Notes under the pieces: model-generated | What the model saw: only the letters and a program-made list of their open reading frames with translations | Databases searched by the model: none | What the model was told of the DNA's origin: nothing | NCBI GenBank assembly: GCA_964217375.1 | Contig: CAXPJQ010000014.1 | Location: 1-46,750, forward strand | Length of the DNA: 46,750 bases | Direction of reading: 5' to 3' | Origin: Bdellovibrionales bacterium | GTDB taxonomy: Archaea > Nanobdellota > Nanobdellia > Woesearchaeales > UBA583 | Position numbers and translations under genes: made by a program | Part shown: piece after piece, positions 1-46,750 of the stretch | Numbering within the stretch: position 1 is the stretch's first letter | How the letters are laid out: each line of letters opens with the position of its first letter

Positions 1-59
1 AGATCTGTTCCAAGTACCCTAATTAGTTCAGCTACCTTTTTATCATTATTTGCTGCCAT
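1..59 (-). CDS. 5' end of an unidentified gene running off the window (MAANNDKKVAELIRVLGTD...)
   Basis: ATG at 59-57 (minus strand) opens a frame that stays open to the window edge. Only 19 codons are visible, so no function can be assigned. Confidence 0.2.
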   Translation of the reverse strand, partial: MAANNDKKVAELIRVLGTD

Positions 60-183
60 AGTGATAGAAAAAATTAATTAGAATGTATTTATAAATGTTT
101 AGGGTGTGTTTTGAGTTTGAAATATAAGAATACTGTTAATTTTAGTGATAAATGTTTTTAAATTAAAAAAAGTATAATCTAAT

Positions 184-387
184 ATGAGTTCATATGAAGA
201 AACTAAATCTTGGTTAATTTCACAAAAAGAAAATATTAATAAAGATAATTTTAGAGAAATAATTGAAATAATAATCAAAAATTATTTTTCTCAAACCCAA
301 GAAGATTTACCTATTAAGTTTAAAAATTTCAATGAATTATTTAATATTGCTCTTCGTTTTATTGGCCCTTGGAAAAAAAAGGTTTAG
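184..387 (+). CDS. Hypothetical 67-aa ORF; possibly the N-terminal part of the downstream gene (frameshift at an A8 run)
   Basis: ATG ORF from the track. It ends 4 nt after an A_AAA_AAG heptamer (375-381), and the -1 frame continues as ORF 369..1793. Confidence 0.4.
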   Translation: MSSYEETKSWLISQKENINKDNFREIIEIIIKNYFSQTQEDLPIKFKNFNELFNIALRFIGPWKKKV

Positions 388-1793
388 AATATTCTAAACA
401 AATGATATATTTCCCTGAGACTATTGAAGAGATAGATAGAGAATTTATAACATCAAATACTGGAGTATTCTCATTATTAGGTTTTACTTGGAAAAAAACT
501 AAGCCAAATTCTTTAGAGATTTTAACTCAGTTAGTTAGTTTAGGTTTTTATCATTCAAAATTAAGTTTTTATTCTATTGAGAGTCAAGAAAAAATTATTT
601 CAACAATTTTAAAAAGAAGTAGTGGAGGGAACTGGAATTCTTATTACCTTCAAATAAGTCCTGACAAAGAAGAAAACTTAAAGATTCTTTTAAGTTCAGA
701 ATTATTTAAGAATATGTTTCCAGAAAATATTGAAAAGATTGAGAGTGAATTTTTAAAACCAAATGCTGGATTGTTCTCATCATTAGGTTTTACTTGGAAA
801 AAAACTAAGCCAAATTCTTTAGAGATTTTAACTCAGTTAGTTAGTTTAGGTATTTATCCTTCAAAATTAAGTTTTTATTCTCCTGAGAATCAAGAAAAAA
901 TCATTTCAACAATTTTAAAAAGAAGATATGAGTATTCTTGGAAATCTTATTATCTTTCAATAAGTCCTGACAAAGAAGAAAATAAATTAATTTTCAAACA
1001 ATCTATTCAATTTAAAGAATTTTTAAAAAAAGAAAGTAAAAAAAAAGTTCAAGGATTTTTAAAAAGATATAATTTTTCAGAATCAATTTTACAAGAGAAA
1101 ACTAAATTTTCAGTTCTTCATTCTATTTGGAGAGAAGAAGAAATAAATTATTTAATTCAACTTTACGAAAGAAATTCTGATAATTTAATTAAAGAGATAA
1201 AAACAACAGATTTAACACAAAAAGAATTTGGAAGATCAAAAGAGGCAGTTCTTTCAAAACTAAATTCTTTAATTAATGAAAGTATTTCAAAAGGAACAAA
1301 ATATGAAATAGATTCAAGAGGAATAACTTCATTTCCAAATGAAATTGAGAAATATTTTAATGAATTAGTAAATTACTCTGAGCTTCATTCACAAAATACT
1401 ATGTTAGAGGAATTCCCAGTATTAAGTTATAATTACCCCTATAATAAAACTCTTACTGATGAGAGCTGCTTTGTATTAATTATTCCTTTTGAATTTAAAG
1501 GTAATTCTCTTGAGAAGTATAAACCATTTGAACAACATATTATATCAAGACTTTACTCTAAACTAATTGATATAAATTCTGATGAATTAATAGAAACAAA
1601 CAAAATATTAGAAATTAAATTAGATCAAAATTTTATTTCTAATTTTTTTTCAGAAAAAACTTCTTTATTAGGATTATATGTAAGAAAAAAGTTTAGTTTG
1701 AATCAAGAAATACAAACTTGTGAAATTCCTGAAGAAATTGACTTTGAAAGAGGATCTAAAAAAATTAAATATTGGATATTTCATGAAAACTAA
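369..1793 (+). CDS. Hypothetical protein with two tandem ~102-aa repeats (no recognisable family)
   Basis: Long ORF whose only start in the track is TTG. The peptide F-P-E-x-I-E-x-I-(D/E)-x-E-F ... GFTWKKTKPNSLEILTQLVSLG ... ISPDKEEN occurs twice. Confidence 0.6.
   Translation: MEKKGLEYSKQMIYFPETIEEIDREFITSNTGVFSLLGFTWKKTKPNSLEILTQLVSLGFYHSKLSFYSIESQEKIISTILKRSSGGNWNSYYLQISPDKEENLKILLSSELFKNMFPENIEKIESEFLKPNAGLFSSLGFTWKKTKPNSLEILTQLVSLGIYPSKLSFYSPENQEKIISTILKRRYEYSWKSYYLSISPDKEENKLIFKQSIQFKEFLKKESKKKVQGFLKRYNFSESILQEKTKFSVLHSIWREEEINYLIQLYERNSDNLIKEIKTTDLTQKEFGRSKEAVLSKLNSLINESISKGTKYEIDSRGITSFPNEIEKYFNELVNYSELHSQNTMLEEFPVLSYNYPYNKTLTDESCFVLIIPFEFKGNSLEKYKPFEQHIISRLYSKLIDINSDELIETNKILEIKLDQNFISNFFSEKTSLLGLYVRKKFSLNQEIQTCEIPEEIDFERGSKKIKYWIFHEN
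375..381 (+). promoter_or_regulatory. Candidate -1 ribosomal slippery heptamer A_AAA_AAG within an A8 run (373-380)
   Basis: In the ORF 184..387 frame the codons read tgg aaa aaa aag gtt tag. A -1 slip on a-aaa-aag puts ggt (381-383) in the frame of ORF 369..1793. Confidence 0.3.
411..1022 (+). repeat. Tandem in-frame duplication, period 306 nt, two units (411-716, 717-1022)
   Basis: Unit 1 and unit 2 align at an offset of 306 nt. Positions 476-545 and 782-851 are identical over 70 nt, while the flanks have diverged. Confidence 0.85.
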
Positions 1794-1854
1794 TTTTATT
1801 AGAATAAACTCAAAAGCAAACGTTTTATAAAAATTATTCAACTCTAAATATAAT

Positions 1855-4047
1855 ATGAAAGAAATAATCTTACTTGTTGGACCTCAAGGAGCTGGAAAAA
1901 CAACTCTTTGTAATTTAGAGTATAAAGATTATTTTAGAATCTCTCAGGATGATCAAGGTAAAAAAGGACATTTTGATTTATTTCTTGATTTAATTAAAAA
2001 AGATGTTAGTAAAATTATAATTGATAGGATTAACCATTTAGAAAAACAAAGAACAAAGTATATTGAAATTGCAAAAAAAAATGGATATGAAACTAAAATA
2101 GTAGTATTAAATGAAAAAATTGATATCTGTTTAGATAGAATTGAGACAAGAGAAAAACATCCAACTCTAAATTCTAAAGAAGATGGAATTAAAGCACTTA
2201 GATTATATTTTAGAGAGTATGAAATTCCAAAAAAAGATGAAGCAGATAAAGTTGAATTTCTAAATGAATATGATCCATATTTAATTGATTTGACAGATAA
2301 ATATGAGAATTATTTAATTATTGGAGATGTTCATGGATGTTTTGATGAAATGAAAGAATTAATTGAAAAGCCCCTTGGAAAAGAAATAGATGAGAAAACA
2401 GCAATTATTTTTATTGGAGATTTATTTGATAAGGGAGAAAAAATTAAAGAAGTTTGGGAGTTTTTTAAATCAAAAAACAATGTATTTTCAATTAAAGGAA
2501 ATCATGAAGAGAAATTAATTAGATATCTTAGGGGAAATAACATTAATATTAGTGGAGGATTAGATAAAACAATTGATCAATTAAATTTAGACAATATTAA
2601 TACTAGTTATGCAAAAGAATTACTTAATGAATTAGAATCATTTCCCATGATAATTAAAATAAATAATAATTATTTAGTACATGCTGGAATTCATCCTAAA
2701 AAAAATATACTAAGACAAAAAAAAGAACATTTACTCTACATTAGACATTTTAATGAAAAAAATCAAGATTTTTTTGATGATACACAACCTTATTGGTTTG
2801 AAGAATATGAGGGAGAAAATAATATCTTTTTTGGACATGATTTTCATAAGAGTATTAAAATTAAAAAGAATGTATTTTCTTTAGATGGATATTGCGTCTA
2901 TGGAAATGAACTAAGGGCATGTTTAATTCAAAAAAATAAAAAAGAGTTTTTTAGAGTTAAAGCAAAAAAAAAATATTATGAGAGTTTTTATGAAAAAAAT
3001 GACAACACAATTAGTCCTTATGAAATTTTAACTTTAAGAGGATTTCTAAATAAAGATGAAAATCAAGAATTAGCTTTATTTAATTATTCTGATAAATGTG
3101 TATATGAAAAAAAGTGGGATAAATATACTAAATCTGCAAGAGGATTAATTTTTAATAAAAAGACACAAGAAATAGTTGCAAGACCATTTATCAAATTTTT
3201 TAATTTAGGAGAAAATGATGAATCTAGGATTGAGAATTTACCAAAAGATTTAACTTATGAAATTTATGATAAGCTGGATGGGAGTCTAGGAATTTTATAT
3301 TATTTTAATAATGAATGGAGAATATCAACAAGAGGAAAAATTGAGAGTGAACAATCAAAAATTGCAAAAGAAATTTTAAAAAAATATAACCTAAAAAATT
3401 TAAATAAAGAATATACATATATGGTTGAAATAATTTACCCTCAAAATAAAATAGTAATTAATTATGGAGATGATAAAAAATTAGTTTTACTTGCTGGAAT
3501 TCACACAAAAGATTCCTCTGAGTTAAGTTATGAAGAATTAAAATTAATTTCAAAAGAAAGTAAATTAGAATTAGTTGAAAAATATAACTATACAATTAAT
3601 GAAATATTAGAATTAAAAGAAAAAAAAGATTTTGAATTGGAAGGATTTGTAATTAAATTCTCAAATAATTTAAGAGTGAAAGTTAAAGGTGAGGAATATT
3701 TAAAGATTGCAAAATTAATTGCAAACATATCCCCAATTTCAATATGGGAGACAATGGAGAGTGGTATTGTAGATAAAAAATATCTAGAAAAAGTACCAGA
3801 AGAATTTGAAAGTGATGTACAAAGAATAGTAAATAAATTAGAATCAAAATATAAAAAAATTCAAAATGAAATTAATCAAGAATTTGATAAATTAGAAAAT
3901 AAAGAAAATATTAAAGAATCTCTAAATGAAATTCAAGAAAAAAAACTTAAACATAAATTAGTTTTAATTTCAAAAATAAAAAAAGAAAATAAAAAAATTG
4001 AAAAATATATAATGAATATAATTAGACCTAAAAATAATGAGATTTAA
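1855..4047 (+). CDS. Trifunctional RNA end-healing/sealing enzyme, Pnkp-like (polynucleotide kinase + metallophosphatase + RNA-ligase-type nucleotidyltransferase)
   Basis: N-terminus: P-loop GPQGAGKTT and ISQDD (PNK-like). Middle: calcineurin-type motifs GDVHGC, GDLFDKG, GNHE, VHAG, GHD. C-terminus: ligase motifs YDKLDGS (motif I, KxDG), MVEIIYP (III), EGFVIKF (IV), RVKVKG (V). Confidence 0.7.
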   Translation: MKEIILLVGPQGAGKTTLCNLEYKDYFRISQDDQGKKGHFDLFLDLIKKDVSKIIIDRINHLEKQRTKYIEIAKKNGYETKIVVLNEKIDICLDRIETREKHPTLNSKEDGIKALRLYFREYEIPKKDEADKVEFLNEYDPYLIDLTDKYENYLIIGDVHGCFDEMKELIEKPLGKEIDEKTAIIFIGDLFDKGEKIKEVWEFFKSKNNVFSIKGNHEEKLIRYLRGNNINISGGLDKTIDQLNLDNINTSYAKELLNELESFPMIIKINNNYLVHAGIHPKKNILRQKKEHLLYIRHFNEKNQDFFDDTQPYWFEEYEGENNIFFGHDFHKSIKIKKNVFSLDGYCVYGNELRACLIQKNKKEFFRVKAKKKYYESFYEKNDNTISPYEILTLRGFLNKDENQELALFNYSDKCVYEKKWDKYTKSARGLIFNKKTQEIVARPFIKFFNLGENDESRIENLPKDLTYEIYDKLDGSLGILYYFNNEWRISTRGKIESEQSKIAKEILKKYNLKNLNKEYTYMVEIIYPQNKIVINYGDDKKLVLLAGIHTKDSSELSYEELKLISKESKLELVEKYNYTINEILELKEKKDFELEGFVIKFSNNLRVKVKGEEYLKIAKLIANISPISIWETMESGIVDKKYLEKVPEEFESDVQRIVNKLESKYKKIQNEINQEFDKLENKENIKESLNEIQEKKLKHKLVLISKIKKENKKIEKYIMNIIRPKNNEI

Positions 4048-4102
4048 TTAAAAAAATAAACACAAAATATTTTTAAAGAATAAATATCTAATTTCTATTA
4101 GA

Positions 4103-4825
4103 ATGATGAGAAAAATAATTATTTTAGTTTTATTTCTAATTTCAATTAATAATATTTTTTCTCAAGAATATTATGCAGATTTAAGTTTAGACGTAGATTC
4201 AAAAGGAGATATTTTAATTAGCGGAGTAGATTCCTCAAATGAATTTAAATTAAATCAAAGAATTCCTGATTATACATCAAAGGATGGAAAATATTGGTTA
4301 ATTAATATAACTTCAAATCAAATATATTCTAATTTTATCTTTGATATAACTCTACCGAAGGGAGCTCAAATTAATTACATCAAAACAACTCCAAATTTTA
4401 GAATTGATGAAGATAGTGGAAGAATTAAAATAATTGGAACTGGAGAAAATAAAAAAGTTACAATAATTATGCAATATCAAATTACTGATGAAAATAATAA
4501 AGAGAATATATTAAAAAACCCAAATTTAATAGGAGTATTAGGAGTAATAATTGGAATTTTAATTACATTTATATTAAATAGGAAAAAAAAAGAAGTAATA
4601 ACAATAAATCAAAAAGAAAATGAAATTGATTTCTCAATATTTCCACAAAGACAAAAAGATATTATCAATATTTTAAAAAAGAAAGGAAAAATAACTCAAA
4701 AGGAACTTGAAATTGAAATGCAGATTCCTAAATCTTCAGTATCTAGAAATGTTAGAACTCTGGAAATTAAAAGCATAATTAAAAAAGAATCAGTTGGATC
4801 AACTAATTATATATCATTAAAGTAA
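4103..4825 (+). CDS. Membrane-anchored protein with an extracytoplasmic N-domain, one TM segment and a C-terminal winged-HTH
   Basis: Signal-like N-terminus (IIILVLFLISINNIFS), a TM segment (LIGVLGVIIGILITFIL) and a C-terminal MarR/ArsR-like segment (QRQKDIINILKKKGKITQKELEIEMQIPKSSVSRNVRTLE). Confidence 0.55.
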   Translation: MMRKIIILVLFLISINNIFSQEYYADLSLDVDSKGDILISGVDSSNEFKLNQRIPDYTSKDGKYWLINITSNQIYSNFIFDITLPKGAQINYIKTTPNFRIDEDSGRIKIIGTGENKKVTIIMQYQITDENNKENILKNPNLIGVLGVIIGILITFILNRKKKEVITINQKENEIDFSIFPQRQKDIINILKKKGKITQKELEIEMQIPKSSVSRNVRTLEIKSIIKKESVGSTNYISLK

Positions 4826-4926
4826 TTCCTCAATGTTCCGGTTTGTTTGAGTAAAAACTAGGTATATATTATATAGTGTTCCGTATATAAATTAGTATGG
4901 CTTAGATAAGCCCTATGACTTAAAAA

Positions 4927-6063
4927 ATGGTTAAAATTAACACAAAAAAAATTAAAGCAGTAGGTTTTGCAGCATTATTAGTTGCAAGTCCACTAAGTAT
5001 CATGGCAGAAGAAGATAACTCAACTTCAATTAATACTACAGTTAATTCAACTATCTCTGCTGAGATTAACTCAAGTAATGTTGAAGTTGAAACTCAAGTT
5101 GATGTCCAATTAGAAACTGAAATTGGAGATGAATTAAGTAAAACTGATAAAGAATATTTTGAAACTAATGAAGGTGCAAAAATTAGATGGACTCAACTTT
5201 TAACAAGACTTGAAGCAAGAATTGATAATGTTAATATGTTAATTGAGGAATTACCTGAAGAGACTCAAGTTGATGTAGAACTTCTAAGCGAGATTACTCT
5301 TCAATTAGAAACAATTTATAATGAAATGGAATTAGTTGATTTAAATGATAATCAAACTAATGAAGAATTAGTTCACCTATATATTGAATATAAAAAAGAT
5401 ATAATTGAATTATCTCAGGAATTTAAAGTTGAATATGGAAAAGGAATTAATGAAGAGAAAAAAGAAGAATTAAGAGAGAGAATTGAAGAGAGAAAAGAAG
5501 AAATTAAAGAAAAAAATGAAAATAAAATTCAATCTCTAAGAAAAGCATTAAATCTAAGAATTTTAACAAGTGCATATATTAATGTTTCAGGATTAGAACT
5601 TGAAGAAATTAAAGAACAATATGAATCTGGAGAATTAACAATTCAAGATGTAAAAGCAGAACTAAAACAAGCATGGGATAATTTAACTGATGAAGAAAAA
5701 GAAGAAGCTAAAGCAAAACTTGCTGAAACTAAAGCTAAAGCAAAAGTAGTTGCTCAAGAGAGACTTGATGAGATTAAAGAAGAACATGAAGATAAAATTG
5801 AAGAAATTAAAGAAAATGTTAAAGAGAGAAGAGCGAATAAAGCTCAAGAAAACATAAAAAACTTTAATAAAATTCAAGAAAGATTTGATAATTTAACTGA
5901 AGAGGAACAAGAAGAATTAAAAGAAAAAGCTCAAAATTTAGATCCTGAGCAAAGAGAAAAGTTACAAAAAATAGCTCAGAGATATCTAGCAGGAGAAGAA
6001 ATTAGTGATGAAGAAGTTGCAGATATTGCTGCAGAAGTTGAAACTGTGGTTTCTATAGAGTGA
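4927..6063 (+). CDS. Secreted, glutamate/lysine-rich coiled-coil protein
   Basis: N-terminal signal peptide (AVGFAALLVASPLSIMA), then long heptad-like E/K-rich sequence. No family recognised. Confidence 0.55.
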   Translation: MVKINTKKIKAVGFAALLVASPLSIMAEEDNSTSINTTVNSTISAEINSSNVEVETQVDVQLETEIGDELSKTDKEYFETNEGAKIRWTQLLTRLEARIDNVNMLIEELPEETQVDVELLSEITLQLETIYNEMELVDLNDNQTNEELVHLYIEYKKDIIELSQEFKVEYGKGINEEKKEELRERIEERKEEIKEKNENKIQSLRKALNLRILTSAYINVSGLELEEIKEQYESGELTIQDVKAELKQAWDNLTDEEKEEAKAKLAETKAKAKVVAQERLDEIKEEHEDKIEEIKENVKERRANKAQENIKNFNKIQERFDNLTEEEQEELKEKAQNLDPEQREKLQKIAQRYLAGEEISDEEVADIAAEVETVVSIE

Positions 6064-6106
6064 AACTTAAATATTAAATAATAAAAATTAGAAAGTATAA
6101 TATAAA

Positions 6107-6313
6107 ATGATTAAAAAATATTTAATTGCAGCTTTACTTTTATTTACAGTAATTTTTGCAGGTTGTAGTACAGAAGTTGAAGAAGAATCAAAAGAATTAG
6201 TGGTTGAGAGTGATACTCAAGAAGATCAAGTTACTGAAGAATCAATTGATTCAGAGGTAGAAGATGATTTTAAAACTCAAGAAGATGATATTGAGATGGG
6301 AGAATTAATTTAA
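6107..6313 (+). CDS. Small acidic putative lipoprotein
   Basis: Signal peptide with a lipobox-like FAGC, followed by a D/E-rich tail. Confidence 0.45.
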   Translation: MIKKYLIAALLLFTVIFAGCSTEVEEESKELVVESDTQEDQVTEESIDSEVEDDFKTQEDDIEMGELI

Positions 6314-6346
6314 AAATTAATTCTTTTAATAAAAAATAACCTAATT

Positions 6347-7720
6347 CTAAATAATTAATAAAATTAAAAAACCTATAAATAGAGGTGGAAGAAAAGCAAG
6401 ACCATCTTTAACTAAAATTGATTTAAATTCTTTATGTTTAAGAGAGAGACCTTTAATTTTTTCTAATTGAATTTCATCAACACCTAGTTTGAAATCTTCT
6501 TGTTTAAAATAAGTTTTATCACCAATAATTAAATCCTCAACAATCCAATCCCCAGGCACTAAATCTTTAACCAATTTATCTTGGATAAACATCTGTGATT
6601 CTAAGTTTTTTGAAATTTTAATGAAGTAATAAATAAAACCAATTAGAGGAATTGAGATTAAAACAATATTAATTAAATATAAAATTGGAATTAAAATAAG
6701 TAAAATTAAAAGTAAATAAAGTTCTAATTTCGAGAATACTTTTTTTAATTTGTTCATGTTACGAAGTGAGAAAAAAAACATCATAAAAATTGCAATTATA
6801 CCTCCAAAGAAAAATGAAACTAATAAAAATTTTAAAAGATAAGCTAAAATTTCTAAATTAAATTTATCAATTGAGAGAATTTTAATACCAAATAAAATAA
6901 AATTTAAAAGTAATATATACCCAATTGGTAAAATCTTTCTAACATTAATTGTTTTATGAGAATAATTTTGTTTAATATCTTCAAATAAATTTCTTGGAAT
7001 TCCTTCCCTTAATTCTTCTTGAGAAATAAGTTTATTTTTTATTTTAACATCTGAATCAATAATATCACTTTCTTTTAAAAAATTAGTTTTTTTCTTTAAA
7101 ACAAAATAAAGAGAATTTAATAAATAATCATCTGAAAAAAAAGTAATACTAAATGCAATTAAACCCCATAAAAATAAAATAAAAGGATCAACTTCTAAAA
7201 ATAAACCAAGAGATAAAAAAATTAAAACAACTAAAATAATAATTGCATTATATAAAATAAACTTTTCTCTTTTTCTTGTAATAAAATAAAAAATAAATAA
7301 AATAACAACTAAATTTAAACCTAGAATATATATCTGAGTAATCTCAGTAATATAAAGCATTAAAGATGAACTCTTAGAAATTAAATAACTATATAAAAAG
7401 TTAGGTACACTATCTGCTGCAAATTGTTTTAGATATGGGATTGCTGCACCAAAACCAATTAAGAATTTTGCATCACCTCCACCCCACATTCCAATTAAAT
7501 ATAAAATAGCTCCAATTAAAAATGAAAGTAACATCCCAAAACCTGAATACTTTATAGGATCAAAAGAATTAGTTAAAATTGAATCAAAAATTGCAATTGA
7601 GAGAATTGAAATTGCAAATAAAAAATTAAGGTAGTCATAAACTTCTCTTTTTTTAATATCTTCATATGAAGCAAGAGAAAAAGATAGAAGAGTTATTGTT
7701 AAAACAATATATTCAATCAC
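6347..7720 (-). CDS. A24-family prepilin/preflagellin peptidase (FlaK/PibD-like) with a long C-terminal membrane + soluble extension
   Basis: First catalytic Asp context SYEDIKKREVYD and second catalytic motif WGGGDAKFL (GxGD-type). Polytopic membrane protein. About 250 extra residues follow the peptidase core. Confidence 0.7.
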   Translation of the reverse strand: MIEYIVLTITLLSFSLASYEDIKKREVYDYLNFLFAISILSIAIFDSILTNSFDPIKYSGFGMLLSFLIGAILYLIGMWGGGDAKFLIGFGAAIPYLKQFAADSVPNFLYSYLISKSSSLMLYITEITQIYILGLNLVVILFIFYFITRKREKFILYNAIIILVVLIFLSLGLFLEVDPFILFLWGLIAFSITFFSDDYLLNSLYFVLKKKTNFLKESDIIDSDVKIKNKLISQEELREGIPRNLFEDIKQNYSHKTINVRKILPIGYILLLNFILFGIKILSIDKFNLEILAYLLKFLLVSFFFGGIIAIFMMFFFSLRNMNKLKKVFSKLELYLLLILLILIPILYLINIVLISIPLIGFIYYFIKISKNLESQMFIQDKLVKDLVPGDWIVEDLIIGDKTYFKQEDFKLGVDEIQLEKIKGLSLKHKEFKSILVKDGLAFLPPLFIGFLILLII

Positions 7721-7965
7721 TTTTCTTCATGCATATTAAATAAGGAATAAGCCATTAAAATTACAGAGGCAAGAGTTGAAACGTAAAACCCTAGAAAAGG
7801 TTGTGAAACTTGATTTTTAATTTCAACTAAATAATCTAACATATTAAGCATGGAGACCATATTTAATATAAAAAGAGCTAACCCTATACCTAAAAAAAAT
7901 AGTGCAGTTTCTCTTTTTGTAAATGCAAAGTGTTTTTTGTGAACGGTGTGAATTAATTTTTTCAT
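7717..7965 (-). CDS. Small two-TM membrane protein, paralogue of 7962..8177
   Basis: Two hydrophobic spans and a C-terminus SLFNMHEEK, against AVYNLHEKK in its neighbour. Its stop overlaps the peptidase start by 4 nt. Confidence 0.5.
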   Translation of the reverse strand: MKKLIHTVHKKHFAFTKRETALFFLGIGLALFILNMVSMLNMLDYLVEIKNQVSQPFLGFYVSTLASVILMAYSLFNMHEEK

Positions 7966-8177
7966 TTTTTTTCATGTAAATTATATACAGCAACTAAGAT
8001 TATAATCATTGAAGAAAATACAGACACATTAAATGCAAACTCTGAGTAATTAACTGGTAAAAATGAGATAAATGAAGAGATATTAATTAAAAATAAACAT
8101 AAACCAACACCTAAAAAAACATTATTAATTTTGTTAGATCCTCCTAAAACCCTACCTAAATTATTTATTTTTGTCAT
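7962..8177 (-). CDS. Small two-TM membrane protein, paralogue of 7717..7965
   Basis: Same architecture and C-terminal motif as its neighbour, with a 4-nt overlap to the downstream paralogue. Confidence 0.5.
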   Translation of the reverse strand: MTKINNLGRVLGGSNKINNVFLGVGLCLFLINISSFISFLPVNYSEFAFNVSVFSSMIIILVAVYNLHEKK

Positions 8178-8305
8178 TATTTAAAAATTTAAATATTTCA
8201 TTTAAATATATTTTTAGTTATCTCAAAGTAGTATTAATAAGAATCCTGAAAAAATAAAAAAATCACTACTAAATTAAAAAATATTTATTTTTAAATTAAA
8301 AAATA

Positions 8306-8328
8306 TAAAACGTACATAGTACGTTTTA
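8306..8328 (+). promoter_or_regulatory. Perfect 10-bp inverted repeat (taaaacgtac-ata-gtacgtttta) ending 2 nt before the ATG of the 1194-aa gene
   Basis: Read directly: 8306-8315 is the reverse complement of 8319-8328. The ATG is at 8330. Confidence 0.4.
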
Positions 8329-8329
8329 A

Positions 8330-11300
8330 ATGAAAAAATATAGTACAAATAGGAATAGAAAAATTATGTTATTTATTCTAGTTTTTACTATGTTAATTTT
8401 TCAGTCATATGCTTGGTGGGATACAAACTGGGGATATAAACAAGATATCCAAATATTAACTCAAAGTGCAACACCAAGTAATTATCAATTTTTAATTCAT
8501 TTAAATTCAACTCAGCTTGGTGCAAACTTTGACTGGTCAAATAATTGTGATGATCTAAGGTTTATAATAGATAACATTACTCTACTTGATCACTGGACTC
8601 AAACTTGTGACACAATTGGAGAAGAGTTATATACATGGGTTGAAATTCCAGATACAATTAGTGCATCTAGTTATTATAATTTAGAGATGTATTATTCAAA
8701 TTCGGGGGCAAGCTCAATTAGTAGTGCAGATAATACATTTTTACAAGATCAAATATTTAGAATGAATGGAGTCTGTAACTCTGGAACATATTGTAATGGA
8801 ATGGATGATAACTCTGAAACAAATTATATTAGATCTCAAATAGGAACATCCCCATTTACAATTGATGGGTCTGATTATGTGACAACAATTAATCATAACT
8901 CAAACCCATTTGGTGCCGCAGATTACTATTTTTCAAGATATAGGTTTTTATTTATACCTGATTCTACAAATACCCATGACTTTGGAACAAATAGTGATGA
9001 TGGGTCAGAAATAATTAATTTACCATATGATAGTTTTGGAGATGGATATGCAACAACTGGAACTTATGGGAGTGGAAGTGTATATGCAGAATATTATGGT
9101 TTACATGGTACTGGAACTTGTGGAAGTTCAGGGACTCCAGGGAGTGTTTCATTAACTTCAGGAGAAGGGTATTGGCTTGATTTTATTATGAATGAGTGGG
9201 GAGGAGGGCAACTTGCACAACTATGTATTAGAGAGGGAGGAGGATATAATACATTTAGTGTTGCAAATTTTCCAAATCAAATTTATTCAAGACAATATGT
9301 TGAAAATGAACCTAGTTTATTTAATATATCAAGTGAAGTTAACTATGCATATATTACTCAAACTCAAATAAGTCCAAACCCACTTACAATAATTTATATA
9401 TTCCAAAATAAAACATTTAACATAAATAATACAATTGATTGTGTAGGTCCAATTGGTGAGAGTTGTGAGAATATAAGTATATCTCTAACTCAAAATTCAA
9501 GTGGAACATTTAATAGTGTATCTACTTCAACAACAACTCCCCTTTGGACAAGTAGTTCTCAACCTCAAACCTGTAGTGGAGTAAATACTGGAAGTTCATG
9601 TTCATCAAATTTTGTAATAAATGCAACTGGAGATATAGGAAATTATTATTATTTAAAATTAGAGAGTACCTCAACAAATAATGCAATATCAAGTATTAAT
9701 TCATCAACATTTATTCTAAGAATTATAGATTCAAATATTGTTGCATTCAATCAAAGTATATATTCATTTACTCCATTTGAAAAAAATAGTGGAGATAAAA
9801 CAATAACTCTTCAAATAATTTCAAATATTGGAACAAATAATAATATTCAAGTTAGTTGTACTAGTGGAAATTGTAGCGAAATTACAACAACATTTACAAA
9901 TGGAATTAATTTACTTGAAGGAGATAGTGCAAATATTGATTTTGTATGTAGTGATAATAGTTATGGGAATTATTCTGCAACATATATTGTAACTTCAGAT
10001 GGGAATCCATATAATTCGTCACTTAATATAAATTGTAATGTCTTACCAATATATGGTCCAATTAGTGGTCAGTTAATAAACCCAACACCATTAAGTGTGA
10101 CTCCAGTTAGTCAAAATAGTACATTTAATTTAGAAGCTCAAGTTAATTGTACTGGATTATGTTCAACAATTAATGCATATGCAATTAAAGGAATAAGTGA
10201 TTGGGATGATAATTCATTTTTATATAGAAAAAATATTGACATAGATATTAATTCTGCAATTCCTAGTAATTATCAAATATTACTTGATTTAGATTCAAGT
10301 GATTTGGGTCCTGATTTTAACTGGGGAAATAATTGTAGAGATATTAGATTTACTGAATCTGGAACATTAATTGATTATTGGATTTCAGATTGTGACACAA
10401 TTAATGAAACAATAAAAGTGTGGATTGAAACTAATAGTGCTCAAAGTTCAAGTTCAACATATTCAATTTACATGTATTATAATAATAACAATGCCCAATC
10501 ACTAAGTAATGCAAGTGCAACATTTAGAGAAGATCAGATATATCTAATAACTGGGAGATGTTCTGGAGGTGGAAATTGTGATATGGATAACCATGCTGAA
10601 GGAGATACTCTAAGAGCAAATATTAATACAACTGGGATGGAAATTGATGGAGAAGGATATGTAACTCAAATTGATCAAGGAGATAACCCTTATGGTGCAA
10701 ATGATAACTATTACTCAAGATATAGATTATTATTTATACCTAGTTCAAATGCAACATATTCATTTGGAACATATAGTGATGATGACTCAGAAATTTCAAT
10801 TTTTCCAAGTGATGGGTATGGATCAGGATATCAAACTGCACACCCATATGGAGCTCACGATGTAATTACAACACAATATAATGCCTGGCACGGAAATAAT
10901 CCTTGTGGATCAAATGTTGCAGTTGAGGGAAGTAGATCATTAAATTCTGGTGAAGGTTACTGGCTAGAATATTTACATATAGAAGGAGCTGGAGGAGAAG
11001 ATCAACAGATGTGTATAAATACAGGGACTGGATATCAAACATTTAATCTAGGAAACTTTGGAGGTGAATTTTTTGCAAGATCATATGTAGTGTCTGAACC
11101 AAGTTTAAATTCAATTGGGACTCAAGAAGATTTCTTAATTTCAACAATTGTAGGAGACACACCACTTTGGACAAGTAGTTCTCAAAACCAAAATTGTACT
11201 CCAGGAGAAGATGGCAGTTGTACATTTACTTGGATTGTAAATGCAAGTGGAGCAATTGGAACTCTACAAAATGTAAGCGTATTATTTATATCGGATTTAT

Positions 11301-11914
11301 CTTCTATAAATTCAACAATGACACAAATTGCAACAATTAACATTACAAAATATATTGCCCCAACATTTAATTTAATTAGTCCAATTAATAATAGTAAAAA
11401 AATAATAAATTCAACCATTGAATTAAAATGGATTGTATCTGATGAAGATTCAAATATATCTACAAATTTGTATATTAATGGAATATTTAATCAAAGTATA
11501 GTATGTATAACTGGAATTAATTGTAGTGTAAATTTAACCCTAAATTCTGGAGAATATAGTTGGTTTGTTAATGGATCTGATTCTACACTTTTAAATTCTC
11601 AAAGTGAAGAATGGGGATTTAGATTAATTAAAAATTATCATAATAGAATAAATAAAAATATAAACTATGTTTCATCTGGATTGTATTTTGTAAATATTAC
11701 ATTAAATAATTTAATTGGTGAAAATAAAAATATATCTATTCTTGATTGGATTAGCCCAAGCCACACACCAGGGTCATTTAATCCAATATTTGATTTTAAT
11801 TTTAATAATATATATATGTGGAATAGAGATATCTCTAATAATTTTAATGTGCAATATTTAATTACGACAGGAAATACAACCACTAAAGATATATATAGGA
11901 TAGGATTAGATTAA
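8330..11914 (+). CDS. Large secreted/surface protein with two copies of a DUF2341-like + PA14/GLEYA-like module and Ig-like regions
   Basis: N-terminal hydrophobic signal. The motifs NYQ(F/I)L..L(N/D)S..LG..F(D/N)W.NNC.D(L/I)RF and YY.SRYR(F/L)LFIP.S....FGT.SDD.SEI each occur twice (about 8405-9330 and 10195-11115). TPLWTSSSQ also occurs twice. N-x-S/T sequons are very frequent. Confidence 0.6.
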   Translation: MKKYSTNRNRKIMLFILVFTMLIFQSYAWWDTNWGYKQDIQILTQSATPSNYQFLIHLNSTQLGANFDWSNNCDDLRFIIDNITLLDHWTQTCDTIGEELYTWVEIPDTISASSYYNLEMYYSNSGASSISSADNTFLQDQIFRMNGVCNSGTYCNGMDDNSETNYIRSQIGTSPFTIDGSDYVTTINHNSNPFGAADYYFSRYRFLFIPDSTNTHDFGTNSDDGSEIINLPYDSFGDGYATTGTYGSGSVYAEYYGLHGTGTCGSSGTPGSVSLTSGEGYWLDFIMNEWGGGQLAQLCIREGGGYNTFSVANFPNQIYSRQYVENEPSLFNISSEVNYAYITQTQISPNPLTIIYIFQNKTFNINNTIDCVGPIGESCENISISLTQNSSGTFNSVSTSTTTPLWTSSSQPQTCSGVNTGSSCSSNFVINATGDIGNYYYLKLESTSTNNAISSINSSTFILRIIDSNIVAFNQSIYSFTPFEKNSGDKTITLQIISNIGTNNNIQVSCTSGNCSEITTTFTNGINLLEGDSANIDFVCSDNSYGNYSATYIVTSDGNPYNSSLNINCNVLPIYGPISGQLINPTPLSVTPVSQNSTFNLEAQVNCTGLCSTINAYAIKGISDWDDNSFLYRKNIDIDINSAIPSNYQILLDLDSSDLGPDFNWGNNCRDIRFTESGTLIDYWISDCDTINETIKVWIETNSAQSSSSTYSIYMYYNNNNAQSLSNASATFREDQIYLITGRCSGGGNCDMDNHAEGDTLRANINTTGMEIDGEGYVTQIDQGDNPYGANDNYYSRYRLLFIPSSNATYSFGTYSDDDSEISIFPSDGYGSGYQTAHPYGAHDVITTQYNAWHGNNPCGSNVAVEGSRSLNSGEGYWLEYLHIEGAGGEDQQMCINTGTGYQTFNLGNFGGEFFARSYVVSEPSLNSIGTQEDFLISTIVGDTPLWTSSSQNQNCTPGEDGSCTFTWIVNASGAIGTLQNVSVLFISDLSSINSTMTQIATINITKYIAPTFNLISPINNSKKIINSTIELKWIVSDEDSNISTNLYINGIFNQSIVCITGINCSVNLTLNSGEYSWFVNGSDSTLLNSQSEEWGFRLIKNYHNRINKNINYVSSGLYFVNITLNNLIGENKNISILDWISPSHTPGSFNPIFDFNFNNIYMWNRDISNNFNVQYLITTGNTTTKDIYRIGLD

Positions 11915-11922
11915 AATAAAAG

Positions 11923-12762
11923 TTATTGAATTTTAAATTCTCCCCAGATTAAATAATGATCTGAATGAGTTTTATTAATTCCATCTCTGAAAATCCCATG
12001 AGATAAATATTCTTGAGACATGTCATCATTTAATATAATTCTATCATAAGAACAATTGTTTTTTGATAATGTTGTATCTTCATCATCTTGAATTAACCAA
12101 TTCCATGAATCAAAGTGAGTTTGAATTGCAGAATTATAGTAACTACAATCAGCATTTAAATCTCCAATGATTAAAACATTTCCCTCAGATTCATTTTTTA
12201 AAATTATTTCTTCAAGAAACCCCATCTCCTGAGGCACTAAATCTGGATCAGTGTGAATATTTATCACATTAAAACTATAATTTCCAATAGTAATATCAAC
12301 TGCAATTGGAGGTCTATTAAATTGACTTTGATAAATACCATAGTTATAATCAGTAATAGTTATATCAATTCCTTTTTTTGAGAGAATTCCAACTTGTTCT
12401 TTAGAGGTTGATTGTCCTGCCCTTGAACTAATTTGACAATTATAACTCTCAAATCTTGAACAAAGTAAATCAAAAGATTCTCCAGATTTATCTCTGATTT
12501 CTTGAATAAAAATAATATCATAATTATTTTCTAAAGTATTTTCATAAAATTGCATTAAATTTGAATTAGATGATTTACTTTTCCCAAAAATTTGTAAATT
12601 CCAATTAGCAATTTTAAATGATTCACCTAAATATTTTTGAGGAACAATGTTTTCTTTTGTAATTAAATCATCTAAGGAATTTGAATTACTTGTTTGAATC
12701 TCAATATTACATCCTGAGAGTAAAAATAAAGATAAAAAAGTATAAGATAAAACTTTTTTCAT
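11923..12762 (-). CDS. Secreted lipoprotein nuclease of the endonuclease/exonuclease/phosphatase (DNase I-like) family
   Basis: Lipobox LLSGC. EEP motifs ANWNLQIFG, DIIFIQEIRD, INIHTDP, IIGDLNADCSY, YDRIIL, SDHYLIW. Confidence 0.75.
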   Translation of the reverse strand: MKKVLSYTFLSLFLLSGCNIEIQTSNSNSLDDLITKENIVPQKYLGESFKIANWNLQIFGKSKSSNSNLMQFYENTLENNYDIIFIQEIRDKSGESFDLLCSRFESYNCQISSRAGQSTSKEQVGILSKKGIDITITDYNYGIYQSQFNRPPIAVDITIGNYSFNVINIHTDPDLVPQEMGFLEEIILKNESEGNVLIIGDLNADCSYYNSAIQTHFDSWNWLIQDDEDTTLSKNNCSYDRIILNDDMSQEYLSHGIFRDGINKTHSDHYLIWGEFKIQ

Positions 12763-12825
12763 ATAAAATAAAAAACTTTAATATTTAAAAAGATAATTGT
12801 GTTAACTAAAAAAAACTAAATGTGA

Positions 12826-12881
12826 AGCGACTGGCGGGAATTGAACCCGCGACCTCTGCATTACCAATGCAACGCTCTACC
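12826..12881 (-). pseudogene. 3' portion (about nt 18-72 plus discriminator) of host tRNA-Thr(GGU), ending in the attL core
   Basis: The reverse complement reads GGTAGAGC-G-TTGCA-TTGGTAA-TGCAG-AGGTC-GCGGG-TTCAATT-CCCGC-CAGTCGC-T. The sequence 5' of it (CAGCCGATTGCTGAGC) cannot pair with the 3' acceptor strand. Confidence 0.75.
12861..12881. repeat. attL core: 21-bp direct repeat ttaccaatgcaacgctctacc
   Basis: Identical 21-mer at 34996-35016. Similarity extends 7 more nt with 2 mismatches (gctcagc vs actgagc). Confidence 0.85.
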
Positions 12882-13744
12882 GCTCAGCAATCGGCTGTAA
12901 GCCTCAAGAACGGGGATTTGAGAGAAGTGAAGGGAGTTTTAGTTTATATCGTATATACGAAAAAAATTATTCTAAGTATTTAGAGTATATTGAGCAGTAC
13001 TCTCCTTGTTATAGAAAGTCTATGTTTTATGCTATTCAAAAGTTGTTTAAAGAGATAAAAACAATAAATGAACCTAAGGACATTCTTGCGACTATTAAGA
13101 AGAAACGATTAGATATACAGTATTCGATGAAATGTCTTCGGAATTGGCTTAATTTCTGTGAGCAAGAGGAGTTAATGGATGAGTTTAACCTTCATAAGTA
13201 TCGTAAGAAGTTTAAAATCCCTCAGCAACATAAACCAGATGTGTTTGTTCCGTCAAAAACTCAAGTAGATAGTTCTTTTGCTCAAGTTAGAGATTATTCT
13301 TATATGGACTATATAGTTATGAGAGTTTTGCTTGAAAGTGGTTGTAGGATTACTGAGTTGAAGTATTTTATTGAAACATTTAATCCTTCTTTGGTTACAA
13401 TTGAGAATGGTGTTGCTTGTTATCCTCTAACTTATCTTAGACATAATAAGAACTCTTACTTTATGTTTATGAGTGAGAATACTTTTAATGAATATGTTAA
13501 GCTCACAGAGGAGTTGAAGGGATACAAGATTTGTAAACTAATAACACATATTAGAAGACATAAGTTAACGCCTATGAAATATTATCGTAAGTATGCATTT
13601 ACCTTAATGATTGACTGTGAGATTGATATGGAAATTGCTAACTATATCCAAGGTCGTGTTTCAAGTAATATTGGAGTAAATCATTATCTTGCTAAGAAGC
13701 AAATTGCAATAAAAGAATACAAGAAGTTTTTGGAGGTCATTTAG
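12882..13744 (+). CDS. Int(C): C-terminal catalytic part of a partitioned SSV-type tyrosine recombinase
   Basis: The frame is open from 12845 through the att core into the track ORF 13022..13744, with no stop between 12845 and 13744. Tyrosine-recombinase-like motifs are LLESGCRITEL (box I Arg), YYRKYAFTLM (box II Arg) and GVNHYLAKK (candidate catalytic Tyr). Confidence 0.7.
12946..12960. repeat. Second copy of the atatcgtatatacga motif (contains the 12-bp perfect palindrome tcgtatatacga, 12949-12960)
   Basis: The 15-mer is identical to 34786-34800. It lies 65 nt from attL inside the Int(C) reading frame. Confidence 0.6.
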
Positions 13745-14201
13745 TTATAATCTCCCATTCTGGGATTCTATCAACTCTCCTGTTTGCTCCACTTGATGAA
13801 GGAAGAACAACTGTTTCATATCCTAATTCTTCAAAGACTCTTTTATGTTCTCCAGCTTTTTTTCCGTTTAAACAAATTAGTTTTATGTTTGGATATTGTT
13901 GTTTTAGTTTTGAAAAATCATTTAATTCCTCATCTTTGATATTACTATCAAGACTTCCCTCTCTATAGCTTTGATGAAATACATCCCACAGACCAATAAA
14001 ATGTTTCTTTAATGATTGGAGTTTAGTTTTATAATCTGTTTTAAAATCTTCATTCAATACATCTCCAAGTAATTTCCAGAAATCATTTGTTTTCTTTGCA
14101 TAGTATTCTTGTTTTTCTATTGATTCATCTCCTGGAAGAGAACCTAAGATTAATATCTTAGTTGTTTCATTTATTATTGGTTTTAATCCTTGCTTTATCA
14201 T
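13737..14201 (-). CDS. Family-6 uracil-DNA-glycosylase superfamily protein (hypoxanthine-DNA / DNA-deoxyinosine glycosylase-like)
   Basis: Family-typical pattern ILILGSLPGDES...YYAKKTNDFW...GLWDV...REGSLDSNI...LNDF...NGKKA...LPSSSGANRR. Confidence 0.7.
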   Translation of the reverse strand: MIKQGLKPIINETTKILILGSLPGDESIEKQEYYAKKTNDFWKLLGDVLNEDFKTDYKTKLQSLKKHFIGLWDVFHQSYREGSLDSNIKDEELNDFSKLKQQYPNIKLICLNGKKAGEHKRVFEELGYETVVLPSSSGANRRVDRIPEWEIITK

Positions 14202-14971
14202 TCTCTTATAACTTCTAATTGTGATTCAATATCTTCAATTAATGAATTAACATTATCAACTAATTGATTTAACATTTCAAGTGTTATTGTAATATCATTG
14301 CCATCTTTGTCTTTTCCATTCCTATGAACTAAGTCGTGTCTATTCATTACTCCTTTTATTAAAATACTCAAGTCTTCAGGGAAATTAATATCAAATACAA
14401 TTTTATATAAACTTTTTACTTTAGGAAGATTGTGATACATTAATTCGTTTAATTCCTTAGATACTTCTCCTCTCATAAAATCATATATGTCTTCAATTTC
14501 CTTTTCTTCAGTTTTAATTAATATCTGCGGGAGCGTGAACTTTATTTCGTTATTAAATGGTTTATATTTAAGTATAAACTCTTTCATAAAATCATAATCA
14601 TTTAAGACATTATATTTTAATGCATCTCCAAGGTAAGTTTCCATTATTGTTATTGTGTTTATATAAAAGAGTCTAATAAAAAAATCATTTTGTTCTAATG
14701 ATTCTAAAAGTTCAAAATTATTAACAGCTTTTTTTATCTCTTTGATTCCATTCAATGCATTAAGATAATATTCTGAAGGTATATCCTCAAAATCTGGTTC
14801 TGCCATATCTACATCTCTAAAAGTAGAATAACCACAAGCCCTACAAGAAAAAGAATGTTCGAATCCAGCAAGATAATTTGCTTGTTGTCCATCAGACATA
14901 TCTTCTAAATCTTCATAATCTTCTTCAAGTAGGCATTCTCCACAACTAGGACATATTTCTTCTTCAACCAT
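14198..14971 (-). CDS. Zinc-ribbon protein with a C-terminal HEPN-like (Rx4H) domain
   Basis: N-terminal CPSCGEC...CRACGY. C-terminal helical region with VMNRHDLVHRNG (R-x4-H). Family not identified. Confidence 0.4.
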   Translation of the reverse strand: MVEEEICPSCGECLLEEDYEDLEDMSDGQQANYLAGFEHSFSCRACGYSTFRDVDMAEPDFEDIPSEYYLNALNGIKEIKKAVNNFELLESLEQNDFFIRLFYINTITIMETYLGDALKYNVLNDYDFMKEFILKYKPFNNEIKFTLPQILIKTEEKEIEDIYDFMRGEVSKELNELMYHNLPKVKSLYKIVFDINFPEDLSILIKGVMNRHDLVHRNGKDKDGNDITITLEMLNQLVDNVNSLIEDIESQLEVIRE

Positions 14972-16703
14972 TTTTAGACATTATTCTATAAATCTTATCA
15001 TATTGCTTTTCATTTAAGATATTTTTGTTTTTTTCAACAATATCATCTAAAAATAATACTGCAATTTCCAATTCATTTAATTTAGCCAGTTCTTCATCAT
15101 CAAGATATGGTCTTTCAAAAAAGAAAAGTTTTTTTATGATTGTTTTATTATTCATATCAAGTTTTCTTTCTTTACAGTATTTTGGAAGATATTTTATTAC
15201 ATCATCAAAGTGTTTTTTTACAGTTTTTATATCTGCATAATTTGTTTTAGATTGTATTACATATATTTCATTTTCAGTTACTATTAATGAATCAATTTCT
15301 CCTTTGTCAAACTCGTGTCCCCAGTCAATGTGAATTATTTTATCCTTAATTGTTTTGATGTTTATGTATAAATGAATTAACTCATTTAGCATACTATTTG
15401 AATCTTTAAGTGAGTTTTCTAACATTACTTTTTTTACAAAATTCCTACAATGCTTTGATAAATAATTATGAAATATTTTAGGTTCTATTGAATATTCTAA
15501 ATAATTGAACTTATCTTTATGCTCTTCTAATAAAATATCCATTCGCATTTTGCCATTTGACCTATATCCATCTTTTGCACTTAAAGCGGTATCTTTAAAT
15601 AATAACCAATAAGAACCATTTGATAGGCTTGTTCCTTGATAGATATAAATTAAATAAGAATGTGCATAATCAACTTTTGAAGTATTATATTTAAACTCAA
15701 TAATTTCTGTTTTTTCGTTTCTCATTAAAGAAAAGAGAACAAGCTGAAAGAATATAGGAAATGTTTCATCATATCCATGTTTTACTGATGATTCATTAAT
15801 ATAATCAATATTTTGAAGCATTATATCTCTATTTCTTAATAATACTTTTAAATCTCTTTCTGAGGTTATTTTTTCAATATAGTTTTTATGGCTGATACTA
15901 TAGTCTACATCATATATATCTTTTCCAAATTCAAAATCTAATTCTGCAATAACATAATCTCTAATTCTACATCCTAAATGATGTATCTCTCCCCATGTTG
16001 AGGCATCCTTAAAAGATTTTAACAATTTATTATCTACTTTATTTTCAAATAAATATGCAATAGTTATAGCGAAACCTTTAATATAATTTGAAACATTATT
16101 TTTTACTTCCTCTGTATAAAATGAGTATTTTTCATAGTCTTCAAAAGGCAACAGATTATAAAAATAATCTTTTGGTCCGGAGTATTCAAATTTATCAGTT
16201 TTCAAATCATAATCTCCATCTAAATAAGGTTTGCTATTTGCAATTAGAAATAAAAAAACATTTTCTTTTTTTACACCTTTATTTTTTTTGTATTTAGTGT
16301 TATCAAAATAATATTTTTGTATCTCCTTTATTTTTTTAAGAAAGTTGCTAATTATATTATCTAAATCAGATTTAGATTTATTTAACCTTTTATCTTCTAT
16401 TTTTTTTCTAAACCCTTCTAATCCTTTTATTAAATCAATATCTTTACTTTTAGTTTTAATATTTTTATCTAAATGTTTGGAAGTTAAGTTTCCACTCCAA
16501 GAAATAAGTTCGTCTAAGTCATCAGAGATTAAACACTCCATAGAATGAATTAAATTATTTATTGTTAATTCTATAAGCATATAATAACCTTTTTCATATT
16601 CGCCTTCATTAATATTATTTTGTTTGAGATAATCTTTAAACTTTTTATTGATAATTGAGTTTAAGAAAAAACACTCACACTCGAGATTATCTAACCAGCT
16701 CAT
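14964..16703 (-). CDS. Large hypothetical protein with a C-terminal Mrr/NERD-like PD-(D/E/Q)xK nuclease-type motif
   Basis: C-terminal GEIDSLIVTENEIYVIQSKT (D...QxK, as in the Mrr catalytic domain). The N-terminal ~450 aa has no recognisable motif. Confidence 0.4.
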   Translation of the reverse strand: MSWLDNLECECFFLNSIINKKFKDYLKQNNINEGEYEKGYYMLIELTINNLIHSMECLISDDLDELISWSGNLTSKHLDKNIKTKSKDIDLIKGLEGFRKKIEDKRLNKSKSDLDNIISNFLKKIKEIQKYYFDNTKYKKNKGVKKENVFLFLIANSKPYLDGDYDLKTDKFEYSGPKDYFYNLLPFEDYEKYSFYTEEVKNNVSNYIKGFAITIAYLFENKVDNKLLKSFKDASTWGEIHHLGCRIRDYVIAELDFEFGKDIYDVDYSISHKNYIEKITSERDLKVLLRNRDIMLQNIDYINESSVKHGYDETFPIFFQLVLFSLMRNEKTEIIEFKYNTSKVDYAHSYLIYIYQGTSLSNGSYWLLFKDTALSAKDGYRSNGKMRMDILLEEHKDKFNYLEYSIEPKIFHNYLSKHCRNFVKKVMLENSLKDSNSMLNELIHLYINIKTIKDKIIHIDWGHEFDKGEIDSLIVTENEIYVIQSKTNYADIKTVKKHFDDVIKYLPKYCKERKLDMNNKTIIKKLFFFERPYLDDEELAKLNELEIAVLFLDDIVEKNKNILNEKQYDKIYRIMSKNG

Positions 16704-17213
16704 TTATTCTACCTCAATTCTTAAGTCCCATAGTTTAGTTTTTGCATCCTTCTCATCTTCTCCTTGCTTATAATCATACCAGAATAAATATTGTATTTCA
16801 TATAGTCCTTTTTTGTTTGGATTAAACTCGTAATTGAATATTCCTTCTCCATTACCGTTGATTATTAATTCTTTATCTTCAGTTCTTTGTATTGAGTATT
16901 CTTTTATTTCTTCTCCATCTAATTTAATTGAATTAACTTTTACATTTGCGGGGATTGAACCCTCATAATTTGACTTAAAAAGTAATGATATATTCATCAT
17001 ATCTTTTTCTCTTGCTGTGTCTTGTTGAGGTGAGGAGATTAGAATGTCATTATTTAAACTACCTTTTCCCAAAGCATTTATTTTATTTGTTTGATAAACA
17101 TCAACTCCTATTGACAATAATGCAATTGCAATACTTAAAATACTAATCCAAAATGTCCAATTAATCTTTTTCTTTTCTTTTTCAACTTTTGGTTTATTCT
17201 CTGATTTGGACAT
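16704..17213 (-). CDS. N-terminally membrane-anchored beta-rich protein
   Basis: Lys-rich N-terminus, one TM segment (WTFWISILSIAIALLSIGV), then a beta-strand-like domain. Its stop abuts the start of the next gene. Confidence 0.5.
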   Translation of the reverse strand: MSKSENKPKVEKEKKKINWTFWISILSIAIALLSIGVDVYQTNKINALGKGSLNNDILISSPQQDTAREKDMMNISLLFKSNYEGSIPANVKVNSIKLDGEEIKEYSIQRTEDKELIINGNGEGIFNYEFNPNKKGLYEIQYLFWYDYKQGEDEKDAKTKLWDLRIEVE

Positions 17214-17649
17214 TTTTCACCTCCGTATCTAATAACTCGTCACCTTCATATAGATTAAAAGTAAAATTATAGTTTTCTCCACCATTATCATATAATCTGG
17301 ATTCAAATTCAATAGAATAAGTTGTTATCTGGTCTGGATATAATTGGTCAAGTTCAATTTTCTCATTTAATCTTACATATCTATTATATGTTCTCCATTT
17401 ATTATCATCATAAACAATTTCTAATTCTGGTTTGATTATTGTTTTACCATCATTTATTATTTGAAATTCAATATTAATATCTTCGTTTCTTGAGAGATTA
17501 TCTGGCATATCTATTTTTTGAAAGTAATGATCTTGTAAAAAAGGAACTTTATTGTAAAACTTAGGACTACCAATAACCATAAATAATAAAACAACCACTA
17601 AAATGATTAATATTATTTGAGCATATCCTTTCTTATTTTTTCTTACCAT
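17194..17649 (-). CDS. N-terminally membrane-anchored beta-rich protein
   Basis: One TM segment (AQIILIILVVVLLFMVI) and a beta-sandwich-like remainder. It overlaps the hsdR stop by 17 nt and the next gene by 20 nt. Confidence 0.5.
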   Translation of the reverse strand: MVRKNKKGYAQIILIILVVVLLFMVIGSPKFYNKVPFLQDHYFQKIDMPDNLSRNEDINIEFQIINDGKTIIKPELEIVYDDNKWRTYNRYVRLNEKIELDQLYPDQITTYSIEFESRLYDNGGENYNFTFNLYEGDELLDTEVKNVQIRE

Positions 17650-20600
17650 ATTTCTCTTTTTCCTCCGCTACTGCCATTGGTGTTGTTTCTGTAAAACTTG
17701 GATAAGTGCTCACAGAAGATAGTTGCTCTTGTGATTCTTCATAGATATAATTACAAGACCTTTCTGCTTGTTTCATTACTGTTTCAACAGCCATCTTCTC
17801 TAAGTCTGGAGGATAACCATATTTTCTAAGTATTCTTCTGATATATACTCTCATTTTTGCCCTTACACTTTCTTTTTTATCCCAATCAATAGTAAGACTA
17901 TCTCTAATTGTTTTAGTTAGTTCAAGAGCAATTGTTTTTAATATTTCATCTCCCATAACTTTAACCGCTGAATCATTAATCTCTAATGCTTCATAGAATG
18001 CAAGTTCATCTTCATTAAGTCCAAGTTTCTCTCCTCTTTTGTGAGCTTCTCTTACTTGCTTTGCAATCTCTATTAATTCTGCGATTACTTTTGCAGTTTC
18101 AATTGTTTTGTTTTGATATTTCATAATTGCTTCTTCAAGCATCTCTGAGAACTTTTTCTCCATCACAATATTCTTTCTTAATTTAGATTTGATTTCATCA
18201 TTTAGAAGTTTTTGAAGTAGTTCTAATGCTAAGTTCTTATATGACATAGATTTTACATCTTGCAAGAACTCATCAGATAAAATTGAAATGTCTGGTTTAT
18301 CTATCCCTGCAATTGCAAATATATCTACTACTTCTTCAGAAGTTATTGCTTTAGATATTAATTGATTTAAGTTCTCATCAATAGTTGATAGACTCTTTTC
18401 TCCAGTTTCGTGTTTATCAAATTTCAAAAGAATAGCTCTTACTCCTAACATAAACTCAATCTCTTTTGCAATGTTTAATGCTTCATCACTTGATGCACAT
18501 AATGAGTGAGCTTTCTTCAATCTAATTGTATGTCTTAGATATCTCTTCTTGCTATCTTTATCTACTCCAAGAATAAAGTTTGCAGACTGTCCTAAGAATT
18601 GTAATAACTCAGAAGATTTCTTTAATTTGAAATATTTTTTATAATCAAATCCGTGAAACATCTCTTTTAGTATTTCGTGTTCTTCAAGCATTAGAGCAAT
18701 TGCTTCAGTTGTATCAATACCAATATTTTGTCTATCTTTTTGTGTATAAATTCCAAGTGCTTTCTTTAGCATATCTCCAATTCCCAAATAATCTACAATA
18801 AGTCCTGCTGATTTATTTCTAAATACTCTATTTACTCTTGAGATTGCTTGGATTAAATTATGACCTTTCATAGGTTTATCAACATACATAGTATCAATAC
18901 AAGGAGCATCAAATCCAGTAAGCCACATATCTCTAACAATTACAATTTCTAATTCATCTTTAGGGTTCTTTAATCTCTTACCTATTTCTTCTCTTCCTTC
19001 TTTGTTTCTTATATGATCTTGCATAAATTGTGGGTCTGCAGCACTTCCACTCATAATAACTTTGATCTTTCCTTTCTTGTTATCTTCATTATGCCATTCT
19101 GGTTTTAGTTTTATGATCTCATTATATAATTCAACACAGATTTTTCTTGACATACAAACTATCATAGCTTTTCCGCCAGTATCTTCTCTTCTTCTATCGA
19201 AGTGTTTTAAGATATCTTTTGCAACAAGTTTAAGTCTTTTGTTTGAACCAACTAATGCTTCAAGCCTGGACCATTTAGATTTAAGTTTTTGTTTTGAATC
19301 TAATTCTTGTGATTCTGTTAGTTCTTCGAAGTCTTCTTCAATCTTAGGGATTTGGTCTTTTAATAAACCAATCTTTGCAAGCCTACATTCATAATAAATT
19401 GGAACTGTTGCTTTATCTTTAATTGATTGTGTCATATCATACACATCGATATAATCTCCAAAGATTGCAGGAGTATTAATATCTGTTCCTTCAATAGGTG
19501 TTCCAGTAAATCCAATAAATGATGCATTAGGTAGTGCATCTCTTATATTCTTAGCAAATCCATCAATTAAATCATATTGTGTTCTGTGGGCTTCATCAGC
19601 AATCACTACAATGTTTCTCCTATCTGATAATTGAGGATATATGTCTCCTTTTTCATCTGGCATAAACTTTTGAATTGTTGTGAATATGATTCCTCCAGAT
19701 TCTACTGATAAAAGTTCTCTTAGGTTTGTTCTTGATTTTGCTTGTTGCGGAATTTGTCTTAGCAAATCTGAGGATAGTGAAAATGTATTATATAATTGCT
19801 CATCTAAGTCATTTCTATCTGTTAAAACTACAATAGTTGGATTATCTAATTCAAGAATTATTTTCCCAGTATAAAATGTCATAGTTAGACTTTTACCAGA
19901 ACCCGTTGTATGCCATACTACTCCAATTTTCTTAGTTCCGCTTGATGAAGTTGCAAGTTTTGTTTTCTCTACTGCTTTTTGAGTTGCATAGTATTGGTGA
20001 TATGCTGCAAGTATTTTATATACATTTTCTCCATCATCTTGGAATAAGATAAAATGATGTATTATTTCAAGTAGCTTTTCTCTATCAAACATTCCTTTGA
20101 TTTGAGTTTCAAGTTGCATAAAGTCATTTGTGATACTTTCTCCATCTATTGTTTTCCAACTCATAAATCTATCAAAGTCTGCAGTAATTGTTCCAGCTCT
20201 TGCGAATGTTCCATCACTAATGATTGTAAAAGCATTATATGAGAAAATTGTAGGGATATCATTTTTGTAAGTTTGGATTTGATTGTATGCTGATTTTATG
20301 TCTGCTTTCTCGTCAGTTGCATTTTTGAACTCAATTACTACTATTGGCAGTCCATTTACAAATACAATTAAATCTGGTCTTCTATTGTTTTTCTCTACTA
20401 TTGTAAATTGATTAACAACACAGAAGTCATTGTTTTTTAAGTTCTTTTTATCAAATAACCATACTTTATCTCCTTTGATTCTATTCTTATCTTTATATTC
20501 AACATCTACACCATCAGTTATATATTTATGAAATATTTTATTATTAATAGTTAAAGAAGGAGAAGATTGTATTTTTAGTTTTTTAATAGCTTCTTTTATT

Positions 20601-20797
20601 GAGCTCACAGGGATAGAAGGATTGATTTTTTTTAGAGAGTCTTCTAATTTGTCTTCCAAGATTACATCTTTATAATCTTGTCTCATTGGATTTTCTCCAT
20701 CAAAGGCAATATCTGGACCTGCAAGGTATGAGTATCCTAACTCTTCGAACCATTCAATTGCAGCTTCTTCTACTTGACTCTCTGTGAACTTTTTCAT
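17633..20797 (-). CDS. hsdR: Type I restriction enzyme R subunit
   Basis: N-terminal nuclease motif PDLIVFVNGLPIVVIEFKN. Helicase motif I TGSGKS and DEAH box (VIADEAHRTQ). Motif VI-like LIQAISRVNR. Full length at 1054 aa. Confidence 0.9.
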   Translation of the reverse strand: MKKFTESQVEEAAIEWFEELGYSYLAGPDIAFDGENPMRQDYKDVILEDKLEDSLKKINPSIPVSSIKEAIKKLKIQSSPSLTINNKIFHKYITDGVDVEYKDKNRIKGDKVWLFDKKNLKNNDFCVVNQFTIVEKNNRRPDLIVFVNGLPIVVIEFKNATDEKADIKSAYNQIQTYKNDIPTIFSYNAFTIISDGTFARAGTITADFDRFMSWKTIDGESITNDFMQLETQIKGMFDREKLLEIIHHFILFQDDGENVYKILAAYHQYYATQKAVEKTKLATSSSGTKKIGVVWHTTGSGKSLTMTFYTGKIILELDNPTIVVLTDRNDLDEQLYNTFSLSSDLLRQIPQQAKSRTNLRELLSVESGGIIFTTIQKFMPDEKGDIYPQLSDRRNIVVIADEAHRTQYDLIDGFAKNIRDALPNASFIGFTGTPIEGTDINTPAIFGDYIDVYDMTQSIKDKATVPIYYECRLAKIGLLKDQIPKIEEDFEELTESQELDSKQKLKSKWSRLEALVGSNKRLKLVAKDILKHFDRRREDTGGKAMIVCMSRKICVELYNEIIKLKPEWHNEDNKKGKIKVIMSGSAADPQFMQDHIRNKEGREEIGKRLKNPKDELEIVIVRDMWLTGFDAPCIDTMYVDKPMKGHNLIQAISRVNRVFRNKSAGLIVDYLGIGDMLKKALGIYTQKDRQNIGIDTTEAIALMLEEHEILKEMFHGFDYKKYFKLKKSSELLQFLGQSANFILGVDKDSKKRYLRHTIRLKKAHSLCASSDEALNIAKEIEFMLGVRAILLKFDKHETGEKSLSTIDENLNQLISKAITSEEVVDIFAIAGIDKPDISILSDEFLQDVKSMSYKNLALELLQKLLNDEIKSKLRKNIVMEKKFSEMLEEAIMKYQNKTIETAKVIAELIEIAKQVREAHKRGEKLGLNEDELAFYEALEINDSAVKVMGDEILKTIALELTKTIRDSLTIDWDKKESVRAKMRVYIRRILRKYGYPPDLEKMAVETVMKQAERSCNYIYEESQEQLSSVSTYPSFTETTPMAVAEEKEKYGKKK

Positions 20798-21138
20798 TCT
20801 TTACTTAAATTAGAAACATTAGTATTTATATTTGTTTCTTCTATTGTTATTATTCTTAAATCACTTTTAATTCCAAAAGCATCATATATTTTCTTTCTAT
20901 CTAATACTAAAAAGAAATATGTTCCTATAACTAAATAAATAGCGAACTTAAGTGTTTCTGGACTTAACCATCCATTATTTTTGATAGAAACAATATAATA
21001 GATTAAGATATTGACACTTGACACAATAAGGATTATTAATAATATTAATGAAACTAACCATAATATTAGAACTTTAAATGCCATCTTCCAATTAATCTTT
21101 ACTTTAATTGGTTCCATTGCTTCTATCTTAGTTGACAT
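20794..21138 (-). CDS. Small polytopic membrane protein (114 aa from the internal ATG)
   Basis: The track ORF 20794..21234 overlaps the upstream gene by 107 nt. The ATG at 21138 (MSTKIEA...) reduces this to 11 nt. Two or three hydrophobic spans. 4-nt overlap with the hsdR start. Confidence 0.45.
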   Translation of the reverse strand: MSTKIEAMEPIKVKINWKMAFKVLILWLVSLILLIILIVSSVNILIYYIVSIKNNGWLSPETLKFAIYLVIGTYFFLVLDRKKIYDAFGIKSDLRIITIEETNINTNVSNLSKE

Positions 21139-21322
21139 TTTTTTTCCTCCACAATAAAGGTTGCCCACAGTTTGGACATTGAAACATAGAACCATTAACT
21201 GGATAATTACATCTTGGACACTTATAATATTCATTTTCTCCTTTTGCTATTTTTCCTAAAAGCCAAGCACCCAATGCAAGACCTCCCAATGTTAATAATG
21301 TTTCTTTTGTGTCTTTATCCAT
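21128..21322 (-). CDS. Small TM + zinc-ribbon protein
   Basis: TM segment LLTLGGLALGAWLLGKI followed by CPRCNYP...CPNCGQ. Confidence 0.5.
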   Translation of the reverse strand: MDKDTKETLLTLGGLALGAWLLGKIAKGENEYYKCPRCNYPVNGSMFQCPNCGQPLLWRKKNVN

Positions 21323-21325
21323 TTT

Positions 21326-22549
21326 TTATTCTGGTATGTCAAATACTAATATAGTTAAATATAATTCTTTTTCAGAATCATCTTTATGTTTAAATAAATA
21401 TCTAAACCCAGTTTCATTATCATATTTTATTTCTTTTTTGAAGTTATTATGACCTTTAGCAATATCTGGAATTTGTGATATTACTTTGGACATGTCTTTG
21501 TTTCTATTAAATAAGATTATTGCAGTTTTGCTATCTCTCCAAGAAAGATAACCCAATATTTGGTCAATTGTTTTTAACAAGTTTTCTTTCCCTTTCCAGA
21601 ACTTACATTCACAAATAAATAAGTTTTTACCTTCAGATCTTATTAAAATATCAGTCTTACCTTCATAATTGAATGTCTCTCCTGTTGCTTGACCTTCATA
21701 TTGTCCATTTAATTGAACTAAGAAATGTTGTCTTATACTTTCTTCATCCATTTTAGAGAAAGCTTTTGGACTTCTTTCCATTACATAAGTCATATTAGAA
21801 AGAATCCTTAAAATATTATCATATTCATTTAAATCAATTATTGGTTCTGGTTTTGAATTAGAAGTAACAGTTGGTTTACTAATTACAACTTTTCTTTTTA
21901 CTTCTGGAACTGTATATGTATTTGTACTATCTTCTCTTTTTTTTAATGGAAATCCTAATTCTGAAACTATATCGTGATTTTTCAACAATGTTTCTTTTCT
22001 TTTTTTTATAGTTGATTCAATTAATGAATCTATAGAAGAATTGTAACTTGAAACTTCTTGTTTTATCCACTCTAACCATTTATTGATTTCAGAATAAGTT
22101 CTATCAAATTCAGATTTTAATGCAGAAGTCTCTTTATCTAAAACTGTTATTTCAATTGTTAATTCATCATTTCTTATTTCAGCTTGTGGGGGGTTTGTAG
22201 TATAAGTTGAAGACCTATAATTAAATAAGAAATCATCTCCTTCAAATGGGATATGATATATAACTTTTAAACTTTTAACATAAAAAGGTCTACTTCTATC
22301 CATAATCATTCTTCTTGGATCTTGACTTATATCTACATCTTCTTCTTTTTTGTCAATATATATTTCTTCCTCTTTTAATTCTGGACAATTAAGTAAATAT
22401 TTGTTTAATAGGTATTGTTTGTACTCATCAACATTAATATTTAATATATAATCTTCAATTTGACTATTTATTTCTGCAGAGATTTTATTCTTCTTATCTT
22501 CCAAGAAGTCTCTCAAAATTCCACTATTAAATAATAATCTTGAACTCAT
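21326..22549 (-). CDS. Hypothetical protein with a C-terminal PD-(D/E)xK nuclease-type motif
   Basis: GKTDILIRSEGKNLFICECKFWKG (D...ExK) in the C-terminal third. The N-terminal part is coiled-coil-like with no recognised family. Confidence 0.5.
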   Translation of the reverse strand: MSSRLLFNSGILRDFLEDKKNKISAEINSQIEDYILNINVDEYKQYLLNKYLLNCPELKEEEIYIDKKEEDVDISQDPRRMIMDRSRPFYVKSLKVIYHIPFEGDDFLFNYRSSTYTTNPPQAEIRNDELTIEITVLDKETSALKSEFDRTYSEINKWLEWIKQEVSSYNSSIDSLIESTIKKRKETLLKNHDIVSELGFPLKKREDSTNTYTVPEVKRKVVISKPTVTSNSKPEPIIDLNEYDNILRILSNMTYVMERSPKAFSKMDEESIRQHFLVQLNGQYEGQATGETFNYEGKTDILIRSEGKNLFICECKFWKGKENLLKTIDQILGYLSWRDSKTAIILFNRNKDMSKVISQIPDIAKGHNNFKKEIKYDNETGFRYLFKHKDDSEKELYLTILVFDIPE

Positions 22550-22550
22550 T

Positions 22551-23777
22551 TTATTTCACCCTTATTTCTCCAGACATTAGTTTTGGTAGTAAAGAATCTC
22601 TTATTTGTTTTAGAGATTCTATTTCATCTACAATATTCAGTATTTGATTATATATTGGTTCTAATTCATTAGAAAATTGTTTTGTAATTTTATTCGATTC
22701 AAAAAACTTCATAAATCTGACAGATTTCCCTGCATGCTTAATTGTAGTACCATTCGAATATTCATTAATTGTGTTTTGAATTTGGTTTGATTTCATTAAA
22801 AAATATACCAAAGATTGTTTATAATTTGATTCATTAAGAGGAATTATTTTTTTTATTCCTGTTGAAAAAATTCCTTCAAAACCTACTTTTACAATTCCTA
22901 TTGTCCCATCAAATGATACAATTACATCATTTTTTTCACAAGTTTTATCTGTTTCTATGTCAGTATATAATTCTTCATTTCTCATTCCAGTTAGATTTCC
23001 TACTCTAATAAATATTTTTCCAATTTTCTCAAAATTATAATTATTTCTTCCAGGTTCAATTCCTGTAACAAAATCTAATTCTGTGTTTAAATCTACAACA
23101 TTCCAATCTTTAGGAATTAATCCCAACTCACTTTCAACCATTTCTCCCCCAGAAGATTGATAAGGTTCTCCTTCTTGATTGGGGAAATCGAAATCTACAA
23201 ACCATCTTTTAAAAATTGCTTGTCCAAGTTCTTCTAAATTATCATTGATTTTCTTATTAATCTCTATTTTGTCATCTAACTCAGAGAGTACTTTTGCAAT
23301 TGCTTTTTGTTCTTCAATAGAAGGCAAATTTACTTCTATCAAATCAAAAGTATTTTTAGTTATAGTATCAAACACTGAACCGTGAGTAGAACCTTTAATA
23401 TTTTTCAATTTATACTTTAGTAAATAGTAAATATAATCATTAATACTAACATTATTTATTTCTCTTAAACCATAACAAGATTGGTTAAAAGCCATTTCCT
23501 TTCCTAATTGTGCAATTGCTCCAACTGTACCTCTTGCAGAAATAATTATATCTCCTTTATTCAGTAACTTGGTAGAACTTTCTTTTAATCCTTTTTCTGT
23601 TATTGTTTTTTCAGTTGTGTATACTTTTCGATAATCATCATTAAAATCAACTACAGATAACCAATTAATATCTCCATTCCAATACTCTTTTACGCTTGTT
23701 TTAGGAGTTCCACCCCCAATAATTTGGACTATTTCTGAAAAATGTTTTCTTGACCAATTATTATTCTTAATTTCCAT
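22551..23777 (-). CDS. hsdS: Type I restriction-modification specificity subunit
   Basis: Two target-recognition-domain halves, each followed by a helical spacer (SIEEQKAIAKVLSELDDKIE ; ESLKQIRDSLLPKLMSGEIRV). N-terminal IGGGTPKT motif. Confidence 0.85.
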   Translation of the reverse strand: MEIKNNNWSRKHFSEIVQIIGGGTPKTSVKEYWNGDINWLSVVDFNDDYRKVYTTEKTITEKGLKESSTKLLNKGDIIISARGTVGAIAQLGKEMAFNQSCYGLREINNVSINDYIYYLLKYKLKNIKGSTHGSVFDTITKNTFDLIEVNLPSIEEQKAIAKVLSELDDKIEINKKINDNLEELGQAIFKRWFVDFDFPNQEGEPYQSSGGEMVESELGLIPKDWNVVDLNTELDFVTGIEPGRNNYNFEKIGKIFIRVGNLTGMRNEELYTDIETDKTCEKNDVIVSFDGTIGIVKVGFEGIFSTGIKKIIPLNESNYKQSLVYFLMKSNQIQNTINEYSNGTTIKHAGKSVRFMKFFESNKITKQFSNELEPIYNQILNIVDEIESLKQIRDSLLPKLMSGEIRVK

Positions 23778-24798
23778 TTTCTACCTCCTCAATTTCATCA
23801 ATATTACTTGTGATTATTTCTTTAGCAAATTCTTCAAATAATATTCTAATTTCATAACATTTATTATTATATTTTAATCTCGTGTATAATACCTTATAAC
23901 CTGCATTTAAATCCTCTCCCTCAAAATAAAGATAGTTATTGTTATTAAACTCTTCAATTCCATTTCCCCAATCAATTATTTCAACATCCGTGTCACTTAT
24001 TTTCTCATTCAAAAAACTACCTAATAAATTACTAATTTCTTTTTTATAGTATTGGTCTCTCATATATTTTACAATTTCAGGGTATTTTTCAAATAAATGG
24101 TAATAACTATTCAGTTTTTTAAACAAATCTTCTATAGTATAAAATATAGTTAGATTCTTTTCTTTTTTTTCTTCAAATTCTGTTTCCAATTCAGAAGTAA
24201 AATCACTATCGTTTTCTGTTAATAAATAAAAATAATCAAACTCTTCTTGTATTTCTGATTGTATGAAGGTTTCCCAAATCAAACAATCTTTAAAACCTTT
24301 ATCAGAGCCAGTTGAAGAAATACTAAAGGGTTTTCTTCCTTCAAACACTTTTACATACAATTTTTTTAATACTTCTTCTGATTTTGAAAAATCTAAGTCT
24401 AAGACTTTAATGTAATTTTTACTTTTAATAAAATCAATTACTTTTTTAGAAATGTAATCTTCATATTTAAATGAGTCGTCTGGAATCTTTACCGAAGAGA
24501 AATCACATACTTCCATATTTTTAAATAAATCTATTTTAGGAACAAATGTATCAAATGCATTTTTAAAATTAGTTTTTTTAGATTTAAAGAACTCATCTAA
24601 TGAGACTTGTGTGATCCCTATTGAAATCATATCTTGGAGTTCATTCTCTTCAATGTATTTAATTAAACTATAAAAATTGCCTTTAAAGTTTATTTCTGAA
24701 TAGTCTTTTTCCCAACTTTGATTAACTCTAATAATATTTGTATCTATCAATATAAATGATTTGCCTGTTTGTATTGGAGTTTGAATTATTTGTTCCAT
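23767..24798 (-). CDS. PIN-like (DUF4935-type) putative nuclease inserted between hsdM and hsdS
   Basis: Acidic residues in PIN order: FILIDTNI, QVSLDEF, DKGFKDCLIWE, LLTENDSDF. A C-terminal ~130 aa is of unknown function. Confidence 0.5.
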   Translation of the reverse strand: MEQIIQTPIQTGKSFILIDTNIIRVNQSWEKDYSEINFKGNFYSLIKYIEENELQDMISIGITQVSLDEFFKSKKTNFKNAFDTFVPKIDLFKNMEVCDFSSVKIPDDSFKYEDYISKKVIDFIKSKNYIKVLDLDFSKSEEVLKKLYVKVFEGRKPFSISSTGSDKGFKDCLIWETFIQSEIQEEFDYFYLLTENDSDFTSELETEFEEKKEKNLTIFYTIEDLFKKLNSYYHLFEKYPEIVKYMRDQYYKKEISNLLGSFLNEKISDTDVEIIDWGNGIEEFNNNNYLYFEGEDLNAGYKVLYTRLKYNNKCYEIRILFEEFAKEIITSNIDEIEEVENGN

Positions 24799-24804
24799 TT
24801 TACA

Positions 24805-26322
24805 TCAAAACTCATAGCCCAACCCTCCTAAGTTTTTACGAATATCTTCTTCAAGTTCTCTGGATTTTGCAAATTGTTCTGCAAGTTCAGAAGTTAGTCT
24901 ATTCATTTTGTCTTCAAATGGTTCTTCATCTTCTTCAATATCAGCAACTCCTACATATCTTCCAGGAGTTAAGATGTGTTCGTGTTTTCTAATCTCTTCA
25001 AGCGTTGCACTTTTGCAGAATCCTTTTTCATCTTCATATGTTCCTTCTTTTGTTCCTCTCCAAATATGATAAGTATCTGAAATCTTTGCAATATCTTCTG
25101 GAGTTAGTTCTCTATGTTTTCTATCTACTAATTCTCCCATATGCCGAGCATCAATAAATAAAACTTCTCCATTTCTTTTTCTATCACGAGCAACAAACCA
25201 TAAACAAACAGGGATTCCAGTACTATAAAATAACTTATCTGGAAGTGCTACAATACAGTCTACTTTGTCATCCTCAACAATTTGTTTTCTAATCTCACCT
25301 TCATTAGAAGTATTAGAACTCATTGAACCATTTGCTAAAACAAAACCAGCCACTCCTTTAGGTGATAAGTGATGAATAAAATGTTGTACCCAAGCAAAGT
25401 TTGCATTGCCCACAGGAGGGATACCATATTTCCATCTTACATCTTCTTTTATTCTTTCTCCACCCCAATCTGAAATATTAAACGGAGGATTTGCAATGAT
25501 GAAATCTGCCTTTAAATCTTTATGAACATCATTGTGGAAGGTATCAGCGTGATGTGGTCCAATATTTCCCCTAATTCCTCTAATTGCAAGATTCATTACA
25601 CATAACCTCCAAGTAGTTGGATTACTTTCTTGTCCATAAATTGAAAGGTCATCTAATTTTCCACCGTGTGCTTCTACAAACTTCTCTGATTGTACAAACA
25701 TACCACCACTACCACACGCAGGGTCGTAGATTCTTCCTTTATATGGTTCAAGCATTTCAACTAATAACTCTACAATAGATTTAGGTGTATAGAATTCTCC
25801 ACCACCTTTTCCTTCAGCAGAAGCAAACCTTCCCAAGAAATACTCATAAACTCTACCCAGTAGGTCCTTTCCTCTATTTTCAGAGTCTCCAAGCATAATA
25901 GAACTGATTAAATCAATAATTTGCCCAAGTCTTTGTTTATCAAGAGCAGGTTTAGAATAATCTTTTGGCAATACTCCTTTAAGTGATGGATTTTCTCTCT
26001 CAATTACAACCATAGCTTCATCTAAGATTTGACCAATAGTTGGTAGTTTAGCACTTTTTTGAATATAACTCCATCTTGCAGAAGGTGGAACCCAGAAACC
26101 GTTCTTTGCAATATACTCATCCTTCTCTTCTGGATCTGCATATTCTTCTTTTTGTAATTCTTCATAGATTTCTTCAAAACTATCTGAAATGTATTTTAAA
26201 AATAAAAGACCTAAAATAACATGCTTATATTCTGCAGGGTCCATGTTATTTCTCATCATATCAGCTGCTTTCCACAACTTTTCTTCAAATCCTATATTGG
26301 CTCCATTACCATTACTTTTCAT
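24805..26322 (-). CDS. hsdM: Type I restriction-modification N6-adenine DNA methyltransferase subunit
   Basis: HsdM N-domain ([36 protein letters not shown]), SAM motif [10 protein letters not shown] and catalytic motif IV IANPPFN. Confidence 0.9.
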
Positions 26323-26358
26323 CTTAAAAATCTTTCACTTAACTTATTTATAAAAGTT

Positions 26359-26379
26359 ACTTATAACTAATTTATAAGT
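26359..26379. promoter_or_regulatory. 8-bp inverted repeat (acttataa-ctaat-ttataagt) between the wHTH gene and hsdM
   Basis: Read directly. It lies 37-57 nt upstream of the hsdM start (26322) and 46 nt downstream of the wHTH stop. Confidence 0.25.
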
Positions 26380-26424
26380 TATCTACAATTTATTTTCAAG
26401 AATAAATGATTTTGGGATAAAAAA

Positions 26425-26688
26425 TTAAAGATTTTTCAACTCTTCGCTGATTTTTTCACCAATTTCTGTTAATTTGTACAACTTTCCAAGGTGACTATCT
26501 GGGTTTAAACATACTACAACACCCTTCTCACTTAGTACTTTTAACACATTACTAACATTTCCAAAGTTCAACTGAGTTTCTTTACGAATCAACATTGGAG
26601 TTTTTGGAACATTTAATGCTTTAACAACTTTAACTCTTTGACTTCCCGAAAGAACCCAAGAATATAATTCCAATATCTTTTCATCCAT
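26425..26688 (-). CDS. Small winged-helix transcription regulator
   Basis: 87 aa. HTH-like segment PMLIRKETQLNFGNVSNVLKVLSEKGVV followed by a wing (GKLYKLTEIG). Confidence 0.55.
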   Translation of the reverse strand: MDEKILELYSWVLSGSQRVKVVKALNVPKTPMLIRKETQLNFGNVSNVLKVLSEKGVVVCLNPDSHLGKLYKLTEIGEKISEELKNL

Positions 26689-26788
26689 AAATTATTTGCA
26701 AGTCATCTATAAATAAAAAGAAAGTTGCGTTTGAATTGTAATTGAATTGCAAAAGATTTTTAAAACAATAAAAACACAAGATAGTATT

Positions 26789-27319
26789 ATGAGTAAAAAA
26801 GATGAAAAAAATGAAAAAAGTTGGTTTAGAAGACATCCTATTTTAACGGTTATATTAGGATTAGTTATCTTAGGAATGATTGGAAGTTTCTTAGAAAAAT
26901 CTGAGGAAGCAGTTAAAACTAATAGTTTAAGTTTAGATTCTCAAACAGATTTAACCCAAATCATTCTTCCAAATGATAAAATACCCACAAAATACTACCT
27001 AAGTGAAAAAGAATTTGAGTTAAATGAAAGTGGATTTATTTCAGGTTATAAAAAAAACTTAGCTGAATCTGATGGATTTAGTGGAACTGCTATAACAATT
27101 ACATTTAGCAAATTCTCAGATACATCTCAATCTTTAAACTATTATAATAAATTAACAAATGAAATTAAAGATGCAAGAGGTTATGAAGAAAAAACAGTTT
27201 ATTCTCCATTTGAATGTTTTGCTTATCAAAAAGAATTAGGAATGAATAATCAAAATGAAGTAATTTGTTATAAAGATAATATTGTATTTAGTATAAAAGG
27301 AATTGGTTTTATGTATTAG
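26789..27319 (+). CDS. Membrane-anchored hypothetical protein
   Basis: The track ORF starts at a TTG (26747), but the ATG at 26789 (MSKKDEK...) is more plausible. One TM segment (ILTVILGLVILGMIGSFL) and an extracytoplasmic domain. Confidence 0.45.
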   Translation: MSKKDEKNEKSWFRRHPILTVILGLVILGMIGSFLEKSEEAVKTNSLSLDSQTDLTQIILPNDKIPTKYYLSEKEFELNESGFISGYKKNLAESDGFSGTAITITFSKFSDTSQSLNYYNKLTNEIKDARGYEEKTVYSPFECFAYQKELGMNNQNEVICYKDNIVFSIKGIGFMY

Positions 27320-27366
27320 TATGATTTAGAAGATTTATTTGATTTACAAAAAGAACATATCTTAAA

Positions 27367-27732
27367 TTAATAATATAATATTTTTGATATTTTATCATTA
27401 TACTTTCTTAACTTTTTTAATAGATTAAATGTTGGCATTTTAAGCTCTGACCTCAAAGTTACTTCTGTTGCAATTATAGATCTTTCTCTTTCAATTCTTG
27501 TTATCATTATTGATTTAATTAATTCCTTTCTTCTAAAAATTATTTCATCTGCAATACGATTTACAGTTGTATGAGAAACATTATGTTTTCTTGCTAATTG
27601 AGACCTGTTCCAAAAAAAACCATATTTATTTATTGTATGATTAATATCCTCTTTTAATCTTCTTTTTGCTCTATATCTTAATTGTCCATTATTTTTGTGA
27701 GTATTAAGATTATAATATACAAACTTTTTCAT
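27367..27732 (-). CDS. Small HTH DNA-binding protein
   Basis: HTH-like RSQLARKHNVSHTTVNRIADEI. The internal ATG at 27732 (MKKFVYY...) is preferred over the Cys/Phe-rich N-terminal extension of the track ORF. Confidence 0.4.
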   Translation of the reverse strand: MKKFVYYNLNTHKNNGQLRYRAKRRLKEDINHTINKYGFFWNRSQLARKHNVSHTTVNRIADEIIFRRKELIKSIMITRIERERSIIATEVTLRSELKMPTFNLLKKLRKYNDKISKILYY

Positions 27733-27893
27733 AGAATTATTATGATTTTCAACTTTTATATATTTATTTTTACAAAATTGAACGCAACATAAGAGCAAAA
27801 AAATAAAGATGTATATACAATGTTTATACATTTAGCTTTTTCTTTATAAATAAATAAGAAAAATACTATCAAATGTATAACTTTAATATAGAT

Positions 27894-28259
27894 TCACATT
27901 TTGGCAGTAAGTTTCTTGATATAATTAGTTAATGAACCAATAATTTCATCCAACATTTCAGACAGTCTATCATAAGTTCTGGAACTTATATATTCTAAAT
28001 CTTTAGCTACTAATAATTGATATTCTACTTCTTTCGCAGAACCTAAAGAGTGATGGAGGAATTGTTTATAGTCTTTTATAGTATTTCTCCCCGATCCTTC
28101 TGCAATATTTGAGCCAATACTTGTAACTGCTCTTTTTATTTGATTAGTTAAAGAGAATTGCTCATCCTTTGGGAAGTCCTTTGTTGCTTTGTAAACTTCA
28201 AGAGTTAATTGATGAGCTCTTTTAAAAAAGTTTAAATCTTTATAATTTACTGCTACCAT
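27894..28259 (-). CDS. Four-helix-bundle protein (23S rRNA intervening-sequence protein / Avd-like family)
   Basis: Family-typical YKDL.F.KRAHQLTLEVYKATKDFPKDEQFSLTNQIKRAVTSIGSNIAEGSGR...EVEYQL. Confidence 0.75.
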   Translation of the reverse strand: MVAVNYKDLNFFKRAHQLTLEVYKATKDFPKDEQFSLTNQIKRAVTSIGSNIAEGSGRNTIKDYKQFLHHSLGSAKEVEYQLLVAKDLEYISSRTYDRLSEMLDEIIGSLTNYIKKLTAKM

Positions 28260-28260
28260 T

Positions 28261-30867
28261 TTACTCTAATAGTTTATATTCTCCTTTTCTTGGTTCAAAT
28301 ATTACTCCTTCATTTTTTAAATCATATAAGGTTTCATTTATATTCTCACAGTAGTTAGGGATAAGATCTTTTATATCTTCTATTTTTAATAACTTTTTAT
28401 TATTAAATAAATCTATTAACATCTCTTTTGTAGATAGTGTAGTATTAGTAGAGTTAGTAGTGTTAGTATTATTAGTAGATAGAGTAGATATATTTTTTTC
28501 TTGGTTATTACCTTCATTATTTTTTGTTATTTTATTACTCCTACTTACCTCTTTTACTTCTCCTTCCTCTACATCCTCTACTGTGAGATATTTATCAAAT
28601 TCTTTTTTCTGAATTATTTTTATCAATTCTTCTTTAGTAAATGTATAATATGTATATCCTCCAGATCTTTTTTTCTTAAAAATTTGACTATGATTTGTAA
28701 ATAATCTTTTTCCCAAATGTACATTAAAAGCAGCTCTATCAGTATGATATTCTAAATAATCACTATTATTTATAGCATATGAAGTTATCTCTTTAACTCC
28801 TAAAGTACATTTATTTGAACTACTATTTTTAGATAATTCATATATTGATTTTAATGCAATAAAGTCCCAATTATCTTCTATGTTAGATTCTTTCTGCTTG
28901 TTTACATTATCCTTTAGAAAATCATTAATCTCTTCAAAGACATCTTCTCCAATGATTTTTGCAATAGTTAGAATTGATTCTACATTTTCTAAGTCTCTAT
29001 TATTAAAATCTTTAAAATAACTTTCATCATAAGTTTTCTCTATTAATTTCCAATTATCTAAAGTCCAAATATGTAAATCATCAACTATGTCTTGCCAGAT
29101 TTTATCAGTCTCTTTTATTTTCTTTCTAGATATCTTAGGATTATTTGTTTTAATCATATTAATCTTAATACATCTTGATTCAGTAACTTCTGGCAATCCA
29201 ATAATATTATTGATTACAACTGGTGAATATCCATTATAACTATTTACTCTATGATTTTTCCCATCTGCTTTGTAACTTTTACTACCTTTTTTATAGAAAA
29301 CTTCAATAAATTGTCTTCCTGCAATTTTTTTATCTTCTGATAGGTTATCATAATTGTCAATTACTAAAGTACCACAAGTGCTTTCAACTACTCGCTCCAT
29401 ACTTGCGGGAGTAATATCTCCATGTATAGCATTATATGTTAATAAAGAATAAATCTTTGCTTGTGTAGATTTTCCAGACCCATGTTCAGCTTGAAAATAC
29501 ATTCTTCCCTTTGCATTAAATATAGGACAGGAATAATTTGAGATTATATCTGCTGCAATGATTGAATGAATTCTAGGGTCTTCGTGATATACATATAACT
29601 TATTTAATCTTTTTATTTCTTCAAAAAGTTCTCTTATATTTATTGGTTCATAATCTTCATCTAAATAATTTTGAATACTTTGATTCGACCATGGATTACT
29701 AATAACTGCTATGTCAAATTTGTTTCTATATGATAGTTTAAACTTATCTCTAATCTCATCATTTTCCTTTGACCATACAGTGTGTATGTTTCTATCTGAT
29801 GTAATTAAAATATCTATAAGTTCATCAGAACTTTCTTTTTGCACTGAGTTGCCAAAATAAAAAACATCATTATGAATTCCAGTTCCAATTCTATCAATTT
29901 TGTTTTTCTCATTAGATAATAAATCTTTAATCTTAGCTTTACCTTTATTATTCTCTTTTTTTAATGATTTAATGTGATTATTATAATTCTTTAAGGCTTT
30001 TTTATATGTGCCTTTCTTGTAGTTCATAGTTGCAGATTTCCATTTTCCAATCTTACAAGAACTCATAATCTCATCAATCAAATCAAAGTCAATAAAACCC
30101 TTCATTAATAGTTTATCTACTAAAGATAATTCTACTTCACTTCTATTTCCTTTTTCAATAGTTGTATTGTAAAGAGTTCTTAATGATTTATTTTTATTGA
30201 TAGTCTCTTCCCAAGAAGATTCTTTTTTTACTTCTTTTTGACTTATAACTTTTAGAACATTTTTATTATTTAATTTGATATTTTCTTTAGTTAGTTCTTT
30301 AAAATATAAAGTTTTAAGTTGAAACTTGTCTTTCTTGTAATGAAATGATTCGGGAATTCTAAATATCCTTGCAAGATCATTAACTCCTTTGTCAACAGTA
30401 TTTGAAATATTATTATATAAAAAGTAAATAAAATCTTTAACAGTTTGTTGATTTTCAACTTTCCATTCAATATCTATTAAAATATGATACCCATTCCCAC
30501 TTTCTGCAATATATGAATATAATATATTATTTTCATCTAAAAAATGTTTTACTTTCTCAAAGTCTTCTTTTTTTGCATTATCTAAATCAATAAAAATAAA
30601 ATTGATTCTATCAATAAATCCATTTCCTCTTTTTCTTTTATTTAATGGGTTGAAATTGATAAAAACTCCCCAACCTTCTTTGTTTTTTGTTTTTATATTA
30701 GAGATTAAACTTTCAACATTTCCATCATTAGAAAAATATGAAATTGGAAGATTTTTGTTTAAATCTTTATTCTTATCATTAAAAGATATAACTTCAAAAA
30801 AAGATTTTTTAGTATTTCTTTTGTTAATAATATAATCTAAAACTTCTTTCATGTTATTCTCCTCCAT
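28261..30867 (-). CDS. Replication protein: archaeo-eukaryotic PrimPol domain + SF3/D5-like P-loop helicase + C-terminal wHTH (pRN1 ORF904-like architecture)
   Basis: PrimPol motifs FIFIDLD (DxD) and ESGNGYHILI (sGxGxH). Walker A AEHGSGKST and Walker B-like TLVIDNYD. C-terminal wHTH-like LYDLKNEGVIFEPRKGEYKL. Confidence 0.7.
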   Translation of the reverse strand: MEENNMKEVLDYIINKRNTKKSFFEVISFNDKNKDLNKNLPISYFSNDGNVESLISNIKTKNKEGWGVFINFNPLNKRKRGNGFIDRINFIFIDLDNAKKEDFEKVKHFLDENNILYSYIAESGNGYHILIDIEWKVENQQTVKDFIYFLYNNISNTVDKGVNDLARIFRIPESFHYKKDKFQLKTLYFKELTKENIKLNNKNVLKVISQKEVKKESSWEETINKNKSLRTLYNTTIEKGNRSEVELSLVDKLLMKGFIDFDLIDEIMSSCKIGKWKSATMNYKKGTYKKALKNYNNHIKSLKKENNKGKAKIKDLLSNEKNKIDRIGTGIHNDVFYFGNSVQKESSDELIDILITSDRNIHTVWSKENDEIRDKFKLSYRNKFDIAVISNPWSNQSIQNYLDEDYEPINIRELFEEIKRLNKLYVYHEDPRIHSIIAADIISNYSCPIFNAKGRMYFQAEHGSGKSTQAKIYSLLTYNAIHGDITPASMERVVESTCGTLVIDNYDNLSEDKKIAGRQFIEVFYKKGSKSYKADGKNHRVNSYNGYSPVVINNIIGLPEVTESRCIKINMIKTNNPKISRKKIKETDKIWQDIVDDLHIWTLDNWKLIEKTYDESYFKDFNNRDLENVESILTIAKIIGEDVFEEINDFLKDNVNKQKESNIEDNWDFIALKSIYELSKNSSSNKCTLGVKEITSYAINNSDYLEYHTDRAAFNVHLGKRLFTNHSQIFKKKRSGGYTYYTFTKEELIKIIQKKEFDKYLTVEDVEEGEVKEVSRSNKITKNNEGNNQEKNISTLSTNNTNTTNSTNTTLSTKEMLIDLFNNKKLLKIEDIKDLIPNYCENINETLYDLKNEGVIFEPRKGEYKLLE

Positions 30868-31147
30868 TACTTTCTAAAAACTCACAAAATAAGTTTGTAA
30901 ATCTATATCGATATAACATAGTAGCACTTTCTTCTCTTTCAATAACTTTATATTCACATAATTCTGAGAGTATTGTTTGACTTCTTTCATTTGAAACAAA
31001 TAAAAAATCTGCAATATTATCTCTATTAATTCCTCTTCTCCTACAATAGTATAACTTCTTTAATTGAGTTAACCAAGGCAATGAAGAGAAAACCTTATAT
31101 TGTTTGAAATCTCTTTCATTATTAGGTGGATTAATCTTGTCGTTCAT
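30854..31147 (-). CDS. Small winged-helix protein
   Basis: 97 aa. RDNIADFLFVSNERSQTILSELCEYKVIERE. Overlaps the replicase start by 14 nt. Confidence 0.45.
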   Translation of the reverse strand: MNDKINPPNNERDFKQYKVFSSLPWLTQLKKLYYCRRRGINRDNIADFLFVSNERSQTILSELCEYKVIEREESATMLYRYRFTNLFCEFLESNGGE

Positions 31148-31423
31148 TTAATCTTCACCTCTTTGTTCTGATTCTTTATACTTCAATAAATACCAGGAGT
31201 ATAAATCATTTAACATTGTGATTAATTCTGGAATCTCTTTTATGTTAAAATTAACAGTATTCTTATTCCATTCTCCATCTTTGTTGTATGACTTAGATAA
31301 TCCTAAAGTCATAATTTCATACTCATCTCCTTCTTTTTGTACCTTGTTTTTCCATAAAGTTGTTTCAACAAGTTTAACTCTTTGTTTTCTAATTGGTTTA
31401 TTGTTCTCCATTTTCTTTTGCAT
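31148..31423 (-). CDS. Small conserved protein, paralogue of 39832..40080 (function unknown; a PC4/YdbC-like ssDNA-binding fold is only a guess)
   Basis: Motifs shared with the paralogue: W-K-x-K, EY, (S/N)Y(N/K)(K/D)..G...K.T..FNI.(E/D)IP..I..L...YS. Confidence 0.45.
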   Translation of the reverse strand: MQKKMENNKPIRKQRVKLVETTLWKNKVQKEGDEYEIMTLGLSKSYNKDGEWNKNTVNFNIKEIPELITMLNDLYSWYLLKYKESEQRGED

Positions 31424-31538
31424 TTAAATAATAAATAAGACTTACTTTGATAAGTCCAGAAAGCTTTTGACCATTCCTTTCTGCATATTTCTCGGCTCTT
31501 AAAGCCACTTCATCATCTAATGATATTGTTTTAATCAT
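31398..31538 (-). CDS. Ribbon-helix-helix (CopG/Arc-like) protein
   Basis: From the internal ATG at 31538: MIKTISLDDEVALRAEKYAERNGQKLSGLIKVSLIYYL (beta-strand plus two helices). It is the first gene of the replication operon, as in pRN-type plasmids. Confidence 0.55.
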   Translation of the reverse strand: MIKTISLDDEVALRAEKYAERNGQKLSGLIKVSLIYYLNAKENGEQ

Positions 31539-31602
31539 TGTAATAAAACCATTAAAAAGCATTAAGTTTAAATAAACAGGAATATTTATAATCAATTAAG
31601 TT

Positions 31603-32556
31603 ATGAAAGAAATCCCAAAAATAGGCCTAAAATACAAGTATTCTTTTAAAATATATCAGTTATTATTAAAACAAGAGAATGGACTAACTTTAAAACAAAT
31701 CATTTCTAATTTATGGGATATCAAAACAGAAATATCAGAATTTATTTCTGTTAAATGTATGCAATGTGGTGAGGATAATTTGAAAAAGTCTTCAAACTTT
31801 ACAAAATGGATAAATGAATTACCTTTTTACTTGAATAATAATTTAGATCTTGATTTTATTGATATTAGATGTTCAAAGTGTCATAAAAGGTTAATAAAAA
31901 CAAGAAAAAGAAAATTAATCAAAAAATTGGATTATAAAAGAATATTTGATGTTGATTTGCCTGAAACTGTTTTTAAGAGCAAGTCGGGTCATTTGTTAGC
32001 TCGAGAGATTGACGAATTGTTAGATAACGAATTAATTGAAAAAATAGAAAATAAATATTACCTCAATTTATTTACATTTATTTTTTTGATTACTAATATT
32101 GAAGGGGACCCTGGTGTTTTAGAGTGTGAAATTGCAAATACAAAAATACCTCTTTTTTTTATTAATGATTATATTTGTCCTAATTTAAATAAAATAAATA
32201 ATATAAATGATATTTTTAGAAATATTTTTAATTCTCTTATTATAATTAATCCACAAGAATTTGAGAAAAATATTATTGGAAACGAGACACAAACATATTT
32301 TAGTAAAACCGAGAAAAAATTGTTAATCGAATTACAAAGAAAATGTTGGTTATTTGAAAAAGAAACTCAAAAATCTTCAATTTTTGATTTATATAAATCC
32401 ATATTGGTTCAGACTAATTTTAAACAATATAAAAAAAACGAATTAAAAGATGCAAAATTAATTGCAGAAGAATTCAAATTAAATGATATTGCAAATTTTA
32501 TTTATCAAAATGTTAAAAATACTGAATCTTTATTATTAAATAAATATAGAAAATAA
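31603..32556 (+). CDS. Hypothetical protein with a CxxC...CxxC zinc ribbon
   Basis: CMQCGE...CSKCHK. No family recognised. Its stop abuts the tRNA gene. Confidence 0.45.
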   Translation: MKEIPKIGLKYKYSFKIYQLLLKQENGLTLKQIISNLWDIKTEISEFISVKCMQCGEDNLKKSSNFTKWINELPFYLNNNLDLDFIDIRCSKCHKRLIKTRKRKLIKKLDYKRIFDVDLPETVFKSKSGHLLAREIDELLDNELIEKIENKYYLNLFTFIFLITNIEGDPGVLECEIANTKIPLFFINDYICPNLNKINNINDIFRNIFNSLIIINPQEFEKNIIGNETQTYFSKTEKKLLIELQRKCWLFEKETQKSSIFDLYKSILVQTNFKQYKKNELKDAKLIAEEFKLNDIANFIYQNVKNTESLLLNKYRK

Positions 32557-32628
32557 AGCTATCGGCGGGAGTTGAACCCGCGACCTCTTGCCTACCAAGC
32601 AAGCGTTCTACCACTGAACTACGACAGC
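32557..32628 (-). tRNA. tRNA-Thr (anticodon GGT), intact, element-borne, no encoded CCA
   Basis: Manual cloverleaf: GCTGTCG-TA-GTTC-AGTGGTA-GAAC-G-CTTGC-TTGGTAG-GCAAG-AGGTC-GCGGG-TTCAACT-CCCGC-CGATAGC-T. All stems pair, with one G-U in the acceptor. Confidence 0.85.
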
Positions 32629-32674
32629 AATAAGGATTATAATAATAAAACTCTCAATTGATTTTAAAAGTTTT

Positions 32675-34711
32675 CTAATTAATTGATTTGAATATGTCTT
32701 CAAACCAAATTAATGAACCTTCTGCAAGTTTCTTTGTTGTAAGATTTACATCTCTTGAATGTCTTATTGCATTTCTAAAATCGTTAATATGAACAAAGTG
32801 TTTTTCTAAGTCAGATTTTGATTTAAAGAAGTCTTCAAATTTATCCCAGTTAGTTCTTATTGTTTTGAAATATTGTAAAATTGTGAAAAAGTCAATAGGA
32901 TTCATTTCTTCTCTTTTTTCAGAAGGATTTTTGTTAAGATGAAGTTCTATTCTTTCTTCAACTCTCTCTCTTAACTCCTGTGAGATAGAAGAATTATAAA
33001 AATCATTACCTAATGTTTTAACAATTAAACTTCTCATATTCTTCTCAAAACTATCAATTAACTTTTCTTCATTTGATGTCATTTCTTTTTCAATGGAAGT
33101 AAAATCTCCAACTAAACTTTTTATCTCTTCTACTATCTTGGTTGCTCTATAGTTTAAGAATTGTTCAAAGTTATCTTCTTCGATTCCAGTTTCATTCAAA
33201 TTATCTATTAAATGAGTTTTCAATGTATTATTGATGGAATTATTTTCAATTAATGATAAGTATTCTTTTGGACTTTTCTTCCCTACATTCTTATTTGTAC
33301 CAGATGGCATAAACATAATATTTGCAATACTATCTTTTAATCCATTAAGTTCATTATGGCTTGCTCTTATATGTTCTTGTGGAAAGATATGATGGTATTC
33401 TTTTGCATTAAACTTTGCAAAATTGTTGAATACTATCTCAGAATTATTAAAAATATTCTTAGGTTTTTTAGATGCAAGGATACATAATAATGTTTTACAG
33501 AAAGCATTTCTAAGGGAGTATTTTTGCTGTATTATTCTTTCAACAGTTACTTGTGGGATAAGGAAATTAAACTTAACTTCTTTATTATCTACAATATTAT
33601 TGATTTGTTTTATATCTTCTACTATTTTTCCTTCTACTGAAGAACTGAATCTATTTGAAACTGCAGCTTTCCAGAACCAATTAACTAACTCTTGAATTTG
33701 ATTTTGATTCTCACTCTTACCTTTGATATTATAAAAAAAGTAACTTATAGGAACAAGCATTGAAGGAAATGGTAATATTTTTGAAGATCCTATGTTTAGA
33801 TTTGTCTTCAAAAAATCAATACTTCTTTTTATTGCTTCCATAGATTCTTTCCAATTATTTTCAATTTCTTCTCTTGTTAAAGATAAAATATCTTTTCTAT
33901 GACAACCACCTTTCACATTTGTGGATATAACTTGAAGTAATGTGATATCATTGATGCCATCATATTTTTGTTCTTTTAGTTCTTTTTGAAATATGTGAAG
34001 TCTTTCTTTTAGGTTAAATGATTTAGACCAGGTTTTTGCAACCATTAAATCAACTACATTTAATATCTGTCCTGAATTGTTAATTCTCTCGAAAATCTGA
34101 CATACTACATCAATTGGTTGGTTTTTAACATATATAACTGAGAACTCATAGTTTTTGAAAGCAGAAATTACTTTATTAAATATTTGAAATCTTGTTTCAT
34201 TTAGCCCTCTTGCTATTGTATAATTCTCAAATATTATTTCCTTTAATGATAAATATCTTCTTCCTTCTTCATCAATTAAATCTTCTTCATTTTCTCCAGA
34301 CATACTTTTGAACTCTTCTGTGTCTAAATCAAAATAAATATCTAATTTTTTATTTTTTATTTGACCATTTACTTTAATCTTAATCTCTGCATTCTCTACA
34401 CTTGCAAATAATGAAGTAATTCTTTGTTGCCCATCTAATACATAGTTTACTTCTCCAGAATAAGTAGAATCAATTGGGATATTGCCTATATTTCTGTGAG
34501 TTAATTCTTGGTTTGTCTCCCAAAATAAGAAAGAACCTATTGGATAATGTTGATATATACTATCCAATAATTTGATAACTTGGCTTTTATCCCATACAAA
34601 ATCTCTTTGAAAATCAGGTATTTTTAATCTACCATCTTTAATCTCATTTATTAAAGAATCAAACTTTTTTCTATCTGGTTTTATCTTCTCACCATTCATA
34701 ATATAATCCAT
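32675..34711 (-). CDS. GmrSD-like type IV restriction-type protein: DUF262 (ParB-like, DGQQR) + DUF1524-like His-Me finger + C-terminal HEPN (Rx4H)
   Basis: IPDFQRDFVW and VLDGQQRITSL (DUF262). KEYHHIFPQEHI...NIMFMPSGTNK (DUF1524-like). C-terminal FRNAIRHSRD (Swt1-type HEPN-like). The start is placed at ATG 34711 (alternatively 34699) rather than the track's 34852. Confidence 0.65.
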   Translation of the reverse strand: MDYIMNGEKIKPDRKKFDSLINEIKDGRLKIPDFQRDFVWDKSQVIKLLDSIYQHYPIGSFLFWETNQELTHRNIGNIPIDSTYSGEVNYVLDGQQRITSLFASVENAEIKIKVNGQIKNKKLDIYFDLDTEEFKSMSGENEEDLIDEEGRRYLSLKEIIFENYTIARGLNETRFQIFNKVISAFKNYEFSVIYVKNQPIDVVCQIFERINNSGQILNVVDLMVAKTWSKSFNLKERLHIFQKELKEQKYDGINDITLLQVISTNVKGGCHRKDILSLTREEIENNWKESMEAIKRSIDFLKTNLNIGSSKILPFPSMLVPISYFFYNIKGKSENQNQIQELVNWFWKAAVSNRFSSSVEGKIVEDIKQINNIVDNKEVKFNFLIPQVTVERIIQQKYSLRNAFCKTLLCILASKKPKNIFNNSEIVFNNFAKFNAKEYHHIFPQEHIRASHNELNGLKDSIANIMFMPSGTNKNVGKKSPKEYLSLIENNSINNTLKTHLIDNLNETGIEEDNFEQFLNYRATKIVEEIKSLVGDFTSIEKEMTSNEEKLIDSFEKNMRSLIVKTLGNDFYNSSISQELRERVEERIELHLNKNPSEKREEMNPIDFFTILQYFKTIRTNWDKFEDFFKSKSDLEKHFVHINDFRNAIRHSRDVNLTTKKLAEGSLIWFEDIFKSIN

Positions 34712-34785
34712 ATACAACTTATTTATAAATATATTTCTCTCTACTGTGAGCCAAGAAATGACAACCCTTTTAAAATCTGCTTGCG

Positions 34786-34803
34786 ATATCGTATATACGA
34801 TAT
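34786..34803. promoter_or_regulatory. Perfect 18-bp palindrome atatcgtatatacgatat, 8 nt upstream of the Int(N) ATG
   Basis: Read directly. The sequence is self-complementary, and its 15-nt core recurs at 12946-12960. Confidence 0.55.
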
Positions 34804-34811
34804 TTTGAAAA

Positions 34812-35021
34812 ATGGGACGAATTAAGAAAAATCGAGTAGTTGTGGCAATCAAGTTAGATACAGAATTAAAAAATCTCTTAGATGCCAGAAAAGTGGAGAA
34901 GAGCTCCTTTATTAATGAAATACTGTGGAAACACTTCGCATTAGAGAGGAATATTCCCCAATCTCAAAACTCCTATCTCAGCTCTCCCGAAAGCCTTACC
35001 AATGCAACGCTCTACCACTGA
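34812..35021 (+). CDS. Int(N): N-terminal fragment of the partitioned integrase; stands alone as a 69-aa RHH-like protein
   Basis: VVVAIKLDTELKNLLDARKVEKSSFINEILWKHF resembles a ribbon-helix-helix fold. The ORF reads through the attR core (LTNATLY) and stops 5 nt beyond it, in host tRNA sequence. Confidence 0.65.
   Translation: MGRIKKNRVVVAIKLDTELKNLLDARKVEKSSFINEILWKHFALERNIPQSQNSYLSSPESLTNATLYH
34996..35016. repeat. attR core: 21-bp direct repeat ttaccaatgcaacgctctacc
   Basis: Identical to 12861-12881. Confidence 0.85.
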
Positions 35022-35032
35022 GCCACAGTCGC
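34996..35032 (-). pseudogene. 5' portion (nt 1-38) of host tRNA-Thr(GGU)
   Basis: The reverse complement reads GCGACTG-TG-GCTC-AGTGGTA-GAGC-G-TTGCA-TTGGTAA, then diverges into element sequence. Its acceptor 5' strand is complementary to CAGTCGC at 12827-12833. Confidence 0.75.
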
Positions 35033-35109
35033 TAAATAAAAAAAAAATGAATTACTGAGGGAGTAATCCAAGTTAAAAAAAAAGAAAAAAAATGATATTA
35101 AAAAACTTT

Positions 35110-36549
35110 CTAATTGAAAGTCATTTCTGCATAATTATTAAATTCTTGAAAAATAGGAACTTTACTTAAATTTTTAATATCAAATTCCCAAGGTTCAATA
35201 TATCTTAAACCTAATTCTTGAGCCTGAGAGAATACTCCTTCATATCCATTTTCAAATCTGTGACTCTCGTCAGATCTCCCAATAATTTGTCCATATTTAT
35301 CTCCTGGAAATTCTTTAAGTACATCAAGTAACTCAGTTTGATATGAATTTCCCCCTGAAATCCACCAAATTGCAGCACCTACTCTTCCATTTAAATACTC
35401 ATCTTCTAATAAATTATACATAGTATATTCTGCAATATCACTACTACCTAAAAGGTCATGATATTCAACCGCTAAAGCTTTATTAGGAAAAGCATCTGCA
35501 AATGCATAAGTTGTATTTTTAACTGATTCATACCAAGCTTCCTGATTTAAACCTTCAGAGATTAAATAATCTGTACTTACTCCATTAAAATGACCTTCAA
35601 TACCATTACTTGTCATTTGAGAGATATAAACTAAGACTAAATTTTCATTATCTGCAAACTCTTTTCCTAATTCTTGAGCTAATAAATATAATCTAGATCT
35701 AACCTTGTCATTCCACCATTTAGGAACAATAGTTGGATTACCTCTAAATGAAATCTCTAAATTATCAACTTCCAAATCATCAATTAACCATTGAGGAGAA
35801 CTTTTTCCTGTTGAAATAGCAAGTGACCAATTTAAATTCCTAGATTCAACTTCTTCAACTTGAGTAATAATATATGAAAAATTATAAACTCCTGGACTTG
35901 GTTCAATATCTTTCCAAGAACCCCTAATTAATACTCCATTAAATTCAGGATTTTCATAAATTGCACTTGACTTTGCACCTGAAGATGAAAAAACTCCAGT
36001 TGGTTTGTAAATTGTTTGAGTAGTAGTTGAATTTTGAGAATCAGTTCCATCATCAGAGCCATCGTCAGAACTATCATCAGAGCTATCATCAGAACCATCA
36101 TCAGAGCCATCGTCAGAACTATCATCAGAACCATCATCAGAGCCATCGTCAGAACTATCATCAGAACTATCATCAGAACTATCATCAGAACTATCGTCAG
36201 AACTATCATCAGAGCTATCATCAGAACCATCATCAGAGCCATCGTCAGAGCCATCGTCAGAACTATCATCAGAGCTATCATCAGAACCATCGTCAGAACT
36301 ATCATCAGAACCATCGTCAGAACTATCATCAGTTTCATCGTCAGTTCCATCATCACCTAATTCATCTCCAAATGAATCATTAAAACTATTATTAGTTCTA
36401 TCATCAGGTTTAGTTACTGAGGCATTTTTTAAATCATCGTAAAAATCATCCAAATAGGAATAATTTTTACTATAATTTTCTTCATTTACAATTGAATTTG
36501 AACAAGAAGTAATGAACAAAATCAATAAAATTAGTAAAATATTTTTCAT
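35110..36549 (-). CDS. Lipoprotein with a long (D-D-S-S/G)n acidic linker and a C-terminal TIM-barrel glycoside-hydrolase-like domain
   Basis: Lipobox ITSC. About 100 aa of SDD/GSDD repeats. The motif [20 protein letters not shown] resembles GH42/GH5-type barrels. Confidence 0.5.
36043..36356. repeat. Coding tandem repeat, 12-nt unit (atcatcaga[ac][cg][ct]-like), encoding (DDS[SG])n on the minus strand
   Basis: Read directly. It creates long spurious ORFs in other frames. Confidence 0.85.
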
Positions 36550-36607
36550 ATTAAATTAATTTCTTAATTAATTAATATTTAAATATTTCTATTATTAAAT
36601 TAAAAAT

Positions 36608-38341
36608 CTATCTCATACTAGGTCTAGTTCCCCCCATACCTCGATTACCCATCCCCATCTGAGAATTTGAATTACCAAGAGTAGTCTGAGAATTTAGAGT
36701 AAAAGAATTATATAAGCTTCCTCCATTTGAGATGAAATTAGTATATAATCCATTAGTTTGATCTCCACTGGAAATTGATGCATCACTATAAATTGAATAG
36801 GTCTCTCCATCAATTAATAACTCTGAACTAATTGTAATTGCTTGGTAATTTTTAGCTGACTCATAAGCTAAAATATCATTTCCCTCTGAATCTTTAAGGA
36901 CAATAATTTCTCCAGCACTAATAGTTGAATCAAAAATAATTGTAATTGAAGTTTGATCGGAATTAGTTGAGGTTGATTGAACCATTCCAGATGAACCTGA
37001 GGCAATTAAAGTTCCACCAGTAATTAGCATTTCTCCATTATAATCAAGAGCACCATCACCATTTGTTGTAGGTCCATTTACAATTACATAACCACCTTCC
37101 ATATAGATATTCCCATTTGAATCTAAACCATCTCCTTGAGCATTAATATAAATAACTCCATCATACACATATAAAGCTCCATCAATTGTAGTCTCTCCAC
37201 CCATACCTCTACCTCCAAAAGAAGTTGAAGTTGAAGAATCATCACTTGTTGCAATATTAATACCATCATCTTGGGAAGTAATTTCAATATTTCCTCCTAA
37301 AATGTAAATATTAAGACTCTCAATTCCTTCATAACTCTCTTCAATTTCAATTGATCCATCATAAATTTCAATTGAAGTGTCTGCATCTAAACCATCATCT
37401 TGAGAATTAATATTAATATCTCCTCCATTAATTATGATTGAATTTTCTGAATGAATTCCATCTTTTGCTGAAGTAATATCAAAAGTACCACCATTAATTA
37501 TAACATATCCTTTATCTTCTTCATCCTCAGTTGATGTGATCCCATCTTCTTGAGATACAATAGTATAATCTCCACTCTCAATTAAAACAAAATCTTTTCC
37601 TTTAATTCCATCTTTTGCTGAATCAATTGATAAAGTAACACTCTCAAGAATTACTTGATCTTTACTTTGAATTCCTGTCTTTTCTTCAGATTCAATTAAA
37701 AGGGATCCCTCTCCATTGAAATATAAATCATCACTTGAATAAATTGCTGCAGGAGTTGCACTTTCATCAACATCAGGATCAACATAACTTGAAGAATCAT
37801 AGATATAATTTTGAGATCCTTGAGCGAGAGTAATTATTAATTTATCTGCATTTAAGACAATAATTGCAGAACTAGTAGTTGAATAAATTGAAACTCCATC
37901 TAAAATTAATTGTACTTCATCTTCAGTATCAATTATAATACTACCTGAATTTAGAGTTCCAGATAATTCATAAACTCCCCCCTCATTAATTGTTAAAGAA
38001 GTACCATCAATTGAAATAGAATCATCTTGAATTGAAGATGATATAGAACCTTCATTAAAACTAATTTCAATTCCCAAACTAGTATCAATTTCACTTGATA
38101 CGTCTTCAACTTTTAAATTTGAAATGTCAATTGATTCAAATTCAATATTTTCAAAGTTTGAAGTTGATATACTTGACAAACTATCTTCAATTTCATCTGA
38201 AATTGTTTCATCATCTAAATTATTATTTGAAATTGATTCTAACTCTTCATTAATTGAACTCTGCGAAGTTGTACTACATGCAGTTATACTTAATGTTAGA
38301 AACAAAATAAATAAAGTTAATATTTTATTATTATTTTTCAT
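36608..38341 (-). CDS. Secreted lipoprotein, parallel beta-helix carbohydrate-binding protein (Cthe_2159/DUF4353-like)
   Basis: Lipobox ITACS. Family-like SISIDGTSLTINEGGVYELSGTLNSGSIIIDTEDEVQLILDGVSI, then repeated DGI.S...I.I.GG coils. Gly/Met-rich C-terminus. Confidence 0.55.
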   Translation of the reverse strand: MKNNNKILTLFILFLTLSITACSTTSQSSINEELESISNNNLDDETISDEIEDSLSSISTSNFENIEFESIDISNLKVEDVSSEIDTSLGIEISFNEGSISSSIQDDSISIDGTSLTINEGGVYELSGTLNSGSIIIDTEDEVQLILDGVSIYSTTSSAIIVLNADKLIITLAQGSQNYIYDSSSYVDPDVDESATPAAIYSSDDLYFNGEGSLLIESEEKTGIQSKDQVILESVTLSIDSAKDGIKGKDFVLIESGDYTIVSQEDGITSTEDEEDKGYVIINGGTFDITSAKDGIHSENSIIINGGDININSQDDGLDADTSIEIYDGSIEIEESYEGIESLNIYILGGNIEITSQDDGINIATSDDSSTSTSFGGRGMGGETTIDGALYVYDGVIYINAQGDGLDSNGNIYMEGGYVIVNGPTTNGDGALDYNGEMLITGGTLIASGSSGMVQSTSTNSDQTSITIIFDSTISAGEIIVLKDSEGNDILAYESAKNYQAITISSELLIDGETYSIYSDASISSGDQTNGLYTNFISNGGSLYNSFTLNSQTTLGNSNSQMGMGNRGMGGTRPSMR

Positions 38342-38459
38342 ATTATTAAAATCACCTTGTAATAAGATATAATTAAAAATTTATATATAAATAAAAAGAA
38401 TTTAAAATATATACTTCAAGTCCTTTTTCTTTATAAACATAAATTTATTTATCTATTCT

Positions 38460-39266
38460 ATGGTACAAGAGAATAAAGAAGAGGATAGAAGAAATCTCAA
38501 AAAACAATTAGATGAAACTCTAAATAAATTTGAGACAATATCTCTTGAAGAAATGAATAATGTAGCATTGTTAAAAAGAGTTGAAACTAAATTTATTATG
38601 AATATGAAAGAATTTTTAAAAGTATTAAATCAATTACAAAAATATTATAAAATTCTCTCAATTAATGAAAATAGAATAAATAAATATAAAACAATGTATT
38701 ATGATACTCCAAATTTTTCATTATTTAGAGCACATCATAATGGAGAATTAAATAGATATAAAATTAGAAATAGAACATATCAAGATTCAAATTTATCATA
38801 CATGGAAATTAAATTTAAAGATAATAAAGATAGAACAATAAAAGATAGAATTAAAACTAAAGAAAATTTAAATTTAGATGATAAGAGTTCAAATTTTGTT
38901 AAAAATTATAGTACTTATGAACCTCAGAATTTAATACCTGCTTTAATTAATTCATATACTAGAATTACTCTTGTGAGTAAAAAAGATATTGAGAGATTAA
39001 CAATTGACATTGATTTAAAATTTAGTGAAATTAATTCTCAAAATAGTGTTGAGTTAAATAAAATAGTAATTGCTGAGATTAAACAAGATAAATTTTCATA
39101 TAAATCAAAATTTATTGAAATTATGCATAAAAATTCTATTAGGTCAACAAGTTTTAGTAAGTATTGTGTAGGACTTTCTTTACTTAAAAAAGGACAACTA
39201 AAAACAAATAACTTTAAAGAAAAAATTTTACTTGTTAATAAATTAAGTGGAGGTGAATTATTATGA
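38460..39266 (+). CDS. VTC-domain (triphosphate-tunnel, polyphosphate-polymerase-like) protein
   Basis: RVETKFIM, YYDTPNFSLF, NRYKIRNRTY, MEIKFKD and ERLTIDIDL follow the VTC/CYTH-like beta-barrel strand pattern. Confidence 0.55.
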   Translation: MVQENKEEDRRNLKKQLDETLNKFETISLEEMNNVALLKRVETKFIMNMKEFLKVLNQLQKYYKILSINENRINKYKTMYYDTPNFSLFRAHHNGELNRYKIRNRTYQDSNLSYMEIKFKDNKDRTIKDRIKTKENLNLDDKSSNFVKNYSTYEPQNLIPALINSYTRITLVSKKDIERLTIDIDLKFSEINSQNSVELNKIVIAEIKQDKFSYKSKFIEIMHKNSIRSTSFSKYCVGLSLLKKGQLKTNNFKEKILLVNKLSGGELL

Positions 39267-39835
39267 ATGAATTAGTTAATTACTTTTTAGGATTTTTAAT
39301 TAATTTAGCTATTATATTTATAATTGTTAGATTTATTTATTATCCTAAAAATCCTGATAAAAATAATATATTTACATTTATTGGATTTAGTTCAGTAATA
39401 TTTTTTGTAATACAAATATTAACAAATATAGAGTTAAGTATAGGAGTTGGGTTTGGATTATTTGCATTATTTTCAATACTTAGATATAGAACTGATGCAA
39501 TTCCAATTAGAGATATGACATATCTCTTTATTACTATTGCACTCTCAATTATGAACTCTTTAATGTTTAGTGAAGAGTATTACTCAAAATTAATAATTGC
39601 AAATATTTCAATTATACTTGTAACTTTATTTCTTGAGAGAGAAATTGGGTTTAGTTATATTGAGAAAAAAACAATTACTTATGAGAAAATTGATTTAATT
39701 GTTCCAAATAAAAGAGAAGAATTAATTGAAGATTTAAAAGAAAGACTAGGAATTAATTCCATTAAATCAATTCAAATTGGAAATGTTAACTTTTTAAAAG
39801 ATAGTACTGAAATTACTATATTTTATAAAAATTAA
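39263..39835 (+). CDS. DUF4956-family membrane protein (usual partner of prokaryotic VTC-domain proteins)
   Basis: Four hydrophobic spans with GFGLFALFSILRYRT. Its start overlaps the VTC stop (ATGA). Confidence 0.55.
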   Translation: MNELVNYFLGFLINLAIIFIIVRFIYYPKNPDKNNIFTFIGFSSVIFFVIQILTNIELSIGVGFGLFALFSILRYRTDAIPIRDMTYLFITIALSIMNSLMFSEEYYSKLIIANISIILVTLFLEREIGFSYIEKKTITYEKIDLIVPNKREELIEDLKERLGINSIKSIQIGNVNFLKDSTEITIFYKN

Positions 39836-40080
39836 TATTCCCCCCTTAATTCTTTTGAATATACTTCTTGAAGTTCCTGTATTATGTAGGGAATATCATG
39901 AATGTTAAAACTATTAGTTTCTTTTAAATCTCCACTTTCTTGATCTTTATAATTTTTTTTAAGAGTAATTTGCTTATACTCCCTATCATCTTTTTTATGT
40001 TTCCAAACAGCTAAGTTAATTCCCTTTACATTTAGAGAATCAATTGGCATATTTTTGGAATAATTTTTCAAATCATTCAT
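39832..40080 (-). CDS. Small conserved protein, paralogue of element gene 31148..31423
   Basis: From ATG 40080 (MNDLKNY...). The track's TTG start at 40140 adds a hydrophobic extension. Shares W-K-x-K ... NYKD...G..K.TNSFNIHDIP..I.EL.EVYS with the element copy. Confidence 0.45.
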   Translation of the reverse strand: MNDLKNYSKNMPIDSLNVKGINLAVWKHKKDDREYKQITLKKNYKDQESGDLKETNSFNIHDIPYIIQELQEVYSKELRGEY

Positions 40081-40376
40081 TTTCAATAACCTCATCAATA
40101 AAATTAAAATACTGTAAATATATATCAAAATTTGTTTCAAAATAATTTTTTTCTAGATTCATTTTTATTAACCTCTTAATTTATCTATTGCTGATTTAAC
40201 AATATCTTTTGTGGAAAAAGATCTACTACTTCCTAAATAAATTGTGGAATTACAATTTGATGCAAATTCTTGTTTTAGTGCTACCATGTTAAATATGATA
40301 TCGTTTTTTAGATTTATAAAGGAGTCTACCTAAGTGAGTAGAAAAATATATAAAAGAATTTAAACCAAGTAGAATT

Positions 40377-41012
40377 ATGAAGTTTTTTATTACTGCTATT
40401 GGGTCAGGAAACACATTAAATTATCCACATAATAGAGAATATGGAGGAGTTTTAGCAATTGCTGAGAGAACAAAAGAAAATGGATTTACATATAAAGGAA
40501 AAAATCAAAAAGAAATATTTGAGAGTAAATTTCACATGACTAAATATAAATATAAAGAAATGTTAATTTCTGATACTAATTTAGATGTATATAATTTAGG
40601 TGTTTTAATTCTTAGAGAAATGGATGTAATTAAATCTAAATTTAAAGATGCTAAATTCCATATTGAACTTAGTGCAGGATATAAAAGAATTGGACATGTA
40701 TTAACTTTAATTTCATATATTAGATCAAAAGATATCGAAAAATTAACATTTTTAAGGCATAACGCTAAATTAGAATATTTACCAATTATTAAAGTAGAGT
40801 TACATGAAAAAGAAAAAGAAATATTAAATGGATTTAAAAATGGAGTTTATTTTGGATGGAATGGAAAAATAAATACAAATAATTATGTAAGAACATATAA
40901 TAAAGATAGAAAGTATGTATATAGAGTTTTAAAAAAATGTAAAGAGATTGGACTTTTAGATGAAAATAATAGAATTACTGACTTTGGAGAATTATATCTT
41001 GAATTTGCATAA
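40377..41012 (+). CDS. CARF + winged-HTH regulator (Csa3-like architecture), orphan
   Basis: N-terminal KFFITAIGSG strand. ELSAGYKRIGHVLTLISYI resembles the CARF D(L/I)T.G.(R/K) motif. C-terminal wHTH YVYRVLKKCKEIGLLDENNRITDFG. Confidence 0.4.
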   Translation: MKFFITAIGSGNTLNYPHNREYGGVLAIAERTKENGFTYKGKNQKEIFESKFHMTKYKYKEMLISDTNLDVYNLGVLILREMDVIKSKFKDAKFHIELSAGYKRIGHVLTLISYIRSKDIEKLTFLRHNAKLEYLPIIKVELHEKEKEILNGFKNGVYFGWNGKINTNNYVRTYNKDRKYVYRVLKKCKEIGLLDENNRITDFGELYLEFA

Positions 41013-41055
41013 GTAGTAATAGATTTTTTTAAAAGAAAAAATAAAAATTAATATA

Positions 41056-41616
41056 ATGAAGTTTAACAATATTGAAAAAAAAACTTGGATCTTTGAGAAT
41101 TTAGTTTTTATAATACCTCTTAAAGTATTAAGAAATACACCTGAAGTTGAATTTTATTCAATTCCTGAAGTGATTAAAAATCTAAGTGCAATTGATAAAG
41201 TAATACATAAAAAAGGTGCTAAATCGCCAAGAATAAAAGGAGATTCAAATCATTACTGGTATATGCACCCAAATCAAGAAGATCAATTAATTGTTCATGA
41301 TGGAAAAAGAGTAGTTGAATTATATTCAAAAAAACATAACAAATTAGAAAAATTTGAAGTTACAGCTAAACATATCAAATATAATGGAAAAGTAATATAT
41401 AGTGGGCCTGCAATCCTTGGATGGCCAAGAAAAGTATTTCATAGGATAAGTTCACCAAATGGGTCAATTTCAACAAATTATGCAAAACATTATACTAATT
41501 TTGATTTAAAAACTAATTTTAATATATATAAATTAAATGTTGAATCTGGAGAATATGAAGTTATAAGAGAAGGACATAAAGATCAACCTAAATATGAAAA
41601 ACATCCTTCTAAATAA
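41056..41616 (+). CDS. Hypothetical protein, possibly cupin-fold
   Basis: HYWYMHPNQEDQLIVHDGKRVVELY and PRKVFHRI resemble cupin His-containing strands. Weak evidence. Confidence 0.3.
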   Translation: MKFNNIEKKTWIFENLVFIIPLKVLRNTPEVEFYSIPEVIKNLSAIDKVIHKKGAKSPRIKGDSNHYWYMHPNQEDQLIVHDGKRVVELYSKKHNKLEKFEVTAKHIKYNGKVIYSGPAILGWPRKVFHRISSPNGSISTNYAKHYTNFDLKTNFNIYKLNVESGEYEVIREGHKDQPKYEKHPSK

Positions 41617-41687
41617 AATAATTAATCACTTATTAATTATTAAATATATTTTTATTTACAAAAAATAGAAATATTATATATTTTAAA

Positions 41688-42299
41688 ATGACAGAGAGTG
41701 AAATACATAATAAAGAATATTTTTCTAAAGAGAGTTTAGAATATTTTTTTTATGATTTCACATATATTAATCCAATGATGATTTTATTTTACATGGCTCT
41801 AACAATTGGATTATATTTTGTAACTTGGTTATATAAAGTTAATAAAAAATTAGAAGAAATTGATGAAAAAGCACCAATTCCTAGAAGAGCTGCAACAGTT
41901 TTAGTAATATTTCCATTTATTTGGTTTTGGATTGTATATCTAATTAACTTTTACTTTTTCCCAACTGATATAGTCTCAAAATTAATTAGTAATATGGTAA
42001 AAATAATTGGATGGGGATTAATTTCATTTTTATCCCTTGTTTATGTATATGATTTTTGTATGAGTTTTGGAAAAGTAACTAACACTTCAGGTTTAAAATG
42101 GTATCTATTAATTTATCCAGGTTACTTTTCATTAATTATAACTTTAGTTTTGGGAGTTGAGTATTTCATATATTCATTTTATTTTTTATTTTTTCCAATT
42201 TTAACAATTCCACTTATGCAACAAACACTTAATGCAAGATCTGAGATATATTCAAATAGAATTAGAAAAAATCAATTTAATTACATGACTAGATATTAA
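41688..42299 (+). CDS. Polytopic membrane protein, unknown function
   Basis: Four to five hydrophobic spans. No motif recognised. Confidence 0.45.
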   Translation: MTESEIHNKEYFSKESLEYFFYDFTYINPMMILFYMALTIGLYFVTWLYKVNKKLEEIDEKAPIPRRAATVLVIFPFIWFWIVYLINFYFFPTDIVSKLISNMVKIIGWGLISFLSLVYVYDFCMSFGKVTNTSGLKWYLLIYPGYFSLIITLVLGVEYFIYSFYFLFFPILTIPLMQQTLNARSEIYSNRIRKNQFNYMTRY

Positions 42300-42306
42300 A
42301 AAAAAA

Positions 42307-43518
42307 TTATTTTTTATTTTTATTTCTAAAAACATTAAATCCAATATAACCTGAAACTAAAATAACTACAATGATTAAAATTGTACCAACTTGAGAATTA
42401 GATGCCTGAGAACCTTGAGAGATTTCCATATCTAATTTAGTTTCCTGAGTGTATCTAGTTGTCTCAACTAAAGAATCTAAAATAACTTTTGAGGAATATG
42501 TTTTAATCTCAGCAGAATCTAAAATCTCGGCTTTAAATTCAATTGATGCACTCTCATTTGGTTTAAGTGAGGAAGTTAAATATTTAGTTGTTTGATCTAG
42601 AACAATTGGATAGGAAATGTCAGGAGATAACCTAACTCTAACATCATCAGCATCTTCCTCACCAACATTTTTAATTGTTAATCTAATTACATTATCAACA
42701 CTACCTTGAGAAAATAAAGATAACTGTTCAATATTTTCAATTATTAAATATGGAGATTCATCAACAGGTAATTTAAAATCTAAAACTTTACTTACTATTT
42801 CATAAGAGTTACCTGAACCAATATCGGTTCTATAACTTAAATTTAATTTTGCATCATATAACCCAGGATTAATTTCTTGAGATAAGTCAATTGTAAATTC
42901 AAATTGACCCTCACTTCCAGATTCAATTGAGGAGAGAGAATCTGAGAGAGAATATGCAAAACTCTCTTCAATTTGATTTGAATTGAAAATTAAATTTGCT
43001 CTAACTAACTCTGCATCTTTTTCACCTAAATTTAATAAAGTAAACTTTAAAACGTTATTTTTTGAATCTCTAATTAATTTGTCAGGTGTTGTTTTAATCT
43101 CTCCAATTTCAAGCTCAGGGTTTGATTTAACATCTTCAATGTAAATTGAAACTTCTTTTTCCTGAATGACACCATCAACTGATGTAATAATTGGTAAATT
43201 AATATATCCTGCCTCTAAGTCTTCAGAGAAATATACTCTAAATGTTTTAGTAACTGATTCTTTATAAAAAACTTTTGAAATGATTTTATCTTCAACTTTT
43301 AGAGGTTTAATATATTTTGTTTCTTTAATGTTAAATAAAACGTTATTTTTAACATTTTCATCTAATGCAACATTTGTAAATCTAAGAGTAATATCTGCAT
43401 AATCTCCAGCAATAATTGGTGAAGGGTTTGTAGAAATTACATCTGTTGTAAAAGATGCAAAACTAATCTGAATTAATGCAAGTAATGCAAGTAATATTGA
43501 AATTATTTTTTTAACCAT
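42307..43518 (-). CDS. Secreted S-layer-domain/CARDB-like protein (COG1361-type) with a C-terminal TM anchor
   Basis: Signal peptide, repeated Ig-like segments (NPSPIIAGDYADITLRFTN; LTIKNVGEEDADDVRVRL) and a C-terminal TM segment plus basic tail. It sits next to an RND-type exporter, as is common in archaea. Confidence 0.55.
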   Translation of the reverse strand: MVKKIISILLALLALIQISFASFTTDVISTNPSPIIAGDYADITLRFTNVALDENVKNNVLFNIKETKYIKPLKVEDKIISKVFYKESVTKTFRVYFSEDLEAGYINLPIITSVDGVIQEKEVSIYIEDVKSNPELEIGEIKTTPDKLIRDSKNNVLKFTLLNLGEKDAELVRANLIFNSNQIEESFAYSLSDSLSSIESGSEGQFEFTIDLSQEINPGLYDAKLNLSYRTDIGSGNSYEIVSKVLDFKLPVDESPYLIIENIEQLSLFSQGSVDNVIRLTIKNVGEEDADDVRVRLSPDISYPIVLDQTTKYLTSSLKPNESASIEFKAEILDSAEIKTYSSKVILDSLVETTRYTQETKLDMEISQGSQASNSQVGTILIIVVILVSGYIGFNVFRNKNKK

Positions 43519-43537
43519 TTTTTATTATTTTAAATTA

Positions 43538-45655
43538 TTATAGACTTCCTTGTTTTTTTAATTTTCTTTTATATATAATACTTAGAGTGGATGGAACAAC
43601 TAAAAGAGTTACCAAAAAAATTGATAAAATTCCAAAAGCTAAAGAGAATCCAAGCCTTTGAGTTCCAAGTAAATTTGCAAAAGTTAGAGCTAAAAACCCA
43701 ACAAAAGTTGTAAGTGAAGCTAAAAAGATTGCTTTTCCTGAAGTTGAGAGAGTTTGTTCAATTGAGAGTTTAATATTTTTAGTTCTTCTAATGTATTTTC
43801 TAATTCCATCAACTAAATGAATTGAAAAATCAACTCCAATCCCTAAAACTAATGAAACTATTCCTGTTGAGAGGGAAGTAAATGGAACTCCAAAAAACCC
43901 CATTAAACCAACAGTCCATATAACTGCAATTAAAATTGGGAATAATGATAAAATCCCAACATAAATTGAAGCATATAAAATTGAAGCAACTAAAAAAACT
44001 AACAAAAATCCAATTAAAGTAGTTTTAGTGGCATCAGATTGTAGAGAATCTCCCAATTCATCAAATCTCACAATATCACCATAATATGATATTTGAGTAT
44101 CTTTAATTGAGTGTTTATCAACTATATCTTTTATTTCTTTATATACAACAGATTTACCATCGTCTCCTTGAACTAAATTCTGAGTAGAAATAACAATTCT
44201 AGTTAATGTGAAATCTCTATTAAAGTAATTAGAGTAATTATTAGTTAATTGAGAGTAATAATTATTTGTATCTAAATCTAAATTTGTAAATGGAGAATTT
44301 ATACTCTCAATTTGAGGAATTCTCATTAAATCAGATTCTAAATTTTGAACATCTCTTGCAATTTGAATATCTCTTAAATCTCCAATTTCTGAAATTAAAA
44401 TAATTGAGAGAGATTCTTGATTTCCAAACCTATAATTAATTTCTCTAAATGATGTTGAAGTAGGATCATCATCTGGAATCCAGTTTGAATTAGATGTTGA
44501 AAACTCAACTTGGGAAGCTCCAATTATCATAACTATAGTCATAAACCCAACACCCCATAAAATAATTTTTGCATAATTAGTTTGATATGCTGCAAGTTTG
44601 GATAATATATCAACAACCCTTTGAAAAAATGAATTTGGTTTAGTTTCAATTTTATGAAAAAATAAAGTCATTAAAATTGGAAATGAAATAAAAGTCATTG
44701 AATAAATAATTGCAATACCTATACTTAAAACAATTCCTTGAGCTTGAGAGGATGGCGATACTCCAAAAATCATTGCAATAAAACCTGCAAAAGTTGTTAA
44801 AAAGGATGCAGTAATTGGGAGTTTTAAATCAGAAATTGTATGATATAGAGCATCATAGTGTGAATCATGTTCAAGTCTTGCCTTATTATAATGAATTGCA
44901 ATATGTATCCCATAATCTGCCCCAAGACCAAGAACTAAAACTCCAACTGCTGCAAGAGTCATTGTAACTGGGATGTTTAATAAAACCATCATTGAAGATA
45001 AAAAAATTAAACTAATTACAGGTGTTGAGAGAGTAACTAATGAAAAAGTAATATCTCTTGAATACCAATATAAAATTAAAAAAATAAAGATAATTGTAAT
45101 TCCAATTGTTTTTAAATTATCTTGAATTAAAAGAGTTGAAATCTTATCAATTAAAACTGGAGTTCCAGTAATTTGAGTGTTAACTCCAACAGGCTCACCT
45201 ACTTCTTGAACTAAATAGTTAAACTCTGATAAAACATCTTTAAATGAACCAATATAATTTGGTGTTTGAAGAGTTAAAAATAACTGAGCTAATCTACTAT
45301 CATCTGAGATAATAGGTCCTGAAATTTCTTTTAAATATGAAGATTCACTAAGAGTTAACTTTAATTCATTAATATATAAATCAACTCTTGTATCATTTAA
45401 TGATGTAACTCTATTTTCTAAAATATTATTTTCATCAAGAGAAATTGAAATTAAAATGACATCATTTTGTTCAAAGGCATTAGAAATAATTCTATCATTT
45501 GTATTAAATTGAGAATCTTTTGCAACTAATCTCCCAAAATCAGGATCAATTTGAAGATTTGAACCAATATAAATCCCTGAAATAATTATAAAAAATAATA
45601 GTAAAAATAAAACTTTTGAGTACTGTATTTGAAATTTTACTATCTTATCTAACAT
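43538..45655 (-). CDS. MMPL/RND-superfamily exporter (HAE3/COG1033-like)
   Basis: Two 6-TM bundles separated by extracytoplasmic domains. GLGADYGIHI and GIGVDFSIHL are the duplicated MMPL motifs. Confidence 0.8.
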   Translation of the reverse strand: MLDKIVKFQIQYSKVLFLLLFFIIISGIYIGSNLQIDPDFGRLVAKDSQFNTNDRIISNAFEQNDVILISISLDENNILENRVTSLNDTRVDLYINELKLTLSESSYLKEISGPIISDDSRLAQLFLTLQTPNYIGSFKDVLSEFNYLVQEVGEPVGVNTQITGTPVLIDKISTLLIQDNLKTIGITIIFIFLILYWYSRDITFSLVTLSTPVISLIFLSSMMVLLNIPVTMTLAAVGVLVLGLGADYGIHIAIHYNKARLEHDSHYDALYHTISDLKLPITASFLTTFAGFIAMIFGVSPSSQAQGIVLSIGIAIIYSMTFISFPILMTLFFHKIETKPNSFFQRVVDILSKLAAYQTNYAKIILWGVGFMTIVMIIGASQVEFSTSNSNWIPDDDPTSTSFREINYRFGNQESLSIILISEIGDLRDIQIARDVQNLESDLMRIPQIESINSPFTNLDLDTNNYYSQLTNNYSNYFNRDFTLTRIVISTQNLVQGDDGKSVVYKEIKDIVDKHSIKDTQISYYGDIVRFDELGDSLQSDATKTTLIGFLLVFLVASILYASIYVGILSLFPILIAVIWTVGLMGFFGVPFTSLSTGIVSLVLGIGVDFSIHLVDGIRKYIRRTKNIKLSIEQTLSTSGKAIFLASLTTFVGFLALTFANLLGTQRLGFSLAFGILSIFLVTLLVVPSTLSIIYKRKLKKQGSL

Positions 45656-45778
45656 TTTAAACTAAATATTATTATATAATATAAAATAACTTGAGAAGTC
45701 AAGTTAATAATTAAAAAGAATTTAGTATTTATAAATATAACTGATACTTTGAAAATCAAAATATTTTATTTTGAAAAT

Positions 45779-46207
45779 TTATTTGGATAAATTATGAACT
45801 ATTTTTCTAGTTATATCAATAAAAATTGCTTGTTCTTCAGGGTTTAGAGTTTTTAATATCTTTGAGGATATCTCTAAATGTTTTTCATGAAAATATGATG
45901 CTACTTTTTTTCCTTTGGCAAGTAATTCAATTGAAACTCTACGTCTATCATCTTTATCATAAACTCTTTTAACATATTTACCCTCAATTAATTTATCAAT
46001 TGCAGAAGTCATAGTACCTGGAGTAATTTGCATTTCATGAGATAACTCTGACATTGTTTTGGGGCCAGAGAATAAAAACTCAATAATTTTACAATCCTTA
46101 ATAGAACAATCTGATTTGAAAGAAGAATCTTTTGCAACAATTTTTTTAAATTCATTTCCAATTATTGAAAAATTTTGAGCTAAGATTTCTTCCTTATTAA
46201 TATCCAT
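45779..46207 (-). CDS. MarR-family transcription regulator
   Basis: MSELSHEMQITPGTMTSAIDKLIEGKYVKRVYDKDDRRRVSIELLAKGKK is a canonical MarR wHTH and wing. Confidence 0.8.
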   Translation of the reverse strand: MDINKEEILAQNFSIIGNEFKKIVAKDSSFKSDCSIKDCKIIEFLFSGPKTMSELSHEMQITPGTMTSAIDKLIEGKYVKRVYDKDDRRRVSIELLAKGKKVASYFHEKHLEISSKILKTLNPEEQAIFIDITRKIVHNLSK

Positions 46208-46256
46208 AATCTATACTCTACTTTAGAATTTATAAAAGTTATGAAATATTTGATTT

Positions 46257-46610
46257 TCAAACATTTAATGAATTAATTAAATAAATTGAATACACCATTA
46301 AAATTAAACAAAAAAAGTAAAGAACAGTTAAAAACATAAACATTTCTTTTTTTTTTAATAACTTTTTATCTAAATCATATTCATCATCATAAAATAATCT
46401 AATTGCAAAAGACATACTTTTACCTGAAGTAACAAATTGAAAATAAGTATAATTATCAGGATTAATTTTATTATAAAAAAAAGAAAACTCAGATTTGATG
46501 TAATAAAAAATTGATTTTAAAACAAGTTGTCTTAAAAAATATATCAACATAAAAAAAACAATTAAACCTATTGCAAAATTCTGAGGAGTAATTGAAATCA
46601 TTTCTATCAT
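46257..46610 (-). CDS. Small membrane protein
   Basis: Hydrophobic spans at both the N- and C-termini. No family recognised. Confidence 0.4.
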   Translation of the reverse strand: MIEMISITPQNFAIGLIVFFMLIYFLRQLVLKSIFYYIKSEFSFFYNKINPDNYTYFQFVTSGKSMSFAIRLFYDDEYDLDKKLLKKKEMFMFLTVLYFFCLILMVYSIYLINSLNV

Positions 46611-46645
46611 GTTAAAGTTAGTTAAAAAAGATTATTTAAATCTTT

Positions 46646-46750
46646 TTATTTTTTTGTTTTAGTAGTTTTTTTAGCTGAAGCCTTTTTAGTTACTTTTTTT
46701 GATGAGGATTTTGACTTTTTAACTACCTTTTTAGGAGTTGCTTTCTTAAC
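46646..46750 (-). CDS. 3' end of a gene running off the window; lysine-rich tail (..VKKATPKKVVKKSKSSSKKVTKKASAKKTTKTKK*)
   Basis: The minus-strand frame is open from the window edge to TAA at 46648-46646. The composition resembles a histone-H1-like or nucleic-acid-binding tail. Confidence 0.35.
   Translation of the reverse strand, partial: VKKATPKKVVKKSKSSSKKVTKKASAKKTTKTKK

Follow-up and report, generated by a model that had tools for sequence, protein, structure and literature searches.

How a 22-kb stretch of DNA came to separate the two parts of one threonine tRNA gene, with a part of an integrase gene at either end, is the question raised by this locus. Our answer is that positions 12882-35016 of the window (the whole analysed stretch of 46,750 nt) are very probably a 22,135-bp integrative plasmid-like element, which was inserted in a tRNA-Thr(GGT) gene by its own SSV-type, so-called suicidal integrase. 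The sequence is 26% GC and the window contains no host marker genes. The host is archaeal and probably belongs to the DPANN; a close relative of the element described below, the sister element, is flanked by the archaeal ribosomal proteins S8e and L15e, and the tRNA segment is found in identical form in a Ca. Woesearchaeota MAG and also in two other archaeal MAGs.

The ends of the element and the remains of its target are the following:
12826..12881, minus strand: tRNA positions 17-72 of the host tRNA-Thr(GGT), its 3' fragment, with the left att core at its end
12861..12881, plus strand: attL, the left copy of the 21-bp att core, which corresponds to tRNA positions 17-37 from the D-loop to the anticodon loop
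34996..35016, plus strand: attR copy of the 21-bp att core
34996..35032, minus strand: 5' fragment of the host tRNA-Thr(GGT), tRNA positions 1-37

The original prediction took the 21-mer TTACCAATGCAACGCTCTACC for a direct repeat, and it indeed occurs exactly twice in the window, both times on the plus strand (12861-12881 and 34996-35016), with a spacing (34996-12861) of 22,135 bp; no further copies with up to two mismatches were found in the window, where 100 shuffles give an expectation of 0. That it might be a common dispersed repeat is refuted by these two copies and by the fact that a 34-mer containing it matches only three archaeal tRNA-Thr(GGT) genes among 185,579 species-representative genomes. 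When 12826-12881 is joined to 35017-35032 as an empty site, ARAGORN finds a 72-nt tRNA-Thr(GGT) on the minus strand, while it calls no tRNA at attL, attR or attP, and the Rfam tRNA model is matched by attL alone at model positions 10-63 only, without the acceptor stem. Since the core comprises only positions 17-37 and the 5' end is imperfectly mimicked, no functional host tRNA is left at either junction. The tRNA was predicted to be restored, and this is correct for excision, where the join gives a perfect tRNA-Thr(GGT), but not for the integrated state, in which the host gene is, judged from its sequence, destroyed with neither junction working.

The integrase gene and the motifs associated with it are found at both ends of the element:
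12861..13744, plus strand: int(C), core-encoded residues 62-68 and integrase residues 69-355
12946..12960: copy 2 of the ATATCGTATATACGA motif, 65 bp inside int(C)
34786..34803: perfect 18-bp palindrome ATATCGTATATACGATAT, lying 9 nt ahead of the start codon of int
34812..35021, plus strand: int(N), a 69-aa ORF with a ribbon-helix-helix-like domain and then a linker, running through the right core into the 5' part of the tRNA

The arrangement claimed for this gene was recovered in full. The 69-aa ORF reads through the right copy of the core and ends in SLTNATLYH, with its stop 5 nt past that copy, at the left copy the corresponding frame stays open over 12845-13744 and enters the 240-aa ORF (13022..13744, 13022 being its first ATG), and the join of 34812-35016 to 12882-13744 reproduces a 1068-nt integrase ORF of 355 codons plus stop on 22,135 bp. 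The int(C) part contains a helical domain and the catalytic domain. Profile searches with the 355-aa protein likewise bear out the tyrosine recombinase identity, with a match to PF16795 (Phage_integr_3; E=5.4e-26, 91.8 bits against a cutoff of 27) that covers model positions 3-160 of 161 and residues 191-353, and with phmmer matches to the SSV1 Int structures 3VCF, 4DKS and 3UXU at E~4e-16 (4.4e-16 for 3VCF). The same three structures are the top Foldseek matches (TM 0.82-0.83, normalised to the target; E=1.5e-7), followed by XerA, Cre and lambda Int, which match over two domains. The residues R224, K301-Y-Y-R304 and Y337 form an R..KxxR..Y signature, each of them being invariant or reaching at least 90% conservation when 10 and 47 sequences are aligned. 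According to a review, R...KxxR...Y is the SSV1-type signature as opposed to R...YxxR...Y of the pNOB8 type, and PF16795 is assigned to the SSV, pTN3-like and pT26-2-like families (PMC8371274). Family, signature and fold together place the reconstituted protein among the SSV-type tyrosine recombinases.

In the AF2 model of the integrase (pLDDT 87.4) the att-encoded residues fall in the sole disordered segment, and a beta-alpha-alpha unit of int(N) is found at residues 6-47 (pLDDT 87-96). The N-terminal domain has no sequence match in the PDB and one weak NCBIfam match to the ribbon-helix-helix fold (E=0.0055), and on the model it appears to be ribbon-helix-helix-like; a relative, P0034, is 97% identical to int(N). 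The attP site lies inside the integrase ORF, and more specifically in the linker of residues 48-84, predicted to be disordered, which connects the ribbon-helix-helix-like domain with the core-binding and catalytic domains. As for the motifs, a 12-bp palindrome, TCGTATATACGA, is situated at 12949-12960 within the ATATCGTATATACGA motif copy. CGTATATACG has only two copies in the window, both of which are kept in the sister element and one of which (12946-12960) is also kept in L006, a third copy of the element. The palindrome ATATCGTATATACGATAT is likewise kept in the sister element (L002/L011 at 9978) and is a candidate operator or arm-type site.

An exhaustive search found 310 relatives of the integrase in metagenomes. 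The uninterrupted P0011, P0017, P0018, P0022 and P0025 (337-375 aa) each give a single alignment that crosses the join and runs from residues 1-9 to residues 350-355, and P0011 is carried by L004, a circular 7.3-kb contig with a 141-bp terminal overlap in a k141 assembly. Furthermore, a piece of tRNA (T-arm/acceptor) is located in this linker in each of the intact int genes of L004, L016 and L018. The sister element is 92-95% identical to that of the window at the nucleotide level over the backbone and is flanked by different host genes, its site being a non-tRNA one with a repeat of just 10 bp, and it is without the tRNA module; L006 is found in a different tRNA-Thr(GGT). The comparison with related genomes also supports the reading, since L009 represents an empty site without element, in which an intact, uninterrupted tRNA-Thr adjoins a homolog (63% at the amino acid level) of the left-flank window gene at 8330-11914. 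Synteny with L009 extends to the left flank only, the right flank not being syntenic because of an inversion with its breakpoint at the tRNA.

A single deletion between the exact 21-bp repeats restores a canonical tRNA and an integrase that is colinear with its intact homologs, and the events leading to the present arrangement can be envisaged as follows. The element's own tyrosine integrase very probably recombined attP with attB in an archaeal tRNA-Thr(GGT) gene and, since attP lies within the int ORF, this reaction cut int in two: int(N) came to lie on the right and int(C) on the left, and either part abuts one copy of the core. Strand exchange most likely takes place where the core corresponds to the anticodon loop (TTACCAA plus 1-3 nt), as the ends of the sister element have only TTACCAATGT in common and the anticodon-stem 5-mer differs among the three elements. 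From what is described for suicidal integrases in the literature, excision would seem to require that a related element provide a complete integrase in trans, and would restore both the host tRNA and the int gene of 355 aa.

Between its ends the element carries the following genes:
13737..14201, minus strand: UDG-superfamily protein, 154 aa, backbone (PF03167 E=4.5e-11; 94% identical in the sister)
14198..17649, minus strand: variable module 1, four ORFs (257, 579, 169 and 151 aa)
17633..20797, minus strand: HsdR, type I restriction subunit, 1054 aa (HSDR_N, SWI2_SNF2, T1RH-like_C; PADLOC REase_I 1127 bits)
20794..22549, minus strand: variable module 2, comprising a 146-aa ORF and PDC-S54, a candidate defence protein of 407 aa (PADLOC E=4.9e-156)
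22551..23777, minus strand: HsdS, type I specificity subunit, 408 aa (Methylase_S; PADLOC Specificity_I)
23767..24798, minus strand: variable module 3, a 343-aa ORF between hsdS and hsdM
24805..26322, minus strand: HsdM, type I methyltransferase, 505 aa (N6_Mtase E=1.4e-114, HsdM_N; PADLOC MTase_I)
26425..28259: backbone small genes, wHTH (87 aa), 190-aa and 154-aa ORFs and a 121-aa IVP-like protein
27894-28259: the latter, a 23S-rRNA-IVP/bAvd-like four-helix protein, 121 aa
28261..30867, minus strand: replicase-like protein of 868 aa, weakly primase-polymerase-like at the N-terminus and with a P-loop NTPase in the C-terminal half
30854..31423, minus strand: small backbone ORFs of 97 and 91 aa, both located upstream of the gene for the replicase-like protein
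31603..32556, plus strand: 317-aa orphan ORF, with the tRNA part of variable module 4 (31418-32592)
32675..34852, minus strand: GmrSD/DUF262-type nuclease, 725-aa mechanical ORF (GmrSD_N E=1e-30; PADLOC PDC-M55C, HEC-05)

The large defence cargo that had been predicted is thus present according to Pfam and PADLOC, as a type I restriction-modification system, a GmrSD-like nuclease and embedded candidate defence genes. The type I system is complete, HsdR, HsdM and HsdS being found together with strong matches in both collections, and of its subunits HsdR and HsdM are 99% conserved between the sisters, whereas HsdS (only 34% identical) and the embedded genes are swapped. Module 1, whose ORFs have no informative family matches, is absent from the sister, and so is module 2, which is embedded in the restriction-modification operon and is replaced there by Abi_C; at the position of module 3, for which no family matches were found, the sister has a 427-aa SduA_C protein. 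The true start of the GmrSD-type gene is probably around 47 codons downstream of the mechanical one, the corresponding gene of the sister encoding 674-678 aa. The small backbone genes at 26425..28259 are all kept in the sister, the IVP gene recurring in L004, L016 and L018 as well, and the 97- and 91-aa ORFs, which have no family matches, are kept at 97% and 91%. The 868-aa protein has no Pfam match and no PDB sequence match; it does match PHROG 2478 'DNA polymerase/primase' (E=7e-5), and its homolog P0154, which has PF09250, is 42% identical over the C-terminal 450 aa including GSGKS. A large RepA that combines a prim-pol domain with a helicase/NTPase domain characterises pRN-type integrative plasmids such as pXQ1, and membership of the element in that group is at most tentative. 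The 317-aa ORF has no homolog among 5.8 billion proteins and gives weak hints of a Zn-ribbon and an HTH only, its place being taken by an HTH_5 ORF in the sister. No structural-protein family was found in any ORF of the element with Pfam and PHROGs, and since about ten ORFs have no detectable homologs, this makes for a weak call between plasmid and virus.

In place of the element's own reaction, one could invoke an artefact of assembly or an unrelated rearrangement, such as the entry of a 22-kb island into an integrase gene that was already there, considering that the sequence is a single metagenomic contig and that the region shows an inversion relative to L009 with the breakpoint at the tRNA. 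This is however exceedingly improbable, since one deletion between the 21-bp repeats restores tRNA and integrase at once, the same attL junction is found independently in L006 at 81% identity, and the same int(N)/int(C) partition is seen in the sister on independent assemblies. It is likewise improbable, although to a lesser degree, that the locus is a fossil of an old SSV-type integration, by now an immobile, domesticated and fixed defence island with int(N) and int(C) as pseudogenes. Such a view agrees with the need of suicidal integrases for help in re-forming their gene, noted in PMC8371274, with the frameshift in the catalytic domain of the L006 copy, and with the finding of the sister at one and the same site in five independent assemblies. 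Furthermore, the circular attP junction of the window element was absent from the public metagenome and viral collections searched, and its excised form is therefore unobserved. Both int pieces of the window are however intact and the 21-bp repeats perfect, and int(C) differs from the sister copy by 32 synonymous and 2 nonsynonymous changes and is therefore not a decaying pseudogene, the dN/dS of 0.012 over these 34 substitutions indicating selection on the protein during divergence. In addition, two elements of 92-95% identity at two unrelated chromosomal sites imply recent transposition.

If the element has thus inserted itself by its own integrase, the loss of the host tRNA has to be reconciled with the presence of a second such gene inside the element:
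32557..32628, minus strand: intact element-borne tRNA-Thr(GGT) (ARAGORN; Rfam full length, 70.9 bits)

This tRNA is identical to the host tRNA at 53 of 72 positions, and it would be a poor substrate for the integrase because it differs at 6 of the 21 core positions, one of them in the loop. We infer, from the one contrast between window and sister, that it replaces the disrupted host gene, the function of which it would take over after integration. Less probably, the internal tRNA is ordinary cargo or the relic of an earlier integration or capture event, in which case the host would possess a further tRNA-Thr(GGU) or cope without one. Mobile elements commonly carry tRNAs for codon supply, and the tRNA is located 2.4 kb from the element end in a swappable module with an orphan ORF. 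The idea of replacement is moreover backed by that one contrast only, and the view of tRNAs taken here is that of the 46.7-kb contig, host tRNA genes elsewhere lying outside it. On the other hand, the anticodon is exactly that of the gene destroyed by integration, the sister, which interrupts no tRNA, is without it, there are no partial copies of it that would mark a nested element, and its core differences would let it escape the integrase.

Suicidal integrases have been regarded as peculiar to hyperthermophilic archaea (Sulfolobales, Thermococcales, Archaeoglobales and Methanococcales), DPANN being unmentioned in the 2021 review of archaeal tyrosine recombinases (PMC8371274), and a literature search gave no paper combining 'SSV-type' with 'DPANN'. 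The window and its 310 metagenome relatives suggest that uncultivated archaea of high AT content harbour a large and so far unrecognised clade, which spans small circular plasmids with intact int as well as chromosomal islands with split int. The element also indicates that archaea of reduced genome can gain a whole multi-system defence island in a single step. By the rule stated for such integrations the target tRNA is always regenerated; the present variant breaks this rule, and as it couples the destruction of a tRNA with the carriage of another that has the same anticodon, it offers a concrete case in which the dependence of a host on a tRNA borne by an element can be tested. A tentative and rather doubtful extension is that the subclade obligatorily disables the host tRNA-Thr(GGU) through its anticodon-loop, 5'-ward core, survival being ensured by an own, non-targetable tRNA or by off-target landing; decoding of ACY codons by the host would then depend on a mobile element, and the window would present the live bisection of an archaeal tRNA gene by such an element. 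The position of bisection in the anticodon loop is that of the split tRNA genes of Nanoarchaeota and of canonical introns. Fragmentation of tRNA genes driven by an element is, to our knowledge, a first step that has long been proposed and has remained unobserved, and which the window would show if this reading is true.

The likeness to SSV1/SSV2 and pXQ1 was claimed from the outset, and it holds as far as an integrase gene partitioned by its own integration is concerned, but not for the tRNA, which is destroyed here. Common to all are the PF16795 domain and the R..KxxR..Y signature, with the match to SSV1 Int in sequence and fold, an attP near the 5' end of int (int(N) of ~68 and int(C) of ~287 codons in the window), and a tRNA gene target with crossover probably in the anticodon loop, where it was measured for SSV1 Int (PMC8371274). 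The catalytic domain is however only ~27% identical to that of SSV1 Int, and an uncultivated archaeon of high AT content takes the place of the hyperthermophilic Sulfolobales as host. The core is 21 bp as against 40-50 bp, and it extends from the D-loop to the anticodon loop instead of covering the 3' half of the tRNA, which is not regenerated, whereas SSV1-type elements, as stated for all known cases, leave it intact at one junction. The RHH-like N-terminal domain and the defence-island cargo likewise set the element apart from SSV1 and pXQ1, and fusellovirus structural genes were not detected in it with Pfam and PHROGs. Regeneration of the tRNA is a usual rather than a defining property of the SSV type, its absence marking the window as a variant.

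The pTN3-like elements of Thermococcales resemble the window in having a suicidal PF16795-type integrase and a core that extends 5'-ward from the anticodon loop, but restore an uninterrupted tRNA that is expressed from the int promoter, whereas the tRNA of the window is antisense to int and unrestored. The pT26-2 family (Thermococcales, Methanococcales and Archaeoglobales) is likewise integrative with suicidal integrases, and these plasmids are described as widespread despite the splitting of their own gene, related copies being thought to provide integrase in trans (PMC7253208; PMC8371274); unlike the window, they have conventional 3' tRNA targets, long att sites and other host lineages. In Caldiarchaeum subterraneum, a recombinase-bearing mobile element is modelled to have separated the fragments of a tRNA-Thr(GGU), and this was proposed as a route to disrupted and split archaeal tRNA genes (PMC3293823). 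A recombinase-carrying element thus parts a tRNA-Thr(GGU) gene in both cases, but that of Caldiarchaeum is a 1.8-kb pNOB8-like one, in a case which involved tRNA introns as well as a stray 5' fragment and in which the locus retained a functional tRNA gene, whereas the gene of the window is cleanly bisected by an SSV-type element which brings a separate, whole tRNA gene as cargo.

The window has exactly two copies of the 21-mer TTACCAATGCAACGCTCTACC, and no others are found there when up to two mismatches are allowed, none being expected by chance, which disposes of the notion that it is a common dispersed repeat. As the original prediction held, the two copies are in direct orientation, the ORF that reaches the right copy runs through it and ends shortly beyond, and the equivalent frame at the left copy is without a stop and runs into a longer ORF, coordinates and translations alike being correct:

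12845-13744: open frame through the left copy, including the 240-aa ORF 13022..13744, with int(C) at 12861-13744
12861-12881, plus strand: left copy of the 21-mer
34812..35021: ORF of 69 codons, int(N), passing through the right copy and ending ...SLTNATLYH, with its stop 5 nt beyond that copy
34996-35016, plus strand: right copy of the 21-mer

The spacing between the copies is 22,135 bp, and when 34812-35016 is fused to 12882-13744 the result is 1068 nt long, with 355 codons and a stop, in agreement with every number predicted for recombination between the repeats, including the 355-aa integrase ORF and the 22,135-bp circle.

The reconstituted protein (Int) is indeed a tyrosine recombinase, as had been proposed, on the evidence of its family, its relation to SSV1 Int structures, its signature and its fold. 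PF16795 (Phage_integr_3, 'Archaeal phage integrase') aligns to residues 191-353 along almost its full length (E=5.4e-26), and phmmer against the PDB retrieves only 3VCF, 4DKS and 3UXU, the SSV1 integrase catalytic domain (E~4e-16). The SSV1-type signature R...KxxR...Y, as defined in PMC8371274, is present as R224, K301-Y-Y-R304 and Y337, and in alignments of 10 and of 47 members of the family little or no variation is seen at these residues or at K258 and R327. A confident AlphaFold2 model from the 47-sequence alignment (mean pLDDT 87.4, pTM 0.70) comprises a beta-alpha-alpha unit (~6-47), a disordered segment (48-84), a helical domain (85-180) and the catalytic domain (188-355), and in Foldseek the SSV1 catalytic domain comes out on top (TM 0.82-0.83), followed by two-domain matches to archaeal XerA, Cre, Tn1549 Int and lambda Int. 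Residues 62-68, encoded by the att core, lie inside the sole disordered segment, which fits a constraint on the DNA rather than the protein level. The N-terminal domain gave no significant match in a sequence search of the PDB; its topology and one weak NCBIfam match suggest a ribbon-helix-helix-like (RHH-like) unit.

An indexed protein search for Int returned just 2 matches, and an exhaustive search of 1.84 billion representatives (E<=1e-3) gave 310 relatives, 31 of them at E<=1e-30; the family alignment searched against IMG/VR found no relatives, and an exact look-up of the window's own Int(C) gave no record. Five uninterrupted relatives of 337-375 aa (P0011, P0017, P0018, P0022 and P0025) align in a single stretch across the join, from residues 1-9 to 350-355 of Int. 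The gene for P0011 lies on a k141 contig (L004) whose 141-bp terminal overlap shows it to be a circular element of ~7.3 kb, and those for P0018 and P0022 lie on 6-10-kb contigs with plasmid-like genes only. Each of these three intact genes has a tRNA T-arm and 3' acceptor segment (GGGTTCGAATCCC...) in the corresponding linker, antisense to int on contigs L004 and L016 and sense on L018. The location of attP (the circular junction) within the ORF therefore characterises the clade as a whole, the window's subclade being exceptional in its use of the D-arm-to-anticodon-loop segment. P0002 (41% identity) is an Int(C)-type fragment on L001 (2936-3921); followed backwards, its frame runs without a stop through an intact tRNA-Met(CAT) of the same orientation, next to which lie GlmS and a ribosomal protein gene. 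This copy is a conventional partitioned integrase, and the 8.9-kb contig lacks the right end of its element. In mechanism as well as membership the element of the window is an SSV-type suicidal integrase element, every testable defining feature having been found. A 23S-rRNA-intervening-sequence (23S-IVP)/bAvd-like four-helix-bundle gene recurs in every element of the integrase clade examined, usually near a large replicase-like gene:

window 27894-28259: 23S-IVP/bAvd-like gene
L004 6825-7172: the same
L016 5207-5569: the same
L018 9070-9426: the same

The target of integration is a tRNA gene, which integration has destroyed. Joined on the minus strand, 12826-12881 and 35017-35032 form a canonical 72-nt tRNA-Thr(GGT) that ARAGORN recognises, so the predicted restoration of the tRNA gene by repeat recombination is borne out; at attL and attR (the left and right junctions) and at the reconstructed attP, ..CCCGAAAGCC + core + GCTCAGCAATCGG.., ARAGORN finds no tRNA. 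Within the tRNA the att core takes up positions 17-37, starting in the D-loop and finishing where the anticodon loop ends. A working recombinant tRNA at attL, in the manner of pTN3, is ruled out by ARAGORN and by Rfam, in which attL matches tRNA model positions 10-63 only (42 bits), the acceptor stem being absent and a D-stem pair mismatched; the element-derived acceptor strand is unpaired with the host 3' strand, and the element DNA adjoining the core, GCTCAGCAATCGGCTGT, is only loosely like the true tRNA 5' part, ACTGAGCCACAGTCGCT. Trans-splicing of the two tRNA pieces in the manner of Nanoarchaeum is unsupported: the leader/trailer duplex, at -36.0 kcal/mol, compares with -26.5 ± 4.1 for shuffled sequences (1.7% of shuffles reach -36.0), but the pairing lies away from the exon boundaries and no bulge-helix-bulge motif was shown. 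In the reconstructed attP an 8-bp inverted repeat, AAAACTCC ... GGAGTTTT (34967-34974 / 12933-12940), flanks the core, and the flanks have a wider imperfect complementarity of marginal significance (-36 kcal/mol vs -26.5 ± 4.1 for shuffles).

The sole intact tRNA gene of the window is found inside the element, a tRNA-Thr(GGT) at 32557-32628 on the minus strand (70.9 bits; ARAGORN, Rfam), which has the anticodon of the destroyed host tRNA and is identical to it at 53 of 72 positions; against the att core region 6 of 21 positions differ, one of them in the anticodon loop. This tRNA shares a 1.2-kb variable module (31418-32592) with a 317-aa orphan ORF, for which a search of 5.8 billion proteins gave no homolog. 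In the sister element, a close relative that interrupts no tRNA, an HTH_5 gene takes the place of this module and no tRNA is present. It is fairly probable that the element-borne tRNA-Thr(GGT) substitutes for the one the host has lost. The notion that the internal tRNA bounds a nested or tandem element was rejected in view of the lack of partial direct repeats, the only other similarity of this tRNA in the window being a T-arm 17-mer in common with the host tRNA fragment.

The uninterrupted site is known from other genomes, since a 34-mer across it has matches in 3 archaeal species-representative genomes, all in intact tRNA-Thr(GGT) genes. One related genome without the insertion, the comparison suggested in the original prediction, is L009 (CAKZOW010000148.1, 'uncultured archaeon'), which has the intact tRNA, on the same side of it a homolog (63% aa) of the 1194-aa gene 8330-11914, and no element; no homolog of the EEP-family nuclease gene 11923-12762 is found in L009. 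The block at 4.1-8.2 kb of the window lies on the other side of the tRNA in L009 and is inverted there, so the right flank is not comparable and the inversion breakpoint coincides with the tRNA. When window 4103-12881 is compared with L009 1-7567, the segment between 8330 and the tRNA is reversed relative to 4103-8177, and one breakpoint falls precisely at the 5' flank of tRNA-Thr. In Thermococcales, tRNA genes are known sites of integrase-linked chromosomal inversions; at a divergence of ~55-75% aa identity the coincidence may be due to chance.

JGI contig Ga0334890_1000983 (L010/L011) carries the whole of the sister element, which is also found in NCBI GCA_964429995.1, two Logan assemblies and one ENA assembly. 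The sister is 92-95% identical to the window element in nucleotides over the backbone (98% in protein for Int(C), 97% for Int(N)) and lies between unrelated host genes by an archaeal ribosomal-protein cluster, with no tRNA on either side and with ends that have just TTACCAATGT in common. Here the 11-mer ATTCATTTAAT is present to either side of the reconstructed attB (the uninterrupted target), ~30 bp apart (ATTCATTTAATgcccttaaaagtacaTTACCAATGTATTCATTTAAT; L010 9965-10011 and L011 10185-10205), which may reflect chance in AT-rich DNA or a feature of this secondary site. A third attL junction (L006, 81% nt identical) lies in a tRNA-Thr(GGT) whose anticodon stem differs, and the core stem 5-mer is there GGTAG, as in that host's stem, compared with TGCAA in the window and TGTCG in the sister. 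These differing 5-mers and the short shared end of the sister place the crossover probably in or directly beside the anticodon-loop heptamer, as for SSV1 Int, whose crossover was measured at the anticodon loop (PMC8371274). Between window and sister Int(C) has 32 synonymous and 2 nonsynonymous substitutions (dN/dS 0.012), indicative of strong purifying selection while the two elements diverged. In L006 (1-796) Int(C) has a catalytic-domain frameshift directly after the box I arginine motif (ESGCRVTELKY), as expected of a trapped copy: either the copy is decaying or the 796-bp contig contains an assembly error. An exact 33-mer over the circular attP junction had 0 matches in metagenome contigs and viral contigs, a result that neither supports nor refutes excision.

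The large defence cargo that had been predicted is present, consisting of HsdR/HsdM/HsdS, PDC-S54 and a GmrSD/DUF262 nuclease, and comparison with the sister separates a common backbone from variable slots:

Backbone: Int(C); UDG-superfamily protein
Backbone: HsdR (98.7% identical); HsdM (99.8% identical)
Backbone: wHTH protein; two small ORFs without assigned family; 23S-IVP/bAvd-like four-helix protein
Backbone: 868-aa protein; two small ORFs
Backbone: GmrSD/DUF262 nuclease (PADLOC PDC-M55C, HEC-05); Int(N)
Variable slot: 14.2-17.6 kb
Variable slot: 20.8-22.5 kb, PDC-S54 (window) vs Abi_C (sister)
Variable slot: 23.8-24.8 kb, 343-aa ORF without family match (window) vs SduA_C (sister)
Variable slot: tRNA module

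HsdS has just 34% identity between window and sister. Gene swapping has its place in the type I R-M operon (window 17633-26322; sister contig L012 14547-22607), where HsdR/HsdM are kept and HsdS and the embedded genes differ. The embedded genes of the window are a 146-aa ORF, PDC-S54 and the 343-aa ORF; the sister has Abi_C, a Zn-ribbon protein and SduA_C (Shedu-like) instead. The 868-aa protein is probably a replicase, judging from a weak primase match (PHROG 2478, E=7e-5) and from 42% identity of its P-loop C-terminal half to P0154, which carries PF09250, the Prim-Pol domain; a PDB sequence search gave no significant match. No virus structural genes were detected in the element, which is for this reason called plasmid-like, though only tentatively since many ORFs are orphans.

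An 18-bp perfect palindrome, ATATCGTATATACGATAT (34786-34803), lies 9 nt upstream of the int start codon, and its 15-nt core has a second copy at 12946-12960, 65 bp within int(C); CGTATATACG is found at no other place in the window. Both are kept in the sister element and the second also in L006, and in the attP arrangement they would flank the att core. The RHH-like domain is a candidate for binding them, whether in autoregulation or with the copies acting as arm-type sites. The GmrSD ORF (32675-34852, mechanically 725 aa) has a TTG start overlapping the int(N) start on the opposite strand; sister gene calls of 674-678 aa and a tblastn match beginning at residue 13 suggest that the real start is ~47 codons further in, which would leave a divergent promoter region of ~100 bp with the palindrome.

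The flanks of the element hold accessory genes only (a Pnkp-like RNA repair enzyme, prepilin peptidase, DUF2341 and CARDB surface proteins, an MMPL transporter). In the left flank, 1855-4047 encodes a 730-aa fusion of AAA_33 kinase, calcineurin-like phosphoesterase and T4-type RNA ligase, which is the Pnkp-like enzyme and has no relation to the element. That the host is an archaeon is supported by the integrase family, by the archaeal genomes with the same tRNA and left flank and by the archaeal ribosomal proteins beside the sister element, and a DPANN affiliation is plausible in view of a GC content of 26% and of a Ca. Woesearchaeota MAG in which the tRNA segment is identical.

Suicidal integration has been framed as a trait of hyperthermophiles in a review that leaves DPANN unmentioned (PMC8371274), and no paper linking 'SSV-type' with 'DPANN' was found in the open-access literature. 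In suicidal integrases the att identity is usually 40-50 bp, and the tRNA 5' half is used only by pTN3-like enzymes, with the gene still restored (PMC8371274); the core of 21 bp and the loss of the host tRNA are accordingly a departure. Disruption of a tRNA-Thr(GGU) gene driven by an element was proposed for Caldiarchaeum in a study noting that direct evidence of this kind of link was lacking (PMC3293823); of a tRNA gene cut in two, the window is the cleaner physical example. From the described SSV-type members the element differs in its host lineage and AT-rich genome, in its short 5'-ward att core and lost target tRNA, in a cargo tRNA with the same anticodon, in what appears to be an RHH-like N-terminal domain and in its large defence cargo.

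Follow-up and report, generated by a model that had tools for sequence, protein, structure and literature searches.

Archaeal elements that integrate into tRNA genes have been described as leaving these genes functional. According to the passages on target sites in two accounts (PMC7253208, PMC8371274), SSV1 and the pT26-2 family copy the 3' end of the tRNA and in this way restore the gene, and the review of archaeal integrases states there that all integration events restore the tRNA gene. The catalytic signature of the SSV type is given as R...KxxR...Y in the corresponding section (PMC8371274). Targeting of the 5' side is also known from such passages, for the pTN3-like integrases, one Archaeoglobales element and one Caldiarchaeum element, with restoration stated for the pTN3 group. 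The attP of pTN3 is described as a perfect match of 41 bp, and the full tRNA is rebuilt and expressed from the integrase promoter, as far as the descriptions of this site go (PMC5495485, PMC8371274). Replacement of an archaeal tRNA by an integrating element was not found in searches of open-access literature, and a break-and-replace strategy is so far proven in bacterial viruses only.

The window analyzed here (the whole stretch of 46,750 nucleotides) belongs to a small marine archaeon with a 981-kb genome of 25.6% GC that is 82% complete. Between two att cores it contains a 22.1-kb mobile defence island with a split SSV-type integrase. From left to right, the island comprises Int(C), a type I restriction-modification operon with inserted genes, a weakly primase-like protein, GmrSD and Int(N). 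The operon and its interleaved genes (UDG-like, PDC-S54 and unknowns, according to Pfam and PADLOC) occupy 13737..26322 on the minus strand. An 868-aa probable replication protein (28261..30867, minus strand; weak primase/polymerase-family match, phrog_2478, E = 7e-5) and a GmrSD-family restriction protein (32675..34711, minus strand; domain and defence searches) follow. Neither Pfam searches of 21/21 island ORFs nor PHROGs searches of 11/21 and Int(N) identified a virion family, which argues against membership among the temperate phages, although a divergent capsid could have escaped these searches. Integrase relatives were found in records labelled Nanoarchaeota or Ca. Woesearchaeota, two records bearing a Methanosarcinales label, and none was found in viral contigs. 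The host flanks contain a fused kinase-phosphoesterase-RNA ligase (Pnkp-like) protein at 1855-4047 and an array of 12-bp tandem repeats at 35981-36424 within the ORF 35110-36549.

By domain, signature and split gene the island is of the SSV type, but the target tRNA is restored at neither junction and a replacement is carried. We interpret this as break-and-replace, that is, recombination confined to the anticodon loop, no repair, and survival of the cell through the cargo tRNA, and assign this reading a probability of roughly 85%.

The interrupted tRNA gene and its junctions

A 21-bp repeat is exact at 12861-12881 (left core, anticodon loop at 12861-12867) and 34996-35016 (right core), and the genome holds just these two copies. 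It corresponds to standard tRNA positions 18-38, as proposed in an earlier note on this DNA, and its end coincides with the 3' boundary of the anticodon loop. The 3' half of the host tRNA-Thr(GGU) gene (anticodon 3' stem, T-arm, acceptor 3' strand and discriminator) lies at 12826..12860, and its 5' half (acceptor 5' strand, D-arm, anticodon 5' stem and loop) at 34996..35032, both on the minus strand. Rejoining the flanks in silico to an empty site yielded a tRNA-Thr(GGT) with an ARAGORN score of 120.9, identical in 70/72 positions to an intact, syntenic gene in G013. The G013 gene stands among homologues of the left-flank genes of the window, and in G014, G009 and G012 an intact tRNA-Thr(GGT) stands beside homologues of the right-flank genes. 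As these relatives carry one intact Thr(GGT) gene beside the same flanking genes, the split gene is the native one. The tRNA query was matched in 16 of 19 genomes of the genus, in three of the 16 through tRNA-Lys only.

Both junctions failed the default cut-off of ARAGORN. With a lowered threshold, the program reported nothing at the right junction, while the left junction scored 97.4, just under the cut-off, with a collapsed D-arm. The proposal that integration splits the gene and that neither junction rebuilds a credible tRNA was thus borne out. A working tRNA at the left junction, rebuilt in the style of pTN3 with an odd D-arm and leaving the cargo optional, would fit the near-threshold score and an Rfam match of positions 10-63 at 42.3 bits, above the family cut-off, and pTN3-like integrases do rebuild tRNAs via a 5' copy according to the passages that treat them. 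We nevertheless consider it improbable, because acceptor and D-arm are mutually exclusive at this junction. The element side had been claimed to be incapable of pairing with the acceptor strand; this holds in register (2/7 pairs), but not in a register shifted by 3 nt (6/7 pairs), which shuffled sequences attain in 9.5% of trials (p = 0.095, chance level). In the shifted register the D-arm is 3 nt short, and the shifted pairing suits some host alleles only. A promoter matrix trained on the upstream regions of 16 other tRNA genes gave -0.6 bits at the left junction (62% of random windows are as high), so that the junction has no promoter-like box. It is also antisense to Int(C), which would make the integrase promoter unusable, and an expression of the pTN3 kind was accordingly not found.

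The 5' half retains the promoter-like box of the host gene (35097..35111, minus strand; 8.1 bits, reached by 3.1% of random windows). It is antisense to Int(N), and it is plausible from this arrangement that the half would be transcribed antisense into the 69-codon Int(N) remnant. In trans-spliced split tRNA genes, the halves are flanked by a complementary trailer and leader. Separate transcription and trans-splicing of the halves, as for the split tRNAs of Nanoarchaeum, might be considered here as well, the host being labelled as Nanoarchaeota-related and both halves being intact. We regard it as very improbable. Between trailer and leader, Watson-Crick pairing extends over at most 5 bp, a length that shuffled sequences yield more often than any other (11 bp if G-U pairs are admitted), the 3' half is without promoter, and empty sites occur in the population.

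Public contigs from 4 of 15 listed runs (X2, X4, X6 and X7) were compared with the window on the left junction side, and empty sites were found in X2 and X7. All four runs are marine and from one year, and X2 and X4 stem from the same study as the possible source run, which limits the independence of the runs. In X4, a contig spans the left junction with zero differences. Run X2 contains a junction piece (depth 6.2) together with a 39-nt empty-site piece (depth 8.3). In run X7, an 823-nt contig passes from the left flank through the core into the letters of the host 5' half and leaves the integrase uncovered, showing the empty site. A loose end in run X6 equals 35024-35042. The presence of empty sites in the population indicates that the split is recent. 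A mis-assembly or chimeric joins at the 21-bp repeat would be conceivable in a metagenome-assembled genome from an element-mixed population, with contig support at the left junction only. We consider this the remotest of the alternatives in view of the X4 contig, a sister island that shares both ends, the open frame of the joined integrase, and the synteny of both flanks with the tRNA locus of relatives.

Run X6 also appears to contain, compared with 12819-12869 of the window, a second, different element in this tRNA gene, where 51 bp of the 3' half are duplicated in the classical restoring layout (unitig ends only). One tRNA gene would thus be present empty, with a restoring element and with a non-restoring element in the same kind of sample, a natural experiment.

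Integrase, attP and the position of the crossover

Int(C), the catalytic part of the integrase, extends over 12863..13744 on the plus strand. It contains a Phage_integr_3 domain (PF16795; E = 1.4e-26, 93.7 bits, cut-off 27) and the residues R162, K239-x-x-R242, R265 and Y275 (counted from 12863), in agreement with the SSV-type signature. Int(N), on the plus strand at 34812..35021, comprises 69 codons; its frame, open through the core, stops at a TGA located in the 5' half of the host gene. The attP lies inside the integrase gene, which is split on integration, and the frame across the joined attP is open (355 aa).

On the element side, an imperfect mimic of the D-arm at 12882..12897 (minus strand) doubles as integrase codons. 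The earlier note had counted 13 of 15 identical nucleotides in the D-arm. The count is correct, but 8 of the 15 fall within the exact core, which leaves 5/7 outside. The observation that the mimic extends to the 5' side also stands; its opposition to classical integrases is weakened by the pTN3-like precedent for targeting the 5' half. Compared with the tRNA's 5' half, the attP has 8 mismatches in positions 1-16 and is therefore not the faithful copy of pTN3-like elements. In the reading frame of the integrase, tRNA positions 12-14 of the host 5' half spell TGA, and those of the attP TCA. The change at position 13 removes the in-frame stop and breaks the fourth D-stem pair. Since the attP must encode integrase and a faithful 5' copy holds an in-frame stop, an exact mimic is impossible in this frame and orientation. 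The order of cause and effect behind the imperfection would then run from coding demand to mimic. We also considered the attP as a relic of a full 5' copy with one codon deleted and rejected this, as the fit was no better than chance (p = 0.095).

A 12-bp palindrome occurs at 12949..12960 and, just upstream of the integrase start, at 34789..34800. These are the only two copies in the 980-kb genome, they flank the attP, and both positions are kept in G016 and in G006, whose integrase is 45% identical. The palindromes are candidate arm-type or operator sites for the N-terminal domain of the integrase. This short domain looks ribbon-helix-helix-like by eye, with a weak match to SSV1 D-63 (E = 0.085).

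A sister island in G016 is 92-95% identical across four blocks, with a 98% identical integrase. It is inserted at an intergenic site outside any tRNA, and its ends have 10 bp in common. The insertion site nevertheless presents the same 7-nt loop between 4-bp inverted arms; in G000 (this genome), 1 of 234 copies of that 7-mer bears such arms. Contig L090 and G016:C7 represent one and the same DNA and were counted once. The att cores at other sites measure 27, 8, 14, 9, 7 and 9 bp, and all eight measured cores (7-27 bp) include the anticodon loop. We infer from this pattern that the crossover falls within the 7-nt anticodon loop, consistent with the cleavage at the loop edges reported for IntSSV1 in the part of the literature that addresses it. 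The 21-bp identity of the present cores would then exceed the recombination site proper, and the extra would reflect the partial host copy in the attP.

The attP sites of the two sisters differ (window 12868-12872 and 12882; G016:C7 near 10815) in the 5' strand of the anticodon stem and one D-loop base. The differences match tRNA alleles of different hosts, as if the attP had been refreshed from host DNA. The native-locus tRNA-Thr(GGT) of G016 (G016:C3 99495-99566) is divergent and differs in the first base of the loop, which may explain the move of the sister to a secondary site.

The cargo tRNA and its match to the target

The island carries a complete tRNA-Thr(GGU) at 32557..32628 on the minus strand (ARAGORN 121.2; Rfam 70.9 bits), 2.4 kb inside its right end. 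It is the only tRNA that ARAGORN finds in the window. Upstream of it lies a BRE-TATA-like box (32661..32675, minus strand; 11.9 bits, a score that 0.4% of random windows attain). This box, which recurs unchanged in the sister island, resembles the boxes of the other tRNA genes of the genome; the left junction has none. The earlier note had called for a count of tRNA-Thr(GGU) genes across the genome. In searches with ARAGORN and Rfam, in a scan for stem-loops and in blastn comparisons with 7 alleles, the cargo was the sole intact Thr(GGT) gene found; 19 full-length tRNA matches are present in all (Rfam). No other copy of the disrupted gene was found in the 82%-complete genome, and the gene is probably essential. 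ACU and ACC account for 6,427 of 11,327 Thr codons (57%). The cargo is identical to the replaced host gene in 53/72 positions and to the native gene of G011 in 65/72, so that it was most likely acquired from another host. In the sister island, the corresponding slot behind the shared promoter box is occupied by another allele of Thr(GGT), which contains a 41-nt intron. As the sister sits outside any tRNA, the cargo travels with the element. The intron (cargo gene at G016:C7 30114-30226) follows the anticodon and has a bulge-helix-bulge-like fold.

Under break-and-replace, a tyrosine integrase with the attP in its own gene would recombine in the 7-nt anticodon loop of the single host tRNA-Thr(GGU), splitting integrase gene and tRNA gene simultaneously. 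No gene is rebuilt, because the attP provides no usable tRNA half, and the cell would live on through the complete tRNA-Thr(GGU) of the island, presumably expressed from its own promoter. The presence of this tRNA explains why repair is unneeded. The cargo would also relieve the attP mimic of the need for exactness, and the lifted constraint may explain the drift of an attP that doubles as integrase codons.

The alternative that the cargo is incidental, or serves codon supply or counters tRNA-cutting defences, appears about as improbable as a working left junction. Loss of the host gene would then be tolerated through tRNA-Thr(UGU), which is present in the genome and might decode all four Thr codons, or through a further tRNA-Thr(GGU) copy, which could be unassembled in a genome that is 82% complete. 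The sister island, which retains its cargo without a broken tRNA, would be in line with this, and counter-defence roles of tRNAs have been raised in the discussion of phage-borne tRNAs (PMC10865867). On the other side, a PADLOC screen of 16 island proteins detected neither of the anticodon nucleases PrrC and RloC, and the cargo in related elements is matched to the target.

This match became apparent in a survey of the genus. Cognate-anticodon cargo was present at 8 of 10 split-looking tRNA sites (6 genomes, 4 anticodons): Thr(GGT) in G000 and G006 (C78/C79), Ser(GGA) at G015:C1, Ser(TGA) in G018 and G006 (C61/C65), and Ser(GCT) in G001, G016:C2 and G006 (C91/C78). No non-cognate tRNA was found within the element stretches read. 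Of two homologous elements, G006:C61 bears Ser(TGA) and C91 bears Ser(GCT), in each case the anticodon of its own target, which is difficult to reconcile with incidental cargo. In G001, a genome assembled as a single contig, the cargo is the sole intact Ser(GCT) gene. Cargo was absent at G006:C45 (9.5 kb seen) and L091 (a 1.8-kb contig reaching ~600 bp past the integrase), both partial contigs. At the 7 sites with both halves located, the joined gene scored 115-122 and every junction below 100; the 3' half of the G016:C2 site was not found. The halves in G006 and G018 are on separate contigs and were paired indirectly. At G006 C78/C79, the attP mimics the 3' half, the acceptor is broken (score 98.5), and the contig ends within the cargo. 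The genomes are kin and the 8 cases therefore not independent, so that no p-value is given.

As controls we used 13 integrase loci with an intact tRNA directly upstream. At 12 of them no orphan 5' half precedes the tRNA; at the thirteenth, in G017 (14-nt match), 45 bp of the 3' side are duplicated in the classical manner. For 2 of the 13 loci, the displaced 3' half could be located. In a FastTree phylogeny of 36 integrases (without IntpTN3), the non-restoring elements form two clades apart from each other, both with a support of 0.96, and a restoring member belongs to one of them; the tree backbone is unresolved.

Other integrase loci were less informative. Neither a tRNA nor a piece of one was detected close to the integrases at G014:C3, G006:C35, G006:C40, G013:C151 and L092. 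At G004:C110 there was no split tRNA nearby, an intact Leu(TAA) gene being 650 bp off, and the G054 locus gave a fragment match only; these seven loci were set aside as unclassified. The far end of a Phe element in G001 was not located within 58 kb. A loose, genus-wide search pattern for the Thr(GGT) loop was discarded because its matches did not exceed those of a reversed control; a lead from it, G007:C68, falls in a protein-coding stretch.

Several related arrangements were observed in passing. At G001:C1 773587-773671 and G016:C2 148556-148640, the cargo tRNA-Ser(GCT) lies within the integrase reading frame, which in G001 (412 aa) is open through the cargo, 30 bp past the core. A sister element in G015 (C22 and C96) apparently restores its tRNA classically, with the same Ser(GCT) allele; near G015:C96 4216, a displaced tRNA-Ser(GCT) 3' half has a ~48-nt insertion in the T-loop region. 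At G006:C61 74000-74199 and C91 168-367, the cognate tRNA-Ser follows ~77 nt past the orphan 5' half, with cores of 9 and 7 bp. No integrase is present in the 2.5-3 kb seen of these two elements, and a 343-aa HTH protein is nearby. In this genus, intact tRNA genes are commonly followed, 70-110 bp downstream, by short copies of tRNA 3' ends (for example G013:C148 near 2695-2716), which are possibly scars of older elements.

Taken further, break-and-replace may be a recurrent mode of integration in the genus, a view that we hold with slightly better than even confidence. It would combine integrases that require no more than the 7-nt loop, palindromic arm sites that guide them, and exchangeable tRNA cassettes, captured from other hosts and matched to the target, one of them in frame within the integrase. 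Some cassettes would be altered in the loop against self-targeting, as suggested by the last anticodon-loop base of the present cargo, which is unlike that of the host loop, and by the intron in the G016 sister. If this is true, such elements would leave behind tRNA halves that are separated but intact while a backup gene covers for them, a plausible first step towards the split tRNA genes of the phylum.

Significance and comparison with described systems

The island and its relatives break the stated rule that archaeal integration restores the tRNA gene. They also bear on annotation, since finders that rely on a restored tRNA and a displaced fragment would miss such islands, and the cargo tRNA would be taken for a host gene. 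Part of a defence island would moreover be tied to host viability: loss of the stretch with the cargo, other than by precise excision, would be expected to kill the cell.

Among archaeal systems, the pTN3 group resembles the island in that the attP similarity runs from the anticodon loop toward the D-arm, to judge from the published description of these sites. Unlike in pTN3, the copy in the island is imperfect, does not reach beyond the D-arm and runs antisense to the integrase. The model of tRNA-Thr(GGU) fragmentation in Caldiarchaeum (PMC3293823), in its portion on this gene, shares the isoacceptor, an orphan 5' fragment from an integrating element and the proposed link to split tRNAs. It differs in that a complete gene is reconstituted at the junction, the recombinase is unsplit, and there is no separate cargo tRNA.

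In its apparent mode of action, the island is closest to the tRNA-dependent lysogeny of actinobacteriophages (Fionnbharth and others; PMC10865867). That paper has no mention of archaea (0 occurrences). The sections on integration describe a tyrosine integrase, an attB in a tRNA gene, no rebuilding and a cognate tRNA carried by the phage. The island shares all of these: its attB is in a tRNA gene, no junction tRNA is functional (the left being borderline by score and defective by structure), and it carries an intact tRNA-Thr(GGT). It differs from the phages described there in its archaeal host, in the virion genes, of which none was found, in an attP located in a split integrase gene, and in its core (21 bp with a partial 5' mimic versus ~10 bp). 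As no phage genes were found and the dependence of the host is presumed, the island would work like tRNA-dependent lysogeny rather than being a strict member of that class. Integration of the tRNA-dependent kind, described for phages of actinobacteria, would with this island and its relatives reach archaea as well as islands without phage genes.

Follow-up and report, generated by a model that had tools for sequence, protein, structure and literature searches.

In the prr locus, the gene of the anticodon nuclease PrrC is flanked by hsdS and hsdR. Payne et al. have catalogued genes that are embedded in type I restriction–modification (R-M), BREX, DISARM and Hma loci ('guilt-by-embedding'); such genes were co-oriented in 96.7% of cases, and the candidate PDC-S54 stems from this survey, from genes embedded in R-M, BREX and DISARM loci (bioRxiv 10.1101/2024.01.29.577857). 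A further example comes from Vibrio cholerae VPI-2, whose type I R-M operon contains the type IV restriction pair TgvAB; this pair confers complementary protection and functions when split from the R-M genes (PMC11411939). Defence hotspots with conserved flanks and swappable cargo, among them P2/P4 and tRNA-anchored islands, have been reviewed (PMC12707154). Finally, the DUF4935/PIN_12 family, with 1w8i, 1y82 and 3tnd as PDB relatives, was described as mostly monocistronic and of unknown function (Matelska et al. 2017, PMC5499597).

Here we analyse a stretch of 46,750 nucleotides (the window) from a DPANN archaeon (Woesearchaeota/Nanoarchaeota), in which twelve genes, including those of a type I R-M system, are packed into one string. 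A preliminary description had regarded them as one undescribed composite system. A near-identical sister element whose slots are filled with other extra genes points instead to a modular defence island of a known kind and not to a new twelve-part machine: the operon is very probably a type I R-M scaffold with exchangeable, independent defence-type cargo, and its twelve proteins do not form one obligate machine.

The gene string and the integrated element

The twelve genes occupy positions 13737-26322 of the minus strand, and none of their 11 junctions exceeds 6 nt. From the start of the string, hsdM (24805-26322) is separated by 6 nt from the gene of a 343-aa protein (23767-24798), which overlaps hsdS (22551-23777) by 11 nt; gaps of 1 and 3 nt then precede the genes of a 407-aa (21326-22549) and a 64-aa protein (21128-21322), the latter overlapping by 11 nt a 114-aa gene (ATG at 21138, end at 20794). 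Overlaps of 4 nt between this gene and hsdR (17633-20797), 17 nt between hsdR and a 151-aa gene (17194-17649) and 20 nt between that gene and a 169-aa gene (16704-17213) follow. The 169-aa gene abuts that of a 579-aa protein (14964-16703), which overlaps a 257-aa gene (14198-14971) by 8 nt, and this in turn overlaps by 4 nt the 154-aa gene closing the string (13737-14201). The gene calls and every junction of the preliminary description were thus reproduced from open reading frame coordinates. The sole ambiguity concerns the start of the sixth gene, whose longest reading frame begins at 21234 (146 aa) as against the 114-aa start, which a separate gene prediction for this contig also picked.

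Junctions of at most 6 nt make up 11/11 in the string as against 4/15 same-strand junctions elsewhere in the window (Fisher one-sided p = 1.8e-4), and three of those four belong to the same mobile element. The packing of the twelve-gene run exceeds chance and, judged by geometry alone, the string probably forms a single transcription unit. The nine extra genes had been called interleaved with the R-M operon; this is accurate for the four embedded between hsd genes, but the other five are appended past hsdR.

The type I core is complete, as had been proposed, since domains of all three subunits were recovered by family search: HsdM_N and N6_Mtase in HsdM (505 aa; PF02384, 1.4e-114; PF12161, 7.9e-28; PADLOC model MTase_I, 1e-248), two Methylase_S stretches in HsdS (408 aa, two target-recognition domains; PF01420, 2.1e-38), and HSDR_N, SWI2_SNF2, T1R_D3 and T1RH-like_C in the restriction/translocase subunit HsdR (1054 aa). 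HsdM and HsdS would methylate the DNA of the host, and HsdR would cut incoming DNA that lacks this methylation. Just upstream of hsdM, an 87-aa winged-helix protein (26425-26688, minus strand; HTH_45, 2.2e-5, slightly under the gathering score) is a candidate regulator. A candidate hsdM promoter region on the minus strand (26345-26379), read directly from the sequence, comprises an 8-bp inverted repeat, ACTTATAA-N5-TTATAAGT, and after it a TATA-like element, TTTTATAAATA, some 28 nt upstream of the ATG of hsdM.

The location of the operon on a mobile element is upheld by an integrase and att repeats. The element, of about 22 kb, is integrated in a tRNA-Thr gene and encodes an archaeal tyrosine integrase of 240 aa (13022-13744, plus strand; PF16795, 1.4e-26), convergent with the string. 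Its left end is a 31-nt imperfect direct repeat (12858-12888) in the 3' part of a split tRNA-Thr(GGT), where Rfam gives a partial tRNA match (12834-12888) and similarity to the sister element (L106) begins at 12859. By local alignment, the right copy (34993-35023; 28/31 positions match) lies within the 5' half of the same tRNA-Thr, and similarity to the other sister locus (L098) stops at 35004. A GmrSD-type restriction gene is also found on the element (32675-34852), outside the operon.

Exchange of cargo between conserved flanks

Eleven consecutive coupled junctions on one strand throughout, with four predicted nucleases in a single string, would be expected if all twelve genes formed one integrated system, with the additional nucleases and membrane proteins serving the type I enzyme as obligate partners. 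The sister element (L106/L098) makes this reading highly improbable. Its backbone is conserved at the amino acid level: HsdM is 99.8%, HsdR 98.7%, the 154-aa glycosylase 94.2% and the integrase 99.2% identical, and the same is true of an 868-aa protein (94%), an IVP-like protein (97.5%) and the 87-aa winged-helix protein (96.6%). Every cargo slot nevertheless holds an unrelated gene. The order in the sister is hsdM, SduA_C (427 aa), hsdS, Abi_C (294 aa), a zinc ribbon (57 aa), a membrane protein (102 aa) and hsdR, then ASCH, a QueC-like protein (758 aa), a 212-aa protein and the glycosylase, whose gene has the same position at the string end. A Shedu-like SduA_C gene thus replaces the 343-aa gene and Abi_C the 407-aa gene, the ASCH, QueC-like and 212-aa proteins stand in for the four genes following hsdR, and HsdS is only 35% identical. 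All junctions of the sister are tight too, so that coupling is no mark of specific partnership. Furthermore, relatives of the 579-, 257- and 407-aa proteins were in no case found together; they lack conserved linkage to one another, the outcome that the preliminary description itself had named as refuting, and often occur without hsd genes. The integrated system is largely refuted by the sister element.

At the DNA level, identity to L106 is about 95% in three blocks (12859-14214, 17629-20807 and 24787-30864), with nothing in between by blastn, and the breakpoints fall 4-18 nt from gene ends. These blocks delimit two variable regions. Variable region 1 (20808-24786), which runs from the conserved hsdM block to the hsdR block and includes hsdS, has no blastn similarity to L106 except for the hsdS core (23103-23312, 81%), and variable region 2 (14215-17628), between hsdR and the glycosylase gene, has none. 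Chromosomal relatives, with HsdM and HsdR 89% identical, carry a third occupant of the slot between hsdM and hsdS, a 470-aa protein whose family matches HATPase_c_4 and HTH in a further locus (L006). One chromosomal operon (L102) has no same-strand gene past hsdR and another (L107) has two small ones. Under the modular-island reading, the operon would be a scaffold with two exchangeable regions, whose cargo is most likely swapped when related elements recombine homologously within hsdM, hsdR and the glycosylase gene, the conserved flanks. New cargo would thereby inherit the expression and mobility of the operon.

In variable region 1, the 407-aa protein matches the PADLOC candidate PDC-S54 over its full length (PDLC05036, 4.9e-156). 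The PD-(D/E)xK motif suspected earlier is present at its C-terminus, with D300...E314-C-K316 invariant in five homologues, and its relatives stand solo or beside type III R-M. The 64-aa protein, as had been guessed, combines a hydrophobic N-terminal helix with a CxxC...CxxC zinc ribbon (Pfam zinc-ribbon matches all under the gathering score), and a hydropathy scan predicts two membrane helices in the 114-aa protein. L106 carries a diverged 57-aa homologue of the former and a weak 102-aa homologue of the latter at matching positions. A pair of this kind directly upstream of hsdR thus recurs in both elements, and in a third relative this place is taken by a TM plus zinc-ribbon protein. The pair may thus be part of the R-M lineage and not free cargo.

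Variable region 2 begins with the 151- and 169-aa proteins, each with an N-terminal membrane helix (TM-like segments at residues 5-33 and 17-41). Family and homologue searches returned no match and no relative for either, and no similarity was detectable between the two. The 579-aa protein belongs to a rare family of only six homologues; it has a helical N-terminal part and, in line with the earlier restriction-endonuclease-like guess, a C-terminal PD-(D/E)xK-like domain with invariant D460, E469, D471, Q484 and K486, whose best Foldseek matches are AF1548, Can2, NucS and SfsA (E ~4e-3, prob ~1). Gene contexts vary among its homologues; a HEPN gene follows the 579-family gene in 2/5 contexts, and the two could form a two-gene module. 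The 257-aa protein is a predicted RNase with, as had been supposed, a zinc ribbon and a RiboL-PSP-type HEPN domain (PF18735 in many of its 216 homologues; R211-x4-H216 invariant in 14 sequences), and its homologues sit in unrelated contexts. Neither the 579-aa nor the 257-aa protein matches a PADLOC v2 model. The string is closed by the 154-aa protein, rightly assigned to family 6 UDGs in the preliminary description: it is a hypoxanthine-DNA glycosylase (TIGR04274, 5.6e-53, 179 bits with a cutoff of 80; PF03167) and part of the conserved backbone.

The 343-aa protein, PDC-S54, the 579-aa nuclease, the HEPN RNase and the small membrane proteins would then be independent cargo in a layered immunity, in which restriction acts first and nuclease effectors form further lines. 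Defence activity of the cargo and interplay between its genes are putative, and PDC-S54 is likewise a candidate. The cargo might alternatively consist of addiction or maintenance modules, toxin-like nucleases stabilizing the element or its R-M genes, or of element housekeeping such as DNA repair by the glycosylase. PIN and HEPN are indeed classic toxin folds, the element is mobile, with its integrase and att repeats, and the glycosylase is backbone and not cargo and matches a repair-enzyme equivalog. We nevertheless consider a non-antiviral role unlikely: no antitoxin partners are evident, the alternatives found in the same slots are recognized defence genes or candidates (SduA_C, Abi_C, AbiTii, PDC-S05, PDC-S45 and OLD/Gabija-like ATPases), and the GmrSD-type restriction gene also resides on the element.

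A PIN subfamily found almost only in type I operons

The occupant of the slot between hsdM and hsdS is a predicted RNase of the PIN_12 family. This bears out the earlier PIN-like guess through its relatives (249 representatives found; PF16289 matched by 33/40), conserved acidic residues D19, E69 and D171, which correspond to the catalytic ones, and an AF2 model (pLDDT 89.5) with a VapC-like fold, for which Foldseek retrieves VapC/PIN structures (prob 0.95-0.99). No PADLOC v2 model matches the protein.

Linkage of inserted genes to R-M, the second arm of the refuting test in the preliminary description, was found for this one gene. Among 80 metagenomic loci of the PIN subfamily, 74 were informative and 73 of these were hsd-linked, in type I operons; in 68 of the 73 the PIN gene is co-oriented with hsdM and hsdS and stands between them, overlapping hsdM by a median of 11 nt and hsdS by a median of 4 nt. 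Clustering at 90% identity gives 60 clusters, and at 40% identity 27, across which the link persists. The PIN family specializes in type I operons and is the exception among the cargo. Such near-exclusive embedding suggests true functional coupling for at least this gene, so that the cargo would not all be independent. The same 80 loci often contain more: same-strand cargo stands between hsdS and hsdR in 37 of the 46 having both genes, and genes are appended after hsdR in 6/19 evaluable loci. The 73 cargo proteins from all slots fall into 49 clusters, including PDC-S45, PDC-S05, AbiTii, PDC-M68B and OLD/Gabija-like ATPases.

The PIN gene is a PrrC-like candidate. By analogy with PrrC in EcoprrI, it may encode a latent RNase sensing the state of the type I enzyme, kept inactive by HsdM/HsdS and freed when a virus inhibits restriction. 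Apart from the PrrC precedent (PMC12707154), this possibility draws on the embedding and short overlaps described above, the conserved catalytic residues in a VapC-like fold, and the lack of a visible antitoxin-like partner gene. However, a 99.8% identical HsdM is paired with a Shedu-like gene in the sister, which means that the enzyme has no need of the PIN protein; strict embedding could equally reflect hitch-hiking with hsdS in specificity swaps, and DUF4935 genes were judged mostly monocistronic in the earlier survey (PMC5499597). We hold the latent-RNase idea as tentative. It refines the modular-island explanation, in which the other cargo stays independent, and the two are not mutually exclusive.

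Comparison with described systems

The architecture had been thought undescribed, but the closest match is with the loci of Payne et al. (bioRxiv 10.1101/2024.01.29.577857), in which embedded genes were already catalogued and to which PDC-S54, the 407-aa protein, belongs. In both cases, extra genes are nested between co-oriented hsd genes and the cargo is diverse and replaceable. The present locus differs in having five genes appended past hsdR besides four embedded ones, in its DPANN archaeal host and integrative element, and in its PIN, 579-aa and 257-aa proteins without PADLOC v2 model. In addition, the swap can be read directly off the sister element, where the breakpoints fall at gene ends.

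PrrC offers a plausible model for the PIN gene, as an RNase gene inside a type I operon whose family is almost confined there. However, PrrC joins an ABC-ATPase to an anticodon nuclease, whereas the 343-aa protein is of PIN_12 type without sequence relation to PrrC and is encoded between hsdM and hsdS, not between hsdS and hsdR; the R-M enzyme has been shown to mask PrrC, and a like masking of the PIN protein is hypothetical. The PIN protein resembles DUF4935/PIN_12 proteins in its size (about 340 aa), its N-terminal VapC-like PIN domain with conserved acidic residues and its uncharacterized C-terminal alpha/beta part, and its Foldseek matches include 1w8i and 1y82, two of the three PDB relatives listed for that family (PMC5499597). 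The monocistronic picture of that survey does not extend to the subfamily sampled here, nearly all of whose informative loci have the gene inside a type I operon.

TgvAB likewise represents an independent defence module that a mobile island carries within a type I operon, but its families are GmrSD-like, and the GmrSD-type gene here lies outside the operon. With P2/P4-type hotspots, the element shares near-identical backbones, different defence cargo at fixed positions, and an integrase-borne, tRNA-anchored organization. Unlike in those hotspots, hsdM and hsdR are themselves the conserved flanks, and hsdS is swapped along with the cargo.

The type I operon and the element that carries it

The string of twelve minus-strand genes running from 26322 down to 13737 is a complete type I restriction-modification (R-M) system with two exchangeable regions and a cargo of predicted nucleases. 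The ORF list reproduces the junctions of the preliminary description, namely a gap of 6 nt, an overlap of 11, gaps of 1 and 3 and overlaps of 11 and 4 for the first six, followed by overlaps of 17 and 20, an abutting pair and overlaps of 8 and 4 for the last five. The sole choice of start concerned the sixth gene, where the ATG at 21138 (114 aa) was taken and the longest ORF starts at 21234; a gene call made independently on this contig also picked the 114-aa start. All 11 junctions measure at most 6 nt, compared with 4 of the 15 same-strand junctions elsewhere in the window (Fisher p = 1.8e-4), so that such tightness is not the local norm; three of those four lie within the same mobile element. 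From 14 to 26 kb the GC and AT skews are uniformly of the minus-strand-coding type. Stops amount to about 9% of random codons at 25% G+C, and the 151- and 169-codon frames of the string are therefore very unlikely to be random (calculated chance of either open frame about 1e-6 per frame).

As had been proposed, the R-M system is complete, its three subunits being typical by their Pfam and PADLOC domains. HsdM matches PF02384 (N6-adenine methyltransferase, 1.4e-114), PF12161 (HsdM_N, 7.9e-28) and PADLOC MTase_I (1e-248). HsdS contains two target-recognition domains, with PF01420 matching in two stretches (2.1e-38), and matches PADLOC Specificity_I over its full length (4.5e-101). HsdR combines HSDR_N (nuclease, 3.3e-52), SWI2_SNF2 (SF2 translocase, 3.4e-78), T1R_D3 and a C-terminal T1RH-like_C domain (5.7e-124). 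The 154-aa protein is the only one named by an NCBIfam scan of the string's proteins; it matches the equivalog TIGR04274 (5.6e-53, 179 bits against a cutoff of 80) and PF03167 (4.5e-11), and is by its sequence a family 6 UDG, a hypoxanthine-DNA glycosylase.

Because the host is archaeal and of 25% G+C, a sigma-70 promoter and terminator scan was set aside and the region upstream of hsdM was read by eye. A TATA-like TTTTATAAATA (26345-26355) stands about 28 nt 5' of the hsdM ATG and is preceded by an adjoining perfect 8-bp inverted repeat, ACTTATAA-N5-TTATAAGT (window 26345-26379). Upstream of both lies a conserved 87-aa winged-helix gene (26425-26688), which together with the inverted repeat forms a candidate controller/operator pair for the operon. 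The whole string would be transcribed from a promoter immediately upstream of hsdM.

The string sits in an element of about 22 kb that is inserted into, and splits, a tRNA-Thr gene, since the split tRNA pieces share a repeat and similarity to the contigs of a sister element stops there. The 3' part of the tRNA-Thr(GGT) is found at about 12826-12888 and the 5' half at about 34993-35035, neither end holding an intact tRNA; the two pieces share a 31-nt imperfect repeat (28/31 matching), and similarity to the sister contigs ends at 12859 and 35004. A Nanoarchaeota-style split tRNA was considered and rejected, as the pieces have the 31-nt repeat as an overlap and lie where similarity to the sister element ends. 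With an archaeal integrase (PF16795) convergent on the string's end, these limits bear out the mobile-element setting of the preliminary description. Sequences that cluster with HsdM and HsdR bear the label Candidatus Woesearchaeota or Nanoarchaeota, and archaeal ribosomal proteins are encoded in the flanks of the sister contigs. The element has its own intact tRNA-Thr(GGT) at 32557-32628, about 71% similar, which may replace the lost gene.

The same element also holds a 725-aa type IV (modification-dependent) restriction gene of the GmrSD_N type (32675-34852, minus strand; 92% nt identical in the sister contig L098), so that restriction blocked by modification and restriction dependent on it occur together in the element. 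For the 868-aa protein (28261-30867, minus strand) a faint MCM winged-helix match was the only one; it is probably the element's replication protein, and its gene is directly followed by that of a 23S rRNA-IVP/bAvd-like four-helix protein (27894-28259, minus strand), and both are kept in the sister element. Outside the element, a host gene at 1855-4047 (plus strand) encodes kinase (AAA_33), phosphoesterase and T4-type RNA ligase domains, as in a Pnkp-like RNA repair enzyme, and is notable beside an element rich in predicted RNases.

Exchange of cargo around a constant scaffold

A JGI metagenome and an NCBI MAG assembly contain the sister element (L106, also represented by L098 and L099), which shares the backbone: HsdM is 99.8% identical, the integrase 99.2%, HsdR 98.7%, the IVP-like protein 97.5%, the upstream winged-helix protein 96.6%, the glycosylase 94.2% and the 868-aa protein 94%. 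In the sister string, hsdM is followed by SduA_C (Shedu-like, 427 aa), an hsdS of 35% identity, Abi_C (294 aa), a 57-aa zinc ribbon, a 102-aa TM protein and hsdR, after which come ASCH, a QueC-like protein (758 aa), a 212-aa protein and the glycosylase. Since the backbone is near-identical while the cargo differs, the genes of the R-M enzyme do not change along with the cargo. The junctions of the sister string, too, are all overlaps or gaps of at most 6 nt, and because they join other genes, tight coupling belongs to the scaffold and not to particular partnerships.

The DNA of the two elements is about 95% identical in 12859-14214, 17629-20807 and 24787-30864, and unalignable, hsdS core excepted, in 20808-24786 (variable region 1, the hsdM-hsdR interval including hsdS) and 14215-17628 (variable region 2, from hsdR to the glycosylase gene). 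Identity breaks off 4-18 nt from gene ends. Recombination within the conserved genes, those of hsd and the glycosylase, would swap the cargo blocks. In chromosomal relatives, whose HsdM and HsdR are 89% identical, the position between hsdM and hsdS has a third occupant, a 470-aa protein; same-strand genes 3' of hsdR number none in one of them (L102) and two, both small, in another (L107).

A third variable region was also observed (window 31418-32592 against L098 3862-4904). On the window side it comprises a 317-aa ORF, with faint sub-threshold matches to zinc-binding proteins, and the 3' part of the element's tRNA-Thr; on the L098 side it comprises an HTH_5 protein on the opposite strand, and ARAGORN detected no tRNA on that contig. 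Additionally, the ASCH and 758-aa QueC-like pair that follows hsdR at L106 13159-15818 recurs (70% and 58% identical) on an unrelated contig, L009 1441-4094, and may be an uncharacterised two-gene defence module.

The PIN family between hsdM and hsdS

Among the cargo the 343-aa protein is the exception, representing one family specialised for the type I operon niche. The protein itself gave no Pfam match at E <= 0.1 and no PADLOC match, and a word-indexed protein search returned only itself; 249 representative relatives came solely through exhaustive HMMER searching. Of 40 aligned relatives, 33 match PF16289 (PIN_12/DUF4935, best 3e-21), and in the 40 sequences E69 and D171 are invariant and D19 nearly so. 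The AF2 model (pLDDT 89.5) led Foldseek to VapC2, VapC4, 1y82 and 1w8i (prob 0.84-0.99, TMt 0.48-0.64). Alignment and model agree in predicting a PIN fold with a conserved acidic active site. PADLOC has no model that matches these relatives.

Metagenomes scanned for motifs of the PIN alignment yielded 80 loci, picked regardless of context. Searching them with the window proteins located hsdM in 68, hsdS in 68 and hsdR in 50, and 73 of the 74 informative loci are hsd-linked; seven loci lack hsd genes, and in six of these the contig is shorter than 1.8 kb. Linkage persists after dereplication, in 54 of 60 clusters at 90% identity. The order hsdM, PIN, hsdS, (hsdR) is found in 68 loci, a PIN gene between hsdS and hsdR in four and one 3' of hsdR in a single locus, with a median overlap of 11 nt with hsdM and 4 nt with hsdS. 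Further same-strand cargo lies between hsdS and hsdR in 37 of 46 PIN-bearing operons, and a gene is appended 3' of hsdR in 6 of 19 evaluable loci. The 73 cargo proteins of the PIN loci, from all slots, fall into 49 clusters, which include PDC-S45, PDC-S05 (RhuM), AbiTii, PDC-M68B and OLD/Gabija-like ATPases. DUF4935/PIN_12 has been described as a family of unknown function, mostly monocistronic, coupling to type I subunits having been noted for PIN genes in several cases only (Matelska et al., PMC5499597).

A guardian role like that of PrrC (PMC12707154) is attractive by analogy, and near-exclusive residence in type I operons is a feature that the PIN subfamily shares with PrrC-type guardians. 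PrrC, however, joins an ABC-ATPase to an anticodon nuclease, whereas neither the 343-aa protein nor its relatives match an ATPase or PrrC in PADLOC or Pfam; membership of the PrrC family is ruled out on these grounds, and PrrC-like action is possible. We tentatively raise, as a rather improbable reading, that this PIN_12 subfamily is a dedicated fourth component of many type I R-M systems, a guardian RNase that would read the state of HsdM/HsdS and trigger abortive infection when restriction is blocked. If true, such an RNase would be a second counterpart to PrrC, of unrelated structure and far wider distribution, missing from current defence catalogues.

Other cargo families and the embedded-defence pattern

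The 407-aa protein belongs to PDC-S54, a member of the phage defence candidate series of Payne et al. (bioRxiv 10.1101/2024.01.29.577857): PADLOC model PDLC05036 matches at 4.9e-156, with residues 1-406 on profile positions 1-407 of 410. Its motif D300...E314-C-K316 is invariant in archaeal and bacterial homologues, and relatives stand alone or adjoin type III R-M systems. The 579-aa protein comes from a rare family with six homologues. D460, E469, D471, Q484 and K486 are invariant in six sequences, C-terminal pLDDT is about 80-89, and Foldseek retrieved AF1548, Can2, NucS, SfsA and BspD6I as best matches (prob about 1, E weak at about 4e-3). Residues and model together point to a C-terminal domain with a PD-(D/E)xK-type motif on a restriction-endonuclease-like fold. 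The match to NERD (PF08378) fell below the gathering score (E = 0.039, 14.9 bits against 22.1) and spans 24 residues only; neither the 579-aa alignment nor the 407-aa protein retrieved anything in sequence searches of the PDB.

The 257-aa protein gave no PF18735 match at E <= 0.1; many of its 216 homologues have a precomputed match to this family (RiboL-PSP HEPN). An N-terminal CxxC...CxxC region precedes the predicted HEPN domain, whose catalytic Rx4-6H motif, R211-HDLV-H216, is invariant in 14 aligned sequences. Members of this family are widespread among bacteria, differ in their N-terminal domains and stand beside unrelated genes, and the closest relative (57%) stands after a set of ASCH, QueC-like and 566-aa genes. 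Members of the 579-aa family are found beside a truncated hsdR and a weak 611-aa paralogue (L002), in an island with an integrase and DUF3800 (L003-L005), within another type I operon (L006-L008) and 5' of an ApeA-HEPN gene (L111, 168-3400). A HEPN gene follows a 579-family gene in two of five independent contexts (window 14198-16703 and L111 168-3400), the two HEPN genes being of different families, RiboL-PSP in the window and ApeA in L111. The 579-aa nuclease family and a downstream HEPN RNase may form a two-gene system, or their adjacency may be a coincidence of defence islands. The 566-, 570-, 571- and 611-aa neighbours of 579- and 257-family genes were rejected as a hidden common partner for want of BLAST or Pfam support, apart from a weak likeness between the 611-aa protein and the 579-aa family.

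Four small membrane proteins complete the cargo. The 64-aa protein (21128-21322) has a predicted hydrophobic helix and a zinc ribbon, the 114-aa protein (20794-21138) two predicted membrane helices, and the 151- and 169-aa proteins a single predicted N-terminal membrane helix each. For the latter two no relatives were detectable, and they show no similarity to each other that would make them paralogues. The zinc-ribbon and membrane-protein pair immediately upstream of hsdR recurs at L106 9516-9994, diverged beyond DNA similarity, and in the chromosomal relative L102 one TM and zinc-ribbon protein (14236-14598) takes its place; the pair may be part of this R-M lineage. No PADLOC model matches the 579-, 257-, 151-, 169-, 64- and 114-aa proteins, and no relatives of the 343-, 154-, 169-, 151- and 868-aa proteins turned up when viral contigs were scanned.

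The preliminary description therefore stands in part. Its fold guesses (PIN-like, PD-(D/E)xK, TM zinc ribbon, HEPN with zinc ribbon, family 6 UDG) agree with the sequence evidence, as does the mobile-element setting. Its single composite defence system is not supported: the components do not co-occur across independent loci, with other cargo in the sister element and homologues of the window's other cargo genes in 0 of 80 PIN loci. Likewise, the 407-, 579- and 257-aa homologue contexts surveyed share no other cargo gene, and the other cargo genes of the window are absent from all 579-family contexts examined (L002, L003-L005, L006-L008 and L111). As regards linkage of the inserted genes to one another, this is the outcome that the preliminary description itself named as refuting. 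The nucleases would add layers of defence, the RNases by abortive infection and the DNases by acting on foreign DNA.

Base by base, the comparison presents the type I R-M operon of this archaeal mobile element as a docking platform, in which blocks of defence genes and the specificity gene are exchanged and hsdM and hsdR stay nearly identical. Such cassette exchange helps to explain the varied defence repertoire of very small DPANN genomes, and cautions that tight translational coupling alone does not mark a functional complex. Candidates for testing are the PIN RNase family living almost only between hsdM and hsdS, the rare 579-aa nuclease family of R-M or island contexts, and the zinc-ribbon and membrane-protein pair recurring just upstream of hsdR.

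Payne et al. (bioRxiv 10.1101/2024.01.29.577857) described how defence genes are embedded in loci of the Hma, BREX, DISARM and type I R-M systems; 145 candidates, the PDC series among them, came from that work, and orientation was the same in 96.7% of cases. PDC-S54 and PIN_12 were not found in the searched parts of its supplements, where most tables, the Pfam and PDC-assignment tables included, are cut short, and this weighs little. TgvAB, in the type I operon of Vibrio cholerae VPI-2, is an experimentally tested embedded example (PMC11411939). The window is thus a rich further case of this pattern, its four embedded and five appended genes placing it at the upper end among the loci examined, where L021, L045 and L075 also hold four embedded genes.

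What the first reader, a model, noticed from the sequence alone, without database searches (positions are those of the whole stretch)
32557..32628. The element carries its own intact tRNA-Thr(GGU), the same isoacceptor that it disrupts
- A complete 72-nt cloverleaf with anticodon GGT lies inside the element.
- Its acceptor stem (GCTGTCG vs GCGACTG) and anticodon stem (CTTGC vs TTGCA) differ from those of the split host gene, so it is not a duplication of the target.
- A mobile element that inactivates a probably single-copy, essential decoder of ACC/ACU and supplies the replacement would be stabilised in the host. Precise excision restores the host tRNA, but partial deletion or decay of the element would be counter-selected.
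- I am not aware that this compensation logic has been described for SSV-type archaeal elements.
Basis: partly seen in the sequence, partly recalled or inferred. Interest (0 to 1): 0.75.

Follow-up and report, generated by a model that had tools for sequence, protein, structure and literature searches.

The report
Archaeal element splits tRNA-Thr, carries replacement
A 22-kb mobile element in a small AT-rich archaeal genome has cut the host's tRNA-Thr(GGU) gene in two without rebuilding it. It carries its own working-looking copy of the same tRNA, a "break it and replace it" strategy proven so far only in bacterial viruses.

Summary
An intact 72-nt tRNA-Thr(GGU) lies at 32557-32628 (-). It sits inside a 22,135-bp element (12861-34995) bounded by a 21-bp direct repeat.

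- **Integration type.** Joining the two element ends restores one 355-aa SSV-type integrase ORF, so this is a classical "suicidal" SSV-type integration.
- **Host gene is split.** The repeat covers only the D-arm to the anticodon loop of the host tRNA-Thr(GGU). Neither junction rebuilds a tRNA. The halves lie at 35032→34996 and 12881→12826.
- **Relatives carry the same tRNA.** A sister element (integrase 97-98% identical) has a tRNA-Thr(GGU) with a canonical 41-nt intron. It differs from the window's copy by six compensatory base-pair changes and no broken pairs. A distant relative (integrase 39% identical) also leaves only a host tRNA-Thr(GGU) 3' half at its junction. It carries a tRNA 71/72 identical to the window's.
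- **Contrast.** Relatives that rebuild their target (tRNA-Met, tRNA-Phe) show no tRNA of their own in the parts sampled.
- **Known or new.** The compensation reading is therefore well supported. It is not a new principle: "tRNA-dependent lysogeny" was demonstrated in actinobacteriophages in 2024. I found no archaeal or SSV-type case reported.
- **Untested.** Whether the host gene is single-copy, and whether the element tRNA is expressed.

The parts
12861..34995 (.). Integrated element, 22,135 bp, counting one copy of the 21-bp core. Plasmid-like, and carries several defence genes.
   Evidence: The 21-bp direct repeat bounds it, and the integrase ORF is restored when 34995 is joined to 12861. 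No virion genes were found by Pfam or PHROGs. A sister copy of about 21.8 kb lies in another host.
32557..32628 (-). Element-borne intact tRNA-Thr(GGU). Anticodon loop is TTGGTAG, discriminator is T, no CCA is encoded.
   Evidence: It is conserved in the sister element at L032 c[7712..7824] with a 41-nt intron. It is 71/72 identical to the tRNA in L036 c[1230..1301].
34996..35032 (-). Host tRNA-Thr(GGU) 5' fragment, from the acceptor 5' strand to the anticodon loop. This is the attL junction. The last 21 nt are the core repeat.
   Evidence: Exact match to GCGACTGTGGCTCAG; sequence; alignment. No tRNA 3' half follows.
12826..12881 (-). Host tRNA-Thr(GGU) 3' fragment: core repeat 12861-12881, then the anticodon-stem 3' strand, T-arm, acceptor 3' strand and discriminator. 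This is the attR junction.
   Evidence: Rfam 42.3 bits, model positions 10-63 only; sequence. The 9 nt upstream of the D-arm mimic (CAGCCGATT) cannot pair with the acceptor 3' strand CAGTCGC.
12882..12888 (-). Element-derived extension of the tRNA mimic: GCTGAGC versus host GCTCAGT, 2 mismatches. With the core, attP mimics tRNA positions about 10-38.
34812..35021 (+). Int(N): the N-terminal integrase fragment, a 69-aa ORF that runs out through the core into the host tRNA. It starts with an RHH-like N-terminus, MGRIKKNRVVVAIKLDTELKNLL.
   Evidence: The homologue P0153 is 97% identical in the sister element. The N-terminal motif is shared by full-length relatives.
12863..13744 (+). Int(C): the C-terminal integrase fragment. 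The open frame starts in the core; the listed ORF is 13022-13744. It is the SSV-type catalytic domain.
   Evidence: PF16795 at 1.4e-26. SSV1 integrase structures 3VCF, 4DKS and 3UXU at about 5e-16. 308 relatives at E<=1e-3. Invariant R224, K258, K301, R304, R327 and Y337.
32675..34699 (-). GmrSD/HEC-05-like defence nuclease, directly upstream of the tRNA on the same strand. The start is probably the ATG at 34699 or 34711, not the TTG at 34852.
   Evidence: PF03235 at 1e-30. PADLOC PDC-M55C and HEC-05. The sister gene is called at 674 aa.
31603..32556 (+). 317-aa ORF of unknown function that ends against the tRNA's 3' end. The sister element has an unrelated 245-aa HTH gene here, so this segment is variable.
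   Evidence: No family hits. Homology to the sister element breaks between 31417 and 32593.
17633..26322 (-). Type I restriction-modification operon: hsdR 17633-20797, hsdS 22551-23777 and hsdM 24805-26322. PDC-S54 (21326-22549) and two unknown ORFs are inserted in it.
28261..30867 (-). 868-aa protein, a candidate replication protein with a weak primase/polymerase-like N-terminus.
   Evidence: phrog_2478 at 7e-5 only. No Pfam, NCBIfam or PADLOC hit. Conserved in the sister element as an 863-aa gene.
13737..14201 (-). Uracil-DNA glycosylase superfamily protein, next to Int(C).
   Evidence: PF03167 at 4.5e-11.
34786..34803 (.). Palindrome ATATCGTATATACGATAT, 9 nt upstream of the integrase start codon. 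Candidate operator or arm-type site.
   Evidence: the motif occurs only here and at 12946-12963, with 0.11 expected by chance.
12946..12963 (.). Second copy of the CGTATATACGATAT motif, about 65 bp inside the element from the core, within the integrase ORF. A similar motif lies near the L016 junction.

Best explanation
This is a "disrupt-and-replace" integration by an archaeal SSV-type element.

**Shown**
- The circular element's integrase recombines an attP that lies inside its own gene (codons for ...LTNATLY...) with the anticodon-loop region of the host tRNA-Thr(GGU) gene.
- attP mimics only tRNA positions about 10-38, read antisense to the integrase gene. It contains neither acceptor-bearing end of the tRNA.
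- Integration therefore leaves two dead halves 22 kb apart and also splits the integrase gene.

**Inferred**
- The element's own tRNA-Thr(GGU) takes over reading of ACU and ACC, which make up 57% of Thr codons in the host flanks.
- The element tRNA differs from attP in the presumed 7-bp overlap: TTGGTAG in the window and in L036, or an intron after TTGGTA in the sister, against TTGGTAA in attP. I propose this keeps it from being a target itself.
- The split integrase cannot promote excision unaided. The element tRNA would then become the cell's working gene, and loss or decay of that part of the element would be selected against.
- Over time this amounts to horizontal replacement of a host tRNA gene, leaving orphan tRNA halves behind.
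For: **Anatomy**
- The tRNA is intact.
- The 21-bp core and the restored 355-aa integrase ORF.
- Neither junction is a tRNA.
- SSV-type identity.

**Conservation**
- The sister element is 92-95% nt identical in its flanks. It keeps tRNA-Thr(GGU) in the same place, with a 41-nt intron at 37/38 whose sequence can be drawn as the canonical bulge-helix-bulge; the minimum-energy fold has a 3-bp central helix.
- Its 14 differences from the window tRNA are 6 compensatory pairs plus 2 unpaired positions, with none broken.
- L036 (integrase 39% identical) has the junction ...CTCTTAGTGCA|TTGGTAA|GGTAGAAGTCCCGAGTTCAAATCTCGGATGTTGCT. That is a host Thr(GGU) 3' half only. It also carries a complete tRNA-Thr(GGU) 71/72 identical to the window's, 3 nt after the integrase stop.
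- L016 (integrase 45% identical) shows the same antisense, non-rebuilding junction in another host tRNA-Thr(GGU).

**Contrast**
- Relatives targeting tRNA-Met (L009, L037, L041) or tRNA-Phe (L011) have an intact tRNA at the junction. No tRNA was found inside the element parts sampled.

**Crossover position**
- The sister's secondary site shares only ACATTGGTAA with attP, which places the crossover at the anticodon loop.

**Other points**
- Codon usage gives the element no special need for this tRNA: ACY is 49% of Thr codons in the element and 57% in the host flanks.
- The same logic was shown experimentally in phages (PMC10865867).
Against: - No whole-genome tRNA inventory was possible. A second host tRNA-Thr(GGU), or a UGU tRNA that reads all four ACN codons, cannot be excluded.
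- There are no expression or aminoacylation data.
- The sister element keeps the tRNA although its present insertion disrupts no tRNA.
- For L036 and L016 only one junction is visible, and the interior of L016 is unseen.
- The three tRNA-bearing elements share ancestry, so they are not independent trials.
- The tRNA is more diverged between the window and the sister (81%) than their flanks (92-95%). It is nearly identical between the window and L036 despite 39% integrase identity. This suggests cassette exchange, and the tRNA could have been acquired for another reason.
Confidence: 0.7

Rival explanations
1. The tRNA is incidental cargo. It was picked up from an earlier host, for example by imprecise excision or recombination. 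The host tolerates loss of its own gene because another decoder of ACY codons exists. The isoacceptor match reflects where the element integrates, not a need.
For: - The sister element carries the tRNA while sitting in a non-tRNA site.
- The tRNA sits at the border of a variable segment.
- It looks exchanged between elements: 71/72 identity to L036 despite 39% integrase identity, but 58/72 to the sister.
- The element tRNAs resemble host-type tRNA-Thr variants seen at other junctions.
Against: - All 12 stem substitutions between the window and the sister are compensatory, so the cloverleaf is under selection.
- The sister's intron site can be drawn as a canonical splice motif.
- Every non-rebuilding family member with enough sequence has the tRNA. 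Rebuilding members show none in the parts sampled.
- Most archaeal chromosomes carry non-redundant tRNA sets, as stated in PMC3293823.
Confidence: 0.15
2. The tRNA serves the element itself. It either boosts translation of element genes or replaces host tRNA-Thr destroyed by an anticodon nuclease, as proposed for phage tRNAs.
For: - The element is packed with defence genes: type I R-M, GmrSD/HEC-05 and PDC-S54.
- Anti-defence roles for phage tRNAs are discussed in PMC10865867.
Against: - Element genes use ACY codons less than host genes do, 49% against 57%.
- No anticodon nuclease was recognised among the element or flank proteins scanned against Pfam or PADLOC.
- This reading does not explain why the single tRNA carried is the very isoacceptor whose gene the attP splits, in at least two lineages.
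Confidence: 0.1
3. The host tRNA is not really inactivated. The two halves are transcribed separately and joined by trans-splicing, as in the split tRNA genes of Nanoarchaeum.
For: - The relatives' hosts are labelled Nanoarchaeota or Woesearchaeota.
- The break lies at the anticodon loop, close to the canonical 37/38 splice position.
- Co-folding pairs the two acceptor strands.
Against: - No complementary leader/trailer pair was seen that would form a bulge-helix-bulge motif at the junction.
- The 3' half is preceded by a duplicate D-arm and anticodon strand that would compete in folding.
- No promoter for the 3' half is evident.
- The halves result from a recent insertion, since the integrase ORF is still intact.
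Confidence: 0.03
4. The internal tRNA is an att junction of a second, nested or tandem element. On this reading it is a rebuilt target, not cargo.
For: Homology between the window and the sister element breaks next to the tRNA.
Against: - No third partial copy of this tRNA exists in the window. The only matches of 10 nt or more are to the two host halves, plus one chance 10-mer.
- Both of its acceptor strands differ from the host halves.
- Only one integrase gene is present.
Confidence: 0.02

Closest known systems
tRNA-dependent lysogeny of actinobacteriophages (Fionnbharth and other Cluster K4/L phages; Guerrero-Bustamante & Hatfull 2024, PMC10865867). That paper also cites the Lactobacillus johnsonii Lj965 prophage as an earlier case.
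   Same: - A tyrosine integrase targets a host tRNA gene.
- The common core is too short or misplaced to rebuild the tRNA.
[quoted passage not shown]
- Secondary attachment sites sharing about 10 bp or less are used. Here that is seen in the sister element.
   Different: - The host is an archaeon, not a bacterium.
- The integrase is SSV-type with attP inside its own ORF, so integration also splits the integrase gene. The phage integrases are lambda-like with a separate attP.
- The element has no recognisable virion genes and looks like an integrative plasmid carrying defence genes.
[quoted passage not shown]
- One variant of the replacement tRNA has an intron.
- The requirement for the tRNA was shown experimentally in the phages and is only inferred here.
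SSV-type "suicidal" integrases of archaeal viruses and plasmids (SSV1, pT26-2, pTN3, TKV elements; PMC8371274, PMC7253208)
   Same: - Catalytic domain PF16795, with hits to SSV1 integrase structures.
- attP is embedded in the integrase ORF.
- Integration splits the integrase into Int(N) and Int(C).
- The target is a tRNA gene, with the crossover at the anticodon loop.
   Different: In the described cases an uninterrupted tRNA is restored after integration, from a 3' half or, for pTN3, a 5' half carried in attP (review). Here neither junction is a tRNA, and a separate complete tRNA gene is carried.
pTN3-like integrases, which use the 5' half of a tRNA gene as attB
   Same: - The tRNA mimic in attP is on the 5' side of the anticodon loop.
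- A relative in this family (P0006, L034) has a complete sense-oriented 5' half of tRNA-Thr(GGU) inside its integrase ORF, which is the pTN3 design.
   Different: The window's attP lacks the acceptor strand and is antisense to the integrase gene, so it cannot supply a functional 5' half or a promoter.
[quoted passage not shown] 2012, PMC3293823)
   Same: - The same isoacceptor is involved.
- An orphan 5' tRNA fragment lies near a different, intron-containing complete tRNA-Thr, separated by DNA that encodes a recombinase.
- The locus is heterogeneous within a natural population.
   Different: That insertion is 1.8 kb and was interpreted as pNOB8-type with a reconstituted tRNA. No separate element-borne replacement gene was proposed.

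Membership tests
SSV-type (suicidal) tyrosine integrase element | Integrase catalytic domain of the SSV1 type | tested here: met
   PF16795 at 1.4e-26 over profile positions 3-160 of 161. PDB hits 3VCF, 4DKS and 3UXU at E about 5e-16. R224, K258, K301, R304, R327 and Y337 are conserved in the alignments. Their assignment to the SSV1 catalytic residues rests on my memory of that enzyme.
SSV-type (suicidal) tyrosine integrase element | attP lies inside the integrase ORF, and integration splits the gene into Int(N) and Int(C) | tested here: met
   Joining 34995 to 12861 gives one 355-aa ORF. The core encodes LTNATLY. Int(N) is a 69-aa ORF at 34812-35021.
SSV-type (suicidal) tyrosine integrase element | [quoted passage not shown] | tested here: met
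   The core spans the D-arm to the anticodon loop of tRNA-Thr(GGU). The sister's 10-bp secondary core ACATTGGTAA narrows the crossover to the anticodon loop.
SSV-type (suicidal) tyrosine integrase element | An uninterrupted tRNA gene is restored at one junction, as stated for archaeal integrations in PMC8371274 | tested here: not met
   Only one complete tRNA exists in the window, and it is internal. The attR acceptor positions CAGCCGA cannot pair with CAGTCGC. At attL the core is followed by GGCTTTCGGGAGAGC.
tRNA-dependent lysogeny (PMC10865867) | attP and attB share a core that does not allow the host tRNA to be rebuilt | tested here: met
   The exact core is 21 bp and confined to tRNA positions about 18-38. 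In the relatives L036 and L016 only the loop is shared.
tRNA-dependent lysogeny (PMC10865867) | [quoted passage not shown] | tested here: met
   tRNA-Thr(GGU) at 32557-32628. Also present in the sister element and in L036.
tRNA-dependent lysogeny (PMC10865867) | The disrupted host tRNA is single-copy and essential | not testable with these tools
   Only the 46.7-kb window and short related contigs could be read. ACY codons are 57% of Thr codons in the host flanks. That archaeal tRNA sets are usually non-redundant is taken from PMC3293823.
tRNA-dependent lysogeny (PMC10865867) | The element tRNA is required for survival of integrants | not testable with these tools
   This needs genetics. The only indirect evidence is purifying selection on the cloverleaf.
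tRNA-dependent lysogeny (PMC10865867) | The element is a temperate phage | tested here: not met
   No capsid, portal, terminase or tail families were found by Pfam or PHROGs. The content is a type I R-M system, GmrSD, UDG, HTH proteins and a possible primase. An unrecognised archaeal virus cannot be excluded.
pTN3-like 5'-half-targeting integration | attP carries a complete tRNA 5' half in sense orientation, so that a hybrid tRNA is expressed from the integrase promoter | tested here: not met
   The window's mimic is antisense to the integrase gene and lacks the acceptor strand. The design is present in the relative P0006 on L034.
Trans-spliced split tRNA genes (Nanoarchaeum type) | Complementary trailer and leader that form a bulge-helix-bulge splice motif between the halves | tested here: inconclusive
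   Co-folding of the two halves with 60-nt flanks shows acceptor pairing but no evident BHB. No transcript data are available.

The most novel reading that the evidence does not exclude
Integrative elements with self-splitting (suicidal) integrases that carry their own cognate tRNA permanently replace host tRNA genes in DPANN archaea.

- Each event leaves orphan 5' and 3' tRNA halves far apart.
- Each event can install an intron-bearing allele, as in the sister element.
- This would be a directly observed route to three things: tRNA gene turnover, intron gain, and the raw material for the split tRNA genes known from Nanoarchaeota.
- The G38 loop variant or the intron would work as self-immunity against the element's own integrase.
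Probability: 0.3. Interest if true: 0.8.

Novelty: new variant of a known kind. Interest (0 to 1): 0.6.

Why it matters
**It contradicts the current account of archaeal integration.** The standard description, including a 2021 review, is that integration into a tRNA gene restores the gene. This lineage does not do so. It solves the problem by bringing a spare gene.

**It extends tRNA-dependent lysogeny.** The phage phenomenon shown in 2024 would now reach a second domain of life, a different integrase family and a non-viral element. That suggests convergent evolution.

**Replacement may be close to irreversible here.** The integrase gene is destroyed on insertion. The event therefore offers a concrete, testable mechanism for three things in small-genome archaea:
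- horizontal replacement of tRNA genes;
- scattered tRNA fragments;
- intron spread.

**It also has a practical consequence for annotation.** In such genomes a tRNA inside a mobile element can be the cell's essential copy. Half-tRNAs next to integrase fragments should not be scored as the functional gene.

Tried and rejected
- **Early idea that the sister element lacks the tRNA.** Default ARAGORN found none, which would have given a neat presence/absence correlation. An alignment, ARAGORN with intron search and Rfam then showed an intron-containing tRNA-Thr(GGU). I dropped the idea.
- **Tailed prophage.** I suspected this from the ORF sizes. The 1054-aa ORF is HsdR, not a tape-measure protein.
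- **Nested or tandem element at the internal tRNA.** Rejected: there is no third partial copy of the tRNA.
- **Codon-usage explanation.** Rejected.
- **Trans-splicing of the halves.** No BHB is evident, so I kept it only as a low-probability rival.
- **Searches that found nothing useful.**
  - Viral contigs with the integrase profile, the tRNA pattern and the attP pattern.
  - Exact-protein look-ups for the 479-aa flank gene, the GmrSD ORF with its TTG start, and the ATG-started Int(C).
  - The first profile was too diverse for locus search.
  - The word-indexed protein search found only 2 and 11 relatives. The full HMMER search found 308.
- **Empty site.** I could not obtain an empty-site contig or the rest of the host genome.
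Full report
**1. The observation**

ARAGORN finds a single tRNA in the window, tRNA-Thr(ggt) at 32557-32628 on the - strand. Rfam's tRNA model scores it 70.9 bits (E=1.3e-13) over the whole model. It folds as a complete cloverleaf with no unpaired stem position.

Rfam also reports a partial tRNA at 12834-12888 (-), covering model positions 10-63 only (42.3 bits). That sequence ends ...TTGCATTGGTAATGCAGAGGTCGCGGGTTCAATTCCCGCCAGTCGCT. It is the 3' part of a tRNA-Thr(GGU) and has no acceptor 5' strand.

A search for the predicted 5' strand found GCGACTGTGGCTCAG exactly once, at 35018-35032 (-). The sequence there is GCGACTGTGGCTCAGTGGTAGAGCGTTGCATTGGTAA, followed by GGCTTTCGGGAGAGC..., which is not tRNA.

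The two pieces share an exact 21-bp repeat, TTACCAATGCAACGCTCTACC on the + strand, at 12861-12881 and 34996-35016. Another 7 bp with two mismatches extend the similarity. Put together, the pieces make a perfect 72-nt tRNA-Thr(GGU).

ARAGORN with intron search finds nothing else in the window. The tRNA is on the - strand.

**2. What the element is**

- **Integrase.** Joining 34995 to 12861 yields one uninterrupted 355-aa ORF on the + strand. Its C part hits Pfam PF16795, "archaeal phage integrase", at 1.4e-26. It also hits the solved SSV1 integrase catalytic domains 3VCF, 4DKS and 3UXU at E about 5e-16. The N part is a 69-aa ORF that runs out through the core. This is the SSV-type or "suicidal" arrangement: attP lies inside the integrase gene, and integration splits the gene.
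- **Size and cargo.** The element is 22,135 bp (12861-34995). It carries a type I R-M operon with an inserted PDC-S54 gene, a GmrSD/HEC-05-like nuclease, a UDG, a bAvd-like protein and HTH proteins. It also has an 868-aa protein with a weak primase/polymerase signal.
- **Not a recognisable virus.** No virion genes were recognised. It looks like an integrative plasmid loaded with defence genes.
- **Host.** Flanking genes are cellular. Relatives of the integrase sit in MAGs titled Nanoarchaeota, Woesearchaeota and Nanoarchaeia. With about 25% G+C, this points to a DPANN-type host. The taxonomy of the window's own host was not established.

**3. The tRNA is not rebuilt**

SSV-type and bacterial tRNA-targeting elements normally carry, within attP, the tRNA segment from the crossover to one end of the gene. 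One junction then regenerates the gene (review PMC8371274). Here attP mimics only tRNA positions about 10-38, read antisense to the integrase gene.

- **At attR.** The nine bases where the acceptor strand should be (CAGCCGATT) cannot pair with the 3' strand CAGTCGC.
- **At attL.** The core is followed by Int(N) coding sequence in antisense.
- **Result.** Both junctions are dead.

**4. Related elements**

A full HMMER search found 308 relatives of the integrase. In full-length relatives the linker after an RHH-like N-terminus is literally a translated tRNA segment, so attP occupies the same place across the family. Loci were fetched from genomes, metagenomes and exact-protein look-ups.

| Element | Integrase identity to window | Target | Junction | tRNA of its own |
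|---|---|---|---|---|
| Window | 100% | tRNA-Thr(GGU), antisense | both junctions not rebuilt | intact tRNA-Thr(GGU) |
| Sister (L008/L015, L032/L033) | 97-98% | non-tRNA site sharing ACATTGGTAA | not applicable | tRNA-Thr(GGU) with 41-nt intron |
| L036 | 39% | tRNA-Thr(GGU), antisense | Int(C) junction not rebuilt | 71/72 identical to window's |
| L016 | 45% | tRNA-Thr(GGU), antisense | Int(C) junction not rebuilt | interior unseen |
| L038-L040 and L034/L035 | 44% and 42% | tRNA-Thr(GGU), sense | predicted to rebuild | none on short contigs |
| L009, L037, L041 | 35-42% | tRNA-Met | intact tRNA | none in sampled interior |
| L011 | 33% | tRNA-Phe | intact tRNA | none in sampled interior |

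(a) **Sister element.**
- It lies in a different host. Ribosomal-protein genes flank one side, and RIO kinase and an aaRS flank the other.
- Its two junctions share only ACATTGGTAA, and the host flanks are not a tRNA. This is a secondary site, and it places the crossover at the anticodon loop.
- Its attP still mimics a tRNA-Thr(GGU) D-arm and anticodon stem, GCTGAGTGGTAGAGCGCGACATTGGTAA.
- At the same position as in the window, between a variable ORF and the GmrSD gene, it carries a tRNA-Thr(GGU) with a 41-nt intron at 37/38 (Rfam 60.1 bits).
- The intron site can be drawn as a canonical bulge-helix-bulge: a 4-bp central helix and two 3-nt bulges that hold the splice sites. This is my reading of the sequence. 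The minimum-energy fold gives a 3-bp central helix.
- Against the window's tRNA it has 14 differences: six compensatory double changes, two unpaired positions, and none that breaks a pair.

(b) **L036.**
- On the tRNA strand its junction reads ...CTCTTAGTGCA|TTGGTAA|GGTAGAAGTCCCGAGTTCAAATCTCGGATGTTGCT. That is a host Thr(GGU) 3' half joined to non-tRNA element DNA.
- Three nucleotides after the integrase stop lies a complete tRNA-Thr(GGU). It is 71/72 identical to the window's, although the flanks are unrelated.

(c) **L016.** It shows the same antisense, non-rebuilding junction with yet another host tRNA-Thr(GGU) 3' half. Its interior is not on the contig.

(d) **L038-L040 (P0003) and L034/L035 (P0006).**
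- These target tRNA-Thr(GGU) in the sense orientation.
- The free attP of P0006 contains a complete 5' half, GCTGCTATAGCTCAGTGGTAGAGCGTTACATTGGTAA. This is the pTN3-like design that should rebuild the gene.
- No separate tRNA is seen on these short contigs.

(e) **tRNA-Met and tRNA-Phe relatives.** They have an intact tRNA at the junction and no tRNA inside the sampled element parts.

In short, every non-rebuilding member with enough sequence carries a cognate tRNA. The rebuilding members show none in the parts sampled.

**5. Mechanism**

*Shown:* site-specific insertion at the anticodon loop; a split integrase; a split host tRNA; an intact and structurally conserved element tRNA of the same anticodon.

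*Inferred:* the element tRNA substitutes for the host gene.
- ACU and ACC are 57% of Thr codons in the host flanks and 49% in the element. The decoder matters to the host, and the element has no special codon need.
- The element tRNAs differ from attP within the presumed 7-bp overlap. The loop is TTGGTAG in the window and L036, or an intron follows TTGGTA in the sister, against TTGGTAA in every attP and attB seen. SSV1 integrase cuts at the borders of the anticodon loop (review), and overlap mismatches are strongly deleterious to tyrosine recombinases (PMC10865867). I therefore propose that these differences protect the element's tRNA from its own integrase.
- Split integrase pseudogenes cannot promote excision (PMC7253208). 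The replacement tRNA would then tend to become the cell's working copy, and its loss would be counter-selected. It is logical but untested.

**6. Population hints**

In three other assemblies the contig carrying the flanking gene 11923-12762 begins exactly at the first base of the core. That is what an assembly graph gives when two left-hand contexts share the core and the host 3' half. It is consistent with occupied and empty (or differently occupied) sites coexisting in those samples. I could not retrieve an empty-site contig.

**7. Comparison with what is known**

- **In bacteria.** The logic is not new. Guerrero-Bustamante and Hatfull (2024, PMC10865867) demonstrated "tRNA-dependent lysogeny" in mycobacteriophages. 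There is a 10-bp core, the tRNA is not reconstructed, the phage tRNA of the same isotype is essential for lysogeny, and secondary attB sites are used. They cite the Lj965 prophage as an earlier case.
- **In archaea.** I found no report among the 23 papers that use the term or in targeted searches. The 2021 review of archaeal tyrosine recombinases says integration restores the tRNA gene.
- **A suggestive parallel.** The Caldiarchaeum tRNA-Thr(GGU) locus (PMC3293823) was interpreted differently.

I therefore rate this a new variant of a known kind. What differs:
- the domain of life;
- the integrase family, with attP inside the ORF;
- the non-viral element type;
- the 5'-side antisense core;
- an intron-bearing allele.

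**8. Rivals**

- **Incidental cargo in a host with redundant decoding.** This remains the main alternative (0.15). The sister element's non-tRNA location and signs of tRNA cassette exchange favour it. The purely compensatory substitutions and the family pattern argue against it.
- **Translation or anti-defence role (0.1).** This does not explain the isoacceptor match.
- **Trans-splicing of the halves (0.03).** No splice motif was found.
- **Nested att site (0.02).** No further partial copy of the tRNA exists.

**9. Limits**

- No whole-genome tRNA inventory.
- No expression data.
- Only one junction is visible for L036 and L016.
- The tRNA-bearing elements are related, so they count as one or two evolutionary events, not three.
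- The window host's taxonomy is inferred from its relatives.

Noticed in passing
L032 7712-7824 (- strand): The sister element's tRNA-Thr(GGU) has a 41-nt intron at 37/38 that can be drawn as a canonical bulge-helix-bulge. Default ARAGORN misses it. An element of this kind could deliver an intron-bearing allele to a host.
   Followed up: yes
L008 about 9990-10030 and L032 about 10185-10200: The sister element is inserted at a non-tRNA intergenic site that shares only ACATTGGTAA with attP. The site is itself a small hairpin, TACATTGGTAATGTA, resembling an anticodon stem-loop. The host flanks also repeat ATTAAATGAAT on both sides.
   Followed up: partly
window 12946-12963 and 34786-34803: The motif CGTATATACGATAT, palindromic at the second site, occurs only at these two places (0.11 expected by chance). 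In the circular form the two copies flank the att core, and one lies 9 nt upstream of the integrase start. A similar motif lies near the L016 junction. They may be arm-type or operator sites for the RHH-like N-terminus of the integrase.
   Followed up: partly
L001, L002 and L004, position 1 (= window 12881): Contigs from other samples and from MAG GCA_041240545.1 start exactly at the first base of the att core. This suggests an assembly-graph branch, that is, site polymorphism in those populations.
   Followed up: partly
window 32557-32628 versus L036 1225-1301: The element tRNA is 97% identical (77 nt, including 5 nt of trailer) between elements whose integrases are only 39% identical. It is only 81% identical to the sister element, whose flanks are 92-95% identical. 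The tRNA appears to move as a cassette, and it sits at the edge of a variable segment (window 31417-32593).
   Followed up: partly
window 1855-4047 (+): The host flank encodes a 730-aa fusion of a P-loop kinase, a metallophosphatase and a T4 Rnl1-type RNA ligase. It resembles the bacterial Pnkp RNA-repair enzyme (TIGR04075 at 1.8e-36, below the family cut-off). This is a possible tRNA-repair activity in the same neighbourhood.
   Followed up: no
window 35980-36411 (inside ORF 35110-36549, - strand): About 36 tandem 12-nt units encode a long Ser/Asp/Gly-rich acidic tract in a 479-aa protein with a weak GH42-like region. A contig from another sample ends inside this repeat (L006).
   Followed up: no
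window 17633-26322: The type I R-M operon is interrupted by a PDC-S54 candidate defence gene (4.9e-156) and unknown ORFs. With the GmrSD/HEC-05-like gene and a bAvd-like protein (27894-28259), the element carries several defence genes. No reverse transcriptase that would indicate a DGR was seen.
   Followed up: no
alignment A2 (relatives P0006, P0015, P0016, P0020, P0023, P0036, P0154, P0157): The integrase linker peptides are recognisable translations of tRNA arms, for example GSNP or WDSNPR for the T-arm and SSVVERYIGN for the D-arm plus Thr anticodon loop. The tRNA segment appears in either orientation. The target and its sub-location can therefore be read from the protein sequence alone.
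   Followed up: partly
window 411-925 (+): Two 209-nt copies at 90% identity, 306 nt apart, lie inside ORF 369-1793. This is a recently duplicated protein repeat in a host-flank gene.
   Followed up: no
L008 record title: The MAG carrying the sister element is titled "uncultured Methanosarcinales archaeon". All other relatives are in Nanoarchaeota or Woesearchaeota MAGs. This could be a binning or labelling error, or a wider host range.
   Followed up: no
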